Positions 1-64,000 of a DNA stretch of 64,000 nt are shown in pieces. The stretch comes from an archaeon. GTDB lineage: Archaea > Nanobdellota > Nanobdellia > Woesearchaeales > GW2011-AR15. Positions within the stretch are counted from its first letter, which is position 1; every line of letters begins with the position of its first letter. Both the position numbers and the translations under genes were made by a program. The notes under the pieces were generated by a model. That model searched no databases. It had not been told where the DNA came from and was given only the letters and a program-made list of their open reading frames with translations. The stretch lies in assembly GCA_043801855.1 (NCBI GenBank), contig JAZDLQ010000019.1, positions 384 to 64,383 of the forward strand. The letters are read 5' to 3'.

Positions 1-119
1 TCAACAGCTTCTTTTCCATTATAGGCTTCAATGATTTCAGCTTTAATTCCTGTTTTATTAATAAAGTTTTTAGTTATAGCTATTGCAAGCTTGCTGTCGT
101 CAACTATCATTATTTTCAT
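1..119 (-). CDS. Response-regulator receiver (CheY-like) domain protein, N-terminal fragment; gene runs off the left edge
   Basis: The reverse complement of 1-119 reads MKIMIVDDSKLAIAITKNFINKTGIKAEIIEAYNGKEAV, a typical REC-domain start. ATG at 119-117. Truncated by the window edge, so absent from the ORF track. Confidence 0.6.
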   Translation of the reverse strand, partial: MKIMIVDDSKLAIAITKNFINKTGIKAEIIEAYNGKEAV

Positions 120-325
120 TTATAATAACCCTTTGGCTTTTTCAGTGATATAAATAAAGCAAACAGTATCTTATATTTATAATTTAGCTTGATTTGACAA
201 TTGCGTGCAATATAGATTTAGCGAATCGAAATCAAAATAATTAAGTCATGTTTCCGCAATAGCTATCATCTTCTTGCTTATTGCCTTTCAAAAATTATTT
301 ATTTGCCAGCAATAAAACTATTTTC

Positions 326-895
326 ATGGAGCCATTGCCGTTTGAACTGGATAAAAGAAGGAAGCTATCAGATGATGAGATAGAGCGCATGTGTGCGATG
401 CACCGGTTAGGTTATGGATATCGCCGACTCTCAAAGGAATTTGGAGTTACTCAATCAACTGCAGCTTACTGGGTTAATCCAGAGTTTAGGAAGCTGAAAA
501 GGGAGCTTTCCAAGCAGGAGTCTATTGAAAGGTATCATTTCGAGCCAGGCTACAAGGAAAGCAAGCACTTACCGGCTATGAGGAAAACCAGGAAAAGACA
601 CAGGCTGAGATACAACAAGGCATCAGAGGAATGGAGAAAGGCCCATCCAGATAAACAGAAAGAAATACAAGCAACCTGGAGAGATGCTAACAAAGACAAG
701 ATTAAAGAGCTAAATGAAAAGTACTGGAAGGATCACAAGCTCAGGAAGTATTATGGCAAGCAGCTCTGGCTTTGGAAGACCAAGTTGAAAAGGGCGGACA
801 GCAAAGAAAGAAGAAGAGAGTGCCTTTTGAAAATTAAGGAGTATAGCAAGCTCTTTGAGAATGAAAAAAGAAAGGGTTCCCCGGGCCCCTCCTAA
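326..895 (+). CDS. Hypothetical HTH protein with a very Lys/Arg-rich C-terminal half
   Basis: ORF 281-895; the first ATG is at 326 (MEPLPFELD). The segment RLGYGYRRLSKEFGVTQSTAAYWV looks like a helix-turn-helix. The remainder is basic and low complexity. Confidence 0.45.
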   Translation: MEPLPFELDKRRKLSDDEIERMCAMHRLGYGYRRLSKEFGVTQSTAAYWVNPEFRKLKRELSKQESIERYHFEPGYKESKHLPAMRKTRKRHRLRYNKASEEWRKAHPDKQKEIQATWRDANKDKIKELNEKYWKDHKLRKYYGKQLWLWKTKLKRADSKERRRECLLKIKEYSKLFENEKRKGSPGPS

Positions 896-898
896 AGA

Positions 899-1531
899 AT
901 GGGACACTCAACAAAATTGGCGCGCGCAGCGAAGTTTCGGAAGATTTTCAGTTACTATACGCTCTTTACAGCTTTCCTTGTAGCCTTGATTCCAGCATAT
1001 CTGATTGGGGTTGCCACTTATTGCGGACACTTCTACATTCATGAAGCCGGCCACATGATATTTGGCAGCTTTGATAACCTGATCCATGGAAGGCCATCAG
1101 AGTATAGGATTACTACATATTCCTCTTGCCCTTCAATGGAGTTTTTCAAGATTCCCCATCAGGTGTTGATGGCCGAAGGCAAGCCAAGTTTGAACTATGC
1201 ATTGGGAGGAAGCATTACAGTCATGATTGTGATAGTATTTCTAACCTTAATAACTTACAAACTTACAAAGAATAAATTATCTTATGCATTCCCCTTCCTT
1301 TTCCTGATCCATGAGATATTCGGCAACAACCTTTGCGGCACTGATAATATCAGGGGAGCACCACTTGATATATGCAGGACCACATTCATCGGAAGCATAA
1401 TCCCTTATTTCTTTTACTTTTACATGGCACTTATTGCCATACTGCTGACTCCCTGGATTTCCAGGCATGTCATGGAAAGGGGGTATAAGGTAGGAGAAGA
1501 AATCGGGAAGCGACTGAGAAAGACCAACTGA
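899..1531 (+). CDS. Polytopic membrane protein with HExxH motif (putative membrane zincin, DUF3267-like)
   Basis: HEAGH lies immediately after the first hydrophobic helix (YLIGVATYCGHFYIHEAGHMIFG). Several further TM segments follow. Confidence 0.5.
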   Translation: MGHSTKLARAAKFRKIFSYYTLFTAFLVALIPAYLIGVATYCGHFYIHEAGHMIFGSFDNLIHGRPSEYRITTYSSCPSMEFFKIPHQVLMAEGKPSLNYALGGSITVMIVIVFLTLITYKLTKNKLSYAFPFLFLIHEIFGNNLCGTDNIRGAPLDICRTTFIGSIIPYFFYFYMALIAILLTPWISRHVMERGYKVGEEIGKRLRKTN

Positions 1532-1542
1532 CAGGTGTTTCA

Positions 1543-2100
1543 ATGAAACAAAGGAATAAACGAGCATTGCTGATATGCGTAATCATGGCATGCTTAGGAT
1601 ACCTTTTCATTTATGGAACTGACATTCCCATTTCTCTTCATGAGAGAACTCATATTATAGCGCATAAGCTGTTCACAGGAGAATCATGTAATATGACAAG
1701 CATAAGGACACCGGAAGAGGATAATTTCCTTCATGAAAGCTATACTTGGCAAGTGCAATGCTTCAAATCAGGTTCAACTAGCCAGGAACATTTTATCAAG
1801 CTGAGTGCTTTTACATTTGAAACAATCATTGCAGTAATCCTTGTTTTGACTCCGCTCTCTTTGTTTGGGGGGTTTTGGTTTATGCGCCTGGCAAGCATAT
1901 TCTTATTTAGCAACCTTGTAGCACCTTCAGACCTCGAGCATATAAATCCTCCGTTGATAAGATTAATTGGTCTTGCCTTTATACTTCTATTTATCGTTAG
2001 CTTCTGGATTCAGTGGAAGTGGGTAAATTATGTATTATCCAGATATGAAAAAAAAAGCCATAAACACAGATTTGGCAAAACTTTTATACCTCTTTTATAA
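1543..2100 (+). CDS. Polytopic membrane protein with HExxH motif, same architecture as the upstream gene
   Basis: HERTH follows the N-terminal TM helix (DIPISLHERTHIIAHKLF). Three or four more TM helices follow. Adjacent to, and built like, 899-1531. Confidence 0.45.
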   Translation: MKQRNKRALLICVIMACLGYLFIYGTDIPISLHERTHIIAHKLFTGESCNMTSIRTPEEDNFLHESYTWQVQCFKSGSTSQEHFIKLSAFTFETIIAVILVLTPLSLFGGFWFMRLASIFLFSNLVAPSDLEHINPPLIRLIGLAFILLFIVSFWIQWKWVNYVLSRYEKKSHKHRFGKTFIPLL

Positions 2101-2110
2101 TCAAACCATC

Positions 2111-2983
2111 ATGAAGCAGCTTTTTAATATGCTCGACAATTACAAGAAACAGGATTATGCCAGGATCCAGTCCAGCTCTTCAATACTTACCTACAAGCAG
2201 TGCCCGAGAAAATACTACAATGAATATATTTTAGGCATTAAGCCAGAGCCAAACATATATTTAATCAGGGGAAAAATAGTGCATACTGTTCTTGAGCATT
2301 TTTATGACATTGAATTAGATGAAGGTTCAGCCGCATATTTGTATGAAATATTCTGGCAGAGGCTAATGTTCCTTTTTAATAAAGAATGGTCAGATAAAAA
2401 AGATGAGTTTACTAAGCTTGATCTTGAAAAAAAGGAGCTTGAATTTTACAAACAGGAATCCAGAGAAATGCTACATATATGGCTCATGCGCTTCCTTGGC
2501 AAAATCAGTATGAGAGTAAACAAAGGGGAAGACACAGAAACAGCTTTTAAAAACCTGATTCCTGAAAGGGAAGTGCATATAGTGTCTGAGCTGTTTGGAG
2601 TACAGGGTTATATTGACTCTTTGTTATATGGCGAAATCATAGATTATAAAACTTCAAATAAATGTGATTTGACACCTGAATATAAAATACAACTTGGGAT
2701 ATATTGCCTTCTTCACTTAATAAAATACAATCGGATGCCAAAAAAAGCAGGAATAGATTTTCTAAAATTCAAGGAAATGTGTATTGAAGATGAGGATGAA
2801 CTTAACAATCTTGCATATCAGGCACTCTTTGAAATTGAGCAGGTGCACATGTCAACAACAACTAATGAGATAGAAGATTATCCATGTAAAGAATCCCCTT
2901 TATGCAAGTGGGAAAATGAAAGAGGAACAGGGGAGTGCCATCATTACAAAAAATGCAGGAATAAGTCATTACTGAAAAATTAA
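2111..2983 (+). CDS. Cas4/RecB-like PD-(D/E)XK nuclease with a predicted Fe-S Cys cluster
   Basis: N-terminal YKQCPRKYYNEY, core GYIDSLLYGEIIDYKTS (D...D/ExK), QLGIYCLL (QxxxY) and C-terminal CKESPLCKW...ECHHYKKC. The ORF opens at 2030, but ATG 2111 avoids overlap with the upstream gene. Confidence 0.7.
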   Translation: MKQLFNMLDNYKKQDYARIQSSSSILTYKQCPRKYYNEYILGIKPEPNIYLIRGKIVHTVLEHFYDIELDEGSAAYLYEIFWQRLMFLFNKEWSDKKDEFTKLDLEKKELEFYKQESREMLHIWLMRFLGKISMRVNKGEDTETAFKNLIPEREVHIVSELFGVQGYIDSLLYGEIIDYKTSNKCDLTPEYKIQLGIYCLLHLIKYNRMPKKAGIDFLKFKEMCIEDEDELNNLAYQALFEIEQVHMSTTTNEIEDYPCKESPLCKWENERGTGECHHYKKCRNKSLLKN

Positions 2984-3024
2984 ACAATAGAATTATATTA
3001 TTAAACAAAATTAAATGAATTAAG

Positions 3025-3225
3025 ATGGGGCAGGAACAGGTTTATCATTTTTTACAGAACAATAGAACCACATGGTACACAACTAAAGACATTGCAACAA
3101 AATTAGATGCATCAGTTGGCTCTGTTACAACTAACTTAAAAAAACTTAGAGACTCTGGCCAGGTGGAATACAAAAGTTCTGATATGAGGGTAAGCCAGTT
3201 TTTATACAAATGGAAAAAACCATAA
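3025..3225 (+). CDS. Small winged-helix DNA-binding protein
   Basis: WYTTKDIATKLDASVGSVTTNLKKLRDSGQVEY is a typical wHTH recognition-helix and wing pattern. Confidence 0.5.
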   Translation: MGQEQVYHFLQNNRTTWYTTKDIATKLDASVGSVTTNLKKLRDSGQVEYKSSDMRVSQFLYKWKKP

Positions 3226-3227
3226 AA

Positions 3228-3494
3228 TCATCTTGCTAAAAAATTTATAAAAACAAACCATAGAATCCCAAGAACAAGGACAATTTTACCATTTGTGCAT
3301 ATCGCCCATATAAGTGCATCTTTTAATGTAATGTTTGAATGTTCGCTGTATTTCATGTATAATGCAGTTATAAAACAGAAAATTATCAGTGGATTTAAAA
3401 TGCCAATGATGCCAATTACAAAAAATATCCAATTACCGCCTTTAAGGTCGATTTTCCATTTATTTGGTTCAACAGACCATAATGTTTGAATCAT
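3228..3494 (-). CDS. Small hypothetical membrane protein
   Basis: 88-aa ORF with 2-3 hydrophobic helices. It is preceded on the minus strand by a possible 41-aa ORF (3497-3622, MNFIELYEELEAK...). No family recognised. Confidence 0.3.
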   Translation of the reverse strand: MIQTLWSVEPNKWKIDLKGGNWIFFVIGIIGILNPLIIFCFITALYMKYSEHSNITLKDALIWAICTNGKIVLVLGILWFVFINFLAR

Positions 3495-3763
3495 TTTTAT
3501 TGAAATAATTTTTTATGCAATTCATTCCATGCTTTAGCTTTAGCCTCATTATGATGATAACCTTGTTTAATGTATTCGTAAGTTTTCGCTTCAAGCTCTT
3601 CGTAAAGTTCAATAAAATTCATTTTTATTGTGCTCTAAAAGAGTAATATTTGAACGAACAAGTATAAATAATTATCTAAAATATATACAAAATGCATAAT
3701 TTTTTCAATTTTATTATATATTTTATATAAAAGATTAAAAAATAGTGAATTCTTGAGATGGAG

Positions 3764-4252
3764 TTATGAAATATTTTCTATAATAACTTCTGAATGAGAA
3801 ACATCTGCACCTTTAGATCTTAAGAATTTCTCAATTTCCTTAAAATCATCAATTTCTCTTACAATTATATCTGCTCTGAATGAATTTTGATAGCATCTTT
3901 TAATATCAGTAATTGCCGGATGTTTCTTAAGAATGTCCAGTAAGGTGTTTTCGTCTTTCCCATTATATTTTAATTCCACTTCAATAATTTTAAAACCAAG
4001 AGCAAACGGATTTAATTTCCATGTTGACGTTATAATTTTATTTTTTTGAAGCCTTTCAAAGTTTGCATTAACAGTAATCCTTGATAAGCCAGTTTCCTTT
4101 GCCATTGTGCTCATGACAAGCTTATCATTTTTTAGGCTTAGCAGATATTTTATTATTTTTTTCTCAGAATTATTTATCTCTGCACCTTTCTTTTTTTCTT
4201 CAAAACCAAGCAAATCATCAACTTCTGCTTTTTTATCATTTATTTTTTTCAT
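3764..4252 (-). CDS. Lrp/AsnC-family transcriptional regulator
   Basis: HTH segment MSTMAKETGLSRITVNANFERLQKNKII, followed by a RAM/ACT-like C-terminal domain (FKIIEVELKYNG...IIVREIDDFKEIEKFL). Confidence 0.65.
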   Translation of the reverse strand: MKKINDKKAEVDDLLGFEEKKKGAEINNSEKKIIKYLLSLKNDKLVMSTMAKETGLSRITVNANFERLQKNKIITSTWKLNPFALGFKIIEVELKYNGKDENTLLDILKKHPAITDIKRCYQNSFRADIIVREIDDFKEIEKFLRSKGADVSHSEVIIENIS

Positions 4253-4395
4253 CTTTTCTTAGTGAGCTAATGGATACAGCAATAAAAACATTGTTGTTTT
4301 TTACTATAAGTTGAATGGGAATGAAGTTATAACTGTTTCTATTTCCTACGCTATCCCTACCCTAAAATATAAACATAAAAAACCACTTATCTAAC

Positions 4396-4656
4396 ATGGT
4401 TGAATGGGAATTGGTTTCTTGGATACTTAGGGGGCGATTAAAGAGAAAAATAATAAAATCATTTGACAAACCAAAAACAGCTACAAGCCTTTCCAAGGAA
4501 TTAAAAACGCATCGCAGCACAATAAGTTCTATAATAATTGAATTTGAAAAAAAAGGAATACTATTATGCCTTGACAAAGGGCAGCCTTACAATAGGTTTT
4601 ACAAAATTACTTCTTTCGGAGAAGCCGTAGTTAAAGAAATAGATAATATCCGGTAG
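4396..4656 (+). CDS. Small winged-helix transcriptional regulator (ArsR/MarR-like)
   Basis: KPKTATSLSKELKTHRSTISSIIIEFEKKGILLCLDKG...YKITSFGEAVV. Divergent from the Lrp-like gene and immediately upstream of the giant surface-protein operon. Confidence 0.55.
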   Translation: MVEWELVSWILRGRLKRKIIKSFDKPKTATSLSKELKTHRSTISSIIIEFEKKGILLCLDKGQPYNRFYKITSFGEAVVKEIDNIR

Positions 4657-4824
4657 GCAAACTATTGTTTTATATGTTGAATTCGACAATAGGCATGTCC
4701 TTAAAATTTTAATATATTATACAATTTGTATATTAAATACTAAAAATAATATACATTTAGTTAAGTTTATATATTTGCTATTTCTTTGTAAATTCATATT
4801 TTAAGGGAGTTTAATTTAAAAGAG

Positions 4825-7800
4825 GTGAATTTAATCAGGCGAACAAATACATTTTTACAGGTTGCATTCCTTCTCTTAACTCTGTTTGCCGGAAACGCAT
4901 GCGGTGCATATGTAATCAATCATGAGAAACCTGTAATCGGATATGTGACAGCAGATGGTGCAGCCAGTACAGAAAACGCAGATTGGATTAAATATGCAAA
5001 AAATAACAGCGTAAAGAATTTTACAGTAATGTCAATTGGCGCACAGTGGCCTAACATAACAAGATACGAAAGGCTTGTTGATGCATTTGTACTTGGTGAT
5101 TGGGAAAGCTCTTTATCAAGAAGGTTGAATCAATCATCAAAGGGCATTGTTGTTTTAGGCTATGGTGATTTTGATACAGAGTGGGGGTATTGCAACAATA
5201 CAGGTGATTGGCAGGGCGGAGCATTATACATCAACTCAACAAGCAGTATGACATTTTTTAATTCCACATATTACTGGTTTAATTCAACAGGCAGAAAAAA
5301 TGTTGTTGACACATATACAGATTTTCGCGGTTGTGGAAATGCAACATTTAGCACATATGAAAATAAATTCGGCTGCACCGATTCAAGTTATACAAAAGGC
5401 TCATGTTACGCACTTGATAATAACACACAGTATTATGACGGAGACGTATCAAGGAATACTCAGGCAAGGCTTGTCAGGCTTCCGCTTAGCGAACAATGGC
5501 TAGTTAGGCCCGAATTGAATCTGTCGTCCGACTATTTATTAAGAGACATTAGGGCAATTAACTGGGTAATTGAGCCATATAATAATGCCTATGTGCCAAT
5601 TAATCCTATTTTATCAAATGAAAACCTTACATTATGGGCTGTGTTTAATGATAGTAATATTTACCAAGATACCCCAATAAATGATTTATGGGTTAGAGAT
5701 TATGCTCCTGACTATGCAAATAACAGCCTTAGATACGGATGCTGCGGGTTTGGTGTTGAATTAAACTATACAGATATTGACGGGCATAAAAGAATGAAGA
5801 TGAATGGAACAGGAATATCTTATCCTTCAGAACTTGTCACAAATAACGCAACAAACATTTTTTTCGATTCCAGTGCATCCTATACAGTTGGTTTTGAATT
5901 CAGGCCATGGTCACTGTATCAGGCAGACAAGAAAAATAAAAATACATCATTTATAATTGCGAGTGACGATAATGTCACAAACAAGATGATTCGGTTTGGC
6001 TATAATAGCACAACTATCACATGGCTTTTAGCAGGTGAAAGCTGGAAATACATGGATTATTCCCTAAACGAAAGTAAAGTGTATTACATAATGATGGTTT
6101 ATGACAACTATAATGATGAAAATTTACTTTACATTGACGGCCTTTTCGCAGATGCTGTAAGAAATACATACACGAATTTCATTAAACTGTCTACTGGCAT
6201 AACATCAATTGGCTCAGCACAATTTAGTGAAGCTAATTGCACATTTGGCAACTTACGTTTTTTTGCACGCGGTTTAAATTTCACAGAAGTAATGGATTAT
6301 TTTTATGTTGATTCATCATCAAGCCCTGCACCTGATTCTGTTCCGTATGAAGATCAAAATTTTTCAGGAATTAATGACATGATTATTTACGCTGATAGGT
6401 ATGCTCCTCTTCTTGAAGTAAAATACTACAACAATGCATCACTTTCAAATAACTTTAGTATCCCAAACACCTTTTCAAAGCAAACAGGGCTTGAATGCAA
6501 ACCGTTTAATTTTTCATATGTCGCCTGTACATCATACAACAACCTAAATATGATTTCATTGAATGTTTCAGGAAACACATCAACTGTTGTTTACAAAGAC
6601 AGTACACCGACAGCAGCGCAGGCATTTTCATCTCTTGAAATCATAAGAAATAAGTATCCTGTAATTGCAACACCAAACGGAACAGCTGTCCCTTACATAA
6701 ATGTTACATGGCTTCATCCTGATGGCACGTTCTGGAAATCAAATTTAATACGCCCTCCTGTGAACACATCTATTGCGCCATCATATCAAATTAGTGTAAT
6801 TCAGGTTTATTACTTAAATGCAACAACTGATGCATTTGTAATCTTGGGAAAATATATGGGTGGCAGCAACGAATTTTTTATAATGCTTCATGATGGAAAT
6901 AATTGGGTCATAAACGAAACTCTTATTACAAGCATTCAATCATATTCTGCAAATGCTGCAGCAGTCCAGTGCCCTGACATTGGCAATACTTGTTATGTGA
7001 TGTATGGAAATAATTCTGCATTTGGCCAAGGCAATATAACTTACAGGCAGCTGTTTAGAAATAATTTCAGCCTAAGTTCAGAACAGTTTTTGTATGTCAA
7101 TGATAATACATTTGACACAAGAAACATCGCAAACACAATCAAAGGCTGCCCTGTTCCAAACAGCGACAAAGTTGCATTTATTTTTGACACCTATAACGGA
7201 AACACATACGGTTGGATGCTTATCTTCAATAGCACAATGGGACGGCGTCCTGAAAGTTATGCCACAAAATCATCCCAGATTCGAGCGTATAACAATGGCT
7301 ATGCAAAGGCATCTAATTGGGGATGCTTTCCGGATTATGTAAATAATATTACTGTAGGATTTTTTAATTACAATGGCGGTGGCTGCAATGGAAACTGTAC
7401 AATAACAAACTGGTACAATGACAGCAACAGGCAGTGGGCATTTTCTACATGGGACACATCTCGATACTGGCGCAATATCAACTCGCCTTATGCTGCAACA
7501 CAAGCATACAAATTATCACAATCAGTTGAACAGAATAAAACGGTTCTTTCATTTGTTGATATGAATAAAGCATTATGGTCTTTAGTTTTCTGGAATACAA
7601 CAACATTAAACTGGACAAATACTGCTCAAAATATTACTGACAACAATAGGCTAATGGAGCATGAAGCAAGCCTGATGCACTCTTATGTGATAATGCCATT
7701 ATTTCCCTTGAATGAAACAAGTGATCATGTATCTGTTAGTATTTCATGGGATTTTAATTTGACAATTCCGTTAACGCATAGTTTTTATTCGCCCTCTTCT

Positions 7801-9630
7801 GTGCACCAGTTTAATGTTACATGGAACAGTACTTCTGAAATATCCAGTGTATTAATTGAGCATAATTTTACTGGTGCACTCACAAATTATTCTGTTTCAG
7901 GAAATTCTGGCAATGTGTACTATTATAATTTTGGAACACTGAGTGCAGGCTCTTATAAATGGAAGATGTACGCAGAGGATATTAACGGCTTGAAAAATGA
8001 GACGCCTGAATTCATTTATTCGATAAATAAAATAAGTCCCGCTCTTAACCTTACATTAAACAATACAGAAGGAAACATCACAGTTAGGGCAGGCTCAATT
8101 GTCAACATCACTGCAATTAAAGTATTAGGTGAATCTTTCATTGAGTTATATGTAAATAATTCATTTATTAATAATGGAACAGTTGTGTTAAGTAACCTCT
8201 CTACATTTAATTCAACTGGACTCGTCAATGTTACATTACTTTACATAACTTCAGCAAATTATAGTTCTGCATACACATCATATTTCATTACTGTTCTATC
8301 TAATGACACTGCTGTAAGTGAGGAAACGGTTGTTGTTGATGATGAAAGCCCGAGTAATAGAGGTGGCGGCGGAGGCGGAGGTGGTGGCTCAGGAGGCGCA
8401 GCAGGCAGTAATTCAGCCTCTTATAAAGAAATACTTATACTGTCTAATATAACAACTAACGAAGAATTTGCGCTTAACATTAAAAATAAAAATATGGCAT
8501 TAAATAGCATTTCATGCACCTCTTTTATAACATTAAAAAATCCTGAGTTTAAAATTGCCAGATTGTCAGATATGCCTGTAGTATTCAGTGATTTAAATTC
8601 AAGTATCTACCAATTTTTAAAAATTGACCTGCCAATTACAGCGCAGGAAAACAGTTTTAAAAGTTGCACTATTGGATTTTTTATCAATAATACTTGGATC
8701 ACTGAAAATTCCATAGATACAAATTCAATAATTCTTGTAAGGCAGGAAGGCAATGCAACTTTGCAATATCTGCACGCAAAGTTTGTTAGAACAGATTTGG
8801 CAAACACCTATTTCACAGTAAACTCGCCAGGAATGTCATATTATGCAATAATTGGCAATACTATTCCTGCAGAACCTGAAAAAATAACAGGAATGGCAGT
8901 TATTTCAGACGAAATTATCGACCCGCAGCATGAAGAAAGTAGCCTGACACCAGACATCACTAAAAAAACAGAGCAGCCTGAAAAAATTGGGCGCTTGGAA
9001 ATTATTGCTCAGATGCCATTATTTATTTTACAAATATCAGATTTCTTTAAAGGGATTAGCTACAAAATTCATCTGCACATATTTGCAATAATTTTTTGCA
9101 GCGGCCTTTTCATTTATCTCATCACAAGTAAAGCTGCAAAACAGTGCAAAAATAAAGCAGCATTAGATAATAAAAAGGAAATAAAATCTTCTTTAAATCA
9201 GGGAAAAATATACTTTATCAATGAAAAAGAAAAAGAAAAATCACTTCCTGTTTTTAATGAGCTGGTTAAATGGAGGCATGGCTTATATGTACTGCCAGCG
9301 CACTGCAAAACAGAATTAAAGGCAATTCATACTATAAGCTATTTATTTTTAACCTTTGAAAAAACAGACAATTCAGTAAATCCTAATGACATTAAGGGAC
9401 TTTACGATAAATTAACTGCATTTATTTTAAAAGATGAAAAAAGTGCAGTATTGATACACGGTTTTGATTTACTTATTAAAAATTCAAATTTCGAAACAGT
9501 TATTTATGCCATAGATGTTCTTCAGGAATTTATTTCCGATAAAAAAACAATAGTATTTATTTCACTAAATCTAAACTCCCAAAATAAAAAAAACCGCGAT
9601 ATCATTCGCTCAAAATTCTCAGTAATGTAA
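4825..9630 (+). CDS. Giant (1601 aa) N-glycosylation-rich surface protein: signal peptide, LamG/ConA-like domain, Ig-like repeats, poly-Gly linker, PGF-pre-PGF-like domain, TM helix, cytoplasmic DUF835-like domain
   Basis: Signal peptide FLQVAFLLLTLFAGNACGA. Roughly 80 N-x-S/T sequons. LamG-like YYIMMVYDN..LLYIDG..FGNLRFFARGLNFTEVMDYF. Linker GGGGGGGGGSGG. PGF-pre-PGF-like CTIGFFINNTWITENSID..ILVRQ..YFTVNSPGMSYYAIIG. TM IFAIIFCSGLFIYLI. DUF835-like AVLIHGFDLLIKNSNFETVIYAIDVL. GTG start. Confidence 0.8.
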   Translation: MNLIRRTNTFLQVAFLLLTLFAGNACGAYVINHEKPVIGYVTADGAASTENADWIKYAKNNSVKNFTVMSIGAQWPNITRYERLVDAFVLGDWESSLSRRLNQSSKGIVVLGYGDFDTEWGYCNNTGDWQGGALYINSTSSMTFFNSTYYWFNSTGRKNVVDTYTDFRGCGNATFSTYENKFGCTDSSYTKGSCYALDNNTQYYDGDVSRNTQARLVRLPLSEQWLVRPELNLSSDYLLRDIRAINWVIEPYNNAYVPINPILSNENLTLWAVFNDSNIYQDTPINDLWVRDYAPDYANNSLRYGCCGFGVELNYTDIDGHKRMKMNGTGISYPSELVTNNATNIFFDSSASYTVGFEFRPWSLYQADKKNKNTSFIIASDDNVTNKMIRFGYNSTTITWLLAGESWKYMDYSLNESKVYYIMMVYDNYNDENLLYIDGLFADAVRNTYTNFIKLSTGITSIGSAQFSEANCTFGNLRFFARGLNFTEVMDYFYVDSSSSPAPDSVPYEDQNFSGINDMIIYADRYAPLLEVKYYNNASLSNNFSIPNTFSKQTGLECKPFNFSYVACTSYNNLNMISLNVSGNTSTVVYKDSTPTAAQAFSSLEIIRNKYPVIATPNGTAVPYINVTWLHPDGTFWKSNLIRPPVNTSIAPSYQISVIQVYYLNATTDAFVILGKYMGGSNEFFIMLHDGNNWVINETLITSIQSYSANAAAVQCPDIGNTCYVMYGNNSAFGQGNITYRQLFRNNFSLSSEQFLYVNDNTFDTRNIANTIKGCPVPNSDKVAFIFDTYNGNTYGWMLIFNSTMGRRPESYATKSSQIRAYNNGYAKASNWGCFPDYVNNITVGFFNYNGGGCNGNCTITNWYNDSNRQWAFSTWDTSRYWRNINSPYAATQAYKLSQSVEQNKTVLSFVDMNKALWSLVFWNTTTLNWTNTAQNITDNNRLMEHEASLMHSYVIMPLFPLNETSDHVSVSISWDFNLTIPLTHSFYSPSSVHQFNVTWNSTSEISSVLIEHNFTGALTNYSVSGNSGNVYYYNFGTLSAGSYKWKMYAEDINGLKNETPEFIYSINKISPALNLTLNNTEGNITVRAGSIVNITAIKVLGESFIELYVNNSFINNGTVVLSNLSTFNSTGLVNVTLLYITSANYSSAYTSYFITVLSNDTAVSEETVVVDDESPSNRGGGGGGGGGSGGAAGSNSASYKEILILSNITTNEEFALNIKNKNMALNSISCTSFITLKNPEFKIARLSDMPVVFSDLNSSIYQFLKIDLPITAQENSFKSCTIGFFINNTWITENSIDTNSIILVRQEGNATLQYLHAKFVRTDLANTYFTVNSPGMSYYAIIGNTIPAEPEKITGMAVISDEIIDPQHEESSLTPDITKKTEQPEKIGRLEIIAQMPLFILQISDFFKGISYKIHLHIFAIIFCSGLFIYLITSKAAKQCKNKAALDNKKEIKSSLNQGKIYFINEKEKEKSLPVFNELVKWRHGLYVLPAHCKTELKAIHTISYLFLTFEKTDNSVNPNDIKGLYDKLTAFILKDEKSAVLIHGFDLLIKNSNFETVIYAIDVLQEFISDKKTIVFISLNLNSQNKKNRDIIRSKFSVM

Positions 9631-9633
9631 AAA

Positions 9634-10104
9634 ATGCCTCCAGTAAACATCATTTTAATACTGAAAGATTATGGTTTTACGATAATTATGTCTTTTGCAT
9701 TCCTATTCTTTTTTATTAAAATATCGCCATTGATTAACAACAGATTAGAAATTGTGCTCTCATATGTGAAAAGCATATTTTTTGCAAATCAGCTTTCAGT
9801 GCAAAACCCGCATAAGATAAATTCTGTTGAGTATAATGGAATTATCGCACAGTATAAAAAAATTCCAAAAGACACATGTGACAGAACAAAGTTCGAGACT
9901 GCAATTGCAAAAAAGATAACTGAAGAAAAGGGCAGTTTTTCAGTTAGTGATGTTCTTAAGAAAATTGACGAACTGTATTCAGGCTCACTTGGACGGCAAG
10001 AAAGAATTGATTTATATGAAGATGTCAAAAGATGGACAAGCCATGGAGACTTATGCACCATTGATAAAGAAGAGCATAGTGTAAAATATTTTAAATTTAA
10101 ATAA
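9634..10104 (+). CDS. Hypothetical protein with an N-terminal TM helix
   Basis: Co-directional ORF 4 nt after the giant gene. One N-terminal hydrophobic helix. No motif recognised. Confidence 0.4.
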   Translation: MPPVNIILILKDYGFTIIMSFAFLFFFIKISPLINNRLEIVLSYVKSIFFANQLSVQNPHKINSVEYNGIIAQYKKIPKDTCDRTKFETAIAKKITEEKGSFSVSDVLKKIDELYSGSLGRQERIDLYEDVKRWTSHGDLCTIDKEEHSVKYFKFK

Positions 10105-10127
10105 CAAAAAACGAGGTGAAAAATTAT

Positions 10128-10424
10128 ATGAAATTAAAAACAATTGCAATAATGCTGTTAATTGCGATATCATTAACAACAACAGTATTAGCGCTGGAAG
10201 TTGATCCAATAACAGGATATTTTAACGGTAAAATACTGCCATTTATCCAAAGTGTTGGAACAATTTTTGTGATAGTTGGCGTTATATTTGGCGGCTTTAA
10301 GTTTGTCAAATCAGATGATCCGGCGGAAAAAAGCAAGGGAAAAAACATTATAATCGGCTGCGTTATAGCGCTTGCATTATTATGGCTTGCACCTGCTCTT
10401 GTTGAATATCTTAAGCCTTCATAA
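10128..10424 (+). CDS. VirB2/TrbC-like pilin candidate
   Basis: Signal peptide MKLKTIAIMLLIAISLTTTVLA, then two hydrophobic helices split by a short charged loop (IFVIVGVIFGGFKFV-KSDDPAEKSKGKN-IIIGCVIALALLWLAPALV). GAGGTGA RBS before ATG 10128; the ORF track starts at GTG 10116. Confidence 0.6.
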   Translation: MKLKTIAIMLLIAISLTTTVLALEVDPITGYFNGKILPFIQSVGTIFVIVGVIFGGFKFVKSDDPAEKSKGKNIIIGCVIALALLWLAPALVEYLKPS

Positions 10425-10426
10425 GA

Positions 10427-11968
10427 ATGCAAGTTAATTTTTTTTTATTTTTTTTATTAATTATTATTATGTCATCATCAGGCGTTGCAGAAACAGACAC
10501 ATTATCATTTGCATATTGCAAGAAAATAGGCATTGACTGCACAACCAGTGAATTTCCTAAAGACATCGACATTGATAGAGAAAAAGAAATCATATTAACA
10601 AAAATCATGGAAAAAACAAAACCACCGTATCACAATCTGGTGCAGTTATGGAATTTAAATACAGATTTTTTGGAAAAGCCAGCAGATGTTGAAATTGTTA
10701 ATTATAAAACCATATCAAACGCATGGATAATAACTCCGGCAGTAATGCCTTCAGTAAATTATAATAATGTTTACTACATAGGAGATTCTGGCATTGTTCT
10801 TACATCGTATAACTATTCTTTAAGCATTCCTGAAAATTATGTTGGAACAACAAAAACCTGTGATAAAAACCCAGTTGTAAATGAATTGAATGATTGCAAA
10901 ACACTTTACACAGGCAATACTGATGAAACCACACTAAGTATATATCAGAACAATGTATTAATAGGAAACAATAGGGTAACAGAAGTTAATTCAGAAGACT
11001 CAAATTCATTTGAATCCGTATTAAGCATAAAAAATGCAATAGATATTAAGCATTATAAATGGGATAAAACAGGCAAATGCTGCCAGTATAAATCTTGCTG
11101 TTTTAAGGTCAACAATAAAAAAGTATGCAGAAGAGATAAAAGATGCGGCTGTGATATTAATGAAAAGGAATGCAGGTTTAATTCAAACGATAAAAAAACA
11201 GACGAACTCGAATTAAAAAGTTCATTTTATGCAGCAAAAGAAAATGCAATACTGCCGCAGGATAATAACTTAATAATTGATAGTTCCGGCATTCAAAGTA
11301 AAGCGCAATTAAGTATTAACACTAATAGTTTAGTTTCATACCAAATTAATTATGAAACACAGATAATAAAAAAAGAATATGGAAAATACAAGTTAAACCA
11401 TATATATGCGCCTCAAAACATTTTATTTGTCTCTTTTATCAATAATGAAAAACTGTACACTGAAAACGCTAAAATTAATTATATAAAAAAAACCGATATT
11501 TCTGAAATTTTATCATTTGCTGCAGAACCTGCAGAGCCTGAAACATGTAAAATTCTCTTAGATAAATTCTTCAGTGCCAGTATTTCTGACTGCAATATTA
11601 TGCAACTTTCTAAAAGCAGCTTATTAATTGAAACTGATAAGTGGTTTTACGCAGTCAATGATACAATTAAACTAAAATTATATTTCACTAATCCTAACAA
11701 TGAAAAAAAAACAATAGCAGTAAGTTACTCAAACCAATCAATTATTGATGAGACAACAGGAGAGATTTTTGAAGCTGCTTTTATTCCTGATATTAGTGCA
11801 TCGCTTATTACTGCACAACTTCAAGGGACATCGGATTATAGTTCAAGTGAGTCATCTGCATTAATTACAGTGTATGACAATTCTGATTATGCGCCGCTTG
11901 TTTGGGCGGTTTTTATTATAATTTTCATGTATTTGGGCTATCGGCTTATTATAAAGGGAGTGAAATAA
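10427..11968 (+). CDS. Secreted, C-terminally membrane-anchored protein with a Cys-rich core; unknown function
   Basis: N-terminal signal-like FFLFFLLIIIMSSSGVA. Cys cluster KCCQYKSCCFKVNNKKVCRRDKRCGCDINEKEC. C-terminal TM LVWAVFIIIFMYLGYRLII. Confidence 0.5.
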   Translation: MQVNFFLFFLLIIIMSSSGVAETDTLSFAYCKKIGIDCTTSEFPKDIDIDREKEIILTKIMEKTKPPYHNLVQLWNLNTDFLEKPADVEIVNYKTISNAWIITPAVMPSVNYNNVYYIGDSGIVLTSYNYSLSIPENYVGTTKTCDKNPVVNELNDCKTLYTGNTDETTLSIYQNNVLIGNNRVTEVNSEDSNSFESVLSIKNAIDIKHYKWDKTGKCCQYKSCCFKVNNKKVCRRDKRCGCDINEKECRFNSNDKKTDELELKSSFYAAKENAILPQDNNLIIDSSGIQSKAQLSINTNSLVSYQINYETQIIKKEYGKYKLNHIYAPQNILFVSFINNEKLYTENAKINYIKKTDISEILSFAAEPAEPETCKILLDKFFSASISDCNIMQLSKSSLLIETDKWFYAVNDTIKLKLYFTNPNNEKKTIAVSYSNQSIIDETTGEIFEAAFIPDISASLITAQLQGTSDYSSSESSALITVYDNSDYAPLVWAVFIIIFMYLGYRLIIKGVK

Positions 11969-11971
11969 GCA

Positions 11972-12538
11972 ATGATTTTGAATGAATTTGCATTAAATAC
12001 AGTAATGATTAACAAAAAACTAGTGTCAATATTATTAATAATAACAGGCACGTCAATGGTTTTTCTGCCAAGGATCTTTATAATTATAGGGGCGTGCAGC
12101 GTAATTTATGGAATTAAGCTTTTTAATGACCATTTTATTGAAAATACATTTCACTGCAAAAGAAATTCTATTAGACCAAATATTTGGAACAGGCGCCTTT
12201 ATGCAGTATTTATTCTGCCGGCAGTATTTATTATGGGGTTAGTGTACATAGTAAACCCATCACCGGTTTACAAAGCCCTCTCATTAATGTTCACACTGCC
12301 TTTTGTAATAATTACAGCGATGATTATGCGCTACAATGCAGTTACTGGATTAGAAGAATCAGCTGTTGTTAAAGTATACTTTGATAAAAGATTATCTGAA
12401 GCAAAGTTAACAATGGCATTAGGAATTTTGCTTGCTTTAATTTCTGCAATTACATTAATTGGGCTCTCTATATTTGCATTTGGATTTACAAAATATTTCA
12501 CTGTAAAAATTCTCTTGCAAAATAATCCTGCGAGGTAA
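11972..12538 (+). CDS. Polytopic membrane protein (about 4 TM), T4SS-locus component of unknown role
   Basis: Four hydrophobic helices. Tightly packed in the operon, with 3-4 nt gaps to both neighbours. Confidence 0.45.
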   Translation: MILNEFALNTVMINKKLVSILLIITGTSMVFLPRIFIIIGACSVIYGIKLFNDHFIENTFHCKRNSIRPNIWNRRLYAVFILPAVFIMGLVYIVNPSPVYKALSLMFTLPFVIITAMIMRYNAVTGLEESAVVKVYFDKRLSEAKLTMALGILLALISAITLIGLSIFAFGFTKYFTVKILLQNNPAR

Positions 12539-12542
12539 AACA

Positions 12543-13001
12543 ATGAAACCAAAATACAATGCATTTGCAATTATCATTTTTATTTTAGCAATATTTTTTG
12601 TTAGCTGCATAAACAAAGAAAATGCGTCTGATACTAAAGAACTATCAAACGAAAATATACCTGAAGAAAGATCGTTGGTAATAGAAATAAAAAATCAAAT
12701 TCAAGGAAAAGACGGCAAAACATATGATGTGTATCCTTCTTCTGAATATGACTATTCTGTTTCTGATGCTGTATTTAAAGGATATAATATGGAAAAACTT
12801 TCAAATAAAAAAAAACAGTGCCATATAAGAAGCGAAAGAAAACATATGGCAACCCATGAAACACAGCCATTCTGGCGCCCGTTAAAAATACCATGCGAAA
12901 ATAAAGATGACTGCATAAATTACATAAGAAAAAATGACAGTTACTTAAGTTATTTGTTGCAGGATGATACTGACATATTATGCATTCCTTACGCCATTTA
13001 A
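12543..13001 (+). CDS. Putative secreted protein or lipoprotein
   Basis: N-terminal AFAIIIFILAIFFVSCINKE (signal peptide plus Cys). The remainder is hydrophilic. Confidence 0.45.
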   Translation: MKPKYNAFAIIIFILAIFFVSCINKENASDTKELSNENIPEERSLVIEIKNQIQGKDGKTYDVYPSSEYDYSVSDAVFKGYNMEKLSNKKKQCHIRSERKHMATHETQPFWRPLKIPCENKDDCINYIRKNDSYLSYLLQDDTDILCIPYAI

Positions 13002-13011
13002 GTGACTTACA

Positions 13012-14049
13012 ATGAATAAAAAATATATATTCTTTTTTTCGTGCATTTCTATGTTAATAATCATAAATTACTCCTATGCAGATGATTATTGTGAAACATT
13101 AGGCGGGAAATTTTGCACTGCTGAAGAATATTGCAATGGCAATGAGAAAATTGCGCTTAACAATTATGAAATAGGAAGCTGCTGCATAGGAACGTGCAAT
13201 AGTTATAATTCTGTTTTTTGTGAGAATGTGACAAAAATCGAAAATTCCGTCAATTGTGCAGCATTAACTTCAAAAGAAAAGCTTTCAAATTATAAAATTT
13301 CATCACTCTCGTTATTCATAAAATTATTTAATCCGCAGATAACAGCAAAGCCTATTCAAAAGCTATATAATTTTTGGATGAGCTTATTTTCCGTTATTGG
13401 AACAATTATTGTGATACTTACTGCTTTTAAGTACTTAAGCTTGTTATTTGACCCAGCCGCTTCTCCTGAAGAGATTCTAAGCCTTAAAAACAAGATGTTT
13501 TTTTTTATTTTTGGAATTTTGTTTGTCTTTGTTTTTCCGCATGTAATCTCTTTTTTATTCACCACATTAAATTTTACCTTTACAGTTATATCTCGGATTT
13601 TTGTAGATGATGGAAATGTATTGGCATTATCAGAAATGTTAACAAAAACAGATGGGGCCAACATTCTTTTTTTAATGAGAGATTTTTTATTCTTCCTGTT
13701 TCTTATAATACTTCTTTTAAGATACTTGGTAATCACAGTACTTCTTGTTTTTTCGCCAATTATGATATTTATGTACCTTTTTGTTTTGACGGAAAAGCTT
13801 GGCACAAAGTGGTTAACTGTGCTATTAATAAGTATCTTCATGCCTGCCTTGTGGCTGTTATTATTTGCCCTTTTAATTCCAATTGCGTCAGTTATTGGCA
13901 GCAGTGTTTCAGAGGGTATTCTTTTACCTGTATTTATGAGCGCAATAATTTACTTTAATATTTCTATTTATAGAACATTGATTGGGCTTGAATTTAGTTT
14001 TCGGGAGATTGTATTTTCAATTGTTAAATTATGGAGTAAGGTAATGTGA
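13012..14049 (+). CDS. VirB6/TrbL-like polytopic membrane protein with an N-terminal Cys-rich ectodomain
   Basis: Signal peptide, then CETLGGKFCTAEEYCNGNEK...SCCIGTCN, then about 6 TM helices. Same architecture as the next gene. Confidence 0.5.
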   Translation: MNKKYIFFFSCISMLIIINYSYADDYCETLGGKFCTAEEYCNGNEKIALNNYEIGSCCIGTCNSYNSVFCENVTKIENSVNCAALTSKEKLSNYKISSLSLFIKLFNPQITAKPIQKLYNFWMSLFSVIGTIIVILTAFKYLSLLFDPAASPEEILSLKNKMFFFIFGILFVFVFPHVISFLFTTLNFTFTVISRIFVDDGNVLALSEMLTKTDGANILFLMRDFLFFLFLIILLLRYLVITVLLVFSPIMIFMYLFVLTEKLGTKWLTVLLISIFMPALWLLLFALLIPIASVIGSSVSEGILLPVFMSAIIYFNISIYRTLIGLEFSFREIVFSIVKLWSKVM

Positions 14050-15143
14050 AACAGGCAAATTTATTTTTTTTAATATTTTTAATTATATTACTGGCAGTTC
14101 CGATATGTTATTCCCAAAATACAGACAGGCCATGTACAGAGGATGAAATATGTGACGGAGTAATTATTAACGGCATTTGCAGCGGCACATGCACTGCAAA
14201 AGGAGAAACAAGCTGCTCTCTTTTGGATTTTTCAGCAGAGTGTATTATTGGAAGCCTGGTTAACAAACTTAAGGCAAGTTTCGAGGAATTTTTAAACAAG
14301 TCATTTCTATTTATTCTTGATTTTAATGTAAATGCAAAGGGAAATGAAAAATTGTGGCAGTTTTCATACAGCATATCTTTTTTAATTGCAGTATTTCTAT
14401 TGTCAGTTACTTCAATTTCGTATTTTAAGGAAGCACTTCTTGACAACTCCAGCGTTGAACTATTAAATTCTTATAAGGCGCAGTTCATCCGATTTATTTT
14501 CATGCTGATTTTTCTTGCAGGCTGTTCTTATATTGCATCACTTGTTACTGAAGGTTTTTACATATTTAATTTAGAAATATTAAAGGCAATGGATTTTAAC
14601 CTTATTGAAAGTTTTGTGTCAGTCATTCTTGCAAGCTTAATTATCCTGCTTCCGATAATTTATTTGTCACTGGGCGCAGGACTTGCAGTATACATAGGAG
14701 TTATTGTCACATTTTTTGTAATTGCGGCTCTTAGAATAATTATTTTATACCCGCTTTTGTCTGTTATGCCAATTGCAATTGTTCTTTGCCATTTTGAATC
14801 AACAAAGCCAATAGGAAATACCCTTATTCGTTTTGTATTCTCGCATTTCATTATTTTGACTGTTTGGGTCGTTGTTTTTGCTGTTGCAAATGATGCAATG
14901 GAAGGAATAATAATTGTCAGTAACATTGCACAGGGATTTTTTTTGCTTGCAGCATTTCTTATTAATTCTGTATTATACTTCAAAATAAATTCATTTTTTG
15001 CAGCGCTTGAGTTTGCGCCTAAGAAAGCAAGAACAGTAGTAGAACGCGGCGTTACTAATGAAAGGGTTGTAGTTTTAAGAGAAAAAATATTTGGCAAAAG
15101 CCTGTACAATGGGCAAAAGAGCCTGATAAAATATGTTAAATAA
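14046..15143 (+). CDS. VirB6/TrbL-like polytopic membrane protein, same architecture as 13012-14049
   Basis: Signal peptide, then PCTEDEICDGVIINGICSGTCTAKGETSC, then about 6-7 TM helices. Its GTG start overlaps the upstream stop (GTGA). Confidence 0.5.
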   Translation: MKQANLFFLIFLIILLAVPICYSQNTDRPCTEDEICDGVIINGICSGTCTAKGETSCSLLDFSAECIIGSLVNKLKASFEEFLNKSFLFILDFNVNAKGNEKLWQFSYSISFLIAVFLLSVTSISYFKEALLDNSSVELLNSYKAQFIRFIFMLIFLAGCSYIASLVTEGFYIFNLEILKAMDFNLIESFVSVILASLIILLPIIYLSLGAGLAVYIGVIVTFFVIAALRIIILYPLLSVMPIAIVLCHFESTKPIGNTLIRFVFSHFIILTVWVVVFAVANDAMEGIIIVSNIAQGFFLLAAFLINSVLYFKINSFFAALEFAPKKARTVVERGVTNERVVVLREKIFGKSLYNGQKSLIKYVK

Positions 15144-15145
15144 GG

Positions 15146-16081
15146 GTGTTAAAAATATCACTTGAAATACCGCAGTGGCTTACAGACGGGGAAACTAAAG
15201 ACAGTTTTTCATTCAGGAGTTTTGAAGAAACACTTATTGCGCTTGGGCTTGGGATATTTTCCTTGGTTTTACTTATAAAACTTCCATTTGGGTTTAAATA
15301 CAACCTGATAATCAGTGCAGCATTATTTGTCGGTATTTTTGAAACATACAGGTATGTCTCAGCAAATTATTACAAATGGAAGCTTCTTTCTAACTCTTAC
15401 CATAATGTTTCTTTTTTTGATTCAAAAATGAATGACTACCTAAATATTCGGGAAATCAAAAATAAGGTTATTTTTTTCAAAGATAATACTATGATGTCAA
15501 TTCTTCGTGTAAAGTCTATTGACGGCAGCCTTCTAGGCGACGATGAAATTAATAGTGTTATTGAAACATACGGCGCAGCAATAAAATCAATACCGCACAC
15601 CATATTTGTTTTTTCACATTCAGTTGAACCGTCATTAAACAGTTTTTTTGCATCCACAGATGAAAAAATCATAAAGAAAGGAGGAGATTATGAAGAAAAC
15701 ATCAAGCGAAACAAGGAAACACAGAAATGGCTTATTGAAAAAATGAAAGAAAGTGACTGCAGGGACAGGATAAGCTATTTTGGAGTTTTGTGTAAAAAAA
15801 AGACTGTTTCAATGTCATTTTCTGATTCACTTGCATTTCTTTTTAATATAAAAGGTTTTCATGAAGTAAACAAAGAATCAAAAACAGAAGCTTTTCGGGA
15901 ACGGCAGATATCTGACATGAATATTATTATTGAAAATGCCGCACTTGCAATTGACAAAACAGGTGCAACAGCACATGTCCTTAATGACGATGAACTTATT
16001 GGCTTATACTCGTATTATTTTTTAAACATTAAAGGTGTTGGCAAATCCAACCTTTCGCCATTTATGTGGCTGGAGGAATAA
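15146..16081 (+). CDS. Membrane protein (VirB3-like two-TM N-terminus) with a soluble domain resembling the VirB4 N-terminal region
   Basis: Two TM helices (LIALGLGIFSLVLLI, LIISAALFVGIF), then NKVIFFKDNTMMSILRVKSIDGSLLGDDEINSVIETYGAAIKSI. Sits directly upstream of the VirB4-like genes. Confidence 0.4.
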   Translation: MLKISLEIPQWLTDGETKDSFSFRSFEETLIALGLGIFSLVLLIKLPFGFKYNLIISAALFVGIFETYRYVSANYYKWKLLSNSYHNVSFFDSKMNDYLNIREIKNKVIFFKDNTMMSILRVKSIDGSLLGDDEINSVIETYGAAIKSIPHTIFVFSHSVEPSLNSFFASTDEKIIKKGGDYEENIKRNKETQKWLIEKMKESDCRDRISYFGVLCKKKTVSMSFSDSLAFLFNIKGFHEVNKESKTEAFRERQISDMNIIIENAALAIDKTGATAHVLNDDELIGLYSYYFLNIKGVGKSNLSPFMWLEE

Positions 16082-16082
16082 G

Positions 16083-17336
16083 ATGCAAAAAAACAAGCCT
16101 ATTGAAATTTTTTCAAATTTAAAATCGCGCGGTAAATTCGCTCTTGACGGTATTTTGACTCTTGAAGATAATTCCATTTTTGCTGTAATTGAAGTAACTC
16201 ATTTTCCATTTTATGACTTTGACAAAAAAACAAGGAATCAAATTACTGAAAAAATAAATACCATTCTTTTTAAGAAACTCTCGTTTCCTGTTGAACTTCT
16301 CATACGCCCTGTAAACTTAAACATTGACAAAAAAATTGCAATAATGAATTCCATTCTTACATATAACGTCAATAAAACAGATAAGCCAAAACTTATTGAA
16401 TGCCTTGAATCCTTCATGAAATGGTTTAGTGCATTTGGCGCAAAACTCACAAATTCTGAAGTTGCATACTACTTAACTGTAAACTATAAAGGGCTTAATA
16501 ATGAAAAAGGAGCAGCATGCAACGACATTTTGCAAAAAAGAATTGAATTTGTCATATCTGCACTAAACACCTCAGGGATAAAATCAAAACAATTAACAAC
16601 AGCACAGATTGAAAATGTGTACAAGTCATTTCTATCAGCCCACATTTATGTTAAAGGCACATATTACTTTGCAAAAGAGTGGATTGCATTATATAGGAAA
16701 GAAGCAGCAAATGAAGATAAAAATAATGCAGTATATGATGAAATAATTGAGCAGGTAAATTTATTATCTAATAATCAGGTTTTGTTTGACAGGCTTAAAA
16801 TGGGCAACATGCTTTACAGGGGAATTATTGTTGTTGCAAATCCTGAAAAAATTATGCCTGATTTTGTAAACAAGATATACCAAAACATAGATAATGTCAT
16901 AACATCAGTAAATGTATCTCCTGAATCTGTAATTAATGTTGTGCATCACCTTATGCATGAGCTTAGTATTACTGAAAAGGAAATTAACAGCCTTGCACTT
17001 GAAGGCAAAATTTCAGGAAAAGGCATGGTTGCGCTTGAAAACCGAAGAAATTTTCTAAAAGAAAAAATTGAAAAATTAATGTCAGAGGAACTAATGCCGT
17101 TTAAATTAAGCTTAACTTTTTTAGTTGAAGAAATAAATGACGAAAATCTTGATTATGCCTCAAATTCTCTTATGTCTTCATTAAGAAAACTTGGTTTTGT
17201 GTTAAAGTTTGCAGTTAATTATCAAAAAGAAGCTTTTTTAACAATTTTGCCAAGCGGCGCAAACTATCTGAGGCGGCGTGAAATTATTGTTGCAAATGAT
17301 CTTGTTTCAACTATGTTTAATTTCTCAAAAAGGTGA
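16083..17336 (+). CDS. ATPase-less paralog of the VirB4 N-terminal domain
   Basis: GGAGGAA RBS before ATG 16083. AFLTILPSGANYLRRREIIVANDLVSTMFNF parallels YVLKTIIPTGANRLTKHELFVPDKSLQATMPFL in the next gene. No Walker motifs. Confidence 0.5.
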   Translation: MQKNKPIEIFSNLKSRGKFALDGILTLEDNSIFAVIEVTHFPFYDFDKKTRNQITEKINTILFKKLSFPVELLIRPVNLNIDKKIAIMNSILTYNVNKTDKPKLIECLESFMKWFSAFGAKLTNSEVAYYLTVNYKGLNNEKGAACNDILQKRIEFVISALNTSGIKSKQLTTAQIENVYKSFLSAHIYVKGTYYFAKEWIALYRKEAANEDKNNAVYDEIIEQVNLLSNNQVLFDRLKMGNMLYRGIIVVANPEKIMPDFVNKIYQNIDNVITSVNVSPESVINVVHHLMHELSITEKEINSLALEGKISGKGMVALENRRNFLKEKIEKLMSEELMPFKLSLTFLVEEINDENLDYASNSLMSSLRKLGFVLKFAVNYQKEAFLTILPSGANYLRRREIIVANDLVSTMFNFSKR

Positions 17337-17379
17337 CTAAAAAATTTTACAGAAACAATACAGTGAATCAGAAATTGAC

Positions 17380-19533
17380 TTGTCTCTTATTAAGATTGAA
17401 CGGCTTTTATTAAAAAACGGGCTTGTTTATCCTGATGATTTTAACAAAATTTGCGAAAGCCTTTCAATTGAAGAGAGAAGCATCTTATTAAAAAAACTAG
17501 AAAATAAAAATTACATAAATATTGACGATGAAAAAATAATCAAGTATTCGCCGAAAGAGTACAGTTCGGTTTATGATGAAAAAATAATACTTCGCGATAT
17601 ATTAAAGCTTGATTATGTCAACACAACCAAAGAATATGTACAGGTTGGGACAATGTATTTTAAAGGCATTATATGCCGGCGTTTTCCATCATCACCAAAA
17701 ATAAACTGGCTAAAGAAACTTACAAGCGACAAGTCAAAAATTGACTATTCCATAATCATGTCGCAAAGCGACATGAATGAGCTAAAGCTATTCTTAAGAA
17801 AAGAACTACGAAAGACTGAGGATGAACTTTACAAATATTCAAATTCAGGAAGAAGCAGCCCTGAACTGGAAAGAAAAAAAGAAGACCTTGTTAACCTGAT
17901 TGCTCGTCTTGGCATTGAATATTATGAGTTTAAGGTTGCACTATTCATTATTGTTAAAGGAAATTCGCTTGAAGAAGTTGAAAACCTCAAAGAGTATGCA
18001 ATTTCAATTTTAAGAGGAGAAGACATCATTGCAGAAGATGCAACTTACCTGCACGAGTATGTACTTAAGACTATTATTCCTACAGGCGCAAACAGGCTTA
18101 CTAAGCATGAGCTTTTTGTTCCTGATAAAAGCCTGCAGGCAACAATGCCGTTTTTGCATCCCTGGCAGGACATTGAGCCTGATGATGAAATAATACTTGG
18201 GTTTAACGAATCAGGATTAGTTGCAACAGGAAATATTTGGAAACTTGGCAGTTACTCCGGATTATATATGGGAAAAACAGGCAGCGGCAAGTCAATGGCT
18301 GCAAAATACGAAATATATCAGCAGATGTTAATTGGAGGCGCAAGAGTCATTGTAATCGATCCTGCAGCTTCAAAAGTAAAAGGTGCGGCAGCAGAATATT
18401 ACAGAATGTGCAGCCTCTTAAACGGAAAATATATCTCATTTTCAACAGATTCAGAAAACCTTCCTAATATCATGGGAACATTTCCTGACACAAGGTTTGA
18501 TGATGAGATGCGAAGGATTGATTCAATTATTCGAGTGTTTTTTGAAGATGAAGAAAAACGTGTGCCTGAGCCGCAGAAGCCGTTAATTGCAACAGCAATT
18601 GTTGAATCATTCAGAAGAAAAGGAATTACAAGAAAAACAAAAGAATTTTGGAAAAAGCTCCAGCCAAAACTTGAAGACTTGCTTTTTTCATTTAAAAAAG
18701 GGCTTCTAAGCGCAAAAACTGAAAGCACAAGGATGAGTTATGAGGCATTAATTAAGCGGCTTGAGCCTTGTGTTGGAAGTGGGCTTAGAAGCTATCTTAA
18801 TACTGAAGGCAAGACCGAAAATGTTGGCGAGCAGTTAACGGTGTATGAGTTTAAGGATACTCCAATGGATGATAAGCCTGTATTAATTACAAGGATGTTA
18901 AGTTACATAAAAAACATTGCACTTCAGACATTTGACAGGACAATTATTGTTTTGGAAGAGTCACAGTTCTGGCTTCGTGACCCGTATTTATCAAAATACC
19001 TCGCGGAAACAGAAACAACAATCAGGAAAACTAATACCGGTCTTCGCCTCATAATACAGGACTTGGGCCAGCTTGAAGGATGCAAGGAAGGCTTAACATT
19101 ACTTGGAAACCTGGCGTTTGTATATTTGTTCCAGACAGCGCCAAACCTTGTTCCATTAACACAGGAAACGTTTAAACTGAATGATGCTGAAAGCAAAGTA
19201 ATTGAAACATCAAAAGCAGGCGACTATGGCATTTTAATCTGGGAGAATAAGCATTATAAGCTCAAAGTTACAGTAGATCCTGAAACATATAATCTTATTA
19301 CAACAAATCCTGATGAAGTAAAAAGAATAGAAGATGAAGGCGGCCTTAAAAAAACAGAAAAAGTAGTGAAGGACTTATTAAAAGAAGATTTGGGCTATAT
19401 GCCGTTAACTATTCAGGCAGGACTTTCTGAACTTGCCGGAAAAATAAAAAACAAAGTACATGTAACATCAATTACAAAGCATTATCCTGATTATTACAGA
19501 AAAATCTTAGAACAGTTGTGCAAATTAAAATGA
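17380..19533 (+). CDS. VirB4/TrbE/CedB-like T4SS ATPase
   Basis: Walker A GKTGSGKS, Walker B-like TIIVLEESQFW, then RKTNTGLRLIIQDLGQL, with a VirB4-type N-domain. 717 aa. TTG start in the ORF track. Confidence 0.75.
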   Translation: MSLIKIERLLLKNGLVYPDDFNKICESLSIEERSILLKKLENKNYINIDDEKIIKYSPKEYSSVYDEKIILRDILKLDYVNTTKEYVQVGTMYFKGIICRRFPSSPKINWLKKLTSDKSKIDYSIIMSQSDMNELKLFLRKELRKTEDELYKYSNSGRSSPELERKKEDLVNLIARLGIEYYEFKVALFIIVKGNSLEEVENLKEYAISILRGEDIIAEDATYLHEYVLKTIIPTGANRLTKHELFVPDKSLQATMPFLHPWQDIEPDDEIILGFNESGLVATGNIWKLGSYSGLYMGKTGSGKSMAAKYEIYQQMLIGGARVIVIDPAASKVKGAAAEYYRMCSLLNGKYISFSTDSENLPNIMGTFPDTRFDDEMRRIDSIIRVFFEDEEKRVPEPQKPLIATAIVESFRRKGITRKTKEFWKKLQPKLEDLLFSFKKGLLSAKTESTRMSYEALIKRLEPCVGSGLRSYLNTEGKTENVGEQLTVYEFKDTPMDDKPVLITRMLSYIKNIALQTFDRTIIVLEESQFWLRDPYLSKYLAETETTIRKTNTGLRLIIQDLGQLEGCKEGLTLLGNLAFVYLFQTAPNLVPLTQETFKLNDAESKVIETSKAGDYGILIWENKHYKLKVTVDPETYNLITTNPDEVKRIEDEGGLKKTEKVVKDLLKEDLGYMPLTIQAGLSELAGKIKNKVHVTSITKHYPDYYRKILEQLCKLK

Positions 19534-19548
19534 ATATGGGTGTAAAAA

Positions 19549-19677
19549 ATGTCATGGCAATGTAAAGCATGCGGAAATTGGAATTCAGACTATCTGAGCG
19601 AGTGCAATAATTGCGGAAAAGACTCGTATCAGAACACTAAAAAACGTAAATATGAAGAGATTGGGTGGTTTGGGTGA
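19549..19677 (+). CDS. 42-aa RanBP2-type zinc-finger micro-protein (candidate)
   Basis: MSWQCKACGNWNSDYLSECNNCGK fits W-x-C-x2-C-x3-N-x6-C-x2-C exactly. Below the ORF-track length cutoff. Overlaps the start of the next ORF by 26 nt. Confidence 0.35.
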   Translation: MSWQCKACGNWNSDYLSECNNCGKDSYQNTKKRKYEEIGWFG

Positions 19678-20893
19678 AAATTTGAACTCAGCAAATAAAT
19701 TTCTTAAGAATTTAAAACAGCTTTTCAACCAGACTGTTGCAGAACAAAGGCATACTCTTGCTATACTTGAGATAACTAAAGGTGAAAAAGCTAGAAAGGA
19801 GATTGAGTTTGAGCTTAATATGTTGAAGCGCAATTCTGAATATAAAAAAGAGGCTGAGAATTATTTTGGGATAGCTGATAATATTGATAATATGCCCAAT
19901 GGCTTTGACACATTTCCTGCAATTAAAAAAAATATTTTTAGGCTAATTAATAACAAAATTAGAAAAAAAAGAGCTTCTAAGTTATTTAATATTGACGATA
20001 ATGAAAAAAAAATAGAAAAGCTTTTGTTATATAGAATTCAGCATGAGAAAGGTAGGTATTCAGCGCATTTAATTCCAAATGATGGCAGCATTACAGGATT
20101 AACAGCAGAAATAAGTATGGAAGTAGACAGGTTATTTAACATTTTCAATAATATGACTAGCCATCACTCAAATAATCCGACAAGCCTTTCTTATGGAATG
20201 AGTTATGAAGAAAAAGAAATGCTTAAAAGAATAAAGGATGGGTTCTTTGATAAAAAGATATCAGCAGTGAAAAAACAGGAAAAAAAAATAAAAAGAAAAA
20301 AGCAGACAGTCAAAGCAAAAATAAGTGAACTTACAAAGGAAGATGAAACAAATATTGCAAAAGAAAAGTCAAAAGAATTATGGTATAGAAAAGAAAAGTT
20401 AGATGAAAAAACAATTGCTGTACTAAAAAAAATTGGCTATCAGGAATCAGACATTAACCATCTTGTCTATGATTTTTCCGGTAAAAGAGTATCTTGTTTG
20501 GGCTTTAAGCCAGGTGGATTTAAACATAACAAATACAGGGCAGACAGAAGAGAATCTTTGCACCATTTCTCAAGGCCATATTTACTTAAAGAAATTTCTC
20601 CAAGCACAAAGATACTTGAAAGAATAGGAAACGAAAGAACAGTTGATGCGGTCATGACTGTAATTGTAAATGGTGCAGAAGAAAAGGCAGCAATAGAATT
20701 TCAGGAAAGCCACAGTCTTGGCGCTGACAGGATAGCTGAAAAATTACAGCCAATTCTTGAAAAATATGATTATATAATTATTGTGTGCCAGGATAAATTT
20801 AAACATGTCTATGAAAAAAACCAGCATGAAAAATTGTTTGTTGTAAATAACGGCGAGTTTAATGCGCTATTAAAAAAGTTCAATATTTTATGA
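19652..20893 (+). CDS. Hypothetical 413-aa protein, Lys-rich, with a possible nuclease-like C-terminal domain
   Basis: Last gene of the T4SS-like operon. The C-terminal part VDAVMTVIVNGAEEKAAIEFQ...IIIVCQD weakly resembles a PD-(D/E)XK-like core. No family recognised. Confidence 0.4.
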   Translation: MKRLGGLGENLNSANKFLKNLKQLFNQTVAEQRHTLAILEITKGEKARKEIEFELNMLKRNSEYKKEAENYFGIADNIDNMPNGFDTFPAIKKNIFRLINNKIRKKRASKLFNIDDNEKKIEKLLLYRIQHEKGRYSAHLIPNDGSITGLTAEISMEVDRLFNIFNNMTSHHSNNPTSLSYGMSYEEKEMLKRIKDGFFDKKISAVKKQEKKIKRKKQTVKAKISELTKEDETNIAKEKSKELWYRKEKLDEKTIAVLKKIGYQESDINHLVYDFSGKRVSCLGFKPGGFKHNKYRADRRESLHHFSRPYLLKEISPSTKILERIGNERTVDAVMTVIVNGAEEKAAIEFQESHSLGADRIAEKLQPILEKYDYIIIVCQDKFKHVYEKNQHEKLFVVNNGEFNALLKKFNIL

Positions 20894-20899
20894 AATTAA

Positions 20900-20932
20900 G
20901 ATATATTTAGCCTTATTTTGCCTAAATATATC
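20900..20932 (+). terminator. Perfect 11-bp inverted repeat (GATATATTTAG / CTAAATATATC) with an 11-nt loop, just after the operon's last stop
   Basis: Arms at 20900-20910 and 20922-20932, read directly. Could be a terminator hairpin or a protein-binding or origin site. Confidence 0.35.
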
Positions 20933-21033
20933 AAATTACGCTTAAAACAATGAAATTAAAGTATAATTTTACTAATGAAAGTAAACATAAGTAAAAATTA
21001 CTTAGGATAAGTTATACTTTATTATATAATAAA

Positions 21034-22461
21034 ATGACAAAAATAGCAAGTGGAGTATGGCAGCGCCTTAGAAAAGCCGGCATTATTGATACATATGAAA
21101 AGATAAAACGAGATATTCAAATTAAAAAAGCAGGGCCTTACAAGCTCATGTCAATAAGCGGAATTGGTGTCAGGGTATGCCACGCATTATTAAAAAACGC
21201 AGGCTGGGACATGCCTTTAAATGAGCTTGATAAAATATATGCAAAACTAAACGAGCGGACTAAGTTTGAATTTTTAAAAAAAGAGCAGAAAAAAAACCAA
21301 ATAAAAGTTTCAGTAAAGGAAGACGCAAGAACATTCATCCCTGAAGATATTAAGGCATTTCTAGAATTTTTAAATCACAAAAACCAGATAAAGTATCAGG
21401 TGTTTTTAGCAGACAATGGTAAAGAAAGAACTGGCTCAGGAAGAAACACCTATACAAAAAATATTGCTGAATTTATTTCACTTGCACAAATTGACAATGG
21501 AAAAGGAATAATCTGCGTTGCAATTGGCGAACACGGAAATAAAAATACTGAAGACATTACAAACATTAAAAAGCTTCTTGCACTAGTTTTTGATATTGAT
21601 GTGAAGCCCAAAAGAAAAATAGGTTATGTTTCAACAAATAAAGACCACCTATATGCAATGTCAATTGCATATAATACAATAAAAGAAGAACTTGAAAAAA
21701 TAGGCTTTTCAGTTGGGCTTATTAATGACTCTGGCAATGGCGCACATGTCTTTGTTAAAGTAAATATTACAATACCTGAAGGAACCTGCAAGGAAAACTT
21801 AAGGGAACAGGAATTTTACAGAAAAATAGTATACTTGGAAAAAAAGTTACAGGAAAAAATAATGGATGATCCTGTTGTAAGTGTAGACAATATTTCCAAA
21901 GATTGCGTTCGCAGAGTCAAGTGTCCCGGTCAGATTAATAAAAAGAATTTACAGCAAATTGAAGACAGGACATGCAGAATATTATACAAGGCTAAAGACT
22001 ATGCTGAGGAAAAAAACAATTTAGTGTTTTCTAAGCTGCCTGCTTACGCAGGAAAGAAAGTTAGAAAGACAGAACATGCATTAATTGCAGAATTACAACC
22101 GCTTAAAAATCAGGAAGTTAAAAAAATAATTGAAACAAATGAGAAAATCAAAGCATTAATTGACGGAAACATAGTATTTCATGGCAATGCCGATCATCTT
22201 AAATTTGAAAATGGCAAAATTTACTGTAAATCACGGTCAGAAGCAGAAATGTCAGTGGTTACTGAGTTGGTATTGCATGGAATTAAAAATTTTGACCAGA
22301 TAAATGAGGTTATGCAGAGCGCAAAGATAGGGAAATGGCAGCAGGATACAGCAGGAGATTATTGCAGGAGAACGTTTGAAATGGCTATGGAATTTGCAGT
22401 AAAAGCAGAACAGACGGATGTAAAAGTCTTGTTTGAAAAGATAAGTGGGATAAAAAAGTGA
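21034..22461 (+). CDS. Archaeo-eukaryotic primase (AEP) superfamily primase-polymerase
   Basis: Motif I LALVFDIDVK (DxD), motif II NDSGNGAHVFVKV (sGxGxH), motif III VDNISKDCVRRVKCPGQINKK. N-terminal HhH-like SISGIGVRVCHALL. Confidence 0.7.
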   Translation: MTKIASGVWQRLRKAGIIDTYEKIKRDIQIKKAGPYKLMSISGIGVRVCHALLKNAGWDMPLNELDKIYAKLNERTKFEFLKKEQKKNQIKVSVKEDARTFIPEDIKAFLEFLNHKNQIKYQVFLADNGKERTGSGRNTYTKNIAEFISLAQIDNGKGIICVAIGEHGNKNTEDITNIKKLLALVFDIDVKPKRKIGYVSTNKDHLYAMSIAYNTIKEELEKIGFSVGLINDSGNGAHVFVKVNITIPEGTCKENLREQEFYRKIVYLEKKLQEKIMDDPVVSVDNISKDCVRRVKCPGQINKKNLQQIEDRTCRILYKAKDYAEEKNNLVFSKLPAYAGKKVRKTEHALIAELQPLKNQEVKKIIETNEKIKALIDGNIVFHGNADHLKFENGKIYCKSRSEAEMSVVTELVLHGIKNFDQINEVMQSAKIGKWQQDTAGDYCRRTFEMAMEFAVKAEQTDVKVLFEKISGIKK

Positions 22462-22470
22462 AAAGAGAAT

Positions 22471-23163
22471 TTAAAAATCAGGTAAAGAGATTTCTTTTCT
22501 TTTTTTAAGTTTACCTCTGCAAATAAACTCAGTAAATTCCAATCCTAAATCATTGTGTCTATAACGTTCATCAATTTTATAATCCCTTTTTTCAGGAATA
22601 CCGACAGTGTTGGGTTTCCCAGATAATTCTCTTAAAGCATCTTCAATATTTTCAAAATCTCGTGTAAGAAAACCATGATTTGCAAGTTGTAAATCTAATG
22701 TTAATTGCATTTTTTGATTATTTTCATATGGATTTTCTTCTATTTGATCATAATAATATAATAATAAAATTAATTCTTCTACTGACATTATATCCAGTAA
22801 ATTTAAAAAATACATTTTTTTATCAAAAGTAAATTTCTCATTTTTTTCTATAAAATTCATTGCAGCATTGAAAAAATATTTTCTTTTTTCTTCTCTAGTT
22901 TCATAGGCTACCTTGAGAAGAATTTCTCTAGTGTATTGAATAAATTGAGCAGATTTTAATTGATCATCAATTAATTCTAATGCTTCATAACCTGTAACAA
23001 CACTATCCCAAAAGTCTTTATGTATCTCCTGATGATATTCAAAACCTTTAATTAGGACACTTGAGAATCCAGCAATTTTTCCGATAGGATCTCCAAAAAG
23101 TATAGCTATCCAGTCGGGAAGTGATTTAAATATTGTATTACTCAATTCGTGTTTATCTACCAT
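22471..23163 (-). CDS. Hypothetical protein
   Basis: 230-aa ORF with an AGAGGT RBS. Weak resemblance to Abi-alpha-type helical proteins only. No catalytic motif. Confidence 0.4.
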   Translation of the reverse strand: MVDKHELSNTIFKSLPDWIAILFGDPIGKIAGFSSVLIKGFEYHQEIHKDFWDSVVTGYEALELIDDQLKSAQFIQYTREILLKVAYETREEKRKYFFNAAMNFIEKNEKFTFDKKMYFLNLLDIMSVEELILLLYYYDQIEENPYENNQKMQLTLDLQLANHGFLTRDFENIEDALRELSGKPNTVGIPEKRDYKIDERYRHNDLGLEFTEFICRGKLKKRKEISLPDF

Positions 23164-23419
23164 CTTTTACCTCTGATATCATTTTACTTAAATATGTAAT
23201 CTCTTCTTTATAATAAAAATTATTATTTTTTAATGCAAATTTATTAATCCAGCGTTTTACACGGCTAAAGCTTAAAAAAGTGTTTCGCTCTTGAGAAGCG
23301 AACCCACTCATTTTAAATCTTTCCCCGCCAGGAAAAAAATGGCGTGTCGCCTAAACGCCATAATTATCCTTTTTTCTTCCTTTTTGCCCTGTTTGTTTTT
23401 GTGAGTCCTATTGCCGCTT

Positions 23420-23452
23420 ATTTCTTTTCGTTTAGGGGTAAAGAAAAGAAAT
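23420..23452. repeat. Perfect 10-bp inverted repeat (ATTTCTTTTC / GAAAAGAAAT) with a 13-nt loop, in an otherwise gene-free 320-nt spacer
   Basis: Arms at 23420-23429 and 23443-23452, flanked by GTGAG...CTCAC. Lies 35 nt upstream of ATG 23487. Confidence 0.3.
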
Positions 23453-23486
23453 CTCACGGCTAGATGAGGTTTTTGAAGGAAAAAAA

Positions 23487-23831
23487 ATGAAACAAACAGT
23501 GGAATATGAGATAAAGAGAGTTGGGCGCACAACAGTTGTGAATAAAGCCAAGGAAGGCAGGTTTCAGGTAACAGTAATGAAGCTTAATATGGCAAAAGTA
23601 CCAACAGAAGATGTAAGGGATTTTGTGCCTGAGATTCAGTTTGGAAAGATAAGGACATGCATTCAGCATAGCGTCTTTAATAAAAAGAAAAATGATTATG
23701 ATAACCAGCAGATTTGGATTGATAGTCCTGCTGAACTTCTCGCATTAAGAGATGCGATAAACAAAATTATTGATGGCTCTTCAAAAGAAGAGCAGGTACT
23801 TTCTGATGTTGAAGGTGACGACGATGAATAA
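23487..23831 (+). CDS. Hypothetical protein with an acidic C-terminal tail
   Basis: 114-aa ORF with an RBS-like GAAGGA upstream. C-terminus DVEGDDDE. Confidence 0.4.
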   Translation: MKQTVEYEIKRVGRTTVVNKAKEGRFQVTVMKLNMAKVPTEDVRDFVPEIQFGKIRTCIQHSVFNKKKNDYDNQQIWIDSPAELLALRDAINKIIDGSSKEEQVLSDVEGDDDE

Positions 23832-24072
23832 AGTTAACAACTGGCTTTGCCACAGGATTGTTGAAAGTATCAAGGAATCCGGAGAAATCTCTTTTGACAC
23901 ATTGGATTTGGAAGACAGTATGGATAGGATTCTAGCTGATTATGGATGGTGCTTAAACCTAAGTAATGATGAGAAGGAACTCATCCAGAAAGATATTTAT
24001 GATCTTGCATTAAGGGCAGAAACAGCGGAAGTCATGAGAAGTATTGAAATTAACAATATATTAATTTATTAA
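23824..24072 (+). CDS. Hypothetical small protein
   Basis: ATG 23824 overlaps the upstream stop. The ORF track opens at 23770. Confidence 0.35.
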   Translation: MNKVNNWLCHRIVESIKESGEISFDTLDLEDSMDRILADYGWCLNLSNDEKELIQKDIYDLALRAETAEVMRSIEINNILIY

Positions 24073-24078
24073 TTTTAT

Positions 24079-24099
24079 TTTTTCATTAATTTAATGAAA
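24079..24099. promoter_or_regulatory. 21-nt palindrome TTTTCATTAA-T-TTAATGAAAA upstream of the TA pair; candidate operator
   Basis: Perfect 10-bp arms read directly. A TATA-like TATATAAATATA follows at about 24109-24120, ahead of ATG 24162. Confidence 0.3.
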
Positions 24100-24161
24100 A
24101 TACAAAAATTATATAAATATAAAGCACTTACACAGGTTAAACTTACATAGAAGGTGGAATT

Positions 24162-24419
24162 ATGGATGATATTGAAATAACAAGTTTATCTGAAAGTGGA
24201 CAAATACATCTTCCTATAGAAATAAGGAAAGGATTTAATGCCAAAGATAAATTTGCAGTTATGAGGATCGGTGATGGCATATTTTTAAAGAAAATGACAA
24301 TGCCTGATCTAAGACAAGATTTTGAAAAATTGATGAAGGAGAGCCAGGACTGGGCAACTGATAAAAAACTCACTTCTAATGATATTGAAGAAGCTGTTAA
24401 AAGATCAAGAAAAAAATGA
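24162..24419 (+). CDS. AbrB/SpoVT-fold antitoxin (VapB-like)
   Basis: SESGQIHLPIEIRKGFNAKDKFAVMRIGDGIFLKK is the swapped-hairpin AbrB signature. Overlaps the PIN gene by 4 nt (ATGA). Confidence 0.65.
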   Translation: MDDIEITSLSESGQIHLPIEIRKGFNAKDKFAVMRIGDGIFLKKMTMPDLRQDFEKLMKESQDWATDKKLTSNDIEEAVKRSRKK

Positions 24420-24826
24420 AGGTTGTTTTAGACACCAATGTTTTTGTTTCCGGTATTTTCTGGAATAATGACTGCTCTAAGATAATATCTTTGTGGAATG
24501 AATCAAAAATTGAGCTAGTTTCTTGTATAGACATGCTAAAAGAATTAAAAAGAGTTTTGCATGATTTTAAGATACAATATCCAAAAGATAAAGAAGAACG
24601 CCTATTTTCAAAATTAGTTACAGATAGTTCTCTTGTACTTAATCTTACTGAGACAAAAAAATATATTGATGCTGATCCAGATGATGATAAATTTGTTCAA
24701 TGTGCAATTTCAGCAAAGGCTGAATTTATTGTATCACAAGACAAGCATTTACTTGGATTAGGCGAAATTGAAGGAATAAAGATTGTTACCCCCAAAGATT
24801 TTTTGGTTCATTATTCAAAACAATGA
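24416..24826 (+). CDS. PIN-domain toxin (VapC-like)
   Basis: MKVVLDTNVFVSG at the N-terminus, then DPDDDKFVQCAISAKAEFIVSQDKHLL. Confidence 0.7.
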   Translation: MKVVLDTNVFVSGIFWNNDCSKIISLWNESKIELVSCIDMLKELKRVLHDFKIQYPKDKEERLFSKLVTDSSLVLNLTETKKYIDADPDDDKFVQCAISAKAEFIVSQDKHLLGLGEIEGIKIVTPKDFLVHYSKQ

Positions 24827-24846
24827 AGTTTCTGACAACAAATTAA

Positions 24847-25017
24847 TTATTCTTCTTTATTTACTTCTTCTTCTGCAATGTCAAGCATTTCCCTGCATTC
24901 TTTTGCAAGAATTTTTCCTTTTCTAAATACTTCCATTGTTTCGTCAAGTCCAAGGTTGCCTTTTTCAAGAGTATCAAGCTGTTCGTTAAGTTCATCATAT
25001 TTTTTTTCAAAGTCCAT
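24847..25017 (-). CDS. xseB: Exodeoxyribonuclease VII small subunit
   Basis: MDFEKKYDELNEQLDTLEKGNLGLDETMEVFRKGKILAKECREML matches the XseB helical pattern. Sits directly downstream of xseA. Confidence 0.7.
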   Translation of the reverse strand: MDFEKKYDELNEQLDTLEKGNLGLDETMEVFRKGKILAKECREMLDIAEEEVNKEE

Positions 25018-25018
25018 A

Positions 25019-26125
25019 TCATAACACCTTACTTTTTGTTTTTCCGTCTTTAAATACTGTGATAATAACATCCTCTTTATTTAATTGTGATGCAGTAATT
25101 GGTAAATTATCTTTTAGAGTTACACTATATCCCCTACCAAAAACTTTGAGAGGGTCAAGGGCAATAAGTTTCTGTTCTGAAGCATTAAGTTTTCCGGATA
25201 TTGTTTCAACAGTATGTTTAGCTTCACGGTTTATGTTAGACTCAACAGCATCAATTTCCTGCATTAAATCCATAATATGATTACTTACAGTATTTTTGAT
25301 TGTTAGAAGAGTATGATTAATATCGCTTAACAGCTCAAGCCTGTCAGGAACAGCAAATTCAGCGGCAGTACTAGGTGTTGGAGCTCTCACATCAGCAACA
25401 AAGTCAGCAATTGTAAAATCAGTTTCATGGCCAACACAGCTTATTATTGGCGTGTCACAAGCGAAAATTTTTCTGGCAACACTTTCTTCATTAAAACACC
25501 ATAAGTCTTCAAGGCTACCGCCGCCTCTTCCCATAATAATTAAATCCGCAGCCATTGCATCAGCTTTTTCAAGGGATTTCATAATACTTTCTGCAGCAGC
25601 AACTCCCTGGACAAGAGTTGGAATTAAAACAAGTTCAACAGGCGGATACCTTCTTTTGATGTTGGTTTTTATGTCATGAAGGACTGCCCCTGTTTCTGAA
25701 GTAATAATAATTATTTTTTTAGGAAATTTTGGAATTGATATTTTATGTGCAGAGTCAAACAATCCTTCATTTTTTAGCTTTTCTTTAAGTTTTAAGAATT
25801 TTTCATGCAAATCGCCTAATCCTTTTAATTTAATGCTTGTTACATTTATCTGATAATTGCCACCTGATTTATAGACCGTAATTGAACCCTTTACAACTAT
25901 TTTTTTACCATGCTCTGGCGTAAACTCAAGATTTCTGCAATTTGCCCTAAACATTACACACTTTATCTGGCTTTCCTCATCTTTAAGCGTGAAATAAATA
26001 TGCCCTGAATTATGGAGAGTACAATTTGATATTTCACCAGACACTTCAATTGATTTAAAATTTCCATCTTCAAGCTTTGATTTTATTAAATCAGTCAATT
26101 GTGATACTGTAATTGGTTCTGGCAT
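25019..26125 (-). CDS. xseA: Exodeoxyribonuclease VII large subunit
   Basis: OB-fold start ITVSQLTDLIKSKLEDG..VSGEISNCTLHNSGHIYFTLKDEESQIKCVMFR, then GRGGGSLEDLWCFNEE and VGHETDFTIADFVADVRAPTPSTAAE. Start taken at ATG 26125; the ORF opens at 26263. Confidence 0.85.
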   Translation of the reverse strand: MPEPITVSQLTDLIKSKLEDGNFKSIEVSGEISNCTLHNSGHIYFTLKDEESQIKCVMFRANCRNLEFTPEHGKKIVVKGSITVYKSGGNYQINVTSIKLKGLGDLHEKFLKLKEKLKNEGLFDSAHKISIPKFPKKIIIITSETGAVLHDIKTNIKRRYPPVELVLIPTLVQGVAAAESIMKSLEKADAMAADLIIMGRGGGSLEDLWCFNEESVARKIFACDTPIISCVGHETDFTIADFVADVRAPTPSTAAEFAVPDRLELLSDINHTLLTIKNTVSNHIMDLMQEIDAVESNINREAKHTVETISGKLNASEQKLIALDPLKVFGRGYSVTLKDNLPITASQLNKEDVIITVFKDGKTKSKVL

Positions 26126-26160
26126 ATAGTATTGAATCTTCTTTAGATACTTAAAATTTC

Positions 26161-26187
26161 GGTTTCTTCCCATTAATGAAAGAAACC
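26161..26187. repeat. Hairpin GGTTTCTT-N11-AAGAAACC followed by TCA; copy 1 of a two-copy palindromic element
   Basis: ggtttcttcccattaATGAAAGAAACCTCA. The 15-mer ATGAAAGAAACCTCA recurs at 31050-31064. Lies between the divergent xseA and 26236 genes. Confidence 0.45.
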
Positions 26188-26235
26188 TCAAGCGATATTG
26201 CAATTGAGGTAAACAAGTATTCTGGAGAAAAAAAC

Positions 26236-26613
26236 ATGGATCAACTATTGATAAACAAGGCATTTATGTCAAAAACAAGCGCTTTGAAACTGCAGTTTAA
26301 CAAAAACGAAAAAAGTATGTATCTGCATGTAGGAAAAAAAGGAAGTGATGAACTGTGGCAGTGGACAAAAGCTAAAATTACTGATGATGAGGCAGGGCAG
26401 ATTCTTGAAGTTCTTGAAGGAAAAAATAAGCAGGTTTCATTTTTTCATGCGTTTAAAGAACAAAAAAAGCAGATCTGGGTAAACCGTGATGATAAAAACA
26501 TTGTTTGGGTAAGAATACAGGAAAATAGAAAACAGCTTGACTGCGGCGAACAAAAAGTCTTTGGAATTTTATTGACCCATGCAATATCAGCATGTTCAAT
26601 ATGTGAGGTGTAA
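26236..26613 (+). CDS. Hypothetical protein
   Basis: GGAGA RBS before ATG 26236; the ORF opens at 26176. First gene of a co-directional run with the HIRAN and PC4-like genes. Confidence 0.4.
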   Translation: MDQLLINKAFMSKTSALKLQFNKNEKSMYLHVGKKGSDELWQWTKAKITDDEAGQILEVLEGKNKQVSFFHAFKEQKKQIWVNRDDKNIVWVRIQENRKQLDCGEQKVFGILLTHAISACSICEV

Positions 26614-26615
26614 AA

Positions 26616-26912
26616 ATGAATGAAATAAACACTAAAATTGCAGGCATATCCCTGCATCAGGACGCAATAAAAAGCGTGAAAGCACTTGATTATCTTGTGT
26701 TAAAAAGAGAGCCTTGCTGTCAGTTTGACATAAATGCTGTAAAGGTATTGACAAAAGAAGGAACAGAACTAGGTTACCTGAAAAAAACCGTTGCATTTGA
26801 CATTGCTCCGATAATTGACGCAGAAGTAACTGTTCTTTGCCAGGTTACTCAGGTTACTGGACTTAGTAATAAGATACAAGGAATTAACATCATTCTAAGA
26901 TATTCAGCATGA
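26616..26912 (+). CDS. HIRAN-domain protein (stand-alone)
   Basis: GISLHQDAIKSVKALDYLVLKREPCCQFDINAVKVLTKEGTELGYLKKTVAFDIAPII fits the HIRAN pattern (L.L.REP.N..D.NA..V....G..LGYL). Confidence 0.55.
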   Translation: MNEINTKIAGISLHQDAIKSVKALDYLVLKREPCCQFDINAVKVLTKEGTELGYLKKTVAFDIAPIIDAEVTVLCQVTQVTGLSNKIQGINIILRYSA

Positions 26913-26939
26913 ATTTTCATTATTTTTTTAAATAAAAAA

Positions 26940-26968
26940 TTCCTGCTTCCTATTATGAGTTGCAGGAA
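26940..26968 (+). terminator. Hairpin TTCCTGC-N15-GCAGGAA after the HIRAN gene
   Basis: 7-bp arms at 26940-26946 and 26962-26968. The 3' arm overlaps the RBS of the next gene. Confidence 0.3.
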
Positions 26969-26982
26969 GGAAGTGAATAAAA

Positions 26983-27294
26983 ATGGCAAACCAACCTGAA
27001 AAAAAATTAAAATGCGGCGGTGTTATTGCAGTAATATGGAAGAATGTTGCAATGTACAAAGGCAAGGAATCAGAGTATTATTCTGTAAGTTTTGAAAGAA
27101 GATACAAAGACAAGGATGGCAAGTGGCAACCAACTTCATCAATGCGCCTTGTTGATCTTCCAGACATAGAACTTCTGTCAAGAAAAATCTCAGAAGAATA
27201 CAAACTGAGTGTTGTTACAGGAAAAAATGGCAGTGACAATGCCAAATCAGCACCTGACAAATATGAAGGAATAGATGAAGAAGAGGTGTTATAA
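26983..27294 (+). CDS. PC4/YdbC-like ssDNA-binding protein candidate with an acidic tail
   Basis: YYSVSFERRYKDKDGKWQPTSSMRLVDLPDIELL resembles the PC4 core (IReyYkdkdGe..P.kkGIsL). C-terminus EGIDEEEVL. Confidence 0.4.
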   Translation: MANQPEKKLKCGGVIAVIWKNVAMYKGKESEYYSVSFERRYKDKDGKWQPTSSMRLVDLPDIELLSRKISEEYKLSVVTGKNGSDNAKSAPDKYEGIDEEEVL

Positions 27295-27305
27295 ATACTA
27301 TTTTT

Positions 27306-27367
27306 TTGCAGCTTGCTAATTCAAATACTCATCTAGCAAAATGCAGGCTGCAATTTTATTTTGTTTT
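27306..27367 (+). terminator. Nested hairpin followed by a T-rich tract
   Basis: TTGCAGC (27306-12) pairs with GCTGCAA (27347-53). Inner TTGCTA (27313-18) pairs with TAGCAA (27334-39). TTTTATTTTGTTTT follows. Confidence 0.4.
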
Positions 27368-27404
27368 AAGGCTGTTTTTTTAAATCTCATAAAAAATTAT
27401 TGAG

Positions 27405-29558
27405 GTGATAAAAATAAACATTGAAACGTTACGCGTGTTCAACGCATTAAAAAAGTTAGGAATAACTGAAACAGAATTTAGTGAGATTGAAAAGGAGCTT
27501 AATAGTCGCATCAGAACAGGCCTTGCAATTGTATGCGTAAAACAGGATTATTCAATCTGTGTCAGCCATGATGAACGCCATCAGATAGTAATAAGAAAAA
27601 TTGTTTATGAAAATAAAGCTCCTATGGCAAAATCCCGCATTCTTTTTAAGACATTAACTAATATTAATGACCTTCCGGATGAAATATACACGCTTCATTC
27701 GATAGCTCAGTACAGGGCGCTTGATGATGAAATATATTATGTTGCAGATACCTTAGAAGAATTAAAAGACAGGATATGCGACAGGTTTTCTGACAATTAC
27801 CCAAAAGAACTCGGCGATGCATATGATGAAGTCTATCCAAGTTACAATGAACGGGAAAAAAACAAGGTAATTCGCCCGCAAGTGGTTGATGAACAATTAA
27901 AGTCAATTTTCTGGCTGTTTAATGAGCCATACTCTGAGATTCTTAAAGCATCAAGAGACAACATTGCAAGGATTGTTAAGGTATTTTCGAGGAATAACAG
28001 AAGAGTTGCCATAATTCAGGAATGTGAGGAATACAATAAACAGCGAAGCTGCGGGCTTTACAGCGGCAGCTGGTATGAGCATATATCAAAGGTATCACTT
28101 AAGATTAAAACATTTACTCCAAGGGATAGAAGATATAACTACGTATGCCCGGGACGTGAAGTGTATTTGCCTCACGGCTGGGAAGAAAACGGGCAGATAT
28201 GGCTTGACGACAACTTAAGTGAAAAAGTTACCCATGAAGAACTGAAAGTATTATCAAGAAGGGTTACTGAAGAAAGAAATAACTGGATTCTATTGACAGC
28301 AGATTCTTACAACAGCATGAAAAACGCAGTAAAACTTGAATTATTAAGTGCAAAAAGAAAAGCAACTGAAGACTCTGCACGAAAAAATCTTGTGCAAAGC
28401 ATACAAAAATCATTTAGCGAAGGAAAAGCTGTCAGATGCGGCATAGAATTCACTAAAAAAAGTGTAAGTTATCAGGGAATAAGTTTCACAGGAAATAAAA
28501 TATCTTTATTTCTTAGTGAACAGAATGTATTATTTATGGAACAGCCTGATTTTACAAATATTTACGAAAGTTATATTGACTGGCTGCTTGACCCTATTGT
28601 AAAACATAATATCTATTACATTAGCAAAAAAACTGTTGACTTTAAGTTTAAAGGCAAAGAACTGATTACTGTAAAAGGCATTAAAATAATTCTAGAAAAA
28701 AAAGGCAATAACCTTTTTATCAATAATTTAAGGATTTGTAAAGAAGACGCTGCAATTGCAATAAAAAAGGCTATCTCATTTGCAACTTGTGAAGAATACA
28801 ATAATTGGCTAAAAACTGTAAGTATCCTTAACTTAAAACTTCAAAAAGCATTTGAGCAGGGCGGGCTTGATTTTGAATTAATGATTGACAAAACTGACGA
28901 CAACTGTTTATTAAATCATGATGATGAAAGCCGTATGCTTCTGTCAATTTCATTAATCCGGGAAAAAAACAAAAATTACACTGTGATAAACTCAACCAGA
29001 TACAAAATCAAAGATATCAATGCACTGCTTTCTTTAAGTAAAGATGTAAATATGGTGAGGTTAGGCGCAAGCGGAGGCGGATATCTGCAAAGAACAATAA
29101 AAATATTATATCAGGCAATTGACGGAATTTCTCCAAAAGAGATTGGAGAACTAATTGAAAATGGTAAAGATGCATATGAGTCACTGCATAAAAAACAGGA
29201 AAAAGAAAGGTTGAAAAAACTTAAAATGAGTAAAAAGTTTATTGAAAATGCAGTGCGTCTGTCAAAAGCTGAAAAAATCAAGAACGGCTTTCTAGTGCAG
29301 GGATTAAGCGGCACTATTTATTTTGTGGGGAGCAACTTAAGCGTTTATACGACAAAAAATGGCAAAACAGACAAGTATCTGTGCATCATTGACATTGGAA
29401 CTGAAGACAGTGAATCAGGAAGAAATGACGCAATTGCAAAACGGCTATTGATGCTTTCAAAAGATAAGGTTGTTGCTGATGAACTTTATGATTTGGGAGA
29501 TAAAATGGATCATTGGTGGCTACGCTTACGTGAGCCTGTATCGGAATCTATCCAATGA
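27405..29558 (+). CDS. Large hypothetical protein (717 aa)
   Basis: Long ORF whose only nearby in-frame start is GTG inside a GAGGTGA motif. No catalytic motif recognised by eye. Confidence 0.5.
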   Translation: MIKINIETLRVFNALKKLGITETEFSEIEKELNSRIRTGLAIVCVKQDYSICVSHDERHQIVIRKIVYENKAPMAKSRILFKTLTNINDLPDEIYTLHSIAQYRALDDEIYYVADTLEELKDRICDRFSDNYPKELGDAYDEVYPSYNEREKNKVIRPQVVDEQLKSIFWLFNEPYSEILKASRDNIARIVKVFSRNNRRVAIIQECEEYNKQRSCGLYSGSWYEHISKVSLKIKTFTPRDRRYNYVCPGREVYLPHGWEENGQIWLDDNLSEKVTHEELKVLSRRVTEERNNWILLTADSYNSMKNAVKLELLSAKRKATEDSARKNLVQSIQKSFSEGKAVRCGIEFTKKSVSYQGISFTGNKISLFLSEQNVLFMEQPDFTNIYESYIDWLLDPIVKHNIYYISKKTVDFKFKGKELITVKGIKIILEKKGNNLFINNLRICKEDAAIAIKKAISFATCEEYNNWLKTVSILNLKLQKAFEQGGLDFELMIDKTDDNCLLNHDDESRMLLSISLIREKNKNYTVINSTRYKIKDINALLSLSKDVNMVRLGASGGGYLQRTIKILYQAIDGISPKEIGELIENGKDAYESLHKKQEKERLKKLKMSKKFIENAVRLSKAEKIKNGFLVQGLSGTIYFVGSNLSVYTTKNGKTDKYLCIIDIGTEDSESGRNDAIAKRLLMLSKDKVVADELYDLGDKMDHWWLRLREPVSESIQ

Positions 29559-29583
29559 TTAAATAAAATTAGTTTCTTCAACC

Positions 29584-30237
29584 TTAAATATTGTTGCCAG
29601 TGAAATCTTCCTTCATTAATTCGTAGGCTCCAGCAGGAAATGATTTTGAGTCGGAACCTGTAAACTTTTCAGGAGAGAAATAAAGGTTCTCACAAATCTT
29701 ATTATAAAATATTACCAGTGGATGGCAGTGTATGCTTTCTGCTAGGATTTTCGGGCTGATTATCCTTTCATCATACAGGCATATTGCGCAAACATTGTTA
29801 TTCTTAAAAAATTCATGAAGCTCAGATTCATATTCGATAAGCCTGCTGGTACCTTTGACATTCTTATTTACCCATGAGGCTTCTCCTAATACCCTAACAC
29901 CAGTGTATCCCTCTTGCATCGATTGATTTACAGTTTGTTGCCATAGATTCATCGTTCTCTCAGGGTCAAAAAAACCATTTTTGAGATAGGTCTCATTACT
30001 ATTAAGTATTGCTAGTTGACCAGATTTTACGATTTTATCAAAGTCAGGTAATTTCTTAGAAAATTCAGCAAGGACTTTGTCTTTTGGCGTCTCATCAATT
30101 ATATATATGCACTTTTCGTTGTTTTCCAATCCTTTTATTAAGAAAGGAATGATAACCGAAAACAACTGACTTTCATTTTTAAAAATAAACGAGAAATGAT
30201 CACCAAACTTCGCATGTGAAATGTCTTTAAGTCCCAT
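29584..30237 (-). CDS. MEDS-domain protein
   Basis: GDHFSFIFKNESQLFSVIIPFLIKGLENNEKCIYIIDE..., then VRVLGEASW...AICLYD, matches the MEDS (DcmR-like sensory) domain pattern. Confidence 0.55.
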   Translation of the reverse strand: MGLKDISHAKFGDHFSFIFKNESQLFSVIIPFLIKGLENNEKCIYIIDETPKDKVLAEFSKKLPDFDKIVKSGQLAILNSNETYLKNGFFDPERTMNLWQQTVNQSMQEGYTGVRVLGEASWVNKNVKGTSRLIEYESELHEFFKNNNVCAICLYDERIISPKILAESIHCHPLVIFYNKICENLYFSPEKFTGSDSKSFPAGAYELMKEDFTGNNI

Positions 30238-30445
30238 TTTCTATATTGTTATTATGATAAAGTGATTATTGTTTAAATATTTATTTAATAATTAGTACTT
30301 AGAATGAGTTTCTAGCTCCTTAAGTAAATGTGATTTATTTCAGTTAAACGCATTAATATATAAAAATCCTTTTGAATGAAAATTGAGATTATATTGCCTC
30401 AAATTTTACTTTCTTATTGAAAAAAAATTTTCGGCAGGTGAGAAA

Positions 30446-31030
30446 ATGAAAATATTGGTTATTGGTGCAGGAGGAGTAGGTTCGTGGCTTGTTGAGGAGA
30501 TTGCTGTTTGCGTTGAGCAAGGCCAGATTGACGCATTCTCAGAGATCATAGTAGCTGACAATGACATAGTGGAGGTTGAGCAGATCAAATACCAGAACTT
30601 CCAGCTTAAAGACATAGGATTGAACAAGGCTTTAGTGCTTGCCATGCGTTTTGAAAATTCAGGAATAAGAGCAAAATCAGAGAGAATAGAGAAGGAAAAC
30701 CAGCTCAAAGGATTTGATTTTATTATTTTATGCGTTGACAATGAAAAAACAAGAGAAATGGTAATCCGGTATTCCCATAAATCCGGAGCAGATTTTCTTG
30801 ACTTAAGAGCAACTGGCAGGCAGATCTTTGTAATGCCTAAAAGAACACTTGAAAAAAATCTCGCATTCATTGATAATTTTGATAAAAACGAATACAGCTG
30901 CCAGGAGAAAGAGGATTTAGATAAAGGGCTAATTCAGAAAGGAAACAAAATTGCAGCATTATGCGGCTGCCAAATGCTTCTTAATGCAATAAGAGGACAT
31001 GGGAACAAAGAACATGTAATGATGATTTAG
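30446..31030 (+). CDS. Short ThiF/MoeB/E1-like adenylation-domain protein
   Basis: AGGTGAG RBS, then MKILVIGAGGVGSWLVEEIA (Rossmann GxGxxG), VADNDIVEVEQIKYQNF and ILCVDNEKTREMV. About 194 aa. No catalytic-Cys domain seen. Confidence 0.65.
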   Translation: MKILVIGAGGVGSWLVEEIAVCVEQGQIDAFSEIIVADNDIVEVEQIKYQNFQLKDIGLNKALVLAMRFENSGIRAKSERIEKENQLKGFDFIILCVDNEKTREMVIRYSHKSGADFLDLRATGRQIFVMPKRTLEKNLAFIDNFDKNEYSCQEKEDLDKGLIQKGNKIAALCGCQMLLNAIRGHGNKEHVMMI

Positions 31031-31033
31031 TTT

Positions 31034-31062
31034 AGGTTTCTTTGCCTTCATGAAAGAAACCT
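31034..31062. repeat. Hairpin AGGTTTCTTT-N9-AAAGAAACCT; copy 2 of the palindromic element
   Basis: Perfect 10-bp arms at 31034-31043 and 31053-31062. Shares GGTTTCTT...ATGAAAGAAACCTCA with 26161-26190. Lies between the ThiF-like gene and the next gene. Confidence 0.45.
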
Positions 31063-31094
31063 CATTGAAGGTTTATTTTTAGGAGGCGAAACAC

Positions 31095-31448
31095 ATGGAA
31101 AAAATAAAATTTTATATTGAGAGTAAGAACGGCCATGATGAAATTGACGTGCCAAAAAGCGAACTTAAGGCAGAAGTTGAGAAGCAGTTAAACGACAACA
31201 AGCTTGTTACTCTTGAAAATAAAGACGGCAGTACAGAAATATTGACTAAAAAGGATATTCCAGAAAATTGCTCTTCTGACTGGAAAAACACATTTCAAAA
31301 GAGTGCATCTAAACAGGAAGCAGCAGCTGCAATTCAAGATAAAGCGCCAGTAAAACCAACACCAGTGACATCACAGGTTAAAGAATACGCAAAAAAATTT
31401 GAGCATGTTGTAAGCGCAACAGTTACAAATAAAGCAAAAGGAGGCTAA
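31095..31448 (+). CDS. Hypothetical 117-aa protein ending in Gly-Gly; possible beta-grasp N-terminal part
   Basis: Ends ...TNKAKGG-stop. The N-terminal 55 aa have an alternating strand/helix pattern. The GG codons coincide with the AAGGAGG RBS of the next gene. Confidence 0.45.
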   Translation: MEKIKFYIESKNGHDEIDVPKSELKAEVEKQLNDNKLVTLENKDGSTEILTKKDIPENCSSDWKNTFQKSASKQEAAAAIQDKAPVKPTPVTSQVKEYAKKFEHVVSATVTNKAKGG

Positions 31449-31449
31449 A

Positions 31450-31695
31450 ATGAAACTAATTGAACTAATTGACAAGTATGTAGAACAGTCAGCAAAAGTC
31501 TTTGTTAACGGAATGCCGGAAACAGACGGCGGTAGGATTATCAAAAGAGAAGAAGATTTCATCAGGTTTGAGATTACAAAAAATGGTGCAAAGCAGGAAG
31601 AAACTGCAAAAGAAACAGTAATTATTCCAATATCTCAAATCAATACAATCTCACAGGGAGAAAGAAAGGCAGGAGTTTTAAGTGTAAGCAATTAG
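31450..31695 (+). CDS. Hypothetical small protein
   Basis: 81-aa ORF with a strong AAGGAGG RBS. No motif recognised. Confidence 0.45.
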   Translation: MKLIELIDKYVEQSAKVFVNGMPETDGGRIIKREEDFIRFEITKNGAKQEETAKETVIIPISQINTISQGERKAGVLSVSN

Positions 31696-31816
31696 TGTAT
31701 TTGGCATTAATTTTTTACTTTTTATGGAAAAATCATGCATTATAGGACAAAATGGCTTATATATACATATTTATAGCAATAGTTTAAATATAAGTTTAAC
31801 TTTATATGTATTTAAA

Positions 31817-32755
31817 ATGAAATCCAGCAATATTACCCTATCAAAATCAATGATACGTACGCTTATTGAAGTGGTAAGAGGCAATAATTCAATGGCGCTT
31901 CTTGAAAAAAAACTTAACTCTTCAAAATCATGGACAACCAGAGTAATAAATAAGCTGCAAGAATTTGGGTTTATAAAAAAAAATAAAAATGGAATTTCCC
32001 TAAGACTTGAACTTGCAGATTCATCACATGCTATTGCTTTTAAGGATATGTTTGTAGAACAGCCGAATAAAAATTATGAAGATATATTATCCGGCAGAAA
32101 CCTTGATGTTCTTTTGGCAATTGTTACAGGTGAAAAAAATACTAAGATAATCGGAAAAATGCTTAGTGTACAGCCGAGAGTTGTTAGATTAAGAATAAAT
32201 TTTCTTGCAGGCAGCGGGCTTATCAATAAATCAATGCATAAATATTCGATAAGTAATACGCAGGAGTACTTGATTAAATTCTTAAAAGAAATAAGAAATT
32301 ATTCAAAATACAACGGAAGGCTAATATGGAAATTTGGCATTGAATGCCTAATTAAAGTTCTTTCAGAGTCAGATATGGAAGGCGAGACAACTGGCATGAA
32401 CAGGTATAAAGATTTTGAAATTCCCGTCAATACTGTTTATTACATGTGTTATAAAGGGCATGATAAAATATCCGTAAGCCTTGCATTTATTCACAGCTTG
32501 TTTGAAATTAATGACGCAAGAACAACTGCCATTGCAATAACCTATTTTGCAAAGAACAAACTATTTTTAAAGGAAAACTTCAATAAAATGCACGATACAT
32601 CAGAAAAATATGACAAAAGCAGTATTGTTGATGAAATAATGTTAATTTATAATTCAGTTAAAAAATGGCAAAAAATAAAAAGCAGTTTACTGCCTTTTGC
32701 AGATTATAAAGAAATAGAAAAACAGTTTGAATTGTATGGAGTGAAAAATGTTTAA
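31817..32755 (+). CDS. Two-wHTH regulator-like protein (AbiEi-like partner candidate)
   Basis: MIRTLIEVVRGNNSMALLEKKLNSSKSWTTRVINKLQEFGFIKK and LLAIVTGEKNTKIIGKMLSVQPRVVRLRINFLAGSGLINK. Overlaps the NTase gene by 8 nt. The ORF opens at 31724. Confidence 0.45.
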   Translation: MKSSNITLSKSMIRTLIEVVRGNNSMALLEKKLNSSKSWTTRVINKLQEFGFIKKNKNGISLRLELADSSHAIAFKDMFVEQPNKNYEDILSGRNLDVLLAIVTGEKNTKIIGKMLSVQPRVVRLRINFLAGSGLINKSMHKYSISNTQEYLIKFLKEIRNYSKYNGRLIWKFGIECLIKVLSESDMEGETTGMNRYKDFEIPVNTVYYMCYKGHDKISVSLAFIHSLFEINDARTTAIAITYFAKNKLFLKENFNKMHDTSEKYDKSSIVDEIMLIYNSVKKWQKIKSSLLPFADYKEIEKQFELYGVKNV

Positions 32756-33494
32756 CGCAAAATCACTTGAAGAGTTCTTTAACAAGGTAAATGCAGCTAC
32801 AGTGTCCAATATAACACTATATCTTATTGGCGGATGTAATATGAGTTTAAGAAACCTTAAACTTGTCACAAAAGATGTTGATTTTGTTTTATTAACAAAA
32901 GCTGAACTTGATAATTTTAAGAAGGCAGTTGAAAAATTAGGATATGCAACAGATAAGGAACTTTTTAAAGAGGCTGTTTACAGAGACGCTGTAATTGTAT
33001 TTAAAGATGATTCAGGCTCACGCATTGATATTTTTTTAAAAAGCATCTGCAACCAGCTTGTATTATCTGACGGCATGGTTAATAGAAGTGTTCTTCATAA
33101 AAATTACGGCAAAATAAAAGTTATGCTTGTCTCTTCTGAGGACATTTTTTTGTTTAAATCCCTCACAGGCAGGCCGCAGGATATAGACGATTGCTTTGCA
33201 TTTATTGATACAGGAAAATTAGACTGGAAAACAATAATTAATGAATGCACATTGCAGCACAGGGAAAAAGTAAAATGGATATTCTGGCTTTTTGAACAGG
33301 TTTGCAGAATTGAAGATGCAAAGAATATAATTATTCCTGCCAAAAGAAATGTGTTTAGCATTTGTAAAGACAACTGGAGCAAACACCCAACTGATTTTAT
33401 GCTTGATTTTTCAGCGAAACAAATTAAAAAGCATGTTCCGGTGCCGCAGCAAAAGGAAATAATTGAGGCAAAACAAAATGAATCCAAAATATAA
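32748..33494 (+). CDS. Pol-beta-superfamily nucleotidyltransferase (AbiEii/DUF6036-like)
   Basis: LYLIGGCNMSLRNLKLVTKDVDFVL (GG...S...DxD), then RIDIF as the third acidic residue, then SSEDIFLFKSLTGRPQDIDD. Confidence 0.55.
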   Translation: MFNAKSLEEFFNKVNAATVSNITLYLIGGCNMSLRNLKLVTKDVDFVLLTKAELDNFKKAVEKLGYATDKELFKEAVYRDAVIVFKDDSGSRIDIFLKSICNQLVLSDGMVNRSVLHKNYGKIKVMLVSSEDIFLFKSLTGRPQDIDDCFAFIDTGKLDWKTIINECTLQHREKVKWIFWLFEQVCRIEDAKNIIIPAKRNVFSICKDNWSKHPTDFMLDFSAKQIKKHVPVPQQKEIIEAKQNESKI

Positions 33495-33651
33495 GATAGG
33501 AGATAAAGCCAGGCTTCTTATTGAAGGAAAAGAATACTCAGGAGAAATATTTATTCGTGACAACACTGACAACGGGTGGAGGTACGATGTTATGTGTTCA
33601 AAGCCGAAAAAAATTCTTATCAAACATGTTTATGAAAAAAAATTACTATAA
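33478..33651 (+). CDS. Hypothetical small protein
   Basis: ATG 33478 (MNPKYKIGDK...) overlaps the end of the NTase gene. No motif recognised. Confidence 0.3.
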   Translation: MNPKYKIGDKARLLIEGKEYSGEIFIRDNTDNGWRYDVMCSKPKKILIKHVYEKKLL

Positions 33652-33745
33652 AGTATATGTGTAAAAATTTTTGTGAGGAAATAAAATAAAAACATGCTTA
33701 TGCTGTAAAAATGATTTTACAACAAAAACATTATACGATTATAAT

Positions 33746-33952
33746 TTGGGATTATGTGATGATTGCAATGGCAAACTTGATGTCAAAATTAAAAGAAAAG
33801 ACGGTGTTGAAAAGTTAACAGTCACGTGCCCAAAATGCAAGCAAGTCTATGGAAGGGAAATTATTGACTCAAAGTGCAAAACTCTTGGCTGCAATGTCCA
33901 TTTCTTTTGGAATGTTGACCACACAGTTGTTGCTAGATGGATTGATTTGTAA
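33746..33952 (+). CDS. Zinc-ribbon protein; true start probably upstream at a non-ATG codon
   Basis: CDDC...CPKC...C..GC. The frame is open from 33677 and adds a CLCC motif. A GTGAGGA RBS lies 6 nt before an in-frame ATA at 33686. Confidence 0.35.
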   Translation: MGLCDDCNGKLDVKIKRKDGVEKLTVTCPKCKQVYGREIIDSKCKTLGCNVHFFWNVDHTVVARWIDL

Positions 33953-34079
33953 TTTTACATTGTTTTCTTTTTTCTAATTTGTTAAAATAATATGGTTGTT
34001 CTTTCAAAAATCCATGTTTTTATTTTTAGAAAACTTGGATTTTGATTCAGACGTAAAAGTTAAAAATAAGGTGATTTTT

Positions 34080-34820
34080 ATGAACAGTATGATAATTAGT
34101 GAGGATTATTTTAAAAAAATAAAAGATCTTAACCTTCCTGAGAAGAAGGAAAATAATGAGTACATTTTATTGCATGTTTATGGAGATGACAAAAGAGCAT
34201 CATCTAAATTCAATGTTAAGGTTTACAATAACAAAAAAGGCATTCTTAAAGTTGTATGCAATGATATTGACACTTTGAATAAAATGATAGAAAACAAGCA
34301 GGATTCACCGCCTGATAACGTTAAGAGAACAATTTCAATTGATGATAGCGGTTGGGGTTTCCCTCTTGGCGGAGTGCTTGTAGGAGCTTATGATACGTTA
34401 ACAAATCAAATTATAACAAGAGATGTCACAGTTAATTACTTTCAAAATCCTCTGTTTTCACAAAAAGAATACTTGGTGGAATATGCTAGGAGAGGATTAG
34501 AAATAATTAAGGAGTTACATGCAGAGCCAATTGATACAGTTATAAAGATATGTTCTGGCTATATTAATTCAAAATTGAAAGAAAAATTAAGGGAAGAAGG
34601 ATTTTATGTTGAAGTTACAGAAATTAAGGAACCCTTACAATCCGAATTAGAAAAAAAGCACAAGGAATATGTGAAAGGTTTAGGGTTTGACTATTATTAT
34701 GATCCCAAAGGGCTTTCTGAAAAAGAAATTGTTTCAAAGTTTGATAAAGTCATTTTAATAATTAAAGAGAAAGGATTAATGCATTTGTCAAAGACTGGTT
34801 GGCAGTATTTTAAAGAGTAA
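34080..34820 (+). CDS. Hypothetical protein with an RNase H-fold-like signature
   Basis: AAGGTGA RBS before ATG 34080. ISIDDSGWGFPLGGVLVGAYD resembles the beta1-beta2 motif of RNase HII (GIDEAGRGPLAGPVV) and RuvC. Confidence 0.4.
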   Translation: MNSMIISEDYFKKIKDLNLPEKKENNEYILLHVYGDDKRASSKFNVKVYNNKKGILKVVCNDIDTLNKMIENKQDSPPDNVKRTISIDDSGWGFPLGGVLVGAYDTLTNQIITRDVTVNYFQNPLFSQKEYLVEYARRGLEIIKELHAEPIDTVIKICSGYINSKLKEKLREEGFYVEVTEIKEPLQSELEKKHKEYVKGLGFDYYYDPKGLSEKEIVSKFDKVILIIKEKGLMHLSKTGWQYFKE

Positions 34821-34851
34821 TTATTTTTTATGGTTTTTTATTTCCTAAATG

Positions 34852-34884
34852 CAACTTTCCAATAATTGAGAAAGTTGTTTTTTT
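34852..34884 (+). terminator. Hairpin CAACTTTC-N10-GAAAGTTG followed by T7
   Basis: Arms at 34852-34859 and 34870-34877. T-run at 34878-34884. Confidence 0.45.
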
Positions 34885-34903
34885 CTAATGAGGCTATAGT
34901 CAA

Positions 34904-37900
34904 ATGTCACAAACATCCCTATTTGAGTTTTCAAATAAAAGTCTTTTACCCCAAATTATACAAGAAAGTGAACAGGAGATTATTAAAGAAGTAAAGCAAG
35001 AAAGGAAGATTCTAAGAATTGAGCCATCAGGCAAAACATACACTCAGCTGAATACAGAAATAAAATTATCTATTCATAATGAGACATGGCACAAAGACGA
35101 CCTGATAAAATATTATGAGGGGCTAGGCATTGAAATCAAGAGCGAGAACGGCATTCTTGGCCTCCATAATGCCAGGGAGAAGAATCTAGGGCAGTTCTTT
35201 ACTCCATTGTGGGCTTCTAAGCTTATTGTAGAACTACTCAGTATCCCTTGTAATGCCACTGTCCTTGACAATTCAATGGGCTCAGGCAGGTTAGCCTGGC
35301 ATCTTCCAAATAAAAAGCTCTTTACAGGTATTGAATATGAAGCGCAGGCTTATGAGGTTGCTAAGAGAGTTTATCCGGATTCATGCATCATACAAGACAA
35401 TCTAGTGAATCATGTTGCTGACAACCGCTTTGATTATGTCCTTATTAACCCCCCTTTCTCACTCAATTTAAAGTCCCTGCATGGCAACCTTATCCATATT
35501 TCTTATGGTGGAGGGGTTCTCAGCCAGGTTGCAGCCATGGAGATTGGTTTGAGGGCTGTGAAGGACAGGGGCTATTTGGCAGCCATCCTTCCTGAAAATG
35601 TCTGGAAATTGGAGTCAACAAGAGTTTTGCACAGGTGGATAAAGGAGAACAGCCAAGAAATCGCCAGGATAAGGCTCCCTAAATCGACATTTATTGGCAC
35701 AGAGTGGAGAACAACACTTTTCATTTTCCATAAAACCAGTTGGAATTCGGACTCAACTGTTGAACCCTTTACTGATGAGCTTAGTAGCGAGCAGGACACC
35801 CCTTTGGTAATAGGGCGTTTTCAACAAACAGTATTTAATAGGGATGTAATAGACTATTCAGTGTCAAGAAACAGCCGTGAGCCAGTTATTCTGGAAAAAT
35901 TGAGTAAGGCAGAGGAAGCAATCCAGAGTATCAATAAAAGAAAGCTGTCATGGAACAGCGAAAACCCGAGAGTTCTGGTGACATCTGTGAAAAACAGGCT
36001 GCACTTCATGCCAAACAATGCCCTTGCTGCAATAAAGATGGAAAATATAAAGGCAAATTTTCAGGTAGAGTACGATTATAGCCTGCGCGACTATGCTGAT
36101 ACCTTAAAGAAGTCACTGGTGCTCGATAAGGTTTGGATTGGAGAGAAACATATCCATGAGCTGGAGATCTTCACTTATTTTGAAAAATACGGCCTTGATT
36201 ATGAAATCTCGCCTGTTTTAGTGAACTGGCTGAAGAAGAAAAAAAGGTTTTACAACAGGGAGAGCCTGGCTTTTGAGCAATGGATCAAGCCCACAGAGGA
36301 AAGCGACTGGGAGTGCCGCTTTGATGAGGATGGGATAAAAACCATTCTAGGCTTATACAACCACAGGCAAAGAATATTCAGGAGATGCTGCAAAGAGTTT
36401 CCTCATCTGAATGTACTCTATGACTTCCAGAAAGACGACCTAATCAGGCTTTCGTTAAAGAAGTCTGCAATAATTGCCTGGCAGCAGGGCCTTGGCAAGA
36501 CCAAACTTGGCATTGCATTGGCTATACTAAAAGATTGCAAGAAAAATCTCTTTATTGTTCCCTCTCACTTAAAGGCAACATGGGTGAAGGAGTTTAAGAA
36601 TTTTGGAATCAATGCTCATATCATAGAGGAAAAAGCAGATATTAGCCAGCTTTCCATGTTTAATCTTATCACATTCAATGCCTTGAAGAAAAAAGTTGAT
36701 TCTCGAAAAACAAAATTCAGGACTGATAAGAGAAGCGGGAAAGCTGTTGATAAGGCTAAGACTTTTGCAGACATTCTTAGAAAGAAATTCAAATTTGTTA
36801 TTGTTGATGAAGCCCATTATCTCTCAAATAAGAGCACAAGCCAGACCAAGGCAGTCTCAAAAATGAAACCCCGCTATTGGTACCTTATGACTGGAACACC
36901 AATAGGCAACACTGTGAAAAATATCTACTCGCTGCTGGATATCGGATGGAAGGCAGGAAGCCCATTTTTTCCTTACAACACAAAGCAGTTCAGGGAGGAA
37001 TTTGTGACAGTTGAATGGGTTACGCCTGAGTTTGATGACACCCTCTCAAAAGGCAGGACAGCACAGCAGATGGCAGATGTAAAAAATGTGGAGGTTTTTG
37101 TTGACTTGATGAAGGCAAAATGGCTTAGAAGGGTAAAGGCAGAGCCTGAAGTGCAGAGGTGCATAGCAATACCAAAACCTCACATAGTTGATGTTCAGTG
37201 CAAGCCAGAACAGGAGCAGCTCATCCATTACAAGAAGCATCTTGAGGAATTTGCAGTCATATTCAAGAGATACATGCATCCTGAAGAAGATAAAGAACAC
37301 AAGGTTGACCAGTCAATTGTCCTTGCCATGATCCAGAACCTGCAGTTTTGCTCTATTATACCCCAGCATCCAAAGGTAAATCCTGATGAAGATTTTACAT
37401 ATAAAGGAGATAAGACTACCACACAAAAGAAGATATTGGAGCTTATCAAGGCGCATTACGCCGAAGGGAGAAAGATAATCCTCTTCACCCAGCGCCCGGA
37501 TTTTTGTGATTTATTGGGTGATTGGCTCAAGAAGGAAAATATTGAGAGTGTTGTGTTCACAGGAAAGATCAATATTGATAAAAGGAACAAGAGACTGGAT
37601 GATTTCAAGTATAATGGTATTAATGTCATGCTAGCTTCAATCAATGTGACTGACACAGGCCTGAACATACCCCAGGCAAATATTGCCATTATTGCAGAAG
37701 CTGACTGGAAATGGAGCAAGATTGACCAAGCTTACTCACGGATCTTAAGGCCCCAGACAAAAGAAAGCCCGACTGTATACTGCATACACACAAACGGCAC
37801 CATTGACAATTACCTATGGCAGCATGCCTACAGGAAGAAAGACGCGATAGATGAGGCCTTAGAGGGTAGGGAGGACATTAAAAAGGAAAAATGGGTGCAC

Positions 37901-37951
37901 TGGAAAGACTTTATTGTGGAAATGCTTGAGCAGGAAGGGCTCTGGCCATAA
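34904..37951 (+). CDS. N6-adenine DNA methyltransferase fused to an SNF2-family helicase
   Basis: MTase motifs VLDNSMGSGRL and LINPPFSL. Helicase motifs WQQGLGKTKLG (I), VIVDEAHYLSN (II), LMTGTPIGN (III), TDTGLNIPQANIAII (V) and QAYSRILRPQT (VI). Confidence 0.8.
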   Translation: MSQTSLFEFSNKSLLPQIIQESEQEIIKEVKQERKILRIEPSGKTYTQLNTEIKLSIHNETWHKDDLIKYYEGLGIEIKSENGILGLHNAREKNLGQFFTPLWASKLIVELLSIPCNATVLDNSMGSGRLAWHLPNKKLFTGIEYEAQAYEVAKRVYPDSCIIQDNLVNHVADNRFDYVLINPPFSLNLKSLHGNLIHISYGGGVLSQVAAMEIGLRAVKDRGYLAAILPENVWKLESTRVLHRWIKENSQEIARIRLPKSTFIGTEWRTTLFIFHKTSWNSDSTVEPFTDELSSEQDTPLVIGRFQQTVFNRDVIDYSVSRNSREPVILEKLSKAEEAIQSINKRKLSWNSENPRVLVTSVKNRLHFMPNNALAAIKMENIKANFQVEYDYSLRDYADTLKKSLVLDKVWIGEKHIHELEIFTYFEKYGLDYEISPVLVNWLKKKKRFYNRESLAFEQWIKPTEESDWECRFDEDGIKTILGLYNHRQRIFRRCCKEFPHLNVLYDFQKDDLIRLSLKKSAIIAWQQGLGKTKLGIALAILKDCKKNLFIVPSHLKATWVKEFKNFGINAHIIEEKADISQLSMFNLITFNALKKKVDSRKTKFRTDKRSGKAVDKAKTFADILRKKFKFVIVDEAHYLSNKSTSQTKAVSKMKPRYWYLMTGTPIGNTVKNIYSLLDIGWKAGSPFFPYNTKQFREEFVTVEWVTPEFDDTLSKGRTAQQMADVKNVEVFVDLMKAKWLRRVKAEPEVQRCIAIPKPHIVDVQCKPEQEQLIHYKKHLEEFAVIFKRYMHPEEDKEHKVDQSIVLAMIQNLQFCSIIPQHPKVNPDEDFTYKGDKTTTQKKILELIKAHYAEGRKIILFTQRPDFCDLLGDWLKKENIESVVFTGKINIDKRNKRLDDFKYNGINVMLASINVTDTGLNIPQANIAIIAEADWKWSKIDQAYSRILRPQTKESPTVYCIHTNGTIDNYLWQHAYRKKDAIDEALEGREDIKKEKWVHWKDFIVEMLEQEGLWP

Positions 37952-37973
37952 ATAATTCTAAGGTGATAAAAAA

Positions 37974-38639
37974 ATGATTACGATAGATGCAGCTCTAAAA
38001 AAAATATACTTTCAAAATGAGTACCATATCGGCAAAGAACCTATGAAAACACATGAATGCGAGCTTGTGGCAGCTTATATGTGCCCTAAGTGCGAGCAGA
38101 TTATATTAGCCTATTTCAAGACAGATGTGTTTATCCCTATATGGAAATATGATGAAAAAGAGAAGGATAAAAATTATGATTCTGAATCTGAGAGGAGATA
38201 TTACAAGTACAGGGTGTTTTATGCTGGTTGCGGTGTCATGGGAATTGAGCTGAAAGAGCATAACAGCTATAATGGCTGCTCTTTTAAAATCAATCAGTCC
38301 TATAATCTCATTAGCTCAGTCAATTCAATTCTGAAGTATATTGAGAAAGAGCTTACTGAGACACTAGAAAAAAAAAAGAAAGTTTGTGTTAAGCCATTAC
38401 CAAATGATTTCAGCAAGACTAGGCTTATTCAGAATCTAAGAGAAACAAAAGAGATTACATTGATTTCTGATGTTTGCGGAACAATGGATCCACTCATCAG
38501 GATTGAGCCTGTAAAGCATGATGAGATAGACATTTACCAATATGAACGTGACAGCGAGGAGAGGAAGAAGGCAGAATTGCATAATTATGAAAGCATGAAA
38601 AAGGCATATGCTGATTTGATAAAAAGCGTAAAAAAATAG
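37974..38639 (+). CDS. Hypothetical protein with a CxxC pair
   Basis: HECELVAAYMCPKCEQ. No family recognised. Contains an internal A10 run at about 38372-38381. Confidence 0.4.
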   Translation: MITIDAALKKIYFQNEYHIGKEPMKTHECELVAAYMCPKCEQIILAYFKTDVFIPIWKYDEKEKDKNYDSESERRYYKYRVFYAGCGVMGIELKEHNSYNGCSFKINQSYNLISSVNSILKYIEKELTETLEKKKKVCVKPLPNDFSKTRLIQNLRETKEITLISDVCGTMDPLIRIEPVKHDEIDIYQYERDSEERKKAELHNYESMKKAYADLIKSVKK

Positions 38640-38710
38640 CACTGCTTCAAGTAGCTGATTTTTTCTTTCATTAACCGAAAAGAAAAAATCTTTGTGAGGT
38701 GTTTTCTGTG

Positions 38711-39604
38711 ATGAATAACAAAGTAAAGGAAGCTATAGACGGCCTGCTAGACATGTTCAGGTCAGGGGACATACCTGAAAAGATTGCCCTGGTGACAAAC
38801 CCTGACTTTAATGTGCCTTCCTCAAAATGGAGCCTGAACAACAGGCTTATCCAGCTGTTCCATGGCACGATGGACAGCAGGGGCATCAGGCAGTGGGGAA
38901 CTGCAGGAAGAAAGATTAGGAAAGGATCAAGGGCAATTCACATCCTGGCACCCAGCGAATTCTCATTCTACAAGTGCATATGCAGCAAGACACTCTTCAG
39001 CAAAGACCTGAATAAGGATAGATGCCCAGGCTGCGATGAGCCCATTGACGAAAGCCGAATACAGTCAGGGATTGCTTTCAACTGCGTGCCGGTGTTCAGG
39101 GTAGAGGATACAGAAGGGAGCCCACTCCCATACGAGAACATCCCCCTGCCACAGCATCGCTTTCTTGGTGTAGCAAAATCCTGGAACCTTGAAGTAAAGT
39201 CCAGTGCATTCCTGGGGAATGCCTATGGTTACTATAAACGTGGTGAGAAGATAGTACTTGCTTCTCCTGAGGAGTTGGTTTTCTATCACGAGCTGGCACA
39301 CGCAGCCCATGAAAGATTAGGATTGATGAGGGAAAAAAGGCAGGATCCATCTAATGAGATTGTTGCAGAGTTCGCTGCAACATCGCTCGCATACATGGAA
39401 GGAAAGACTACAAAGCTTGGGAATTCCTATGATTATCTTGAGCATTATGCAAAAGAGAAGCATCTGTCCCTGGAGAAGGCAGTGCTTATGCTGCTCTCTG
39501 AGATAGAGAAAGTAATTCAGCTTATCCTAGGCTCAGAGAAGAGCCTGGAACCAGGAACAATGGCAGAAGTGCCAGCTGAGGTGGTATCACATGGCATGGT
39601 ATGA
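38711..39604 (+). CDS. ArdC-like antirestriction protein (ssDNA-binding N-domain plus HExxH metalloprotease domain)
   Basis: SKWSLNNRLIQLFHGTMDSRGIRQWGTAGRKIRKGSRAIHILAP resembles the ArdC N-domain. The C-terminal domain has YHELAHAAHE. GTGAGGTG RBS before ATG 38711. Confidence 0.6.
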   Translation: MNNKVKEAIDGLLDMFRSGDIPEKIALVTNPDFNVPSSKWSLNNRLIQLFHGTMDSRGIRQWGTAGRKIRKGSRAIHILAPSEFSFYKCICSKTLFSKDLNKDRCPGCDEPIDESRIQSGIAFNCVPVFRVEDTEGSPLPYENIPLPQHRFLGVAKSWNLEVKSSAFLGNAYGYYKRGEKIVLASPEELVFYHELAHAAHERLGLMREKRQDPSNEIVAEFAATSLAYMEGKTTKLGNSYDYLEHYAKEKHLSLEKAVLMLLSEIEKVIQLILGSEKSLEPGTMAEVPAEVVSHGMV

Positions 39605-40352
39605 CCTAAACAAAGGGATAGATTTCTCGAATCCTAGCAGGAAAGGCAGGTTTCCAAGGATTGCAGTTGATAGGGAGAAACTGCTAAGGCTTTATATTGG
39701 GGAGAAGGAACTGGATGACATTGCAAAAGAGTTCAATGTTTCTAGGGCAACAGTCACCAGGCACTTGAAATTCCTTGTGCCTAAATACCTCAAAAGGAAC
39801 AAGGGCAGGACAGGAAACCTGAAAGCGCCGTTTAACGAAAAAATCATCAAGCTCTATACAAATGACCATTTCAGCACTGAGAGGATCGGCTCCGAGATGG
39901 ACTGCAGCGCTGAAAAAGTGAGGAAGCACCTTATTCTTTGCGGTGTCCAGATGCGTGGCAGGAGCTTCAAGAATGTCATGAACTTCCATCCGAAGATGCT
40001 TTGCAGGAAGGAGAAGAGATATCCCTTCAATGACCTTAAGTCTTTCAACAGCATATTCACGTTTCTCTACTGCCTCAATGTGCAGTCTGAGGATATCGCA
40101 GGCATACTGAATGTGCACACGGATACAGTGATGAGAAGGATCAAGTTTCTCAAGGCAACATCCTATTTCAAGCTAAGGTTCTGCAGGAAATGCAGCAGGT
40201 TATTTCGCTTCGCATCAACAGAAAAGAGGAAGAACGGGAATATATGCCCGTTGTGCCTTGACCCGAGGAAGTGGAACGACTCTATCAGGGTCAGCACCAA
40301 CCTCCTTGAGAATATAAAGAAGAAAATTGCATTGGGTGAAATAAATTGTTGA
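39591..40352 (+). CDS. Multi-HTH DNA-binding protein with a C-terminal zinc ribbon
   Basis: Three HTH-like repeats (DDIAKEFNVSRATVTRHLKFL, TERIGSEMDCSAEKVRKHLILCG, EDIAGILNVHTDTVMRRIKFL), then CRKC...CPLC. Confidence 0.5.
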   Translation: MAWYDLNKGIDFSNPSRKGRFPRIAVDREKLLRLYIGEKELDDIAKEFNVSRATVTRHLKFLVPKYLKRNKGRTGNLKAPFNEKIIKLYTNDHFSTERIGSEMDCSAEKVRKHLILCGVQMRGRSFKNVMNFHPKMLCRKEKRYPFNDLKSFNSIFTFLYCLNVQSEDIAGILNVHTDTVMRRIKFLKATSYFKLRFCRKCSRLFRFASTEKRKNGNICPLCLDPRKWNDSIRVSTNLLENIKKKIALGEINC

Positions 40353-40746
40353 AAATCCTGGTTTTCTACAATAACGGCAAGAAGGTCCTCTACACCATAC
40401 GCCTGTTCACTGAGGAAATAAGGCAGAGGTTCAATGACGAGCTAAGAAACGGCCTGATAAAAGACTATGAGATTGTGGGTTAAAATAAACCTCTGAAAAT
40501 AGTATACATAGGGAAAGAGATTTCAATTCCTGAAGATGTAATCCAGTATTGCAGGGATTTCAGGAATAATAGTAGGAAATCTGACGTCGTCTGATGAAGA
40601 TTTAACGGTGTGGAAAGTACTGGATGACGCTGGTCTAATTATTGGAATAAAAATTCTAGAACATTAAATTGTAAGTCAGAAGGATTTTACAGGAGTCATA
40701 GTAAATGATAAAATATTTTTACCGAAAAGTACAACAGCGAATATAT

Positions 40747-41673
40747 TTATACTAATTCTACTTTGTCTCCATCATGAAGCTTGTAATCGAGACCAACTCT
40801 TTGACCATCATAAAAAGCATGCTCACTGAATAATTTCGCGCCTGAAAATTTTCCTTTATTTCTTCTGTCCAAGCTTAATGCAAAGTCACCAACCGATAAA
40901 CTTTCAGAAGTGGAAAATATCATAGGTTTTCCTTCAACTTGTCCGTTTCTATAACTATATATTCTTTGAATTCCTAATAAAGAATATATTACATTTTCAA
41001 GAGCATTAATATTTCCAATATTTACAACAGGTACATTCAAATTATTTAATATTGACCATGCTGCAACAAAGCCGGGCTTTTCAATAATTTCTTCCTTTGC
41101 TTTTTGTTTATGTGTGTTAGTTCTCCTTGATTCACCTACTATAATCAACATATAGTTCTCCAATTGTGAAATAGCGGAATAGGCCGTTTCTGCATTGGTT
41201 GCTGTAACACATAAAACATCAGCATTCCTAATAAAAATGTATTTAGCACTATCTTCTTCTCCTTGGTAAATAGGAGGTATCTCTATTACCTGAATCGGAA
41301 CATCCCTGCAAATATACATACCTATTCCAGGTTTAAACGTTGTATATGGTTGAGGTGATATTTTCGGATGAGATTGAGTTAATAATTCAAGTAATGAGCT
41401 TTTACCAGTATTAGTTTCTCCAACAATAACAATTTGCCTATCATATCTAATACCATCATACAATCCATTTGGTGCGCCCTTTCCTTTTGACGCTTGCTGC
41501 TGGACCTTTAAAGATGCTAATTCTTCCTTGAATCTAGTTCTTGTTGTTTTGGCTTCAATTCCTTTTGGGTTTAATGCAACCAATTGTTCTAAGAGCGTAA
41601 TCTTTTCTGCCTGAGTTCCTGCACCTTCTAATTTTTTTCTTAATAATTGAAACTCAACATCAGGATTTACCAT
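40747..41673 (-). CDS. DRG/Obg-class GTPase-like protein with a C-terminal TGS domain and a degenerate G3 motif
   Basis: G1 IVIVGETNTGKSSL and G2 YTTFKPG. G3 reads IQVIEIPPI instead of DxPG. TGS-like YDGQRVGLDYKLHDGDKVELV. Confidence 0.6.
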   Translation of the reverse strand: MVNPDVEFQLLRKKLEGAGTQAEKITLLEQLVALNPKGIEAKTTRTRFKEELASLKVQQQASKGKGAPNGLYDGIRYDRQIVIVGETNTGKSSLLELLTQSHPKISPQPYTTFKPGIGMYICRDVPIQVIEIPPIYQGEEDSAKYIFIRNADVLCVTATNAETAYSAISQLENYMLIIVGESRRTNTHKQKAKEEIIEKPGFVAAWSILNNLNVPVVNIGNINALENVIYSLLGIQRIYSYRNGQVEGKPMIFSTSESLSVGDFALSLDRRNKGKFSGAKLFSEHAFYDGQRVGLDYKLHDGDKVELV

Positions 41674-41689
41674 TTTTAACCTTTTATAA

Positions 41690-42586
41690 TTATTGTTGTC
41701 TCGACAAGCTTGACATAAACTCCATTAGGAGATTTGTCAGATGCAGACCCGTAATTTCATACTTTTCTAATGTTGGATTGTACTCTGTGAAGTCAGCTCC
41801 AATTACATGTGTTTGCAGAGCAATTTTTTCAAGCAACAATCTTGCCATCCTAAAATTGGCTCCATCTGGTTCTGGAACTCCAACTGCAGGCGCTATTGAT
41901 GGATCAAGAAAATCCATATCAAATGAAACATATGAAAACTGGCCTGAAATAATAATACCATCTAAAGAATTGAGCCCATTTTCTCTTATTTTGTCTAGTG
42001 TAAGTATTGTATTTCCATCGCTAAGTGAATCCTCAAGTCCAGGTCCTGTATTCAAGTTGCCATGCAATCCAATATGTACAATTCTGTCTACATATTTCAA
42101 TCCACGTACTGCCCGCATGACAGAACCATGAGGAAAACCTGCGTCATAGTTCAAGTAATCCCCATGTGCATCAAATTGATAAACTGTTACAGGAGTACTT
42201 AATTCAAGCCCCTTTAAAGCATGAATAGTAATTCCGTGATCCCCTCCAACAATAATTGGAATTCCATTTTTTTGTACTATTGTACTAATTATCTTAGGAA
42301 ACCCGTGATCCATATCAACAAAACCATTAGCGTCACCACAATCCACAATATTGCAGTCATGAAGTATATATCCTCTAGTTGGATTAAAAACCATCAATGG
42401 TTTTGCAGGTCCAACGCCATTTGCATATCTTTGTGAAATAGACCTAATTGAATTTGGCGCTTTGTCCAATCCCTGGAATTCATAACTTGTATTATATCCT
42501 GCACCTATGTAACACAACTGCCCGGGTTGAATATCATTTGGTTCAACATATTCCTGATTTAAAAATGTCTCTTTTGATCGTATCAT
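41690..42586 (-). CDS. Ureohydrolase (agmatinase/arginase family)
   Basis: GGDHGIT, QFDAHGD, SFDMDFLDP and ADFTEYNP are the manganese-ligand motifs of the family. Confidence 0.8.
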   Translation of the reverse strand: MIRSKETFLNQEYVEPNDIQPGQLCYIGAGYNTSYEFQGLDKAPNSIRSISQRYANGVGPAKPLMVFNPTRGYILHDCNIVDCGDANGFVDMDHGFPKIISTIVQKNGIPIIVGGDHGITIHALKGLELSTPVTVYQFDAHGDYLNYDAGFPHGSVMRAVRGLKYVDRIVHIGLHGNLNTGPGLEDSLSDGNTILTLDKIRENGLNSLDGIIISGQFSYVSFDMDFLDPSIAPAVGVPEPDGANFRMARLLLEKIALQTHVIGADFTEYNPTLEKYEITGLHLTNLLMEFMSSLSRQQ

Positions 42587-42620
42587 GGTATCACCGTATT
42601 ATTACAAAATAATTTTTTAA

Positions 42621-43739
42621 TCATCCCTTTCTGCCTGCAGTACCTATCAATACCACATTTTGTCCTTTTTGTATTTCCTCTGCTTTAATTGCAGCAGCAA
42701 AAACACTGCAAGAAGAAAATTCTAAACGTGGTAAATCTTGTTGATCATAAAATGATTCTATCTCTTCATCAGTCACAGAGACAGGAACCCCGCCTGTTTT
42801 TTTTAATAGGTTAATTATTTTTAAATAATTAAAACATGTATCTGACGCAATAGCCTCAGCTTGTGATTCTGCCATAGTCTCAAGAACCACAACTTTATCC
42901 TCAATTCCTTTTCTGAAACCATATGCTATTGGATCTGCACCTTCAATCTGGACAGCCATTATTCTAGGCAAAACACTGATTGCTCCACATTCAAACAAAT
43001 CTTTAAATCCATTGTACATACCAACTATATTACCCCCGCTGCCAACAGGCACAATTATCCAATCAGGCACACCACCACTAAATTGTTGAAAAATTTCATA
43101 AGCTGTCGTCTTCATCCCTTCCAGATAGGGTAAATTAGTTGCAGGAAAGCCATTATATACATCAGGATGACTTCTGCAAAACCTGAAAAAATGCTCATAA
43201 CTCTCTATCAGATCTTTATCAAACTGTATCTGTGAGTGTTGCTTAATTAACTCGATTTTGCTAGCAGGTGTGCCTTCTGGAATAAAAATCATGTTTTGAA
43301 TACCTGCCCTGGATGCGTAATATCCCAATGAAATGGCAGCATTTCCTGTTGAAGGAATCGCAATGGTTTTATACCCTTGTCTTAAAGCATCAGATACCAA
43401 TAATGCCATCCCTCTGTCTTTGAAGCTTCTAGTTGGATTACAGCTTTCGTCTTTAATAAAAAAATTGGCATCTCCTTCAATTGTTTCTAACCTATATAAA
43501 GGAGTTGAACCTTCAGTATAGCACACTGATGCATCCGCTAAAAATGCTAAATGATTGCCATATCTTGCTATACCTGTTTTTGAAGTATCATATAGTAAAC
43601 TAGAAGGTCTTTCTGAATAAACAGGTGTCCATATATTTAATGGCACCCCACCAATTTCAAGTTCCGGATGTTCATGATTATTTTGAAGCGGCGATTTAAT
43701 TCCGCATATATCGCATGATAGATAATCAATAATTGTCAT
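42621..43739 (-). CDS. Threonine synthase-like fold-type II PLP enzyme
   Basis: FIKDESCNPTRSFKDRGMA (PLP lysine motif), STGNAA and VGSGGN. Confidence 0.75.
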   Translation of the reverse strand: MTIIDYLSCDICGIKSPLQNNHEHPELEIGGVPLNIWTPVYSERPSSLLYDTSKTGIARYGNHLAFLADASVCYTEGSTPLYRLETIEGDANFFIKDESCNPTRSFKDRGMALLVSDALRQGYKTIAIPSTGNAAISLGYYASRAGIQNMIFIPEGTPASKIELIKQHSQIQFDKDLIESYEHFFRFCRSHPDVYNGFPATNLPYLEGMKTTAYEIFQQFSGGVPDWIIVPVGSGGNIVGMYNGFKDLFECGAISVLPRIMAVQIEGADPIAYGFRKGIEDKVVVLETMAESQAEAIASDTCFNYLKIINLLKKTGGVPVSVTDEEIESFYDQQDLPRLEFSSCSVFAAAIKAEEIQKGQNVVLIGTAGRKG

Positions 43740-44947
43740 TTTGTCATGTACTGCAATGTGTCAATAATTCTTCTGGGTATTGTTCTGGAATCTGTTACTT
43801 GCATAGAATCCTGCCATATTGGATAGCAGGCAGGACATATAGGATGTGAATACAATACAGTAGGGTTATACGTTCTATTAAACTCCTTTATTGCTTCAAT
43901 TACACCAGATGTGCATGATGAACAGTTACCCGAAGTCATATGCGGGAAAAGCTCATTACGTTCAACTCCAGGAGCAACGCCCTGACTTCCACTTAACACC
44001 TGTTCATCAAAATAACCGCCAAGCCTAAGATCAAGCTGCTTTCCTTGTTCAGTGCCTCCATATACCCCTTTTACTACTTCAATTACACTCCAAAGCCAAG
44101 GAACCCTGTATAAACCTATATTGTAAAGCATATCAGTTAAAGAATGTCTTTGCAAAGATGTTGGTTCAACAGAAACAGCATCTGAATCATTTTGAAGTGC
44201 AAAGAGAGCGGTTTCAACAGCGTCTGTTATCGCTTCCTTTTCTGTAAGAAATGGTGGCTTTTGGTTAACATACGTTAATGCTCTACAGCCATTTTCATGC
44301 AAAATCTGAATAGCCCGAGTATAAACTGTAAGATCAGGCATATTTTTATGATGGCATAATTCTCTAATATCTTGTCTTGATGATTCAAGCCCTATGCCAA
44401 CTTCAATAATTCCATCATATTGTCCTCTTATATTTGCTAATGATTCTGGAGTAATGTATTCAGCTCGTGATTCAATTATTACTTTTTTAATTCCTGGAAA
44501 ACACTGTATTGAACGAAATATCCCTCTTGCTGCCGATTTAGGTATTTCATTGGGGTTTAGAAAACTTCCCAGATTATATAAGCATAAAACGGGAAACTTG
44601 TTTAAATCAAATTCACCAGTCACAGATGCCTCTAATGCTGATCCATTGGCAACGCTTTTCCATTGCTTCATATACTCTATTGCCCTAACAGGGTTTTCTG
44701 TTGTGCCATCATAATGAGCGCACATTGAACATCCTTTTTTTGCTTTATAATGTTCACACCCTGTAGAACGTAAAACAACCATTATCCTGTCAATCGTTTG
44801 ACCATCAAACCAAAATTTGTTAATTTCAATCTCTGCGGGTACATTTGGATTGAAATTTCGTACAGGGACATCTGATCTTATTGTTGTAAGTTTTCTTTCA
44901 AGAATTTCTAAAGCTAATCCATATTCTTCTGTCATCATTTTTATCAC
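43736..44947 (-). CDS. Radical SAM-like enzyme with noncanonical CX8CX2C cluster spacing (TIGR01210/RaSEA-like)
   Basis: RSTGCEHYKAKKGCSMCAHYDG, with extra C-terminal CSSC and CPAC pairs. 4-nt overlaps with both neighbouring genes. Confidence 0.55.
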   Translation of the reverse strand: MIKMMTEEYGLALEILERKLTTIRSDVPVRNFNPNVPAEIEINKFWFDGQTIDRIMVVLRSTGCEHYKAKKGCSMCAHYDGTTENPVRAIEYMKQWKSVANGSALEASVTGEFDLNKFPVLCLYNLGSFLNPNEIPKSAARGIFRSIQCFPGIKKVIIESRAEYITPESLANIRGQYDGIIEVGIGLESSRQDIRELCHHKNMPDLTVYTRAIQILHENGCRALTYVNQKPPFLTEKEAITDAVETALFALQNDSDAVSVEPTSLQRHSLTDMLYNIGLYRVPWLWSVIEVVKGVYGGTEQGKQLDLRLGGYFDEQVLSGSQGVAPGVERNELFPHMTSGNCSSCTSGVIEAIKEFNRTYNPTVLYSHPICPACYPIWQDSMQVTDSRTIPRRIIDTLQYMTK

Positions 44948-46302
44948 CTATTTGCGAAAGATAATACAGGGCGATATTTTGCGCCGTTGTTATATGGTAT
45001 TTCGTCAACAACATTAATAGTTACTGACATATCTTGAGGTAATAATTGGTATAAACTCTTACCCAATCTTTCCTTTTGTGAAGGAGATAGTCCATATAAA
45101 CCGGGTACAATATATACATTAATATTACCTTCTTGTTCCTGGACAAATTGATACCTTAAACCGTGCACAGGTATATCCAGTTCAAGATACCAGTTATATG
45201 CAAGATCCATAAAACAACTTGCAGGAACAGTCCTTCCATCGGTTGTTAATACAGAATCCATTAGCCTTCCTTCAGGAGAATTCATAACCCTGAAATTGCT
45301 ACCGCAACTACAATTGACAACACCTTCGATTGAAGCAAGGTCACCCTGAGAATATCTGATTATTGGTGTTGCTGTGTTTAACAAGTTCGTACCAATAACA
45401 AGTCCACGGTTTCCAGGTTCAAGTGGTTTTTTTGATTCAGTATCAACAATTTCTATGTAACATGCATCTTCTTCAAGATGGTATCTTCTTGATGGGCATT
45501 CAAGTGCAATCCGTGTTAATTCTTCACTTGAAAATTCGTCAAGGACAGGTATACCAAAAAAATCAGAATAACTTTTCCTTTCCATAGTGGTTGATTGTTC
45601 TGAATGTATAACGATGAGTTCGATTCCGAATGATTTTAGATCTGCATTTGCAGTGCATAGTTGCCTTAAATATGTAGGATAAATAGATAAAACTTTAGGT
45701 TTGGCTTGTGCTAAAACCTTTACTGCGTCATCAATTGGAGTTGTTGTTAGGAGAAATTGTGTTGGATACATCCCATCTACAGAAGACACCCACCATGGAC
45801 TTGTGTAAATAAAAAATGCTAAATCAGTTGGATCATAATTTCCGCCACTCTGCATATGGAACTGTCTTACTCCTTGTATTGTATCTAAATATACTGCATC
45901 AGGAGAAACAGCAAGAGTAACAAATCGGCCGGAAGAACCTGAACTCCGGGTAGTGAACTCCAAAGTATGTTTAGAACTAATTGTTTTTTTTGGAAACCCA
46001 TCAATTAATTCATCCTTGTAAAGTATTGGCAAAGATTCAAAATCTCCCCATGTCTTTATATCTCCTGGTATAAAACCAACTGCATGATATTTTTCTTGGT
46101 ATAGAGGGACTGTTTTATATGCAAAATCCACTAACTCGATTATTCTTTGTAATTGCCATGATTTAATGTCTTGAGGAGATAATCTCGAAAATGTTTTTAT
46201 TGATTTCCATTTTTCATCAAATAAAGCTCTTAATGTCTGATGGTCTCGTACGGACTCCATTCTTTTATTACTTGTCCCTAGACTAGAATAATCTATCATC
46301 AT
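44944..46302 (-). CDS. PaaK/coenzyme F390 synthetase-like adenylate-forming enzyme
   Basis: TTRSSGSSGRFVT (AMP-binding P-loop variant). Overall PaaK/CapK-like length, with an ...IRYSQGD... region. Confidence 0.65.
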   Translation of the reverse strand: MMIDYSSLGTSNKRMESVRDHQTLRALFDEKWKSIKTFSRLSPQDIKSWQLQRIIELVDFAYKTVPLYQEKYHAVGFIPGDIKTWGDFESLPILYKDELIDGFPKKTISSKHTLEFTTRSSGSSGRFVTLAVSPDAVYLDTIQGVRQFHMQSGGNYDPTDLAFFIYTSPWWVSSVDGMYPTQFLLTTTPIDDAVKVLAQAKPKVLSIYPTYLRQLCTANADLKSFGIELIVIHSEQSTTMERKSYSDFFGIPVLDEFSSEELTRIALECPSRRYHLEEDACYIEIVDTESKKPLEPGNRGLVIGTNLLNTATPIIRYSQGDLASIEGVVNCSCGSNFRVMNSPEGRLMDSVLTTDGRTVPASCFMDLAYNWYLELDIPVHGLRYQFVQEQEGNINVYIVPGLYGLSPSQKERLGKSLYQLLPQDMSVTINVVDEIPYNNGAKYRPVLSFANR

Positions 46303-46399
46303 TTCTCCCCTCTATATAAATAACAATGGAAAAAAGATGTATATTTAAATATAACTACTAACTAGTTAATATTGGTTGTTTGGAATTATAATATAAAAG

Positions 46400-47379
46400 A
46401 TGAATAAAGCACAATTAACAGGTGTTGTTTCAAGCATACCCAGTTACTATTTTTTTCCAAAAAAAAAATATTTGGCTTAGATAATACTGAATATGATCAT
46501 TTAGATAAACCCGAAAGAGAAAAATGCATAAGGACTCTGTTAGAACCAAAATATAGTATTGTAGCATCACGGGAGTTTTCTCCAGATTTACTATATCTTG
46601 CACATGCCCCTGATTATATTGAATTTGTTAGAGCACATAATAGATCTGGATTGGTATCAAAAGCTGATTGCCAAGGATATCTCCAGGATAGTGACTCATT
46701 TGTTTGGCTTGATGAAAACACATTTGATGCTGCCAAAAACTCTGTTGATACTGCTTTGACAGCAGCTACTTTAATATATAATAATCAAACAGACATTGCT
46801 TATGCCCTGTGCCGACCATCAGGTCATCACGCAGGTAAAAATAAGATGGGAGGATATTGCTATTTTAATAATACGGCAATAGCTTCATTATATTTAAGGA
46901 ATTTTGGATTCAATGTTGGGATAATTGATATTGACAGGCATGCAGGAAATGGCACACATGAAATCATTCTTGGACAGAATAAAATATATTTTGTTTCTTT
47001 ACACATAACAACAACATACCCTTGGAGATATTCGCACAATGATAGATATAATAATGATGAACAAAATGTAAAAATTTATCCCATAGATGAAAACGAATCA
47101 ACTGACAGTTATATTAAAAAGTACTATTCTGGACTTGAATTATTAGTTGGCAAAGGTGCTGAAGTACTTGTAATTTCTTTAGGCCTAGATACATCTATAC
47201 ATGATTTGCAAACATTGGCTGACACAGGAACTTTTGGTTTACAAACAAGTTATTACGAACGACTCGGAAAAATGGCAGCAAACCATAATAGAAAAGTCTT
47301 GGTTATTCAGGAAGGAGGGTACAATCTGGCACATTTATCAGAAAACTTAGGGGCATTTTTAACAGGTTTAACAATGTAG
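46400..47379 (+). pseudogene. Histone deacetylase/acetylpolyamine amidohydrolase-family gene interrupted by a frameshift at an A10 run
   Basis: RPSGHHAGKNKMGGYCYFNN, IDIDRHAGNGT, SLGLDT and QEGGYN. ATG 46400 is in a different frame and stops at TAG 46478. The domain frame has no ATG until TTG 46651. Confidence 0.6.
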
Positions 47380-47380
47380 T

Positions 47381-47794
47381 CTATTTAACTTGTCTTTCTC
47401 CAATTTCTTCAGAGAACCTTAATAGATAACCATCAGGATCTTGTACGAGAAATTCCTTATTTCCCAATAATGTATCCCCTTTTCTGTACCAGTTTTCTTT
47501 AGGTTTCAGAAAAAGAGGATACTTTTTGTTATTTAAGGAAATTAAAATTGGCTGGATGCTTTTTACATCAATTTGAAAATTTATACCCCTTCCATAAGGG
47601 TATTCAAGTGTGCCAGTATTCCAGTTATTGTTTACCTGTTCAATCATTATTTGACTGCCTTCAAAAGATAGAAAGGCAAATTTATTTTCTTTTCTCATAT
47701 ATTCGATGTTAAAACCCAATATTTCTGTATAAAAGGACAAGCTTTTTTCAAAATCTGATACACTTAATTCAGGGATAAGTTTGTTGAATTTCAT
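47381..47794 (-). CDS. Glyoxalase/bleomycin-resistance (VOC) family protein
   Basis: LSVSDFEKSLSFYTEILGFNIEY...FLSFEGSQIMIEQ...FLVQDPDGYLLRF. Confidence 0.7.
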   Translation of the reverse strand: MKFNKLIPELSVSDFEKSLSFYTEILGFNIEYMRKENKFAFLSFEGSQIMIEQVNNNWNTGTLEYPYGRGINFQIDVKSIQPILISLNNKKYPLFLKPKENWYRKGDTLLGNKEFLVQDPDGYLLRFSEEIGERQVK

Positions 47795-47962
47795 TACTTC
47801 ACTCTGTAATTACTACTCCTTTTTCAATTTTTAGATTTTCTGTTTAACGAAGATACTGAATATTTATGAATATTACACTAATTTATGTTTCAATATGCGG
47901 GCTTCCACCCCCATAAAATATGGATTTGCTAGCAAACTCAACTATACAATTGACTGGGTATA

Positions 47963-48406
47963 TTAACAGTGATAGTTTCTGATACATCCTCTCATGTCTT
48001 TCATTGTCTTCAATAATCTTTTCCTATTCTCATCAGTATATGGTACTACAAACGGCTCCCCTGTCGAATACTGCAGCAGGCCAAACCCTGGCTTTTCTTT
48101 ATAGTGCTCTTCCATTAGCAGGCAATAAGACATCAACTGCATTACATGGCTTAAATACGGCTCTTTAGGCCTTCTGGAGCTCTTGATCTCCATAGGGATG
48201 CGCTTGCCATCAATGACAAGTATCTTGTCCATCTTCCCTGCAAGCAGGTATTTTTGGGAATAGAAAGGCCTTTCGGTGATTATTGTGTGGTCGGAATATA
48301 TGGACCCTGATTTGAATATCAATGGATGGATTTCCTGCTTCTGCTGCAGAACCTTCAAAAGGATCCAGATAATTGCAAGGATTAGAAGAATTAGGACTAT
48401 GCTCAT
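47963..48406 (-). CDS. C-terminal half of a split Cas4-like PD-(D/E)XK nuclease, with an N-terminal TM helix
   Basis: TM IVLILLILAIIWILL, then AGKMDKILVIDGKRIPMEIKSS (D...ExK) and QLMSYCLL (QxxxY). ATG 48406 overlaps the upstream stop (ATGA). The ORF-track GTG is at 48415. Confidence 0.5.
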   Translation of the reverse strand: MSIVLILLILAIIWILLKVLQQKQEIHPLIFKSGSIYSDHTIITERPFYSQKYLLAGKMDKILVIDGKRIPMEIKSSRRPKEPYLSHVMQLMSYCLLMEEHYKEKPGFGLLQYSTGEPFVVPYTDENRKRLLKTMKDMRGCIRNYHC

Positions 48407-48663
48407 AACAGCCACCTTATGAATAAATACAGAAGTATCAGGACAATCACAGCTAGTACTATGTTTTTGCCAAATTCAAGGCCCCGTGCAGACTCGTACC
48501 TCTGCTGGTAATCCTCGTGGAATTTCTCTCCCTTAATCATCTGCTCTGTGACTGTGGTTCCTTCTGTCCGGGACTGCCACCAAAGCTTAGGATCATAAAC
48601 ATACTGGGCAATTTCGCTAGACCGGATTACAAGATTATCTTTTTGGATACCCATAACTGTCAT
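48403..48663 (-). CDS. N-terminal half of a split Cas4-like nuclease, with a C-terminal TM helix
   Basis: IRSSEIAQYVYDPKLWW resembles the Cas4 N-terminal helix, with Asp where the Fe-S Cys normally sits. GEKFHEDY follows. C-terminal TM IVLAVIVLILLYLFI. Confidence 0.45.
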   Translation of the reverse strand: MTVMGIQKDNLVIRSSEIAQYVYDPKLWWQSRTEGTTVTEQMIKGEKFHEDYQQRYESARGLEFGKNIVLAVIVLILLYLFIRWLL

Positions 48664-48761
48664 TATAAGGATTTGATTTAATTATTTATTGATATAGGCA
48701 AATGACAAAGATTAAGGTTTTAATGACCAGTGGATAAGAATATTTAAAATTAGTACCGAAT

Positions 48762-51083
48762 CTATTCATTTTCCTGTGTAATTCTATGCTCATCTTTTTC
48801 TGGCATGAAAATTTTTTCTTTTGTCAATGGTAATATACATTTATCAATATCTGGTGATGTGATGTACCCATCATTCATATTTATGAGTTGTTCAAAAGCA
48901 ATTTCAAATTCCTTGTTCCTTTTTTCTAGGACGTCATAATTGTCTTTGTCTTCAACAAGTGATCCTAATTTTATCAATTCATCGAGATTTATGCAGCAGA
49001 ATTTAATTGACTCCAATCTTTTATATAGGTTACTACGATCTTCTTCCTTCTCTATTTTTTTCTGCAAAATTTGTTTTATTTTTAAAAAATCATCTTTGTG
49101 AGTATTTGATGTAACAAAAAGATAGTAACCCAATTTACCTTCTTCATAAGTATTCTCCTGGGAAATAGATTTTAAAATATATTTAATGTCTTTGCCGATT
49201 CCTCCTTTGTTTTTATTTGCGTATTTACTAAGCTTGGTATCATCATATCTCTTTGCATCCCAAAGCGCAAATTTTTTATCGTCTTTGTTAAATCCTATGA
49301 TTCCATCAGGTAAATTTTTTCCTCCCCATTTTGCTGAACTGGAAAACAAATAGCTTAACACATTGAATGTCAACCATTCAAATTCGTTTCCTTTTCTGGA
49401 GTTTACTAAAAGCGTGTTTTGTTTTTTAAAGCTCCTTAATTTATTTAGAGACTCCAAGAATGCCACTTCTTTCTTCTCAGTGTATTTTGTATCCATTGCA
49501 GCTTTCTTAATTAAATCAATAATACTAGCACTATCAGCAGTATATACTACCTCAACAAAGTCAGACGCGTCTATCTGATGTATATATTTAAGATCATTTT
49601 TCATTTCGCCTCTAAAATTAACAACAAAAAGTGGTAATGGGCAGAGCCTGAAGTTGTTAAGGACAGGCTCGTACAAACCTGTGAGGTTTAAATATATGTT
49701 AATTTCTGGCAAGCCTGCTATTACAACTTTTTGTAGCTCGAATTGATTATCATAAAATGCTTTTTTTAGTCTCCGATATCTGATTTTGCTTTTCATTAGT
49801 TTTTTCTTAAAGTCATCCTTTAGCTTATTAAGGTCATAACTAAATCGTAAACCATTTGGTATTCTAATAGGGTGTTTATTTCCACAAGTAGGGCAAGTCT
49901 TTGTCAAAAAGGCAGATCCTTTGCATTTCCTTGTGTGCCAGCAAATATATAGATATCTGTCAGTTTTATCTTTAATTAAGCCTAGTGTGTCCAATTGCTT
50001 TATAACTAGAGAGTATGCTTTGTTTGCCAACTCGTCCTTTTTAATGCAACAAGACATGAAAAGTTCTTGCATTAAATTTTTGCTTGGAATATTGTCCGCA
50101 TCAACAATTTTTGTTCCAATCGGTAAATCAAGTAATTCCAGTTCCTTTATTAGATTTGCATCCTTGTTTGTACTTAGTATTCTAGGCAGAATGCCATCTT
50201 CGCTGTACTCAAATTTTATAAAATTATATCGACCATCTTTCCTTCGGATTTTAAGGTAGTCAATATATGAAAGATTGAATTTGTCTGGATTTAGTATCTT
50301 TTTTTGATCCAAAAGAGCTCTAAGATATTCTCTTGCATCTCTATCTTTTGGTTTAATGACAATTTGATCCCCATTGGCAAAATCTGTTCTTTTCAACCCA
50401 ATCTCAACAAGTTCTAGATTTGTTGCTGACATTATTTTTTGAGTAAATGAATTCCAAAAAATATCTTTGTGCAACATAGTAGGAACAAACTCTGTTCTTG
50501 TCTCTTCCTGTAATACTAAATTGAAATAATATAAAACCTTAGGCGGAATGTGATTTATATATAGATGGTGATTCTTCTTGTCAAGATAGACTGCAGATAG
50601 AAAATTTATAGCTTTGTCATCGGGTTTAATCAGGTTATGAATTCCAACCTTTGATCCCTTTCTTAAGACATAAATGATTGTAAGTACGTAAGTTTCGCTG
50701 CTCCAGTGAAACTTAACAGCATATTTGTCAGTCTCAAAAATTTTAGCTGTTCTCCTGCACGACCTTCTTACTTGCCGAATAAATTCGTCATTGGAGAATG
50801 TTTCATCTACTTTAAAATCATAATGATCTTCGTCATTATTTGCAAAAAAGGTTTTATAATGAGCATAAAGGATTGAACTTTGTAATGGATATCCTTCCTT
50901 ATATGAGGGTTCCACTGTTTTTATCAATTCCATGTTGTCTTGTATATAATCCTTGATCTCCTGAAGAGTAAATTTGGTGCCATAGCCCAGCCTTCTAAAT
51001 ACCTCAATAAGACCCTTTTCCTGGGTGGATAATTTAAAATCTTTTTTCTTTACCATAATAGTTATCCGCATGAATGCTGACAT
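48762..51083 (-). CDS. Large nuclease with N-terminal wHTH-like regions, a central zinc ribbon and a FokI-like C-terminal cleavage domain
   Basis: CWHTRKCKG...CPTCGNKH. C-terminal NEFEWLTFNVLSYLF..WGGKNLPDGIIGFNKDDKKFALWDAKRY..YYLFVTS parallels FokI ILEMKVMEFFMKVYG..GGSRKPDGAIYT..GVIVDTKAY..FLFVSG (FokI sequence from memory). Confidence 0.6.
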   Translation of the reverse strand: MSAFMRITIMVKKKDFKLSTQEKGLIEVFRRLGYGTKFTLQEIKDYIQDNMELIKTVEPSYKEGYPLQSSILYAHYKTFFANNDEDHYDFKVDETFSNDEFIRQVRRSCRRTAKIFETDKYAVKFHWSSETYVLTIIYVLRKGSKVGIHNLIKPDDKAINFLSAVYLDKKNHHLYINHIPPKVLYYFNLVLQEETRTEFVPTMLHKDIFWNSFTQKIMSATNLELVEIGLKRTDFANGDQIVIKPKDRDAREYLRALLDQKKILNPDKFNLSYIDYLKIRRKDGRYNFIKFEYSEDGILPRILSTNKDANLIKELELLDLPIGTKIVDADNIPSKNLMQELFMSCCIKKDELANKAYSLVIKQLDTLGLIKDKTDRYLYICWHTRKCKGSAFLTKTCPTCGNKHPIRIPNGLRFSYDLNKLKDDFKKKLMKSKIRYRRLKKAFYDNQFELQKVVIAGLPEINIYLNLTGLYEPVLNNFRLCPLPLFVVNFRGEMKNDLKYIHQIDASDFVEVVYTADSASIIDLIKKAAMDTKYTEKKEVAFLESLNKLRSFKKQNTLLVNSRKGNEFEWLTFNVLSYLFSSSAKWGGKNLPDGIIGFNKDDKKFALWDAKRYDDTKLSKYANKNKGGIGKDIKYILKSISQENTYEEGKLGYYLFVTSNTHKDDFLKIKQILQKKIEKEEDRSNLYKRLESIKFCCINLDELIKLGSLVEDKDNYDVLEKRNKEFEIAFEQLINMNDGYITSPDIDKCILPLTKEKIFMPEKDEHRITQENE

Positions 51084-51132
51084 TGATGTTGTTGATGAAG
51101 GATACAGCCTCTCATGAGAAGCCTTTGGTTAA

Positions 51133-51161
51133 TTGAAACATCCTTGTTTTTCATGTTTCAA
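51133..51161 (-). terminator. Hairpin TTGAAACAT-N11-ATGTTTCAA overlapping the stop of the Cas4-like gene
   Basis: 9-bp arms at 51133-51141 and 51153-51161. Confidence 0.4.
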
Positions 51162-52117
51162 CTTTCAAATAAATCGCTTGCAAAAACCGAGTCACCGCCA
51201 TTTGGATAACATATTTTTTTATATTTGCAAACCTGGTTTCCTGCAAGGCATCGTGTTTCGTTTAAAGGATAATTTTCAATTGCTGCAATATTATTTACAG
51301 GATCAACAAGAAGTGATTTCATTGCAGAAATACCGTTTTTTATAATTGTTTTACAGGATTCAATATCTGCTTCGTTTACTATTCTTTCTTCTGGTTCAGA
51401 CATTCTATTTAGATTAAACAGAACAACTTTTATTTTGTCTAAAGGAAATTTCCATTTGTCAAGGCAATATAACGCATAAACGTTTAGCTGCAGCTTCTCT
51501 TTTTCTTCATCACTGTTATTACCTGTTTTCCAGTCATAAATATGAACTTCATCTGTTCTAAGCCTTGCAAAATCAATTTTTAAGTAAATCTGTGTTCCAT
51601 CAAGCATGAAAGACTGGGGCTTATCATCATCTATAAACCTGTATTCTGAGATTGGAATGGCTCTAACATGTGCATAAAAATCTGACTGTAAAAAATTCAG
51701 GATGCATCTTGTAGCCCTATCAAAAATTAATGCAATATCCCTTTCTTCAACTAAAAGATGGTACTCGTGGCACAATAGACTGCATGATTTTCGCTTAACT
51801 TTATATAACCCAGCTTCTGAACTTCGCATATCTGCCTTCATTTTATTGACCATTGATTCAACCAGTGCATCCGGGTTTATAGACATTTTAGATCTTGTTT
51901 TAATAAGGATTTGCCGTATCTGGTCGTGAATAACTTCTCCAACCCACATCTCCAGCGGTTTCATGTTCTTTAACATATCAATCTGCTTTACTTCTTCAGT
52001 TGCGCCTGATTCCCATGCACCCCAGAAGCCATACTTGTCATAATAGTATTTTCTCCTGCATTCATTAAACGCTTCCTGAGTTGATTTCGACCATGAAAAT
52101 GTGTTTGTAAAAACCAT
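51158..52117 (-). CDS. Cas4/RecB-like PD-(D/E)XK nuclease with a Cys cluster
   Basis: FNECRRKYYYDKY, LKIDFARLRTDEVHIYDWKTG, QLNVYALYCL and C-terminal CLAGNQVCKYKKIC. Confidence 0.65.
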   Translation of the reverse strand: MVFTNTFSWSKSTQEAFNECRRKYYYDKYGFWGAWESGATEEVKQIDMLKNMKPLEMWVGEVIHDQIRQILIKTRSKMSINPDALVESMVNKMKADMRSSEAGLYKVKRKSCSLLCHEYHLLVEERDIALIFDRATRCILNFLQSDFYAHVRAIPISEYRFIDDDKPQSFMLDGTQIYLKIDFARLRTDEVHIYDWKTGNNSDEEKEKLQLNVYALYCLDKWKFPLDKIKVVLFNLNRMSEPEERIVNEADIESCKTIIKNGISAMKSLLVDPVNNIAAIENYPLNETRCLAGNQVCKYKKICYPNGGDSVFASDLFES

Positions 52118-52194
52118 GCTAAATTACAAATCTTCATTAATATTTAAATATATCTATACAATATTATAGAATAGTTAGATTTATATAGAATTAA

Positions 52195-53280
52195 ATGTTT
52201 CTAACTGTTATGGCTAGGAGAACTAAAGAAAAACTTCTCATTGATATTCTTGACCAGCTTAAACAAAGGGAGAGTAGCATCAACGACTTGGTAAAAGACT
52301 CAAATTGGTCTACAATCAGAGATGCTGTATATCTTTTGAAAGAGCTTGGCCTTGTTGATATCAGAGAAGAAAAAAATGCGCAAGTATGTTCACTAAAGAA
52401 GGGGGTAGATGTAGATATGGAGGGAACTGTCAACAGTAACACATTATTTAAAATTCCTATAACTGAGGAACAAAATAACCTGTTTTCTTTTGTTTTTTCA
52501 GAGATTAAAAAAAAATTCATTGAAAAATGGAACCGCGAGCCAAAAACAACCGAAGCAGAAAAAATTGCGGCTGAAGTTATTTATGATATGAAATTAAATC
52601 TGCCTATAGGATGGTATCTGCATGGGATGATACCTGCAAAAAAATATGAAACTTCACAGATTTATGTGTTTAAAGAACCTGTTAATCACAAAGAAATTAA
52701 TAAAGAAATCCATAAAAAAATAGAAGAGTATGGAAAATACCAATATATTAATGACTTGATAAGGGCGCAATACAAAAAGCATCAGAATAAATTATACCAA
52801 ATAAAAGAAGAACTCAAAAAAATAATTATGCCATCAGTTGACCTTAATAACCTTGAAACAAAAACAACTCTGTTAAAATTTATGAGGCATTTATTGTTTG
52901 AGCTGCCAAGAAAAGAAGATGCATCGGAATTATGTGAAATCGTTAATAATTATGTAAGCATCATGGACGAGATTTTCTTAAGCAGCATCGACTTAAACCA
53001 GTACAAAGTTGACTTGTTTACAACCTTTGAATCTATCTGGCAGTACATTGCCACGTATAATTTTTTTGATTCATTGGCTGAATATTACGATAGGATAATC
53101 CTATACCGATATTTTTATTCTCCATTAGAATCTGCTAAAGATGTTGCTGTTGAAAGTGTAAAAATATTGGCAGACCTGTGCCCTCCGTTAAAAGAAATGC
53201 CTGAACTGAATATTGAATCAGATACCGAGGAAATAATCCGTAAGTCATACCAGGATATGCAGATGACTAAAGAGCAATAA
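52195..53280 (+). CDS. Hypothetical protein with an N-terminal wHTH
   Basis: ILDQLKQRESSINDLVKDSNWSTIRDAVYLLKELGLVDI. The remainder is helical with no motif. Confidence 0.45.
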   Translation: MFLTVMARRTKEKLLIDILDQLKQRESSINDLVKDSNWSTIRDAVYLLKELGLVDIREEKNAQVCSLKKGVDVDMEGTVNSNTLFKIPITEEQNNLFSFVFSEIKKKFIEKWNREPKTTEAEKIAAEVIYDMKLNLPIGWYLHGMIPAKKYETSQIYVFKEPVNHKEINKEIHKKIEEYGKYQYINDLIRAQYKKHQNKLYQIKEELKKIIMPSVDLNNLETKTTLLKFMRHLLFELPRKEDASELCEIVNNYVSIMDEIFLSSIDLNQYKVDLFTTFESIWQYIATYNFFDSLAEYYDRIILYRYFYSPLESAKDVAVESVKILADLCPPLKEMPELNIESDTEEIIRKSYQDMQMTKEQ

Positions 53281-53293
53281 CAGAGACTATAAA

Positions 53294-53947
53294 ATGGATG
53301 CAATAATCAAAGAAGGCGACATATTGTTTCTTGACACTGGCGTTATTTTCGGTTATGCAGCTGAAAATGACACTTTTTCTACTATATGCAAAGATTTCTT
53401 TTTTACCTACAAAAATAAGATGATTACATGCAAATATATCACTGATAAAGAATTGCCAAAACTTCTTGAACGAAGAAGGATTCTAAGAGAAGAAGTCAGG
53501 ATAAAACTTTGGGATAGTTCATTCCAGATAGGAAGGTCTCCTAAACTCAAACAGCGGGATATCGATATAGGCAATAAATTATGCAAGCTGAAAAACCAGC
53601 AGGGAATGACTGCTGAGAAAATTTATTCAATGCTGCATAAGATAGACACCACAATTGAGCAAAGGGTAAAATTCATCTTAGATAACCATATTTCAGAGAG
53701 TGTACTATTGATTGAAAAGATTAATATTAAACTGCGGGATCATATTCATGCTGGACTTGGAAATTTTGATGATGCAAATATTATGGCAAGTGCTTTGCAG
53801 CATAATTCTGTTTCTGCACTGAAAGTAATTACGACAGACAATAATGACTGGCCCAAAGTGCATGAAATAATGAAAACATATAAAGAAAAATGTGATGTTC
53901 CTGAAATTTATTATATTAAGGATTTGAAAATTGAGAAAATATCTTGA
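53294..53947 (+). CDS. PIN-like nuclease domain protein
   Basis: ILFLDTGVIFGY (first Asp), GNFDDANIMASAL and KVITTDNNDW (distal acidic residues). Confidence 0.5.
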   Translation: MDAIIKEGDILFLDTGVIFGYAAENDTFSTICKDFFFTYKNKMITCKYITDKELPKLLERRRILREEVRIKLWDSSFQIGRSPKLKQRDIDIGNKLCKLKNQQGMTAEKIYSMLHKIDTTIEQRVKFILDNHISESVLLIEKINIKLRDHIHAGLGNFDDANIMASALQHNSVSALKVITTDNNDWPKVHEIMKTYKEKCDVPEIYYIKDLKIEKIS

Positions 53948-55115
53948 TAAGAAAAAAAAATTGAAACCTCTTACTGAATTAATTTCTGAGTTGGATGTAG
54001 TATTTAATAGCAATTTAACTTTTTATTTTCAATTTAAAAAAGACTTTGAAGCATCTGCAAAGCAGAAAACAGAGGTATGGAATTCTGATTGGACAACTTA
54101 TACGGATTTAATTGAAAAAAACATGGTACTACTAAACTCCATTTTAATCCTAAGAAGAAATAGAGAGTACAACTCTGCTCTGTCAAGTTTAAGAGCAGCA
54201 TTTGAAAATATGCTTTTCTATAGACTGTATATTAATGGTAAAAAAGCCTATGCATATCGAATTTACAATATAAAACCTGAAAAAAATGAGAATCCTATTG
54301 CAAGAGACATAACATTAAAAAAATGGTTAATTGAACTAAAAAGATGGAAAGACACCAAAGATAATGCTTTAAAAAATTATGAAAATACAGTGGAAATCAC
54401 AAAAATGTATAAAGATAAAATTATGATTAAATTATATTTAGAAGGTGTATATGAAATCAATGATACAGAAAAGAAAAGACATTGGATGACTTATTATCAA
54501 ATGATTTTTCACGAATATGATCCTATAAACCGTTTTACTGGTGATTTACCAACAATCAAAGAGAATATGATGTTCCCGGAAATTGTAGAAGAAAAAACAA
54601 AGATTAACAAAATATTATATGATAGACATTTTAATTTTGAAAAAGGTTTATTAGCTGCATGGGAGCTTAACGGATTTGTAAATCAAATACAAAAAGATAT
54701 TGTAAGAGTGCATTATAATTTTTTAAGTCTTTTTGTTCATCCGAATAAATATCAGAATAGCATCTTAGCATATGAAATAGATTATAATAATACCAAACTG
54801 CCTCAAATAAAAGAAGATAAAGTAATAGAGCTATTAATTACGTTGTACATTATAAAAATCCAAGAAATTTTATTAAATACAATTTTTGATAGACTTAGTG
54901 GTATATGTAAAATATCATCATTTGAGGATTTTTCAAACCAGTTAAAAATAAATTGTTCTTTAGCTGATTTACTATGGTTTATTTATGATGAACCTACGGA
55001 TAAAGATAAAGAGTTTTTCAACACAATGAAAGTCTTTAACAAGTCTACAAAAAAGACTGTTGGATATTACGATAATCCATTAGAAAGGTTAAAAAAAGTA
55101 TTTGGATACAGATAA
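53931..55115 (+). CDS. Hypothetical helical protein (weak AbiV/DUF5677-like N-terminus)
   Basis: TTG start overlapping the PIN gene by 17 nt. LILRRNREYNSALSSLRAAFENMLFYRLY. No catalytic motif recognised. Confidence 0.4.
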   Translation: MRKYLDKKKKLKPLTELISELDVVFNSNLTFYFQFKKDFEASAKQKTEVWNSDWTTYTDLIEKNMVLLNSILILRRNREYNSALSSLRAAFENMLFYRLYINGKKAYAYRIYNIKPEKNENPIARDITLKKWLIELKRWKDTKDNALKNYENTVEITKMYKDKIMIKLYLEGVYEINDTEKKRHWMTYYQMIFHEYDPINRFTGDLPTIKENMMFPEIVEEKTKINKILYDRHFNFEKGLLAAWELNGFVNQIQKDIVRVHYNFLSLFVHPNKYQNSILAYEIDYNNTKLPQIKEDKVIELLITLYIIKIQEILLNTIFDRLSGICKISSFEDFSNQLKINCSLADLLWFIYDEPTDKDKEFFNTMKVFNKSTKKTVGYYDNPLERLKKVFGYR

Positions 55116-55381
55116 TAATTTGATTATATAGAGAAGGACAAATTAGTGTGAGTAATAATATATCTCTTCGAAAATTATGCACGCTAATGCATTTTTCTTC
55201 AGAAAAAACAGTTTGCTAAAAAAGAGTAAAAATTTCGACGGGAGAGAATATTCGTAAAGAATAATTTCACACTTCCCCCAGTTCATCCAATCCCTTAAGT
55301 ATTTTATTTTCCAGTTCAATTATTTTCTTTTTAATTATTTCAGGCTTTTAGTGGCAATAATCCACTTTAGGTAATCGTCTA

Positions 55382-58300
55382 TCAAAGATTATTGGATGTG
55401 TCTATCCACCTATCAGATAGAACCTCAGCTTGTTCTAAAACTAAATCTGTGGCAATTTTTTCTTTATCAGGAGGATAACCATATTTCTTTAGTAATTTAC
55501 GAATTTCCACCCTTAATTTGGCCCTCACTGATTCTCGTATTTTCCAGTCAATAGAAGTATTTCTTTTTATATAATCAGTTAATTCCCTTGCAATCTTTTT
55601 TAAAACAAGTTCTCCTAAAATATTCTTTGCACTTTCATTATCTGCAAGCGCATCATAGAAAGCAACTTCTTCATCTGTAAGTCCCAGTTCATCTCCTCTT
55701 TTTTTTGCATCCCTGACTTCTTTTGCTAATTCAACAAGTTCTTTAATAACCTGTGCTGAATCAATACTTTTATTCTGATACTTTCGGATTGCCTCTTCAA
55801 GCATCTCAGAAAATTTCTTATTCTTGATTTTGTTCTCTTTAAATCTTACCTTGATTTCGTCATACAGAAGGTTTTTTAATGCTTCAAATGCAAGGTTTTT
55901 GTAAGGCATTGTCTTGAATTCATCCAAAAATCTGTCCGATAATATTGAAATCTCTGGCTTTTCAACTCCAAGTTCTCTATAAATATCAATTATTCCATGT
56001 GATTCTATAGCTTTGGAAACAAGTTGTTTTATTGCTGTATCAGTTAATGTTGTCCTTCGGGTTTCTTCAGTATCAGTTTTCTTGAAAGCGTTTGATATTG
56101 CTTGAAATAGAGCAGCTTCTTCTCTAATTTTCTGTGCTTCTTGTGTAGTTGCTGCAAGCGATAATGCACGGATTAAACCACTTGTGTTTTTAACAAATCT
56201 TTCTTTTCCTTTATCTTGCTTTAATATAAAATCCAACATCTCAGGTACTATTCTCATCTTTTCTTTAGATGAAGCATCAAAAAACTTTTTGTATGGGTAG
56301 TTATGAAGCATGCCCGTTATTATTTCATACTTTTCCATCATTAATGAGACAGCTACACTAATGTCATATGAAGGTTTACCTTCTCCACCACTTTGGGAAT
56401 AGACAGAAATTGCTTTCTTAAGTTCCTCTGCAATTCCTATGAAATCAACAACTAATCCCCCTGTTTTCTCTTTGTATACTCTATTTACTCTGGCAATTGC
56501 CTGCATTAAATTATGATGTCGTATTGGCTTATCCAGATACATTGTATTGAGAGATGGAACATCAAAACCTGTCAGCCACATATCTCTCACAATAGCAATT
56601 TTAAAATCAGAGGATGATTCTTTAAAGAGTTCTGCCAACTCCCTTCTCTTTTGTTTAGTTCTTATATGTTCCTGCCATTTATTGCCATCAGCAGCAGACC
56701 CAGTCATAATGACTTTTATCTTTCCTTTGTCATCTTCCTTATTATACCAATCAGGTCTTACCTTCTTAATTGCATCATGCAAATCAATACAGATTCGTCT
56801 ACTCATACAAACAATTAGAGCTTTACCATCAAGAACACTTTGCTTTAGTTCAAAATGTCTAACAATACTCTGAGCAATTGTTTCAATTCTTTTATCAGTT
56901 CCAACCAATGCTTCAATGGTGCTCCATTTTGATTTTAGATATTGTTTATTGTCCTGTTCTTCAAACTCTGTAACATCTTCAATATCTTCGTCAAGCTGTT
57001 TAAAGATATCTTCATTTTTGCCTAGTTTTACAAGTTTAGATTCATAGTATATTGGAACAACTCGTTTGTCTTCAATAGCAACGTGCATGTCGTAAATATC
57101 AATGTAAGTTCCAAAGATTGCCCTTGTGCTTTTGTCTGCCATATCAATAGGTGTTCCTGTGAATCCTAAGAATGAGGCATTTGGTAAGGCATCTCTTAAG
57201 TACTTGGCAAATCCATATCTTAGTTTTTGGTTTTTGTTAAACTTCCCCTTGAAACCATATTGAGTTCTATGCGCTTCATCTGCAACCACAATTACATTAT
57301 CCCTGTTTGAAAGAAGTTCAAACTCCGATTCCTCTTTGTCATTAAACTTCTGTATTGTTGTAAAGAATATTCCTCCAGAAGAAACTTTAAGAGATTTTTT
57401 TAACTCGGATTGTGTATTAATCTTTTTTGGCTCTTCCCTAAATATTTGACCATAGTTTGAGAATGTATTAAAAAGTTGGTCGTCAAGGTCATTCCTATCT
57501 GTTATAACAACAATTGAAGGATTCTTCATTTCAGGAGTTCTTGTAATTTTACCAACATAGAAAGCCATTGTTAAGGACTTTCCTGATCCCTGAGTATGCC
57601 AAACTACACCTATCTTCTTATCTCCTGCTAATGCTTTGATGGTTTTATCAATGGCTTTATTGGCAGCATGGTACTGATGGTATCCTGCAATTACTTTAAT
57701 TGCATCTTTTTTTGTTTGCTGCTCATAACCTATAAAATTTCTAATCAAATCTATTATAACATTCTTATTGCACATCCCCTTTAGAACAACTTCAAGCTGT
57801 GGAACACTTTTAGGTATTCTTTTTCTGCCATCTATTGTTCGCCAAGGCATAAACCATTCCCAAGAGGAAGTCAGAGTTCCTACTTTGGCATCCGTGCCAT
57901 CGGCAATTATGATAAACTCATTGTGTGTAAATAGAGCGGGAATTTCTGTTAAATATGTCTGTATTTGCTCATATGCTGACCTTACAGTAGCAGTTGCAGA
58001 AGCAGGGTTTTTTAGCTCAATAAGCCCTATTGGAAGACCATTAATAAACAAGACAACATCAGGCCTTCTGTTATGCTCATTTTCAATAATAGTGAATTGA
58101 TTTATGGCTGTAAAATCATTTTTTTCTGGCTTTTCAAAGTCAAATAGCTTGACAATAACGCCTTTGATTCTATCTTTCTCTCTTACTTCAACTTCAACAC
58201 CATTAACTAAGAAATTGTGGAACTTTTCATTGTTTGCAATAGTCTTATGGCTTGTTGTTCTTGTAATCTTTTTAATTGCCTCATCTAAGGCTTCTTTTGT

Positions 58301-58486
58301 CAATGTAGGATTAATCTCTTTGAGTGCTGATTCAAGTCTATCATTGAGGACAACATCGTCCCATTTAGCTCTTTTTGGCTGTTCAGAATCAGGCGCAATG
58401 TCTGGTCCATATACTATGTCATAACCAAGTTCATACAGTATCTCTAATACTGCATTTTCAATATCCTGCTCAACGATAAATGACAT
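55382..58486 (-). CDS. hsdR: Type I restriction enzyme R subunit
   Basis: 1034 aa. N-terminal EQDIENAVLEILYELGYD, motif I HTQGSGKSLTM, motif II VVADEAHRTQYG, plus TGTPI and QAIARVNR. Confidence 0.9.
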   Translation of the reverse strand: MSFIVEQDIENAVLEILYELGYDIVYGPDIAPDSEQPKRAKWDDVVLNDRLESALKEINPTLTKEALDEAIKKITRTTSHKTIANNEKFHNFLVNGVEVEVREKDRIKGVIVKLFDFEKPEKNDFTAINQFTIIENEHNRRPDVVLFINGLPIGLIELKNPASATATVRSAYEQIQTYLTEIPALFTHNEFIIIADGTDAKVGTLTSSWEWFMPWRTIDGRKRIPKSVPQLEVVLKGMCNKNVIIDLIRNFIGYEQQTKKDAIKVIAGYHQYHAANKAIDKTIKALAGDKKIGVVWHTQGSGKSLTMAFYVGKITRTPEMKNPSIVVITDRNDLDDQLFNTFSNYGQIFREEPKKINTQSELKKSLKVSSGGIFFTTIQKFNDKEESEFELLSNRDNVIVVADEAHRTQYGFKGKFNKNQKLRYGFAKYLRDALPNASFLGFTGTPIDMADKSTRAIFGTYIDIYDMHVAIEDKRVVPIYYESKLVKLGKNEDIFKQLDEDIEDVTEFEEQDNKQYLKSKWSTIEALVGTDKRIETIAQSIVRHFELKQSVLDGKALIVCMSRRICIDLHDAIKKVRPDWYNKEDDKGKIKVIMTGSAADGNKWQEHIRTKQKRRELAELFKESSSDFKIAIVRDMWLTGFDVPSLNTMYLDKPIRHHNLMQAIARVNRVYKEKTGGLVVDFIGIAEELKKAISVYSQSGGEGKPSYDISVAVSLMMEKYEIITGMLHNYPYKKFFDASSKEKMRIVPEMLDFILKQDKGKERFVKNTSGLIRALSLAATTQEAQKIREEAALFQAISNAFKKTDTEETRRTTLTDTAIKQLVSKAIESHGIIDIYRELGVEKPEISILSDRFLDEFKTMPYKNLAFEALKNLLYDEIKVRFKENKIKNKKFSEMLEEAIRKYQNKSIDSAQVIKELVELAKEVRDAKKRGDELGLTDEEVAFYDALADNESAKNILGELVLKKIARELTDYIKRNTSIDWKIRESVRAKLRVEIRKLLKKYGYPPDKEKIATDLVLEQAEVLSDRWIDTSNNL

Positions 58487-58488
58487 TT

Positions 58489-59109
58489 TTATTTCTCTTT
58501 AGGTTCTTCTAAATTATTTTTATCTAATACTTCATCCTCAAGTTTTCTTAATTTTTCTATTATACTTAATTTATCCAGTTCTGCATCTTGATTTGCAATA
58601 ATATAATCTGTCATATTAAGATTACTTATTTGACTTAAAATTATTGAATTAGCATCTGTATTTAATGGATTCCAAAGAACTACATCGCATTCAATACTAT
58701 AGGGTGAATTTGTCCCAAACGCCCAAGAAGTCATATTACTGCTCCCTATAATTGTAATAATATACTCTGAATTTTTTTTTAAGAAATATATTTTTGCATG
58801 CCATTTTTGTTTGGAAGTGAATGCAGTATAATTAACTGTCCCTACAATACTTTTCATAACACTAACAAAATTTAGATATTTATACATCCAAATTTTATTA
58901 TATACTCCTATTGTTGTTAATTTAATGTTATTTGCCTTAATATTGTTTGCGAAATTTCCTTGTTGGCTTAATTTGAACTTATTCCCTTCAGAGAAAAATC
59001 CTGAACAAATAGTAATATTTACATCTTTAAATGAAGTGATTGACTGTAAAATTATTTGTCTAAATATATTGGGAGATGCTTGTTTTCGTAAAATAAATAA
59101 TATTTTCAT
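58489..59109 (-). CDS. PLD-superfamily (single HKD-like motif) nuclease embedded between hsdS and hsdR
   Basis: WHAKIYFLKKNSEYIITIIGSSNMTSWAF has the HxK...GSxN pattern (the conserved Asp position is Lys). Abuts hsdS with no gap and lies 2 nt from hsdR. Confidence 0.6.
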   Translation of the reverse strand: MKILFILRKQASPNIFRQIILQSITSFKDVNITICSGFFSEGNKFKLSQQGNFANNIKANNIKLTTIGVYNKIWMYKYLNFVSVMKSIVGTVNYTAFTSKQKWHAKIYFLKKNSEYIITIIGSSNMTSWAFGTNSPYSIECDVVLWNPLNTDANSIILSQISNLNMTDYIIANQDAELDKLSIIEKLRKLEDEVLDKNNLEEPKEK

Positions 59110-60441
59110 TTATACCTCATTAGGAACTCTAATTTTTCCAGACATCAGTTTTGGAAGAAGGGAATCACGGATTTGAATCAATGTCTTAAATTCATGAGTA
59201 TTATTTTCTATTTTTTTAAAATATGATGATACAATATTGGAAAATTGGAGCATACTTTTTTTAGGTGGTAAAAGAATTAAGGTATTATTAATTTCAGCTT
59301 TTCCTATATTCTGCTGGGCGGATTGTGTTTGTTTTGACAAAATTGTATTTAAAAAATTGATTGAACTAATTAAAAAATATAAATAATCTTGAGAAAGAAT
59401 AGCATCATTCTTTGAAATAAATTTACCTACACGATAGTTTTGTAGTATTTCTTCTTCTGGTTCATAATAGCGTGCATATTTACCAATTGTCGCACCTGTT
59501 AAAGCCATTAAAATATCCCCTGAGTGAATTCGGATATTCTCAAATTTTGAAAGTCTTTTTCTATCAACAAAATCACATGAAGACAAATCTATTTCTCCAT
59601 TATCATTTATTTGAGTGATTTTAAAAACTTTAACACCCTCATTCGTAAAATCATAATGTCTAAATTGATATCCATGTATTAAGTCAGCAACCTCATCAAA
59701 AGAAATTATTTTCCATTCCTTAGGTATTTCTCCTAATTCAGAATCAATGGTCTCTCCACCTGATGATTTATATGGCTTTCCTTCTACATTTGGAAATTCA
59801 AAATCTATAAACCAATGCTTAAATATGGCTTGACCAATTGCTTCTAATGTTTTATTCATTTGCTGGTTTAGTTCTATTTTAGAATCAATGGCAGAAAGGA
59901 TTTTGGCGATTGATTCTTGCTCTTGAATATTAGGGTAAGCAAAAGGAAGTTCTTCAAAATCTCTTTGATATAAATGTGGAATTACAGAACCTTCTTTACG
60001 TGTTTCAATTAACCACTTAAATAAAGGTAATTTAAAAAAATAAAATAGAAATTTCTGGTCAATTTCACCTGATTTAGCCCTTATAACAAAGATACCAGAA
60101 GCAACACTTGATTTTTCGGGTAATTTCTCAATAAATGCAACCTTACCTATAGTTCCATCTTTAGTCATAACAATATCATTTTCTTTTAATTGAATTTCAG
60201 GAGATTCATCATATCTCCATTCGGGAACTCTTCCACAATCTGACCAATCAAGCCTATTATCTTGTATTTGTGTTCCATTAATAATGACAATTCCAGAACC
60301 ATCTGTGAGATACTCTGATTTTTGTAGTCCTTTCCACCCAATTCTTCCTTTTATATACAAGTGCTTACTTAAAATATCATAATTCCAATCTTCAGGAATC
60401 TCTCCTATTTCAGTTTGTTTGAGTTTTATTTTTTGATTCAT
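59110..60441 (-). CDS. hsdS: Type I R-M specificity subunit (two target-recognition domains)
   Basis: 443 aa with a duplicated TRD architecture (IGEIPEDW... / LGEIPKEW...) and conserved helical spacers (ESIAKILSAIDSKIE, IQIRDSLLPKLMSGKIRV). Confidence 0.85.
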   Translation of the reverse strand: MNQKIKLKQTEIGEIPEDWNYDILSKHLYIKGRIGWKGLQKSEYLTDGSGIVIINGTQIQDNRLDWSDCGRVPEWRYDESPEIQLKENDIVMTKDGTIGKVAFIEKLPEKSSVASGIFVIRAKSGEIDQKFLFYFFKLPLFKWLIETRKEGSVIPHLYQRDFEELPFAYPNIQEQESIAKILSAIDSKIELNQQMNKTLEAIGQAIFKHWFIDFEFPNVEGKPYKSSGGETIDSELGEIPKEWKIISFDEVADLIHGYQFRHYDFTNEGVKVFKITQINDNGEIDLSSCDFVDRKRLSKFENIRIHSGDILMALTGATIGKYARYYEPEEEILQNYRVGKFISKNDAILSQDYLYFLISSINFLNTILSKQTQSAQQNIGKAEINNTLILLPPKKSMLQFSNIVSSYFKKIENNTHEFKTLIQIRDSLLPKLMSGKIRVPNEV

Positions 60442-61075
60442 CTGATTTAATTCTATTCATTAGTAAAGTTAGATTATGCTCATAAGATTTAATTGGTCCA
60501 AAATAATTGGAAAGATATGTTCTTGTCTCGGATTTTATTAACTCAGACTGATAATTAATCTTCAAATGATATAACATTGCCAAAACAACATCAACGGAAG
60601 TAACTTGTTCAGCTATCTTTTTTCCTCTTTTATCATGTGTTCTTTTTAAAATACCTATTACTAATAAGACTGAAAGCATAGCTAACCCACCAATAATTGT
60701 AACCCATTTTATAGTAGATGTAACACCAACTACGGCACTTGTTACTGTTGTTAATTTTGAAATAGTAGCCGATACTTGACCTTCTAATAAACCATTTGAT
60801 TGCGTCAAAGAAGTAATATCTGATAAGGAAGAAGCTAATAGTGTGTTAATTGTGTTTGAGAATAAAGTAACAGCACCCAAACTTATTGTAAGGATAATGT
60901 TAATTATTAACAGGTTTTCATTGCTTGACTGAAATTTATTCTGCAGATTCATCTCAAATGTCAAATGATACTCTTCTCTTTCGTGCTGAAAATACTCTAT
61001 TAAATTATCTATATAATTAGTATCAGTTTGACCTATTGTATTACTCTTTTTGTTTTTCTGTTTCTTTGTGTTCAT
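60410..61075 (-). CDS. Two-TM membrane protein of unknown function inside the type I R-M operon
   Basis: TM helices LLIINIILTISLGAVTLF and WVTIIGGLAMLSVLLVIGIL, separated by a Ser/Thr-rich loop. The 3' end overlaps hsdS by 32 nt. Confidence 0.5.
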   Translation of the reverse strand: MNTKKQKNKKSNTIGQTDTNYIDNLIEYFQHEREEYHLTFEMNLQNKFQSSNENLLIINIILTISLGAVTLFSNTINTLLASSLSDITSLTQSNGLLEGQVSATISKLTTVTSAVVGVTSTIKWVTIIGGLAMLSVLLVIGILKRTHDKRGKKIAEQVTSVDVVLAMLYHLKINYQSELIKSETRTYLSNYFGPIKSYEHNLTLLMNRIKSDESKNKTQTN

Positions 61076-61108
61076 GCATTTCTTCCTTATTTTTATTTAA
61101 ATATTGCC

Positions 61109-61966
61109 TCATTTTGAAATTATAATTGATAAGAGATATATCCAAAATGAGAGTATTATTGCAGGAATACCTGTTGTAAGCATGTAGTATCCAGAATTAA
61201 TTAATGTTCGTTTGATTTTTCCAAGCTTATTTAATTCAGTTAGTTTGTCAATAAACATTTCTGTTATTGACTGCGAGCTCATATATCCATGTTCTGGCAA
61301 GCATGCTTCTCTATTTTCTGGAGCAACAACGTATTCAACTAATGATTTTCCACCTCCTTGGTTGCAGTGTATCTGATAGACATAATCTTTTGCATACTTT
61401 GGATTATCATACCTACAATAATCAGCTATTGTGTTAGAGTCAATAACAAAACCATGCCTTCTTCCATGTCCAAATAAATATACCGTTCTGATATGTTTAT
61501 TTTCCATTATTTCATCTAAGGTTGCTTGATTTATTTCGTTATATATTGCATAATCTTCATTCTTTTCTTTTAGATATTTTAATACTAAAATTAAATCTAA
61601 TTCAAAATTTGGGTTAAACCAATAGCTTGGTCGCTTGTAATCTGTTTTCCCTATAACTACAACTGTTTTTGCAGGAGTATTTTTTTTACAACTCCATGTA
61701 TATGCATAAACAATTATTGCACATGCAACAGAATTTAATACTCTGAAAGGTAAAAGAACCAAAAAAAAGACTATTGAAATGAATGCAGGAATTAAAAATA
61801 AAATAGGAAGAGCATTAGAAATGTTTGTGACTTTTTTAAATACATAAAAAATAAAAAAAGATATGACCAAGAAATAAAATGCCAATGAAATCATATCTGG
61901 CTTATTTTTTATATAATACTTTGATTTGTCTGATTCCTTCTTTGTATCTGGATTATTGTTTTTCAT
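61109..61966 (-). CDS. Polytopic membrane protein with a soluble domain carrying a caspase-like His/Cys signature
   Basis: Three N-terminal TM helices and one C-terminal TM. VVVIGK...RTVYLFGHGRRHGFVI...YVYQIHCNQGGGKS. Start taken at ATG 61966; the ORF opens at 62113. Confidence 0.45.
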   Translation of the reverse strand: MKNNNPDTKKESDKSKYYIKNKPDMISLAFYFLVISFFIFYVFKKVTNISNALPILFLIPAFISIVFFLVLLPFRVLNSVACAIIVYAYTWSCKKNTPAKTVVVIGKTDYKRPSYWFNPNFELDLILVLKYLKEKNEDYAIYNEINQATLDEIMENKHIRTVYLFGHGRRHGFVIDSNTIADYCRYDNPKYAKDYVYQIHCNQGGGKSLVEYVVAPENREACLPEHGYMSSQSITEMFIDKLTELNKLGKIKRTLINSGYYMLTTGIPAIILSFWIYLLSIIISK

Positions 61967-62633
61967 TTTGGGAGTGTTGATGATGATGAAACTCTTGTTT
62001 AAGCATTTCATTATATATTTTGATTTCAAGTTTTTTTCTTTGGTTTCTAAATTGCCAGTAATTTTCAATATTATAATCCTTCGAGTTGCGACTATAGGAA
62101 TAGAAATCTCCAAAAATTTTAACTAATTCAATTCCTACAAGAGAGAAACTTAAAGCAATAAAAAAATTAAGTATTAACCTGAAATTGAAAATGTTTATGA
62201 ATGTTCTTAAATCTTTCGTATCAATATTTTGAACATATGAAGGTTCAATTATTTTTACATTTTCTTCAACTGCACTCACTCTATTAGATATTGATTGAAT
62301 TTGATTATTGTTTTCCTCAACTTGAGTTTTAAGAGAAAAAATCTCAGTTCTAATGTCTTTAATAGTGGTATCTTTAATTTGATTAGTTTCCATTATCGTA
62401 ACTTTCTCATTCAACATTTGAATAGCATTTTTTTGAGAATCTATAGAGCCAATTATTGTGTCTGTTTTGCTCCTTAATTCTTGGCTTATTTCATCTTGAT
62501 TTCTTGTAATAGGTGTTAAATCAATATTTTTTGTGCCTATTATACCAAGAATAATTAATACAATAAAAGCAACTATTACAATCATTGCTCTATTACTGAA
62601 TATACTAATGTTAGCTTTTCTATTCATATCCAA
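61953..62633 (-). CDS. Bitopic membrane protein with a coiled-coil segment and a His-rich tail, inside the type I R-M operon
   Basis: [19 protein letters not shown], a long heptad-like segment, a second [18 protein letters not shown], and the tail EFHHHQHSQ. Overlaps the hsdM stop by 10 nt. Confidence 0.5.
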
Positions 62634-64000
62634 TACCCTATCTTTTCCAGATTCTTTTTAATTTCTTCATCAAGCTTCCTTCCTGCTTGCATCTGCTTGG
62701 CAAGGTCTGATGTAAACCTTTTCATTTTCTCATCAAAAACTTCTAGGTCTTCTTCCTCTTCTTCTGCACCTACATATCTACCAGGTGTTAATATGTGAGA
62801 ATGTTTTCTTATCTCTTCGAGCTTAGCAGATTTGCAGAATCCAAGGACATCTTCATAATTGCCACCTTCTCCTCTCCAAGAATGATATGTGGCTGCAATC
62901 TTTTTAATCTCGTCATCAGTGAGTTCTTTATGCCTTCTATCATACATAATACCCAACTTACGAGCATCAATAAACAAAAACTCTCTTTCTCTGTTCCTAA
63001 ATTTGTGATTCTTCTTGTCTCTTGAAATAAACCACAAACAAGCAGGAATCATTGTGTTATAAAATAATTGAGATGGCAAAGCAACCATACAATCTATTAA
63101 ATCAGCCTCTACAAGATTTTTTCTAATATCCCCCTCTCCACTTGTGTTTGAAGACATTGAACCATTTGCTAAAACTATGCCTGCTGTTCCTGTTTGTGAT
63201 AAGTGATGTATCATATGTTGAAGCCATGCAAAATTGGCATTTCCAACAGGAGGAACACCATACTTCCACCTGACATCTTCTCTTAGGTATTCTCCACCCC
63301 AATCAGAAATATTAAAAGGAGGATTCGCAAGGATAAAATCTGATTTTAAATCTTTGTGATTGTCTTTATGAAATGTATCTCCTAACATGATTTGCTTGCT
63401 CTCTATCCCTCTGATAGATAGATTCATCTTGCACAGTTTCCAAGTAGTAGGATTACTTTCTTGTCCATATATAGAAACATCATCGATTCTACCCTGATGT
63501 TCCTTTACGAACTTTTCAGATTGAACAAACATCCCGCCTGATCCGCAACAGGGGTCATATACTCTACCTTTGTATGGCTCAATCATTTCAACCAAAAGCC
63601 TAACTATACTTCGAGGAGTGTAGAACTGACCTCCTTTTTTACCTTCTGCATCTGCAAATTGCCCTAAGAAATACTCGTATACTCTACCAAGGATGTCTTT
63701 TTTCTTGCTCTCTTCGTCCCCTAATCCAATAGTTCCTATAAGGTCAATAAGCTCTCCCAATCTTCTTTTGTCTAATGCTGGTCTTGCATAATCCTTAGGT
63801 AGAACACCTTTTAATGAGGGATTCTCTTTCTCAATAAGTTCCATTGCATCATCGATAAACTTCCCTATCTCAGACAGTTTTGCTCTATCCTGAAGAAAAG
63901 TCCATCTTGCTTCTTTAGGAACCCAAAATACTCTCCTTGATATGTATTCGTCCCTTTCTTCAGGTCCAAGGCTATCTTTATCTTTTTCAAGTTCTTTGTA
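62624..64000 (-). CDS. hsdM: Type I R-M N6-adenine DNA methyltransferase subunit (5' end beyond the window)
   Basis: [22 protein letters not shown] and [13 protein letters not shown]. The frame stays open to nt 64000 ([33 protein letters not shown]), so the true start is off-window. Confidence 0.9.

What the first reader, a model, noticed from the sequence alone, without database searches (positions are those of the whole stretch)
4825..19677. Type IV secretion-like (Ced/Ted-like?) membrane apparatus in an archaeal-looking context, with no relaxase or coupling protein
About 14 co-directional, tightly packed genes. They encode a giant adhesin, a VirB2/TrbC-like pilin (10128-10424), two VirB6-like polytopic proteins, a VirB3-like two-TM protein and one VirB4-like ATPase (Walker A GKTGSGKS). 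I see no VirD4/TraG-type second ATPase, no HUH or MOB relaxase motif, and no VirB8/9/10 or PG hydrolase. In bacteria this gene set would be incomplete for conjugation. The only characterised archaeal relatives I know are crenarchaeal plasmid systems and the Ced/Ted DNA-import machines. Other genes in the window point to a different, AT-rich lineage (DPANN or Euryarchaeota-like). It could be a minimal DNA-transfer or DNA-uptake machine, or a cell-cell contact machine.
Basis: partly seen in the sequence, partly recalled or inferred. Interest (0 to 1): 0.85.

Follow-up and report, generated by a model that had tools for sequence, protein, structure and literature searches.

The report
DPANN archaeal type IV secretion cluster
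A tiny symbiotic (DPANN) archaeon carries a compact type IV secretion gene cluster with a conjugative-type pilin and a single motor ATPase, and that ATPase is partnered with a restriction-enzyme-like nuclease that may do the DNA-cutting job of the missing relaxase.

Summary
Window 4825-20893 is one tightly packed, co-directional cluster in a DPANN (Woesearchaeota/Nanoarchaeia-like) MAG.

Components identified:
- a VirB2/T4SS_pilin pilin
- two VirB6/TrbL-like paralogues
- a PrgI/VirB3-like protein
- a TrsD-like paralogue of the VirB4 N-domain
- one VirB4 ATPase
- a giant glycosylated surface protein ending in an inactivated KaiC domain

The 64 kb window contains no coupling protein and no recognisable relaxase.

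1. The next gene (19652-20893) is part of the module. It has a confidently modelled PD-(D/E)XK nuclease-like fold with invariant E/H/D/E/K residues. It always follows virB4, and in a sister clade it is fused to VirB4.
2. An archaeo-eukaryotic primase-like gene lies next door, and its orthologues travel with the cluster in relatives.
3. By composition, the closest known system is the Patescibacteria (CPR) T4SS rather than Ced/Ted.

The gene order is conserved in at least ten independent DPANN contigs, but the family is rare.

My best reading (about 40%) is a conjugation-like DNA-transfer machine on an accessory, probably mobile island, with the nuclease standing in for the relaxase. DNA import and CPR-style host interaction remain live rivals.

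Novelty: a new variant of a known kind.

The parts
4825..9630 (+). Giant (1601 aa) surface protein. Signal peptide, heavily sequon-rich ectodomain, Gly-rich linker, one TM helix (residues 1415-1433) and a cytoplasmic DUF835 domain (inactivated KaiC, no Walker A).
   Evidence: Pfam DUF835 at E 1.5e-12, above cutoff. TM helices and 67 sequons against about 30 expected. DUF835 is classed as inactivated KaiC in PMC5847659. A giant DUF835 protein also heads the cluster in L001 and L003.
9634..10104 (+). 156-aa membrane-anchored protein of unknown role, conserved in the module.
   Evidence: The C-terminal 70-100 aa are conserved in L001, L003, L012 and L014, at the same position just before the pilin gene. 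No Pfam hit.
10116..10424 (+). VirB2-type pilin. Signal peptide, TM1, a charged loop and TM2.
   Evidence: PF18895 T4SS_pilin at 44.7 bits (cutoff 26.6); PF04956 TrbC at 26.7 bits (cutoff 27.9). All 6 orthologues hit both families. Three hydrophobic segments.
10427..11968 (+). 513-aa Cys-rich exported protein with a C-terminal membrane anchor. Candidate pilus-associated or contact protein; this role is inference only.
   Evidence: N- and C-terminal hydrophobic segments and 14 Cys. It directly follows the pilin gene in both DPANN subclades at 26-44% identity. No Pfam hit.
11972..12538 (+). 188-aa polytopic membrane protein (about 5 TM helices), role unknown.
   Evidence: Hydropathy. 31% identical orthologues at the same position in L002-L004.
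12543..13001 (+). 152-aa exported or anchored Cys-containing protein, role unknown. A VirB8-like fold was not tested.
   Evidence: N-terminal hydrophobic segment. 48% identical orthologues in L002-L004.
13012..14049 (+). VirB6/TrbL-like polytopic protein, paralogue 1. Cys-rich N-terminal ectodomain followed by at least 5 TM helices.
   Evidence: Paralogous to 14046-15143 (BLAST E down to 1e-13 through orthologues). Family scan: TrbL in 3 of 12 members and T4SS_pilin in 2 of 12. Weak pilin-like NCBIfam hit at residues 116-183.
14046..15143 (+). VirB6/TrbL-like polytopic protein, paralogue 2.
   Evidence: Orthologues in L001 and L005 carry precomputed PF19590 TrbL_3 hits. PF04610 TrbL found in family members at best E 1.5e-5. 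Six hydrophobic segments. The window protein itself is below threshold.
15146..16081 (+). PrgI/VirB3-like membrane hairpin fused to a roughly 230-aa cytoplasmic domain ('X').
   Evidence: Four of 9 orthologues hit PF12666 PrgI at best E 1.8e-5. The L005 orthologue has a weak TraC-like hit. The cytoplasmic domain is homologous to the N-half of the next protein (HHalign 97.8%, E 6.8e-13).
16035..17336 (+). Soluble 433-aa protein. N-half is domain X'; C-half is a paralogue of the VirB4 N-terminal domain (TrsD-like).
   Evidence: HHalign of the C-half against the VirB4 N-domain, using disjoint sequence sets: 99.6%, E 1.5e-24. NCBIfam CD1110 VirB4 positions 194-367 at E 3.3e-5. BLAST to the L001 VirB4 at 8.6e-13. 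Split into two genes in L002-L005.
17380..19533 (+). VirB4-family ATPase. It is the only secretion ATPase in the window.
   Evidence: PDB 4ag5 VirB4 at E 1.3e-11. NCBIfam CD1110, mycoplasma-ICE, TraC and VirB4_CagE models at 3e-31 to 2e-8. Orthologues carry PF19044 P-loop_TraG. Walker A GKTGSGKS. Walker A and the Walker-B-region Glu are invariant.
19549..19677 (+). 42-aa CxxC...CxxC zinc-ribbon mini-ORF in the gap between virB4 and the nuclease gene. Whether it is a real gene is uncertain.
   Evidence: Translation. No counterpart in relatives, where the two flanking genes overlap.
19652..20893 (+). VirB4-associated protein. Long helical N-part plus a C-terminal PD-(D/E)XK (restriction-endonuclease-like) domain. 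The true start is probably TTG at 19682.
   Evidence: Domain model pLDDT 93, pTM 0.87. Foldseek top hits are MspJI, BamHI (prob 1.0), Cdn1, Can2, HamA, Bax1 and Mrr-like proteins. E301, H305, D332, E349 and K364 are invariant in 17 sequences. The gene is adjacent to virB4 in the window, L001, L002, L005 and L017, and fused to VirB4 in P0008, P0009, P0044 and L012-L015.
21034..22461 (+). Neighbouring archaeo-eukaryotic-primase-like (PrimPol-type) protein with an N-terminal HhH. Probably the replication gene of the same accessory island; not part of the secretion module proper.
   Evidence: Invariant DxD, SGNGxH and D motifs. Distant homologue P0066 carries D5_N plus DUF5906 helicase domains. 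Orthologues lie 10-16 kb downstream of the T4SS on the same contigs.

Best explanation
This is a functional, minimal, pilus-bearing type IV secretion system of the monoderm kind. Its parts are a VirB2 pilin, two VirB6-like channel proteins, a PrgI/VirB3-like protein, a TrsD-like protein and a single VirB4 motor. It sits in an accessory, probably mobile, island of a Woesearchaeota-like DPANN genome.

Proposed mechanism:
1. The giant glycosylated surface protein and the Cys-rich anchored protein make cell-cell contact. (inferred)
2. VirB4, docked on the VirB3/TrsD-like adaptors and the VirB6-like pore, assembles the pilus and drives transfer. (inferred from family roles)
3. The substrate is DNA. 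It is cut or nicked at the cytoplasmic mouth of the channel by the PD-(D/E)XK protein that is always adjacent to, or fused with, VirB4. (inferred)
4. That protein would replace the relaxase, and by being tethered to VirB4 it would also remove the need for a coupling protein. (inferred)
5. I favour export, meaning self-transfer of the island, which carries its own AEP primase-like gene. (inferred)

Shown here: the component identities, the conserved synteny, the gene fusion, and the nuclease fold with its invariant acidic residues. Substrate, direction of transfer and mobility of the island are all inferred.
For: - Component families are identified.
- The operon-like order is conserved in two DPANN subclades over at least 10 contigs.
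- The nuclease-like gene always follows virB4 and is fused to it in the roughly 1013-aa proteins.
- The nuclease domain model is confident, and the top matches in two independent Foldseek libraries are almost all PD-(D/E)XK nucleases.
- E, H, D, E and K residues are invariant at 24-56% identity.
- There is precedent for PD-(D/E)XK relaxases: MOB_C, TraX of pAD1 (PMC12857230).
- The context looks like an island. An AEP primase-like gene is adjacent, its orthologues and several other genes travel with the cluster in relatives, and there is a TA pair, Cas4-like nucleases and many small ORFs.
- The family is rare. There are about 10 close VirB4 clusters among 5.8e9 proteins. The partner protein has 24 representatives among 1.84e9. 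Nine of 185,579 species genomes matched in the pattern-limited scan. This fits accessory rather than core status.
Against: - No integrase, att repeat or flanking tRNA was found in the window or in relatives.
- The window also holds ordinary chromosomal genes, and GC content does not shift across the cluster.
- One relative sits on a 406-kb contig.
- Every experimentally supported archaeal conjugative plasmid has a VirD4-like T4CP as well as VirB4 (PMC12857230). None is present here.
- The nuclease assignment is at fold level only: TM-scores are 0.3-0.4, Foldseek E is 4e-3 or weaker against PDB, and sequence or profile searches of Pfam, NCBIfam, PHROGs (full-length protein) and PDB (full-length and domain profile) returned no significant match.
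- The third catalytic position is Q or E rather than K.
- No oriT was identified.
- The direction of transfer cannot be read from sequence.
Confidence: 0.4

Rival explanations
1. Host-interaction machine like the Patescibacteria T4SS. The DPANN cell would use the pilus and channel at the contact site with its host to take up or deliver non-DNA cargo (proteins, RNA, metabolites, signals). Under this reading the nuclease-like partner has a regulatory or defensive role.
For: - The part list matches the CPR system: VirB4, a TrsD-like protein, PrgI/VirB3, VirB6 and PF18895 pilins, with no relaxase or T4CP in the cluster (PMC12102498, PMC10633639).
- The best non-DPANN VirB4 scores are to CPR proteins: 126 and 98 bits, against 71 or less for plasmid VirB4s.
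- A giant surface protein heads the operon.
- DPANN archaea are episymbionts. A related idea has been proposed for nanohaloarchaeal giant proteins with VirB4 (PMC10266531).
Against: - The CPR system is present in about 80% of Patescibacteria genomes and is essential. This family is rare among DPANN.
- A nuclease fused to the motor argues for a nucleic-acid substrate.
- The DPANN VirB4 clade did not nest inside the CPR clade in a crude tree.
- There is a single pilin gene, not a pilin array.
Confidence: 0.25
2. DNA-import machine analogous to Ced/Ted. The pilus and VirB6-like pore would bring in DNA from neighbouring cells or the host. The VirB4-tethered nuclease would process it for recombination or break it down to supply nucleotides.
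For: - The minimal VirB2 + VirB6 + VirB4 composition without T4CP or relaxase is what Ced and Ted have (PMC9905601).
- The nuclease sits at the cytoplasmic face of the channel through its fusion to VirB4.
- From general knowledge, DPANN archaea generally lack nucleotide synthesis.
- Cas4-like and RecB-like nucleases and XseA lie nearby.
Against: - No sequence link to Ced/Ted could be tested, because CedB/TedB sequences were not to hand. A pilin profile search found no solved pilin.
- Rarity argues against an essential feeding role.
- The primase-bearing, island-like context fits self-transfer better.
Confidence: 0.2
3. Artefact or relic. Either bacterial (CPR) DNA was mis-binned into an archaeal MAG, or the cluster is a decaying, non-functional remnant.
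For: - The VirB4 and pilin families are typically bacterial.
- The 16035-17336 gene is split into two in some relatives, and one relative's VirB6-like gene is broken (L002).
Against: - Archaeal hallmarks lie on the same contigs: DUF835 and MEDS inactivated-KaiC domains, an AEP primase, PCNA in L007 and L008, a DRG GTPase, and sequon-rich surface proteins.
- All hosts are labelled archaea in independent assemblies.
- All window ORFs are intact and tightly spaced, and catalytic motifs are invariant.
Confidence: 0.03

Closest known systems
Patescibacteria (CPR) type IV secretion system (Southlakia SEML1_0006-0019; Quinonero-Coronel et al. 2025, PMC12102498; Wang et al. 2023, PMC10633639)
   Same: - It occurs in a monoderm, ultrasmall episymbiont.
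- It combines VirB4, a TrsD-like VirB4-N paralogue, PrgI/VirB3, VirB6 and PF18895/VirB2-type pilin.
- There is no relaxase or T4CP inside the cluster.
- CPR proteins give the highest non-DPANN VirB4 similarity scores.
   Different: - The host here is archaeal.
- The VirB4s form their own clade, with only 23-24% identity to CPR proteins.
- There is one pilin gene instead of an array.
- The system is rare rather than near-universal.
- A PD-(D/E)XK partner adjacent to or fused with VirB4, a giant DUF835 surface protein, and a neighbouring AEP primase-like gene are not mentioned in the passages I read on the CPR system.
Ced and Ted DNA-import systems of Sulfolobales and Thermoproteales (PMC9905601)
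   Same: Archaeal, domesticated and minimal: a VirB2-like pilin, a VirB6-like pore and a VirB4-like ATPase, with no relaxase or T4CP. The substrate is DNA.
   Different: - There is no demonstrated sequence relationship.
- The components here fall in bacterial-type Pfam families (T4SS_pilin, TrbL, PrgI).
- This cluster additionally has VirB3-like and TrsD-like proteins and a dedicated nuclease-fold partner.
- The context here is island-like, not a core chromosomal repair locus.
Archaeal conjugative plasmids and ICEs (pNOB8 family, pT33-3, thaumarchaeal ICEs; PMC12857230, PMC6563490)
   Same: VirB4-based archaeal DNA-transfer modules without a recognisable relaxase. They are often accompanied by primase-type replication genes and carried on mobile DNA.
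   Different: - Those carry a VirD4/TraG-like T4CP alongside VirB4 and have no VirB2-type pilin.
- Here there is no T4CP but a clear VirB2 pilin.
- VirB4 similarity is very low: pNOB8 41 bits, Haloprofundus plasmid 48 bits.
MOB_C relaxases (TraX of pAD1, MobC of CloDF13; PMC12857230)
   Same: A PD-(D/E)XK (restriction-endonuclease) catalytic fold used for DNA processing in a conjugation system.
   Different: - No sequence similarity was detectable: no Pfam or NCBIfam hit, and no tblastn hit in 72,556 plasmids.
- The architecture differs, with a long helical N-part.
- It is physically coupled to VirB4.
- Nicking activity is untested.
Nanohaloarchaeal giant 'SPEARE' proteins with an adjacent VirB4 (PMC10266531)
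   Same: A DPANN giant membrane-anchored surface protein with a cytoplasmic P-loop-fold tail, encoded next to a VirB4-family ATPase, and proposed to belong to a T4SS used at the host interface.
   Different: - The tail here is DUF835 (inactivated KaiC, no Walker A), not a VirB4/TraG-like ATPase domain.
- This cluster has the pilin, VirB6 and VirB3 parts, which the passages I read of that report do not mention.

Membership tests
Type IV secretion system (VirB4-based mating-pair-formation module) | VirB4-family ATPase with an N-terminal domain and a P-loop C-terminal domain | tested here: met
   PDB 4ag5 at E 1.3e-11. Four NCBIfam VirB4 models match at 3e-31 to 2e-8, all below their equivalog cutoffs. 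Orthologues carry PF19044. Walker A is present.
Type IV secretion system (VirB4-based mating-pair-formation module) | VirB6/TrbL-like polytopic channel protein encoded nearby | tested here: met
   Met through orthologues: precomputed PF19590 hits and PF04610 in 3 of 12 family members at 1.5e-5. The two window proteins themselves are below threshold.
Type IV secretion system (VirB4-based mating-pair-formation module) | VirB3/PrgI-like small membrane protein next to VirB4 | tested here: met
   PF12666 PrgI in 4 of 9 orthologues at 1.8e-5. The window copy is below threshold, and it is longer than usual (311 aa, with an extra cytoplasmic domain).
Type IV secretion system (VirB4-based mating-pair-formation module) | VirB2/TrbC-type pilin | tested here: met
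   PF18895 above the gathering cutoff. All 6 orthologues hit both PF18895 and PF04956.
Conjugative element (plasmid or ICE) | Relaxase of a known MOB class | tested here: not met
   No relaxase family appears in Pfam or NCBIfam scans of the cluster and of most of the window's ORFs of at least 100 aa. The only candidate is the unclassified PD-(D/E)XK protein.
Conjugative element (plasmid or ICE) | Type IV coupling protein (VirD4/TraG or TcpA) | tested here: not met
   VirB4 is the only secretion-type P-loop in the 64 kb window. No T4CP Pfam family is listed for about 45-60 kb around the cluster in relatives.
Conjugative element (plasmid or ICE) | Integrase with att sites, or a replicon of its own | tested here: inconclusive
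   No integrase, tRNA or flanking direct repeat was found. An AEP primase-like gene is adjacent and co-travels in relatives. About 17 kb of the source contig was not seen.
Patescibacteria-type T4SS | TrsD-like paralogue of the VirB4 N-domain encoded beside VirB4 | tested here: met
   HHalign 99.6%, E 1.5e-24, using disjoint sequence sets. NCBIfam CD1110 N-region at 3.3e-5.
Patescibacteria-type T4SS | VirB4 belongs to the monophyletic Patescibacteria clade | tested here: inconclusive
   In a crude NJ tree (566 columns, 100 bootstraps) the DPANN sequences form their own 100%-supported clade outside the CPR group. Deep nodes have 67% support or less. A proper ML tree was not possible.
Patescibacteria-type T4SS | Near-universal presence in the lineage, at a chromosomal core location | tested here: not met
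   Only about 10 close VirB4 clusters were found, and the pattern-limited genome scan returned 9 species genomes.
Ced/Ted DNA importers | Homology of pilin, pore and ATPase to CedA1/TedC, CedA/TedA and CedB/TedB | not tested
   No Ced/Ted ATPase or pore sequences were available. A pilin profile search against PDB sequences found no pilin.
Ced/Ted DNA importers | Recipient-encoded DNA import | not testable with these tools
   Requires genetics or labelled-DNA assays.
MOB_C (PD-(D/E)XK) relaxases | Restriction-endonuclease-like catalytic fold with conserved acidic residues | tested here: met
   AF2 pLDDT 93. Foldseek hits to BamHI, MspJI, Mrr-like and others at probability up to 1.0 but TM 0.3-0.4. 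E301, D332 and E349 are invariant.
MOB_C (PD-(D/E)XK) relaxases | Sequence membership in the MOB_C family, and site-specific nicking at an oriT | tested here: not met
   No Pfam or NCBIfam hit, and no tblastn hit in plasmids or phages at E <= 1. Nicking is untestable here.
Nanohaloarchaeal SPEARE-type giant protein | C-terminal cytoplasmic VirB4/TraG-like ATPase domain | tested here: not met
   The C-terminal domain is DUF835 without a Walker A motif.

The most novel reading that the evidence does not exclude
The cluster is an archaeal counterpart of the CPR 'lifestyle' T4SS that works as a feeding or DNA-capture device. The DPANN cell would pull host DNA through a VirB2 pilus and VirB6 pore. 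A restriction-enzyme-like nuclease bolted onto the VirB4 motor would cut the DNA as it enters, supplying nucleotides or genes. In this arrangement a motor-tethered PD-(D/E)XK enzyme replaces both relaxase and coupling protein.
Probability: 0.15. Interest if true: 0.9.

Novelty: new variant of a known kind. Interest (0 to 1): 0.65.

Why it matters
No relaxase has been identified in any archaeal DNA-transfer system. How relaxase-less and T4CP-less T4SSs (Ced/Ted, CPR) handle their substrate is an open question. This family offers a concrete candidate that can be tested biochemically. It is a small nuclease-fold protein whose link to VirB4 is supported by strict adjacency and by gene fusion.

It also extends VirB2-pilin-bearing, CPR-like T4SSs to DPANN archaea, the archaeal analogue of the CPR lifestyle. 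I found no description of such a system in the papers searched, including a December 2025 T4SS review. If the island is mobile, it would be the first conjugation-type element proposed for DPANN.

Tried and rejected
- Exact-match contig look-up of the window ATPase and of P0001 found nothing, so the rest of the 80,953-nt source contig was not seen.
- There are no tRNA, rRNA or Rfam features in the window and no tRNAs in ten related loci. tRNA-type att sites could therefore not be used.
- The repeat search over 1-34000 gave only short AT-rich chance-like pairs. None brackets the cluster.
- Sequence or profile searches against PDB gave nothing significant for the nuclease protein, its domain profile, the primase-like protein, the pilin profile, the VirB6 profile or the PrgI-like profile.
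- PHROGs gave nothing for the cluster proteins tested.
- I suspected that the second 717-aa ORF (27405-29558) was a VirB4 duplicate or a T4CP. It has no P-loop and no family hit, so I rejected that idea.
- The first HHalign run was inflated because the two sequence sets shared members. I repeated it with disjoint sets.
- The NJ tree does not resolve deep placement. I use it only to show a distinct DPANN clade.
- Comparing the DNA downstream of the nuclease gene across loci gave motifs shared by close relatives and a hairpin in the window. It gave nothing I can call an oriT.


Full report
**1. What is there**

The + strand from 4825 to 20893 carries thirteen sizeable ORFs. Inter-gene distances run from -47 to +140 nt, and most are 2-11 nt. 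GC content is 31-36%, no different from the flanks. The window has no tRNA, rRNA or Rfam feature.

The ATPase is 100% identical to NCBI 'MAG: hypothetical protein V1859_02245 [archaeon]' on an 80,953-nt contig. Its closest relatives (59-76% identity) are labelled Nanoarchaeota. More distant relatives (33-40%) lie in MAGs labelled Woesearchaeota, Nanoarchaeia and Nanoarchaeota.

Several archaeal hallmarks share these contigs:
- DUF835 and MEDS domains, both inactivated KaiC (PMC5847659)
- a DRG GTPase with a TGS domain
- an AEP primase-like gene
- PCNA, in relatives

The archaeal, DPANN context is therefore solid. Bacterial contamination is very unlikely.

**2. Component identification**

- *Pilin.* 10116-10424 is a VirB2-type pilin. 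PF18895 scores 44.7 bits against a 26.6 cutoff, and TrbC scores 26.7 against 27.9. All six orthologues hit both families. The protein has a signal peptide and two TM helices around a charged loop.
- *VirB6-like pair.* 13012-14049 and 14046-15143 are paralogous polytopic proteins with Cys-rich N-terminal ectodomains. Orthologues carry TrbL_3 hits. Three of twelve family members hit PF04610 TrbL/VirB6, and two hit the pilin family. The pilin hits fit the VirB2-VirB6 N-terminal relationship noted by Beltran et al. (PMC9905601). The two window copies are sub-threshold on their own.
- *PrgI/VirB3-like.* For 15146-16081, four of nine orthologues hit PF12666 PrgI. The protein also has an extra cytoplasmic domain.
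- *TrsD-like.* In 16035-17336 the N-half is homologous to that extra domain (HHalign 97.8%, E 6.8e-13). The C-half is a paralogue of the VirB4 N-terminal domain (99.6%, E 1.5e-24, disjoint sets). The protein is therefore TrsD-like in the sense of PMC12102498.
- *VirB4.* 17380-19533 matches PDB 4ag5 at 1.3e-11, the NCBIfam CD1110 family at 3e-31, the mycoplasma ICE VirB4 model at 1e-27, TraC at 8e-17 and VirB4_CagE at 2e-8. All NCBIfam matches are below the equivalog cutoffs. Walker A is GKTGSGKS.
- *Giant first protein.* It has a signal peptide, 67 sequons against about 30 expected, a TM helix at 1415-1433 and a cytoplasmic DUF835 domain.
- *Four further proteins.* 9634-10104, 10427-11968, 11972-12538 and 12543-13001 are membrane or exported proteins. 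They have no family hit but hold conserved positions in the cluster.

**3. What is absent**

Pfam and NCBIfam scans of the cluster and of most other ORFs of at least 100 aa in the window found no T4CP, relaxase, VirB8/9/10/11 or wall hydrolase. A strict Walker A motif occurs only in VirB4 and in the DRG GTPase. No T4CP family is listed for the 45-60 kb around the cluster in relatives either. In L001 and L003 a KaiC-like ATPase follows the giant protein, but the window lacks it.

**4.

The next gene, 19652-20893 (start probably TTG at 19682), belongs to the module for two reasons:
- Orthologues at 41-50% identity immediately follow virB4 in L001, L002, L005/6 and L017.
- In the more distant subclade the protein is fused to the C-terminus of VirB4. 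These fusions are 993-1015 aa in L012-L015, and also include P0008, P0009, P0041 and the intein-bearing P0044.

*Structure.* The full-length model (pLDDT 77) shows a long helical N-part and an alpha-beta-beta-beta-alpha-beta C-domain. The domain-only model, built on 17 sequences, has pLDDT 93 and pTM 0.87.

*Foldseek.* Against PDB the hits are MspJI, BamHI (probability 1.0), Cdn1, Can2, Card1, BsaWI, HamA, Bax1, OkrAI, EcoT38I, PaqCI, SwaI and FokI. Against BFVD the hits are Mrr-like, RecB-family and restriction endonucleases, with best E 7e-5. The matches are at fold level only, with TM 0.3-0.4.

*Conserved residues.* E301, H305, D332, E349 and K364 are invariant. Position 351 is Q or E, as in the BamHI-type ExE variant.

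*Distribution.* The family has only 24 representatives among 1.84 billion proteins. It has no plasmid or phage homologue. One distant ExE-type member is not next to virB4 on its short contig.

**5. Neighbourhood**

21034-22461 has the invariant DxD, SGNGxH and D motifs of archaeo-eukaryotic primases. A distant homologue carries D5_N and DUF5906 helicase domains. Its orthologues lie about 10 kb (L007) and about 16 kb (L008) downstream of the T4SS on the same contigs. In between are runs of small co-directional ORFs, PCNA, a methylase and DUF932.

Several other window genes also have counterparts in those stretches: 26176-26613, 26983-27294, the ThiF-like 30383-31030, 33996-34820, and the Cas4-like 47963-48415. 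The window further holds an AbrB/PIN pair, three PD-(D/E)XK/Cas4-like genes and two restriction-modification systems. It also holds ordinary chromosomal genes: XseA, an arginase-family enzyme, a PLP enzyme, a DRG GTPase and a deacetylase.

I found no integrase, att repeat or tRNA. The cluster therefore lies in an accessory, island-like region whose mobility is plausible but unproven.

**6. Relationship to known systems**

With phmmer, the window VirB4 scores as follows:

| Target | Bits |
|---|---|
| CPR proteins | 126 and 98 |
| actinobacterial plasmid VirB4 | 71 |
| Haloprofundus plasmid | 48 |
| Bacillus plasmid | 46 |
| pNOB8 | 41 |
| F-type TraC | 32 |

A crude NJ tree gives a 100%-supported DPANN clade with two subclades, but the deep nodes are unresolved.

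- *Closest by composition.* The Patescibacteria T4SS has VirB4, TrsD, PrgI, VirB6 and PF18895 pilins, has no relaxase or T4CP in the cluster, and is essential for epibiosis.
- *Ced/Ted.* These share only the minimal VirB2/VirB6/VirB4 logic.
- *Archaeal plasmids and ICEs.* These pair VirB4 with VirD4 and lack VirB2 pilins.
- *Nanohaloarchaea.* A VirB4 next to giant surface proteins has been proposed there.
- *Literature.* Searches for DPANN with VirB4, T4SS or type IV secretion, and for Woesearchaeota with conjugative, found no description of this system. The December 2025 T4SS review lists no DPANN system.

**7. Mechanism and weighting**

A nuclease-fold enzyme strictly coupled to the motor, and in one subclade fused to it, points to DNA as the substrate. 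MOB_C relaxases show that this fold can serve conjugation.

Rarity and the island-like context favour self-transfer, to which I give about 0.40. The lack of a T4CP, an integrase or an oriT keeps DNA import (0.20) and CPR-style host interaction (0.25) alive. I put an artefact or relic at about 0.03. Direction of transfer, substrate and mobility are all inferred, not shown.

**8. Verdict**

This is a new variant of a known kind. It is of real interest to T4SS and DPANN specialists, because the VirB4-nuclease coupling is a testable answer to the question of what replaces the relaxase.

Noticed in passing
window 19549-19677 (+): A 42-aa CxxC...CxxC zinc-ribbon mini-ORF (MSWQCKACGNW...CNNCGK...) fills the gap between virB4 and the nuclease-like gene. 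Relatives have no such ORF, because the two genes overlap there.
   Followed up: partly
proteins P0044 (1320 aa) and P0015 (1217 aa), relatives: VirB4 homologues interrupted by what look, by eye, like intein/homing-endonuclease inserts at the P-loop (the insert follows GAGKS in P0015). P0044 is in the DPANN clade and P0015 is CPR-like. For P0015 the precomputed Pfam domains PF14528 and PF14890 fall in the insert.
   Followed up: no
window 21034-22461 (+): AEP primase-like protein with an N-terminal helix-hairpin-helix. It lacks a roughly 180-aa internal domain present in all close orthologues (about 650 aa), but it is not truncated at either end.
   Followed up: partly
window 26157-26190 and 31031-31064: A 34-nt element containing its own inverted repeat occurs twice (85% identical). 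The two copies bracket a 4.9-kb block holding a 717-aa orphan ORF, a MEDS protein and a ThiF-like gene.
   Followed up: no
window about 20900-20932: An 11-bp-stem AT-rich hairpin (GATATATTTAG...CTAAATATATC) lies immediately after the stop of the nuclease-like gene. It could be a terminator or a protein or nick site.
   Followed up: no
L001 13480-13760, L002 11410-11660, L014 12935-13050: Downstream of the nuclease-like gene, L001 and L002 share a repeated TTCATTCGCCATAG motif, and L014 has a direct repeat CCACCTAAACCCTGCCT x2. These may be coding on the other strand or may be binding sites.
   Followed up: no
window 899-1531 and 1543-2100 (+): Two tandem polytopic membrane proteins, each with an HExxH motif (HEAGH, HERTH) and no Pfam family. 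They are followed by a Cas4/Dna2-like PD-(D/E)XK nuclease with a C-terminal Cys cluster (2030-2983).
   Followed up: no
window 34904-37951 (+) and 55382-63844 (-): A single 1015-aa fusion of an N6-adenine methylase with an SNF2-type helicase. Separately, a type I R-M system (HsdR, HsdS, HsdM) with an embedded PLD-family NgoFVII-like nuclease gene (58489-59109).
   Followed up: no
L015-L018: Four short T4SS-bearing contigs come from MAGs labelled 'uncultured Methanosarcinales archaeon'. Either the label or binning is doubtful, or the element reaches beyond DPANN.
   Followed up: no
window 25019-26263 (-): A full-length bacterial-type exonuclease VII large subunit (XseA, Pfam E 4e-80) on an archaeal contig, next to an AbrB/PIN toxin-antitoxin pair (24162-24826).
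   Followed up: no
window 27405-29558 (+): A 717-aa ORF, by coincidence the same length as the VirB4, with no P-loop, no Pfam, NCBIfam or PHROG hit, and no counterpart in related loci.
   Followed up: partly

Follow-up and report, generated by a model that had tools for sequence, protein, structure and literature searches.

Several described systems resemble parts of the gene cluster reported here. In the translation apparatus, EF-P beta-lysylation by EpmA/EpmB relies on the pairing of a ligase with a radical SAM enzyme, and ArcS-RaSEA makes archaeosine. The indolmycin module contains Ind3, which is reportedly a PaaK-like ligase, the glyoxalase-fold gatekeeper Ind6/PluN2 and the arginine-modifying PLP enzyme Ind4. 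Ind3 and Ind6 carry out the ATP-dependent coupling of dehydro-arginine to an acid, in which arginine supplies the guanidine unit (PMC8246080). RaSEA catalyzes the radical loss of a lysine carrier, which leaves an amidine (PMC11298593), and in sinefungin biosynthesis an arginase strips guanidine from an arginine-derived intermediate (10.64898/2026.05.21.726688).

Here, we analysed a cluster located at positions 40747-47794 of the window (the whole stretch of 64,000 nucleotides of archaeal DNA). We favour, with moderate confidence, the explanation that it is the minimal archaeal version of a horizontally transferred and undescribed cluster, which makes an arginine/guanidine-derived translation inhibitor and protects its own host. 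If so, a mobile antibiotic-type cluster would be present across domains, in archaea, candidate-phyla bacteria and gut Clostridia. The product and each chemical step are inferred by analogy, and no member has a known product, substrate or activity. An earlier note on this DNA, made from the sequence alone, had not recognized the gene combination as a described pathway, and no description of it was found in the literature searched.

Gene organization in the window

The five-gene operon recognized in the earlier note is real: its coordinates were confirmed exactly, and the domain calls for all five genes hold in Pfam, NCBIfam and PDB matches. All five ORFs are on the minus strand and tightly packed, and encode a PaaK-like ligase (44944-46302, 452 aa), a radical SAM enzyme (43736-44947, 403 aa), a ThrC-like PLP enzyme (42621-43739, 372 aa), an arginase-family ureohydrolase (41690-42586, 298 aa) and a DRG-like NTPase (40747-41673, 308 aa). 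The intergenic gaps of 34 and 16 nt are correct. The first three genes had been thought to overlap by 4 nt each, which is right for the ATGA shared by the radical SAM and ThrC-like genes (43736-43739), but the overlap of the ligase and radical SAM genes (44944-44947) hinges on a GTG start. Because a strong AGGTGAT Shine-Dalgarno motif lies ahead of an ATG at position 44938 and the product in the NCBI annotation has 400 aa, this junction is probably a stop codon, 5 nt and ATG 44938, and the coupling is still tight.

The cluster extends past these genes, out to a glyoxalase-fold gene overlooked previously (47381-47794, minus strand, 137 aa). Its product contains Pfam Glyoxalase and Ble-like_N domains and matches PDB 2rk9 (4e-27) and, over the full length, 6p29, 'N-demethylindolmycin synthase (PluN2)' (3e-21). 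Homologues with 47-60% identity are found directly upstream of the ligase gene in 16 of 42 related loci, and a 68% identical copy adjoins the GTPase homologue in locus L049. This gene belongs to the cluster, and its product is either a cyclisation-steering partner of the ligase or an immunity protein that binds the product. Exporter, aminotransferase and decarboxylase genes are all missing from the window version, the latter two being present in fuller clusters; thus, it may be partial or lead to a different end product. Its neighbours include restriction-modification and Cas4-like genes, surroundings that a role in defence would also fit.

Conservation and distribution of the cluster

Homologues of the radical SAM enzyme with 49-69% identity were found in 42 non-redundant loci, all from metagenome assemblies, with nothing cultured or expressed. 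The hosts range from DPANN archaea and CPR bacteria to Bacilli and gut Clostridia, and include Methanosarcinales, Woesearchaeota and Aenigmatarchaeota MAGs, Shapirobacteria, Bacilli and many gut Clostridia. The ligase gene adjoins the radical SAM gene in 40 loci from two domains, an arrangement far beyond chance, and homologues of the two lie on the same contigs with parallel identity gradients. ThrC-like genes were detected in 28 loci, arginase-family genes in 22, GntC/VioD-like aminotransferases in 22 and LysA-like decarboxylases in 20. The remaining tailoring genes are modular and include ATP-grasp, Ddl-like, B12 and SPASM radical SAM enzymes, GNAT and M20 deacylase proteins, amidinotransferase-fold (ADI-fold) proteins, and MATE and ABC exporters. 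Several members are linked to guanidine, namely the arginase-family, ADI/amidinotransferase-fold and GntC/VioD-like enzymes, and a distant RaSEA-like protein has a DDAH-like domain fused to it.

These data support the interpretation of the earlier note, with refinements. The five genes had been treated as one unit; co-conservation is strong, but the conserved unit consists of the ligase-radical SAM core, to which exchangeable tailoring modules are added. With regard to the product, for which a modified amino acid or polyamine, or a modified base or nucleoside, had been considered, the amino acid is favoured over the nucleoside; nucleoside or deazapurine genes were found in none of the loci.

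The same data bear on the possibility that PaaK, RaSEA, ThrC, SpeB and DRG housekeeping genes became adjacent by chance. Each protein has a clear superfamily assignment. However, the same neighbours recur in the numbers of loci given above, none of the curated equivalog cut-offs is reached, the substrate-site positions of ThrC are altered, and the agmatinase of a polyamine/hypusine operon (L045) is only 24% identical to the arginase-family protein of the window. As judged from their scores, which fall below the PaaK, RaSEA, ThrC and agmatinase cut-offs, the four enzymes are not housekeeping proteins. The earlier note would have been refuted by a lack of co-conservation together with clear housekeeping orthology, and this was not what we observed. 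Co-conservation and the cut-off data effectively refute the housekeeping explanation, to which we assign almost no likelihood.

The ligase-radical SAM core

The resemblance of the radical SAM enzyme to the RaSEA family, as previously suggested, is clear (TIGR01210, 176.1 bits, 1e-51), though the score is under the NCBIfam cut-off of 212.15. Both C64-x8-C73-x2-C76 and a C-terminal set of four cysteines (C342/C345/C371/C374) are invariant in 20 homologues. The AF2 model (pLDDT 86.9) has the Elp3 radical SAM domain and queuine lyase as its closest folds. In a search of 1.84 billion representatives, the top full-length match had 577 bits and stood alone, followed by one with 207 bits and 38% identity. 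Based on this score gap, the gene is assigned to a discrete RaSEA-like subfamily.

Like RaSEA, this enzyme has an obligatory partner, which loads a group onto the substrate beforehand, and the amidine chemistry of RaSEA fits the guanidine- and amidine-related enzymes around the subfamily. On the other hand, its partner is a PaaK-like adenylating ligase instead of ArcS, no tRNA-guanine transglycosylase or PUA-domain context surrounds the subfamily, and the subfamily is mainly bacterial and has the extra C-terminal four-cysteine motif. To our knowledge, archaeosine is absent from bacteria.

The ligase matches the NCBIfam DVU_1553-family model (101 bits) and is PaaK/F390-like, scoring 80-93 bits against PaaK models with cut-offs of 646-700; its PDB match to PaaK has an E-value of 7e-15. 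The SSGSSG P-loop and the C-terminal GAK lysine are readable. It forms one half of the conserved core.

It is unlikely, in our opinion, that the cluster installs a modification on the translation apparatus (tRNA, rRNA, a ribosomal protein or an elongation factor) with the ABC-F or DRG-like proteins as functional partners. RaSEA, the nearest named radical SAM family, and Elp3, whose domain is among the closest folds, both modify tRNA, the recurrent companions are ribosome-associated NTPases, and the ligase-radical SAM pairing mirrors the EF-P logic. However, none of the enzymes carries an RNA-binding domain (for example PUA or THUMP), the patchy cross-domain spread at 50-69% identity is typical of accessory genes, the loci contain GNAT, M20, MATE and ABC exporter genes together with interchangeable amino-acid tailoring enzymes, and the PluN2-like protein is homologous to a small-molecule enzyme.

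Two loci, L018 and L025, have in place of the ligase an LPG_synthase_C protein, which has an aminoacyl-tRNA-dependent transferase fold. This replacement suggests that the ligase step is an aminoacylation or amide formation. It would also be compatible with a RiPP- or pearlin-like pathway, where a small carrier peptide receives an amino acid that the radical SAM and PLP enzymes modify before a peptidase frees it, as would the Peptidase_C39-like protein and Ddl-like ATP-grasp ligases of some archaeal loci and the combination of an arginase with tRNA-dependent ligases in the sinefungin cluster (10.64898/2026.05.21.726688). Nevertheless, no ORF of 20-75 aa is conserved across loci, either in or beside the clusters, and the window has no C39-like gene, which makes such a scaffold peptide very improbable.

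Tailoring enzymes and proposed pathway

The ThrC-like protein (Pfam PALP, 2e-52) is a fold-type II PLP enzyme with an N-terminal CxxC...HxH motif and scores below the cut-off of every NCBIfam thrC model. It retains the PLP lysine (SFKDRG). In 26 family members, Tyr invariably occupies the position of Arg160 in T. thermophilus ThrC, and GSGGN or GSGMD stands in place of GNAGN. Such substitutions indicate that it is not a canonical threonine synthase.

The arginase-family protein (Pfam Arginase, 5e-45) has readable metal-site motifs (GGDHG, DAHGD, SFDMDFLDP and TEYNP) and reaches 82 bits against the NCBIfam agmatinase model (cut-off 174). Its PDB matches include agmatinase (1e-19) and proclavaminate amidinohydrolase (3e-18). 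Similar to the latter and to SinR of sinefungin biosynthesis, it is an arginase-fold enzyme within a biosynthetic cluster; however, it is orthologous to neither and its substrate is unknown.

The window cluster resembles the indolmycin module in that a PluN2-homologous glyoxalase-fold gene lies directly upstream of a PaaK-like ligase gene (homology between this ligase and Ind3 is untested), and fuller clusters also encode a fold-type I PLP enzyme that best matches the arginine-modifying GntC and VioD. In contrast to indolmycin clusters, the loci lack a resistant tryptophanyl-tRNA synthetase and equivalents of Ind1, Ind2, Ind5 and Ind7, this cluster has the radical SAM, ThrC-like and arginase genes instead, the hosts are anaerobes in which the O2-dependent chemistry of Ind4 would not work, and the resistance genes point to the ribosome rather than to a tRNA synthetase.

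By analogy with these systems, the ThrC-like enzyme would make an unusual amino acid, and the ligase would adenylate a carboxylate and couple it, in an ATP-dependent manner, to an arginine-type (or lysine-type) partner at an amino or guanidino nitrogen. What this coupling yields may be steered by the PluN2/Ind6-like protein, as in oxazolinone assembly of indolmycin. The radical SAM enzyme would then cleave or rearrange the C-N linkage of the adduct, comparable to the conversion of preQ0-lysine to the amidine by RaSEA, and the ureohydrolase would hydrolyse the guanidino group of a pathway intermediate, removing or unmasking it. The putative product would inhibit translation, with the ribosomes of the producer shielded by the DRG-like NTPase in archaea or by ABC-F in bacteria.

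Proposed self-protection

The DRG-like NTPase contains Pfam MMR_HSR1 and TGS domains and matches Rbg1/Rbg2 in PDB (6e-10). Its intact G1 P-loop, G2 threonine, C-terminal TGS domain and N-terminal helical region align with Rbg1/Rbg2 and with archaeal DRG. However, it is degenerate: some 60-80 residues are missing, neither the S5D2L/MMR_HSR1_Xtn insert nor the NKxD guanine-specificity motif is present, and E(V/I)PP takes the place of the G3 DxxG. It is also linked to a biosynthetic cluster, and DRG proteins are not known to have such a linkage. The family is tied to the cluster in six of the eight contexts examined. Only four cluster loci (the window, L008, L012 and L053) have it inside; in L045/L046 it abuts a ligase remnant (a decayed locus that kept only a ligase stub), in L049 the GTPase-glyoxalase-fold pair is beside an IS21 element, and in L047 and L048 it is unlinked to the cluster.

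ABC-F genes are present in about 32 of the 42 loci, often between biosynthetic genes, and in none of those that bear the GTPase. Eight copies from seven loci were scanned, and seven, one of them OptrA-like, passed NF000355 'ribosomal protection-like ABC-F' (436-473 bits, cut-off 380); the copy of L009 scored below it. This model is broad, and passing it does not prove antibiotic resistance. ABC-F occurs in the bacterial versions, and the short DRG-like NTPase tends to take its place in archaeal ones, including the window. The position of ABC-F among biosynthetic genes is reminiscent of producer self-resistance proteins (TlrC/CarA/OleB/SrmB and the Vga/Lsa/OptrA-type ARE ABC-F), although these copies do not reach the cut-off of any named resistance subfamily, the window has no ABC-F, and no antibiotic is known for the cluster. 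The DRG-like protein, rightly placed in the operon by the earlier note, is better explained as an immunity factor that protects the ribosome than as an enzyme of the pathway. On the other hand, the short GTPase might be no more than the DRG orthologue that these archaea with small genomes have.

Genomic surroundings

We also considered a chemical defence against viruses, in which a toxic or translation-blocking molecule is made on infection, with the NTPase acting as a shield or sensor of host ribosomes. The window region is defence-island-like, holding type I restriction-modification genes, an SNF2 and N6-methylase fusion, a Csa3/Cbp1-like HTH gene, and Cas4-like and PD-(D/E)XK nuclease genes. 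Moreover, TIR and SIR2, both hallmark domains of defence systems, occur as fusions with distant RaSEA-like radical SAM domains. However, the TIR and SIR2 fusion proteins are just 33-40% identical and outside the subfamily of the window, the cluster proteins have no PADLOC match except for trivial P-loop ones, the gene was found on no viral contig, and the bacterial loci have ordinary metabolic flanks and an operon with its own conserved promoter and leader. We therefore regard this possibility as quite unlikely.

The gene that faces the operon (46400-47379, plus strand) is HDAC-type, as had been noticed (Pfam Hist_deacetyl, 1.7e-43, profile positions 68-296 only), and acetylpolyamine-amidohydrolase-like. 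Its homologues were absent from all 53 related loci, and it is a neighbour instead of a conserved cluster member. A frameshift in an A10 run near 46461-46470 disrupts it and leaves its first 26 codons out of frame with the rest; one added A would restore a protein of ~326 aa.

Gene organization of the cluster

The window comes from a metagenome-assembled "archaeon" deposited at NCBI (locus tags V1859_024xx). Translation of the window recovered five co-directional ORFs on the minus strand, exactly where the earlier note had placed them, encoding a ligase of the PaaK/F390 adenylate-forming type (44944-46302; NCBIfam 80-101 bits), a TIGR01210/RaSEA-like radical SAM protein (43736-44947) and, by domain assignment, a ThrC-like PALP enzyme (42621-43739), an arginase-family protein (41690-42586) and an NTPase with MMR_HSR1 and TGS domains (40747-41673). 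The gaps of 34 and 16 nt and the ATGA overlap at 43736-43739 were also correctly described, whereas the second 4-nt overlap reported (44944-44947) exists only if the radical SAM gene starts at GTG. Because an AGGTGAT Shine-Dalgarno motif precedes an ATG at 44938 and the NCBI product has 400 aa, the junction between ligase and radical SAM genes probably consists of a stop codon, 5 nt and this ATG.

On the operon strand, a 137-aa protein of the glyoxalase/bleomycin-resistance fold (Glyox; 47381-47794, minus strand), which recurs with the cluster in related loci, is encoded upstream of an HDAC-type amidohydrolase gene (46400-47379, plus strand). The latter gene, noted before as facing the operon, is real (Pfam 1.7e-43) but frameshifted, and it has no counterpart in any related locus. 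The shift lies in an A10 homopolymer at about 46461-46470: codons 1-26, counted from 46400, belong to a different frame, and inserting a single A would regain a protein of ~326 aa; the split gene is either a pseudogene or an assembly error.

Conservation across related loci

To characterize the neighborhood, we fetched 53 related loci (labelled L001 and so on), all from uncultured organisms, predicted and clustered the ORFs in them and assigned annotations to the families that recur; counts refer to a non-redundant subset of 42 loci built around radical SAM homologues. Close homologues of the radical SAM protein (49-69% identity) number in the hundreds and occur in Woesearchaeota, Methanosarcinales and Aenigmatarchaeota MAGs, CPR bacteria (Shapirobacteria, Microgenomates), Bacilli and many gut Clostridia. 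Its most constant companion is the PaaK-like ligase (40/42 loci), and homologues of the two share contigs, with identity gradients that run parallel. The ThrC-like enzyme was found in 28 of the 42 loci and the arginase-family enzyme in 22; ABC-F proteins (about 32/42), a class I/II aminotransferase whose best matches are GntC, VioD and beta-methylarginine aminotransferase (22/42), a LysA-like decarboxylase (20/42) and Glyox, upstream of the ligase (16/42), were also recurrent. Searching the 64 kb of the window by tblastn with all accessory families, we did not find the aminotransferase, decarboxylase, ABC-F, ATP-grasp or other accessory families.

A second architecture retains only the ligase-radical SAM pair of the usual set, to which a GNAT, an ATP-grasp ligase, a variant radical SAM enzyme and an M20/ArgE-like deacylase are joined. 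Some of its loci also encode a HAD hydrolase, a MATE exporter, a SPASM radical SAM enzyme and an amidinotransferase/ADI-fold protein. In archaeal versions, genes for Ddl-like ATP-grasp, Peptidase_C39-like and B12-radical SAM proteins are found in addition.

The earlier note had suggested that the five genes form a pathway, to be refuted if they were not co-conserved elsewhere and each had clear housekeeping orthology. Refutation fails on both counts, since co-conservation is observed and housekeeping orthology holds for none of the genes, and chance adjacency of housekeeping genes is thereby excluded. The note had also not recognised a described pathway in the combination, and we likewise found no description of it in the family libraries or in the literature searched (TIGR01210, RaSEA with biosynthetic gene clusters, ABC-F self-resistance, ThrC-like/radical SAM/arginase combinations, DPANN/CPR biosynthetic gene clusters, indolmycin/Ind3). 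The cluster fits best, as an uncharacterised case, among small-molecule biosynthetic clusters with self-resistance, and we consider it likely that it belongs to secondary metabolism. Whether a RiPP-like pathway might be encoded instead was judged from possible precursors: among ORFs of 20-75 aa in and beside 45 loci, nothing was conserved beyond near-identical genomes, which argues against that reading.

The radical SAM enzyme

The resemblance to the RaSEA family that had been noticed in the sequence is genuine, yet the whole protein scores below the RaSEA equivalog cut-off (TIGR01210, 176.1 vs 212.15 bits). Its cluster motif C64-x8-C73-x2-C76 is invariant in 20 homologues, as are four further C-terminal cysteines. 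Among 1.84 billion representatives at 50% identity, the subfamily appears as one full-length representative at 577 bits and the next full-length relative reaches only 207 bits (38% identity); this gap indicates a discrete orthologous group, distinct from RaSEA proper. An AF2 model (pLDDT 86.9) matched the barrels of Elp3, queuine lyase and HydE, the first two best. Foldseek with this model returned only generic radical SAM barrels and no substrate clue, and a profile search of PDB sequences gave only a weak queuine lyase match.

RaSEA works with ArcS on preQ0-tRNA, whereas the cluster enzyme is partnered by the PaaK-like ligase; ArcS- or TGT-like genes are absent from the recurrent neighbor families of its loci, and its hosts are mostly bacteria. 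It remains possible that the cluster modifies the translation machinery, which would account for the similarity to RaSEA and Elp3 and for the ribosome-associated partners. However, such a role leaves unexplained the exporters, the GNAT and M20 genes and the modular tailoring, as well as the lack of RNA-binding domains and the patchy distribution across domains of life, so we retain a small-molecule pathway as the preferred reading.

Outside the window, several distant RaSEA-like proteins, whose radical SAM domains have 33-40% identity to the query, carry fused TIR (P0204, P0231), SIR2 (P0235), DDAH/amidinotransferase-like (P0163) or GNAT (P0174) domains. The TIR and SIR2 fusions suggest that this radical SAM superfamily has undescribed defence-type members.

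Genomic surroundings

The wider window looks like a variable island. Besides genes for type I restriction-modification, an SNF2 and N6-methylase fusion and nucleases of Cas4-like and PD-(D/E)XK type, it has a Csa3/Cbp1-like HTH protein, patches of differing G+C and 12 kb of ORFs without Pfam match, and the context is defence-island-like. The 1015-aa N6-methylase and SNF2 helicase fusion lies at 34904-37951 (plus strand), the PD-(D/E)XK nuclease, which matches the PADLOC model 'Aga_Cas4-like_Nuc', at 51158-52117 (minus strand), and the type I restriction enzyme R subunit with adjacent genes at 55382-63844 (minus strand). This context, together with the TIR and SIR2 fusions of distant relatives, suggests anti-virus chemical defence as another possible function. 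On the other hand, no cluster protein matched a PADLOC defence system, the flanks of the bacterial loci are ordinary, and there are no viral copies (a profile scan of viral contigs gave no relatives of the radical SAM protein).

Some further features of the window were observed. Its 36-40 kb stretch has a G+C content of 41-43%, vs about 33% elsewhere. The Cas4-like nuclease (47963-48663, minus strand) is encoded by two overlapping ORFs, 48403-48663 (86 aa) and 47963-48415 (150 aa), and may be frameshifted too, because only the second matches Cas4 models. At 10427-22461 (plus strand), at least eight co-directional ORFs of 311-717 aa have no Pfam match at all; they are preceded by a 1601-aa protein whose sole domain match is a C-terminal DUF835, and the run could represent an integrated element or some unknown system. 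No hits came from scanning the window for Rfam families and tRNAs, and a scan for promoter and terminator consensus was uninformative, as expected for an archaeon.

The ligase, ThrC-like enzyme and ureohydrolase

Each of the other three enzymes can also be told apart from its housekeeping namesake. Against PaaK models the ligase reaches 80-93 bits (NCBIfam cut-offs 646-700), it has no Pfam match at E<0.001, and it has only the adenylate-forming fold in common with PaaK (PDB PaaK 7e-15). In two loci it is replaced by a protein with the fold of aminoacyl-tRNA-dependent transferases (LPG_synthase_C, a borderline 29 bits), which suggests aminoacylation or the formation of an amide at this step.

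The ThrC-like enzyme falls under every thrC cut-off (at best 170 vs 421 bits, NF004170; 110 vs 167 for TIGR00260). It retains the PLP lysine (K107 in NPTRSFKDRG, conserved in 26 members), and the family has an invariant N-terminal CxxC...HxH motif. Thr88, Arg160 and the GNAGN loop of ThrC reportedly bind the substrate phosphate, and this site is not kept: the position of Arg160 in the Thermus thermophilus enzyme is an invariant Tyr, that of Thr88 is Ala in the window protein and most members with an STGN motif, and the loop has become GSGGN or GSGMD.

The ureohydrolase likewise lies under the cut-offs for agmatinase (82-83 bits vs 174 and 302) and arginase (76 vs 228), and holds all Mn-site motifs (GGDHG, DAHGD and SFDMDFLDP, as read in the translation). 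A genuine polyamine-type comparison is the PvlArgDC-agmatinase-deoxyhypusine synthase operon in one Woesearchaeota locus, to whose agmatinase it is only 24% identical.

Glyox and the indolmycin pathway

Glyox is a full-length homologue of PluN2, the "N-demethylindolmycin synthase" of the indolmycin pathway (PDB 6p29, 3e-21, residues 1-133 aligned). Ind3 of that pathway is reported to be PaaK-like. The indolmycin-type module has in common with the cluster an Ind6/PluN2-family protein adjoining a ligase. Ind3 and Ind6, the PluN2 counterpart, couple dehydro-arginine to an acid with ATP, and an oxazolinone ring is formed (PMC8246080). The two systems differ in resistance: indolmycin clusters have a resistant tryptophanyl-tRNA synthetase, whereas the cluster has none and no recurrent neighbor family is a tRNA synthetase. 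A reading of Glyox as a bleomycin-type immunity protein alone was set aside, given that biosynthesis is no less probable a role in light of the match to PluN2. Both immunity and catalysis are left open, since PluN2 homology favors catalysis and a GTPase-Glyox pair in locus L049 favors immunity; Glyox might steer the coupling or bind the product.

Ribosome-associated NTPases

ABC-F genes are often wedged amid the biosynthetic genes. We scanned eight ABC-F copies with the "ribosomal protection-like ABC-F" model (NF000355, cut-off 380 bits), and seven passed at 436-473 bits (L001, L003, L014, two copies in L024, L031 and L040), all of them under the EttA and Uup cut-offs; the L009 copy was sub-threshold. 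One L024 copy is OptrA-like (684 bits). ABC-F proteins are said to be essentially absent from archaea, and in the window, where tblastn of the 64 kb found none, the DRG-like NTPase may stand in for them.

This last gene of the operon is DRG/Rbg-like (PDB Rbg1/Rbg2 6e-10; Pfam TGS 3.6e-5) and is a member of a small family of short proteins (about 18 clusters, with lengths of 301-341 aa). It keeps G1; in the family, G3 is altered from DxxG to E(V/I)PP, and NKxD and the S5D2L insert are missing, whereas DxxG and NKxD are both retained by the canonical archaeal DRGs aligned with it. Eight genomic contexts of the family were examined, counting the near-identical L045 and L046 as one, and four of them lie within the cluster (the window, L008, L012 and L053), in three different arrangements. 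In the two Woesearchaeota loci L045 (7814-9462) and L046 (6520-8168), the DRG-like gene overlaps an ORF of 248 aa with 62% identity to ligase residues 1-207, apparently a remnant of a decayed cluster that retained the NTPase. In locus L049 (1158-4925), the nearest homologue of the GTPase (62% identity) precedes that of Glyox (68% identity), after which come IS21-type IstA and IstB transposition genes; the arrangement is either a mobile two-gene cassette or a cluster cut by IS insertion. In L047 and L048 the gene is unlinked to the cluster. Since no GTPase-bearing locus has an ABC-F gene, we infer equivalent roles for the two NTPases, most simply protection of the producer ribosome, although this function is untested. 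That the product targets the ribosome we regard as an evenly balanced question.

Proposed chemistry and implications

A tie of the core to guanidine or amidine chemistry is inferred from its accompanying arginase-family, ADI/amidinotransferase-fold and GntC/VioD-like enzymes, the DDAH-like fusion of a distant RaSEA-like protein, and the reaction of RaSEA, which takes off the lysine carrier to leave a formamidine (PMC11298593). By analogy, the ligase would link a carboxylate with an arginine- or lysine-type partner through a nitrogen of the latter, and the radical SAM enzyme would cleave or rearrange the adduct, offering an oxygen-free alternative to the O2-dependent dehydro-arginine route that would fit anaerobic hosts. 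The ThrC-like enzyme might yield an unusual amino acid, and the ureohydrolase might remove or unmask the guanidino group, as in clavulanate or sinefungin biosynthesis. A ureohydrolase-type guanidino step in sinefungin biosynthesis offers a precedent (10.64898/2026.05.21.726688); the arginase step is common to both clusters whereas the other enzymes differ, and the likeness is an analogy only. These specific steps are speculative and, at best, unlikely to hold as proposed.

What appears unusual here is a RaSEA-like radical SAM enzyme and a PaaK-like ligase probably acting on a small molecule, the presence of such a cluster in DPANN and CPR organisms with wide spread in gut Clostridia, and a degenerate DRG-like NTPase that is a candidate for protecting ribosomes in archaea. 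The most inclusive reading is an unrecognised class of ribosome-targeting natural products, made without oxygen by the ligase-radical SAM pair with an amino acid as sacrificial nitrogen or guanidine donor, and transferred across domains of life between DPANN archaea, CPR bacteria and gut Clostridia, with the NTPase being the first archaeal ribosome-protection resistance factor and a functional analogue of bacterial ARE ABC-F proteins; taken jointly, these claims remain doubtful. If true, they would imply a new antibiotic scaffold and new enzymology, namely RaSEA-type radical C-N chemistry on small molecules, in abundant gut Clostridia and in DPANN/CPR organisms, which are usually credited with almost no secondary metabolism. 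A concrete DRG-family candidate for archaeal ribosome protection would also inform the poorly understood role of DRG/Rbg GTPases. In addition, many MAGs from human and animal guts contain the cluster together with OptrA-like ABC-F genes, and it may be a natural reservoir and selective driver of clinically relevant ABC-F resistance.

A leader RNA in gut Clostridia

A candidate for a new cis-regulatory RNA, whose ligand could reveal the pathway chemistry, was observed in 13 cluster versions from gut Clostridia. In these, the ligase is preceded by a conserved promoter (TTGACT-17-TATAAT) and then a leader of ~120 nt (L019:4019-4138, L020:8452-8571, L023:8454-8574, L024:8482-8603, L026:8454-8573, L027:3265-3386, L028:8453-8574, L029:8452-8572, L030:8439-8562, L033:8415-8535, L035:7036-7151, L036:8454-8574 and L042:8325-8439). 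The leader has no Rfam match, and with a covariance model it was not found in the window, the type B loci or the archaeal loci. The model finds it only in these clostridial loci, two of them outside the training set. It is predicted to fold into a three-way junction formed by P1 (GAUUAUC/GAUAGUC) and two hairpins, with compensatory changes in 11 of the 14 predicted pairs.

Follow-up and report, generated by a model that had tools for sequence, protein, structure and literature searches.

In the window, the whole 64,000-nt stretch of archaeal DNA analysed here, a type I restriction–modification (R-M) operon that is apparently intact carries four additional genes. It is proposed, with rather more confidence than doubt, that these are accessory antiviral passengers, which occupy two internal cargo slots of the operon and would back up restriction. 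The additional genes encode three membrane proteins (riders A, B and C) and a PLD-family protein (PLD). Their presence had been claimed in an earlier, sequence-only reading of the same DNA, and ORF listing together with the junction sequences reproduced their coordinates, the minus-strand gene order hsdM, A, B, C, hsdS, PLD, hsdR and, exactly, the overlap and gap sizes that had been given. All seven same-strand genes are intact, with hsdM running past the end of the window.

Table 1. Genes of the R-M operon, in minus-strand order.
Feature	Coordinates	Strand	Description
hsdM	62624..64000	(-)	Type I N6-adenine methyltransferase; 3' 458 codons
Rider A	61953..62627	(-)	224 aa from ATG; two-TM hairpin protein
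Rider A, alternative TTG start	61953-62633	(-)	
Rider B	61109..61966	(-)	285 aa; three-TM protein with cytoplasmic alpha/beta domain, weakly caspase-like in models
Rider C	60410..61075	(-)	221 aa; two-TM hairpin protein
hsdS	59110..60441	(-)	Specificity subunit; two target-recognition domains
PLD	58489..59109	(-)	206 aa; small single-HKD PLD-family nuclease-like protein
hsdR	55382..58486	(-)	Restriction/translocase subunit; full length, 1034 aa

Rider A overlaps hsdM by 10 nt if translated from the TTG codon; from the ATG codon, which is the start in the deposited annotation, it lies on the hsdM stop codon in a 4-nt ATGA overlap. Riders A and B overlap by 14 nt, riders B and C are separated by 33 nt, and the 3′ end of rider C overlaps hsdS by 32 nt. 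The start of PLD abuts the hsdS stop codon (0 nt), and 2 nt lie between the end of PLD and the start of hsdR. These tight junctions had been taken to argue for co-translation as one unit; the spacing itself is as described, and at most it shows co-transcription, which would not by itself establish functional coupling.

The identities of hsdM, hsdS and hsdR follow from Pfam and PADLOC matches with E-values from 1e-32 to 0. HsdM matches Pfam N6_Mtase (4e-115) and PADLOC MTase_I (6e-190, profile positions 101–501), and its translation carries NPPF and the DPCCGSGG motif of the SAM-binding region. Its frame is open to base 64000 and the PADLOC match begins at profile position 101, placing the N-terminal ~100 aa outside the window; the earlier description of hsdM needs correction to a gene truncated by the window edge. 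HsdS matches Pfam Methylase_S in two stretches (2.6e-32) and PADLOC Specificity_I over residues 45–441 (2e-85). In HsdR, the N-terminal PD-(D/E)xK nuclease domain, the SF2 motor and the C-terminal domain are all present (Pfam HSDR_N, 8.7e-49; SWI2_SNF2, 6.9e-77; T1R_D3-like; T1RH-like_C, 4.7e-119), and PADLOC REase_I aligns over residues 4–1026 with E = 0. A 12-residue motif and PD...ELK were also seen in the hsd translations. Sequence-specific methylation and ATP-dependent restriction are predicted for the operon.

The membrane topology of the riders is consistent with the positive-inside rule. Hydropathy and charge distribution in rider A reveal two hydrophobic segments, a heptad-patterned loop of ~108 aa between them and a basic, His-rich C-terminal tail, so that the term ‘bitopic’ formerly applied to this protein does not hold. 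Only four relatives of rider A were found among 5.8 billion proteins, and an invariant block, KxIEP..VQN.D...NIFNFRL..NFFIA, surrounds its second TM segment. Rider C has the two hydrophobic segments previously ascribed to it; its loop is rich in Ser/Thr and its tails are basic. When 1.84 billion representatives were searched exhaustively with HMMER, only six relatives of rider C emerged, all distant (22–28% identity) and full length. A holin-like reading of rider C was rejected: its PHROG holin matches reach only E = 0.045 and 0.14, and at 221 aa the protein is far longer than the weakly matched profiles (93 and 97 positions). Of the four additional genes, only PLD (RE_NgoFVII/HKD) is covered by a model in Pfam, NCBIfam, PADLOC or PHROGs; none covers riders A, B or C.

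Rider B was correctly recognised as polytopic: hydrophobic stretches at residues 22–47, 47–89 and 261–285 have matching helices in an AlphaFold2 model (pLDDT 84.7), giving three TM helices. The family has only 34 members, all archaeal or metagenomic, in which the motifs GHGRRH and YQxHCN are invariant; GHG and QxHCN are still present in relatives at 20–32% identity. In the models, His167 of GHG follows the strand at residues 161–165 and Cys201 of QxHCN follows the strand at residues 195–199, and these two residues are candidate catalytic residues. The best structural matches of the alpha/beta domain are caspases, gingipain and SAVED-CHAT. When the domain model was searched alone against the PDB with Foldseek, the top 50 matches were all caspases, although weak (E 1.8e-3 to 3.8e-2; TM-scores 0.35–0.48, TMq 0.34–0.48), and caspases were likewise the top, weak matches in BFVD; the full-length model also matched PurE and REC folds. 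No Peptidase_C14, CHAT, C11 or C13 profile in Pfam matched any of the 34 members, a PDB sequence search gave nothing at E ≤ 10, and an hhalign comparison with caspase-3 was not significant (probability 0.3%). A PADLOC match to PDC-S19 (E about 1e-3) occurred in one of the 34 members and was taken as chance. The caspase-like domain claimed in the sequence-only reading is a weak, model-based assignment, in which a fold-level resemblance and the invariant His/Cys pair stand against the lack of a sequence-profile match.

PLD matches Pfam RE_NgoFVII, an HKD profile, at 28.6 bits (cut-off 23.8 bits), and PLDc_2 at 19.1 bits, under the cut-off of that profile. The HxK...GSxN catalytic motif is present; across ten sequences the invariant residues are H104-A-K106, IIGSSN125 (G122-S-S-N125), E140 and D142. 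A weak PADLOC match to ZacB (2e-5) covers 48 residues.

The four riders are neither inserted by chance nor remnants of decayed genes: each is full length relative to its relatives and retains the family-invariant residues. At like positions in other type I operons, three of them recur (B in seven loci, A in three and PLD in two). For rider B, 13 genomic contexts were informative: seven are hsdM/hsdS loci, three adjoin other methylase-based systems, one adjoins other defence genes and two are not defence-related. In the seven, rider B is flanked by hsdM and hsdS or directly abuts one of the two (the window, L003/L019, L006, L007/L018, L011, L016 and L017). Elsewhere, one copy has an MmeI-like methylase on one side and an M_Eco57I_C protein on the other, a second is separated by ~650 nt from a type III-like mod/res pair, a third adjoins a PglZ/SNF2/MTase/BrxC cluster and a fourth adjoins a STAND NTPase and a tubulin–SIR2 fusion. 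Rider B stays 43–49% identical to the window copy, whereas identity of its hsdM partner varies between about 30% and 67%; this steady identity against a variable hsdM suggests that rider B moves, or evolves, independently of its operon.

All three readable loci of rider A place it in the hsdM–hsdS interval, the relatives being those in L025 and L026; many of the contigs are short. Each rider-A locus has a different protease-like gene, together with another membrane protein bearing an N-terminal TM segment, beside A. The protease-like companions of its relatives are a DUF553 transglutaminase-like protein (L025) and an HExxH protein (L026). For PLD, a 68%-identical copy in L027 immediately precedes an hsdR that is 61% identical; PLD relatives elsewhere are mostly solitary genes in bacteria.

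The closest related operons are L025 (hsdM 73% identical), L006 (hsdM 67%, hsdR 65%) and L027 (hsdR 61%). Cargo in the same slots of related operons, which is known or candidate defence, comprises an OLD/PtuA/AriA-like ATPase (L006), SduA (L003) and a PDC-S54 member (L027; 1e-148), the last sharing the hsdS–hsdR slot with PLD. In L003, a YgjP-like gene follows hsdR. The four-gene set itself is not conserved; the three riders that recur do so singly, and the riders look like swappable, uncharacterised antiviral cargo rather than parts of a fixed seven-gene machine.

Genes nested in type I R-M loci are well documented, and the arrangement is not new as a category. Payne, Hughes, Fineran and Jackson catalogued 17,432 embedded genes in 2024, more than half of them of unknown function (10.1101/2024.01.29.577857). 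The HEC and PDC families of that ‘guilt-by-embedding’ survey likewise lie inside type I R-M, BREX or DISARM systems and are uncharacterised. The survey used RefSeq genomes, whereas all known members of the rider A, B and C families come from archaeal MAGs and metagenomes. No PADLOC 2.0 model matched these riders, and PADLOC gave nothing credible linking A, B or C to the embedded and defence families that it lists. The window operon fits the guilt-by-embedding pattern, with new protein families.

Individual systems offer closer comparisons. The PrrC anticodon nuclease is an accessory gene in the EcoprrI type IC R-M locus (PMC12707154). Like the riders, PrrC (and the related RloC) is nested among type I hsd genes; it is co-expressed with them and regarded as a back-up if restriction fails, as is proposed for the riders. 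However, PrrC is a soluble tRNA nuclease of the ABC-ATPase type, and the riders have no similarity to it in PADLOC. TgvAB, a GmrSD-like two-gene system inside the type I R-M cluster of Vibrio cholerae VPI-2, similarly consists of once uncharacterised genes that break up a functional type I operon, and it proved to complement restriction as a defence in its own right (PMC11411939). The TgvAB proteins are cytoplasmic type IV restriction proteins of the DUF262/DUF1524 class, whereas the window encodes three membrane proteins and PLD, and its host is an archaeon.

Rider B may be compared with the clan CD immunity proteases SAVED-CHAT, Craspase TPR-CHAT and gasdermin-activating proteases, which it resembles in having an alpha/beta domain with weak structural matches to caspases, a His and then a Cys after successive strands, and a defence-associated location. 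At ~150 aa, its domain is far smaller than theirs and clamped between TM helices, and it lacks a SAVED, TPR or NACHT sensor, a gasdermin or other obvious substrate gene, and a Peptidase_C14 or CHAT sequence match. PLD resembles Nuc, BfiI and the N-terminal domain of NgoFVII in its RE_NgoFVII match, its invariant HxK...GSxN and its length of ~200 aa; it differs in being a stand-alone protein, wedged between hsdS and hsdR, with no DNA-recognition domain.

The following model is proposed. The internal junctions hsdM|hsdS and hsdS|hsdR would serve as cargo slots, filled by at least two independently acquired passengers that are co-expressed with the R-M genes and back up restriction, as other R-M-embedded genes do. 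Slot 1 would hold the three membrane proteins, with rider B as the one that recurs there. In rider B, a pair of TM helices at the N-terminus and a single helix at the C-terminus are predicted to hold the caspase-like domain at the cytoplasmic face of the membrane, and riders A and C would form N-in/C-in hairpins with loops facing outward. Rider B may be a membrane-tethered cysteine protease, whose putative activity, trigger and targets would be such that, on infection, it cleaves host or viral proteins at the membrane and causes growth arrest or a block to entry or egress. Riders A and C could then be lineage-specific partners, sensors or substrates. Slot 2 would hold the small PLD nuclease, probably acting as a dimer and as a separate DNA-degrading effector. 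Any physical link between the riders and the R-M enzyme is presumptive.

A different role, considered unlikely, is that the riders regulate the R-M enzyme, rider B being a protease devoted to degrading or tethering HsdR or HsdM and the other protease-like genes of that slot doing likewise. Such a protease could provide restriction alleviation against self-restriction, possibly at the membrane, in archaea without a ClpXP route. Proteolysis of HsdR is an established form of control: ClpXP acts on EcoKI HsdR in E. coli (PMC4231737), and Lon-like proteases control HsdR in P. aeruginosa (10.1101/2024.10.21.619520). Rider B shares with these a putative protease in a type I R-M context, protease-like genes recur in these operons (rider B in seven loci, DUF553 in L025, HExxH in L026, YgjP-like in L003), and rider B always lies just downstream of a methylase gene, even a non-type-I methylase. 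However, ClpXP and the Lon-like proteases have general housekeeping functions and their genes lie elsewhere in the genome, whereas rider B is in-operon and membrane-bound, and no in-operon, membrane-bound protease for restriction alleviation is described in the literature consulted. In L005, L020 and L012, rider B has no R-M genes in its vicinity, most type I operons manage without such a gene, and a regulatory role leaves the three TM helices unexplained and riders A, C and PLD unaccounted for.

It is very unlikely that the riders are unrelated to defence, as housekeeping or envelope membrane proteins or a selfish insert tolerated in permissive slots of a mobile operon. The riders and hsdS do have a lower G+C content (0.26–0.30) than hsdM and hsdR (0.33–0.37), no homology to any tested defence protein was found, and the neighbours of rider B are ribosomal and RNase P genes, on either side of it, in L005 and DsbD and Rce1-like genes in L020. 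Against this, seven of 13 rider-B contexts and three of three rider-A contexts are type I operons, far above the background expectation, and related loci carry defence-related cargo. Furthermore, the region is free of transposase genes, integrase genes and flanking repeats, and searches of viral contigs and plasmids yielded no rider copies.

Also very unlikely is the account of the sequence-only reading, in which the four riders are integrated with the three Hsd subunits into a single abortive-infection or membrane-effector system coupled to R-M; A, B and C would then be a membrane complex controlled by R-M state, and PLD its second nuclease. In favour are the six junctions on one strand (overlaps or gaps ≤33 nt), the precedent of PrrC, a rider that its host R-M enzyme keeps under control, and the three-part make-up common to all rider-A loci between hsdM and hsdS, which hints at a modular membrane cassette. 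Against it, A and C are missing from every other rider-B locus (B lies directly between hsdM and hsdS without them in L007, L011 and L017), no other locus examined combines A with B or B with C or has the trio together with PLD, B and PLD are also found outside R-M loci, the closest related operons carry other cargo, and most published embedded systems work separately from the system that hosts them.

The favoured reading, that of accessory passengers backing up restriction, has a bolder extension that is judged quite unlikely. Rider B would be a new archaeal immune effector, a membrane-built caspase-like protease that partners methylase systems and always sits between the methylase and the specificity module, with A and C recruited as surface sensors. 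If this were true, riders A and C would sense virus attachment or DNA entry, and one operon would couple an outward-facing sensor to a membrane protease and to a restriction enzyme. On a wider reading, cassettes of a protease, a membrane protein and rider A may represent a modular, R-M-embedded membrane family that occurs in caspase-like, transglutaminase-like and HExxH versions.

The seven genes at the end of the window lie consecutively on the minus strand in the order hsdM, rider A, rider B, rider C, hsdS, PLD and hsdR. The riders are three membrane proteins inside the hsdM-hsdS junction, and PLD is a small HKD nuclease-like protein between hsdS and hsdR. The gene order had been proposed in a sequence-only reading and is confirmed by the ORF list and the junction sequences, which also reproduce the overlap and gap sizes proposed for all six junctions. 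The hsdM/rider A junction is a 10-nt overlap if rider A starts at TTG and an ATGA overlap if it starts at ATG, the start used in the deposited annotation (224 aa). It is followed by a 14-nt overlap (rider A/rider B), a 33-nt gap (rider B/rider C), a 32-nt overlap (rider C/hsdS) and junctions of 0 nt (hsdS/PLD) and 2 nt (PLD/hsdR).

Genes of the type I R-M operon, located from the ORF list and junction sequences
Gene	Position	Strand	Remark
hsdM	62624 to beyond 64000	minus	cut by window edge
rider A	61953-62627 (ATG start) or 61953-62633 (TTG start)	minus	
rider B	61109-61966	minus	
rider C	60410-61075	minus	
hsdS	59110-60441	minus	
PLD	58489-59109	minus	
hsdR	55382-58486	minus	

The truncation of hsdM is deduced from a frame that is open to base 64000 and a PADLOC profile match that starts only at position 101. 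HsdM matches N6_Mtase at 4e-115, HsdS contains two Methylase_S stretches, and HsdR matches HSDR_N, SWI2_SNF2, T1R_D3-like and T1RH-like_C and covers the PADLOC REase_I model end to end. The Hsd translations show the usual catalytic motifs and, judged by sequence, hsdM, hsdS and hsdR look functional. At 0.26-0.30, the riders and hsdS are poorer in G+C than hsdM and hsdR (0.33-0.37). Neither transposase or integrase genes nor flanking repeats, other than AT-rich chance repeats, were found in 55000-64000. The host is an uncultured archaeon.

Riders A, B and C have no credible match in Pfam-A, NCBIfam, PADLOC 2.0 or PHROGs. Rider B (285 aa) belongs to a family of 34 proteins, recovered by a word-indexed search among 5.8 billion, that share 41-52% identity with the window copy and a median pairwise identity of 50%. 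All members are about 280 aa long and come from archaeal MAGs or metagenomes, with named sources including Methanosarcinales, Halobacteria, Heimdallarchaeaceae and Candidatus Ainarchaeum. A PDC-S19 match to rider B is attributed to chance, being present in 1 of the 34 family members; a literature search on PDC-S19 gave nothing. Invariant residues cluster at G166-H-G-x-R-H171, Y183-C184, Y197-Q-x-H-C-N202, P224, G227 and D240. In the AlphaFold2 model (pLDDT 84.7), two transmembrane helices (25-47 and 53-90) precede an alpha/beta domain that spans about 100-245, and a C-terminal helix follows at 250-284. The five-residue turn between the two transmembrane helices lacks Lys and Arg, the N-terminal tail is basic, and further basic residues flank the domain (K94-K95; K250, K252 and R253). 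From this charge distribution, the N-terminal tail and the domain are predicted to be cytoplasmic.

Foldseek searches with the whole rider B model gave nothing significant, with caspases, gingipain and SAVED-CHAT recurring among generic alpha/beta folds. When the domain was modelled alone (pLDDT 75.4), the top 50 PDB matches were caspases throughout (3, 4, 6, 7, 8 and 11), with E 1.8e-3 to 3.8e-2, probability <=0.98 and TMq 0.34-0.48, and the top BFVD matches were an ascovirus executioner caspase and a giant-virus caspase domain. Residues H167, after strand 161-165, and C201, after strand 195-199, are placed as in caspases. Divergent relatives (20-32% identity) keep GHG, QxHCN and G206, retaining H167, H200 and C201, and have lost H171, C184, C222 and H226. 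This pattern favours a His/Cys catalytic pair and disfavours a multi-ligand metal site; a zinc site, to which the many His and Cys residues of rider B might point, was rejected as the main reading on the same losses. Sequence-profile tests of caspase membership failed: a PDB sequence search with the rider B profile returned nothing at E <= 10, and hhalign of the domain against human caspase-3 was not significant, yielding only a 13-column helix match in plausible register. The models lend weak support to a domain that is caspase-like at the level of the fold, short of established membership of clan CD.

Thirteen informative, non-redundant contexts of rider B were compared, the window included, and type I operons hold the gene in 7 of them. 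In the operon that pairs rider B with an OLD/PtuA-like ATPase, hsdM and hsdR are 67% and 65% identical to those of the window.

Gene arrangements around rider B (B) in other loci
Locus	Arrangement
L003/L019	hsdM, B, SduA-like, hsdS, hsdR, YgjP-like
L006	hsdM, OLD/PtuA-like ATPase, B, hsdS, hsdR
L007/L018	hsdM, B, hsdS
L011	hsdM, B, hsdS
L016	B, hsdS, hsdR
L017	hsdM, B, hsdS
L001/L002	B between MmeI/Eco57I-type methylase and M_Eco57I_C protein
L022	B about 650 nt upstream of N6_N4_Mtase/ResIII pair
L004	B adjoins PglZ/SNF2/MTase/BrxC cluster
L012	B adjoins DUF4062-STAND NTPase and tubulin-SIR2 fusion
L005 and L020	B without defence genes in neighbourhood

In L001/L002, rider B again lies between a methylase and a specificity-type module. 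At L001 7288-13357, a 910-aa methylase and a 333-aa M_Eco57I_C protein stand on either side of the rider B homologue and look like a split type IIG/IIL-like enzyme that rider B interrupts. Next comes an unknown protein of 494 aa, and M78 peptidase/DUF4411 genes and a PLD-SNF2 helicase lie farther downstream. Beside the BREX-like cluster of L004, 1.4 kb from the full-length rider B, a 182-aa paralogue of the domain (5961-6509, minus strand), one of the divergent relatives, keeps GHG and QxHCN in an ORF without the N-terminal membrane region and C-terminal helix. The fusion in L012, a Halobacteria MAG contig, is a 566-aa protein (6578-8278, minus strand) that joins a tubulin/FtsZ GTPase domain (1.2e-43) to a SIR2_2 domain.

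Rider B copies are 43-49% identical to that of the window both where the partner hsdM shares about 30% identity and where it shares 67%, a steadiness that argues against simple co-divergence with the host operon. Riders A and C were absent from the other rider B loci, each of which was searched by tblastn and phmmer. No copy of riders A and B was found on viral contigs, and none of riders B and C in the plasmid collection.

Rider A had been taken for a bitopic protein; its sequence instead contains two hydrophobic segments. A basic N-terminal tail precedes TM1, a heptad-patterned loop of ~108 aa separates TM1 from TM2, and the C-terminal tail is basic and His-rich. Coiled-coil profile matches were at noise level. 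Only four relatives were found, among which the loop varies in length, with an invariant block around TM2 (KxIEP..VQN.D...NIFNFRL..NFFIA.S.SL...E..K.FGDF). The two relatives that could be placed both lie directly upstream of hsdS. In L025, whose hsdM is the closest relative found (73% identical), the order is hsdM, a DUF553 transglutaminase-like polytopic protein, a 219-aa TM protein, rider A and hsdS; this hsdM-hsdS slot (1447-3886) has the make-up of that in the window with a different protease fold. In L026, an hsdM tail is followed by a 138-aa HExxH (zinc-protease-like) protein, a 268-aa TM protein, the rider A homologue (202-2056 for the three) and hsdS; all three slot proteins lack a Pfam or PADLOC match. 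Each of the three rider A loci combines rider A with a protease-like protein and a further membrane protein, and with n=3 a modular cassette of this composition is possible.

Rider C (221 aa) is a hairpin protein with basic tails and a Ser/Thr-rich loop of about 46 aa. Exhaustive HMMER searching of 1.84 billion representatives gave six full-length relatives at 22-28% identity; holin profile matches were at noise level. Neither rider C and the TM proteins of L025 and L026, nor those two TM proteins themselves, are significantly similar.

PLD (206 aa) passes the RE_NgoFVII threshold and shares with nine relatives the invariant residues H104-A-K106, I-I-G-S-S-N125, E140 and D142, which form, at the sequence level, an intact single-HKD motif. 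In Nuc and BfiI, proteins with such a motif work as dimers. The L027 homologue, which at 68% identity is the closest relative, immediately precedes an hsdR with 61% identity to that of the window and follows hsdS, a PDC-S54 candidate and two small ORFs. This homologue is split over two reading frames (2372-2943), through a frameshift or an assembly error, and the PDC-S54 candidate in the same hsdS-hsdR slot is full-length (1e-148). The more distant relatives, with 28-43% identity, are solitary genes found in bacterial contigs, in one contig labelled viral and in one plasmid; the copy from the viral contig scan does not adjoin hsd genes, and that from the plasmid collection is on a Komagataeibacter plasmid.

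In the best-supported reading, the locus is an intact type I operon with exchangeable cargo slots at both internal junctions. Known or candidate defence genes (OLD/PtuA-like ATPase, SduA and PDC-S54) occupy these slots in related operons, and uncharacterised families occupy them in the window. Riders A and B and PLD each recur, taken singly, at corresponding places in related loci, which speaks against a chance insertion of any one of them; the four-gene set as a whole is absent from related loci. The locus is an instance of the published "guilt-by-embedding" situation, other cases being PrrC embedded in a type IC locus (PMC12707154) and TgvAB inside a V. cholerae type I cluster (PMC11411939). 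Payne et al. counted 17,432 genes nested within BREX, DISARM or type I R-M systems, over half of them without assigned function, and argued that most are likely defences (bioRxiv 10.1101/2024.01.29.577857). In the favoured mechanism, rider B would be an antiviral effector, a cytoplasmic cysteine protease tethered to the membrane; riders A and C, their loops facing outward, would serve in the membrane as lineage-specific partners, sensors or substrates, and PLD would be a separate effector that degrades DNA.

The main competing reading gives in-operon proteases control of the R-M enzyme itself. Both ClpXP (PMC4231737) and Lon-like proteases (10.1101/2024.10.21.619520) are established as controlling HsdR by proteolysis, and protease-like genes of four different folds occur in these operons; however, rider B is also found without any R-M genes nearby, and a role as regulator gives no reason for membrane anchoring. 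Because the gene set is not conserved, the single integrated seven-gene system of the sequence-only reading is the least supported of the defence readings, and it is improbable that an outside-facing sensor, a membrane protease and the restriction enzyme act as one unit.

The window also encodes a 1015-aa protein (34904-37951, plus strand) in which an N6_Mtase domain is fused to an SNF2/ResIII helicase. It matches ZorD, DpdE and DrmD-type helicases and mad2 in PADLOC and, some 17 kb away from the type I operon, is a second gene of defence type linked to a methylase. The stretch 48762-55115, just downstream of hsdR, may be a further part of a defence island: its minus strand encodes a 319-aa PD-(D/E)XK nuclease (51158-52117) and an adjoining 773-aa protein with no family match (48762-51083), and its plus strand proteins of 361, 217 (weak PIN match) and 394 aa with no family matches. 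Elsewhere, a 1601-aa ORF (4825-9630, plus strand) has a C-terminal DUF835 domain as its only family match, and no tRNA genes were found in the whole 64-kb window.

Genes embedded in type I R-M operons are an already known category, and a specialist in embedded defence genes would find little surprise here. The content is new and comprises three very rare archaeal families without annotation. One of them has a membrane-clamped caspase-like domain and favours the methylase-specificity junction, and a modular cassette of a protease-like protein, a membrane protein and rider A is a further possibility. The tie of riders A and B to type I R-M operons is statistical rather than anecdotal. Archaeal antiviral immunity is far less explored than bacterial, and most R-M-embedded genes still lack an assigned function; among proteins tied to restriction systems, rider B would be the first caspase-like one to be clamped in the membrane. 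Protease activity in rider B, if present, may extend R-M-associated defence by an effector type that is proteolytic and sits in the membrane or, alternatively, may reveal dedicated in-operon proteolytic control of restriction. Either outcome would help to explain how layered defences are arranged and how the host is spared damage from them.
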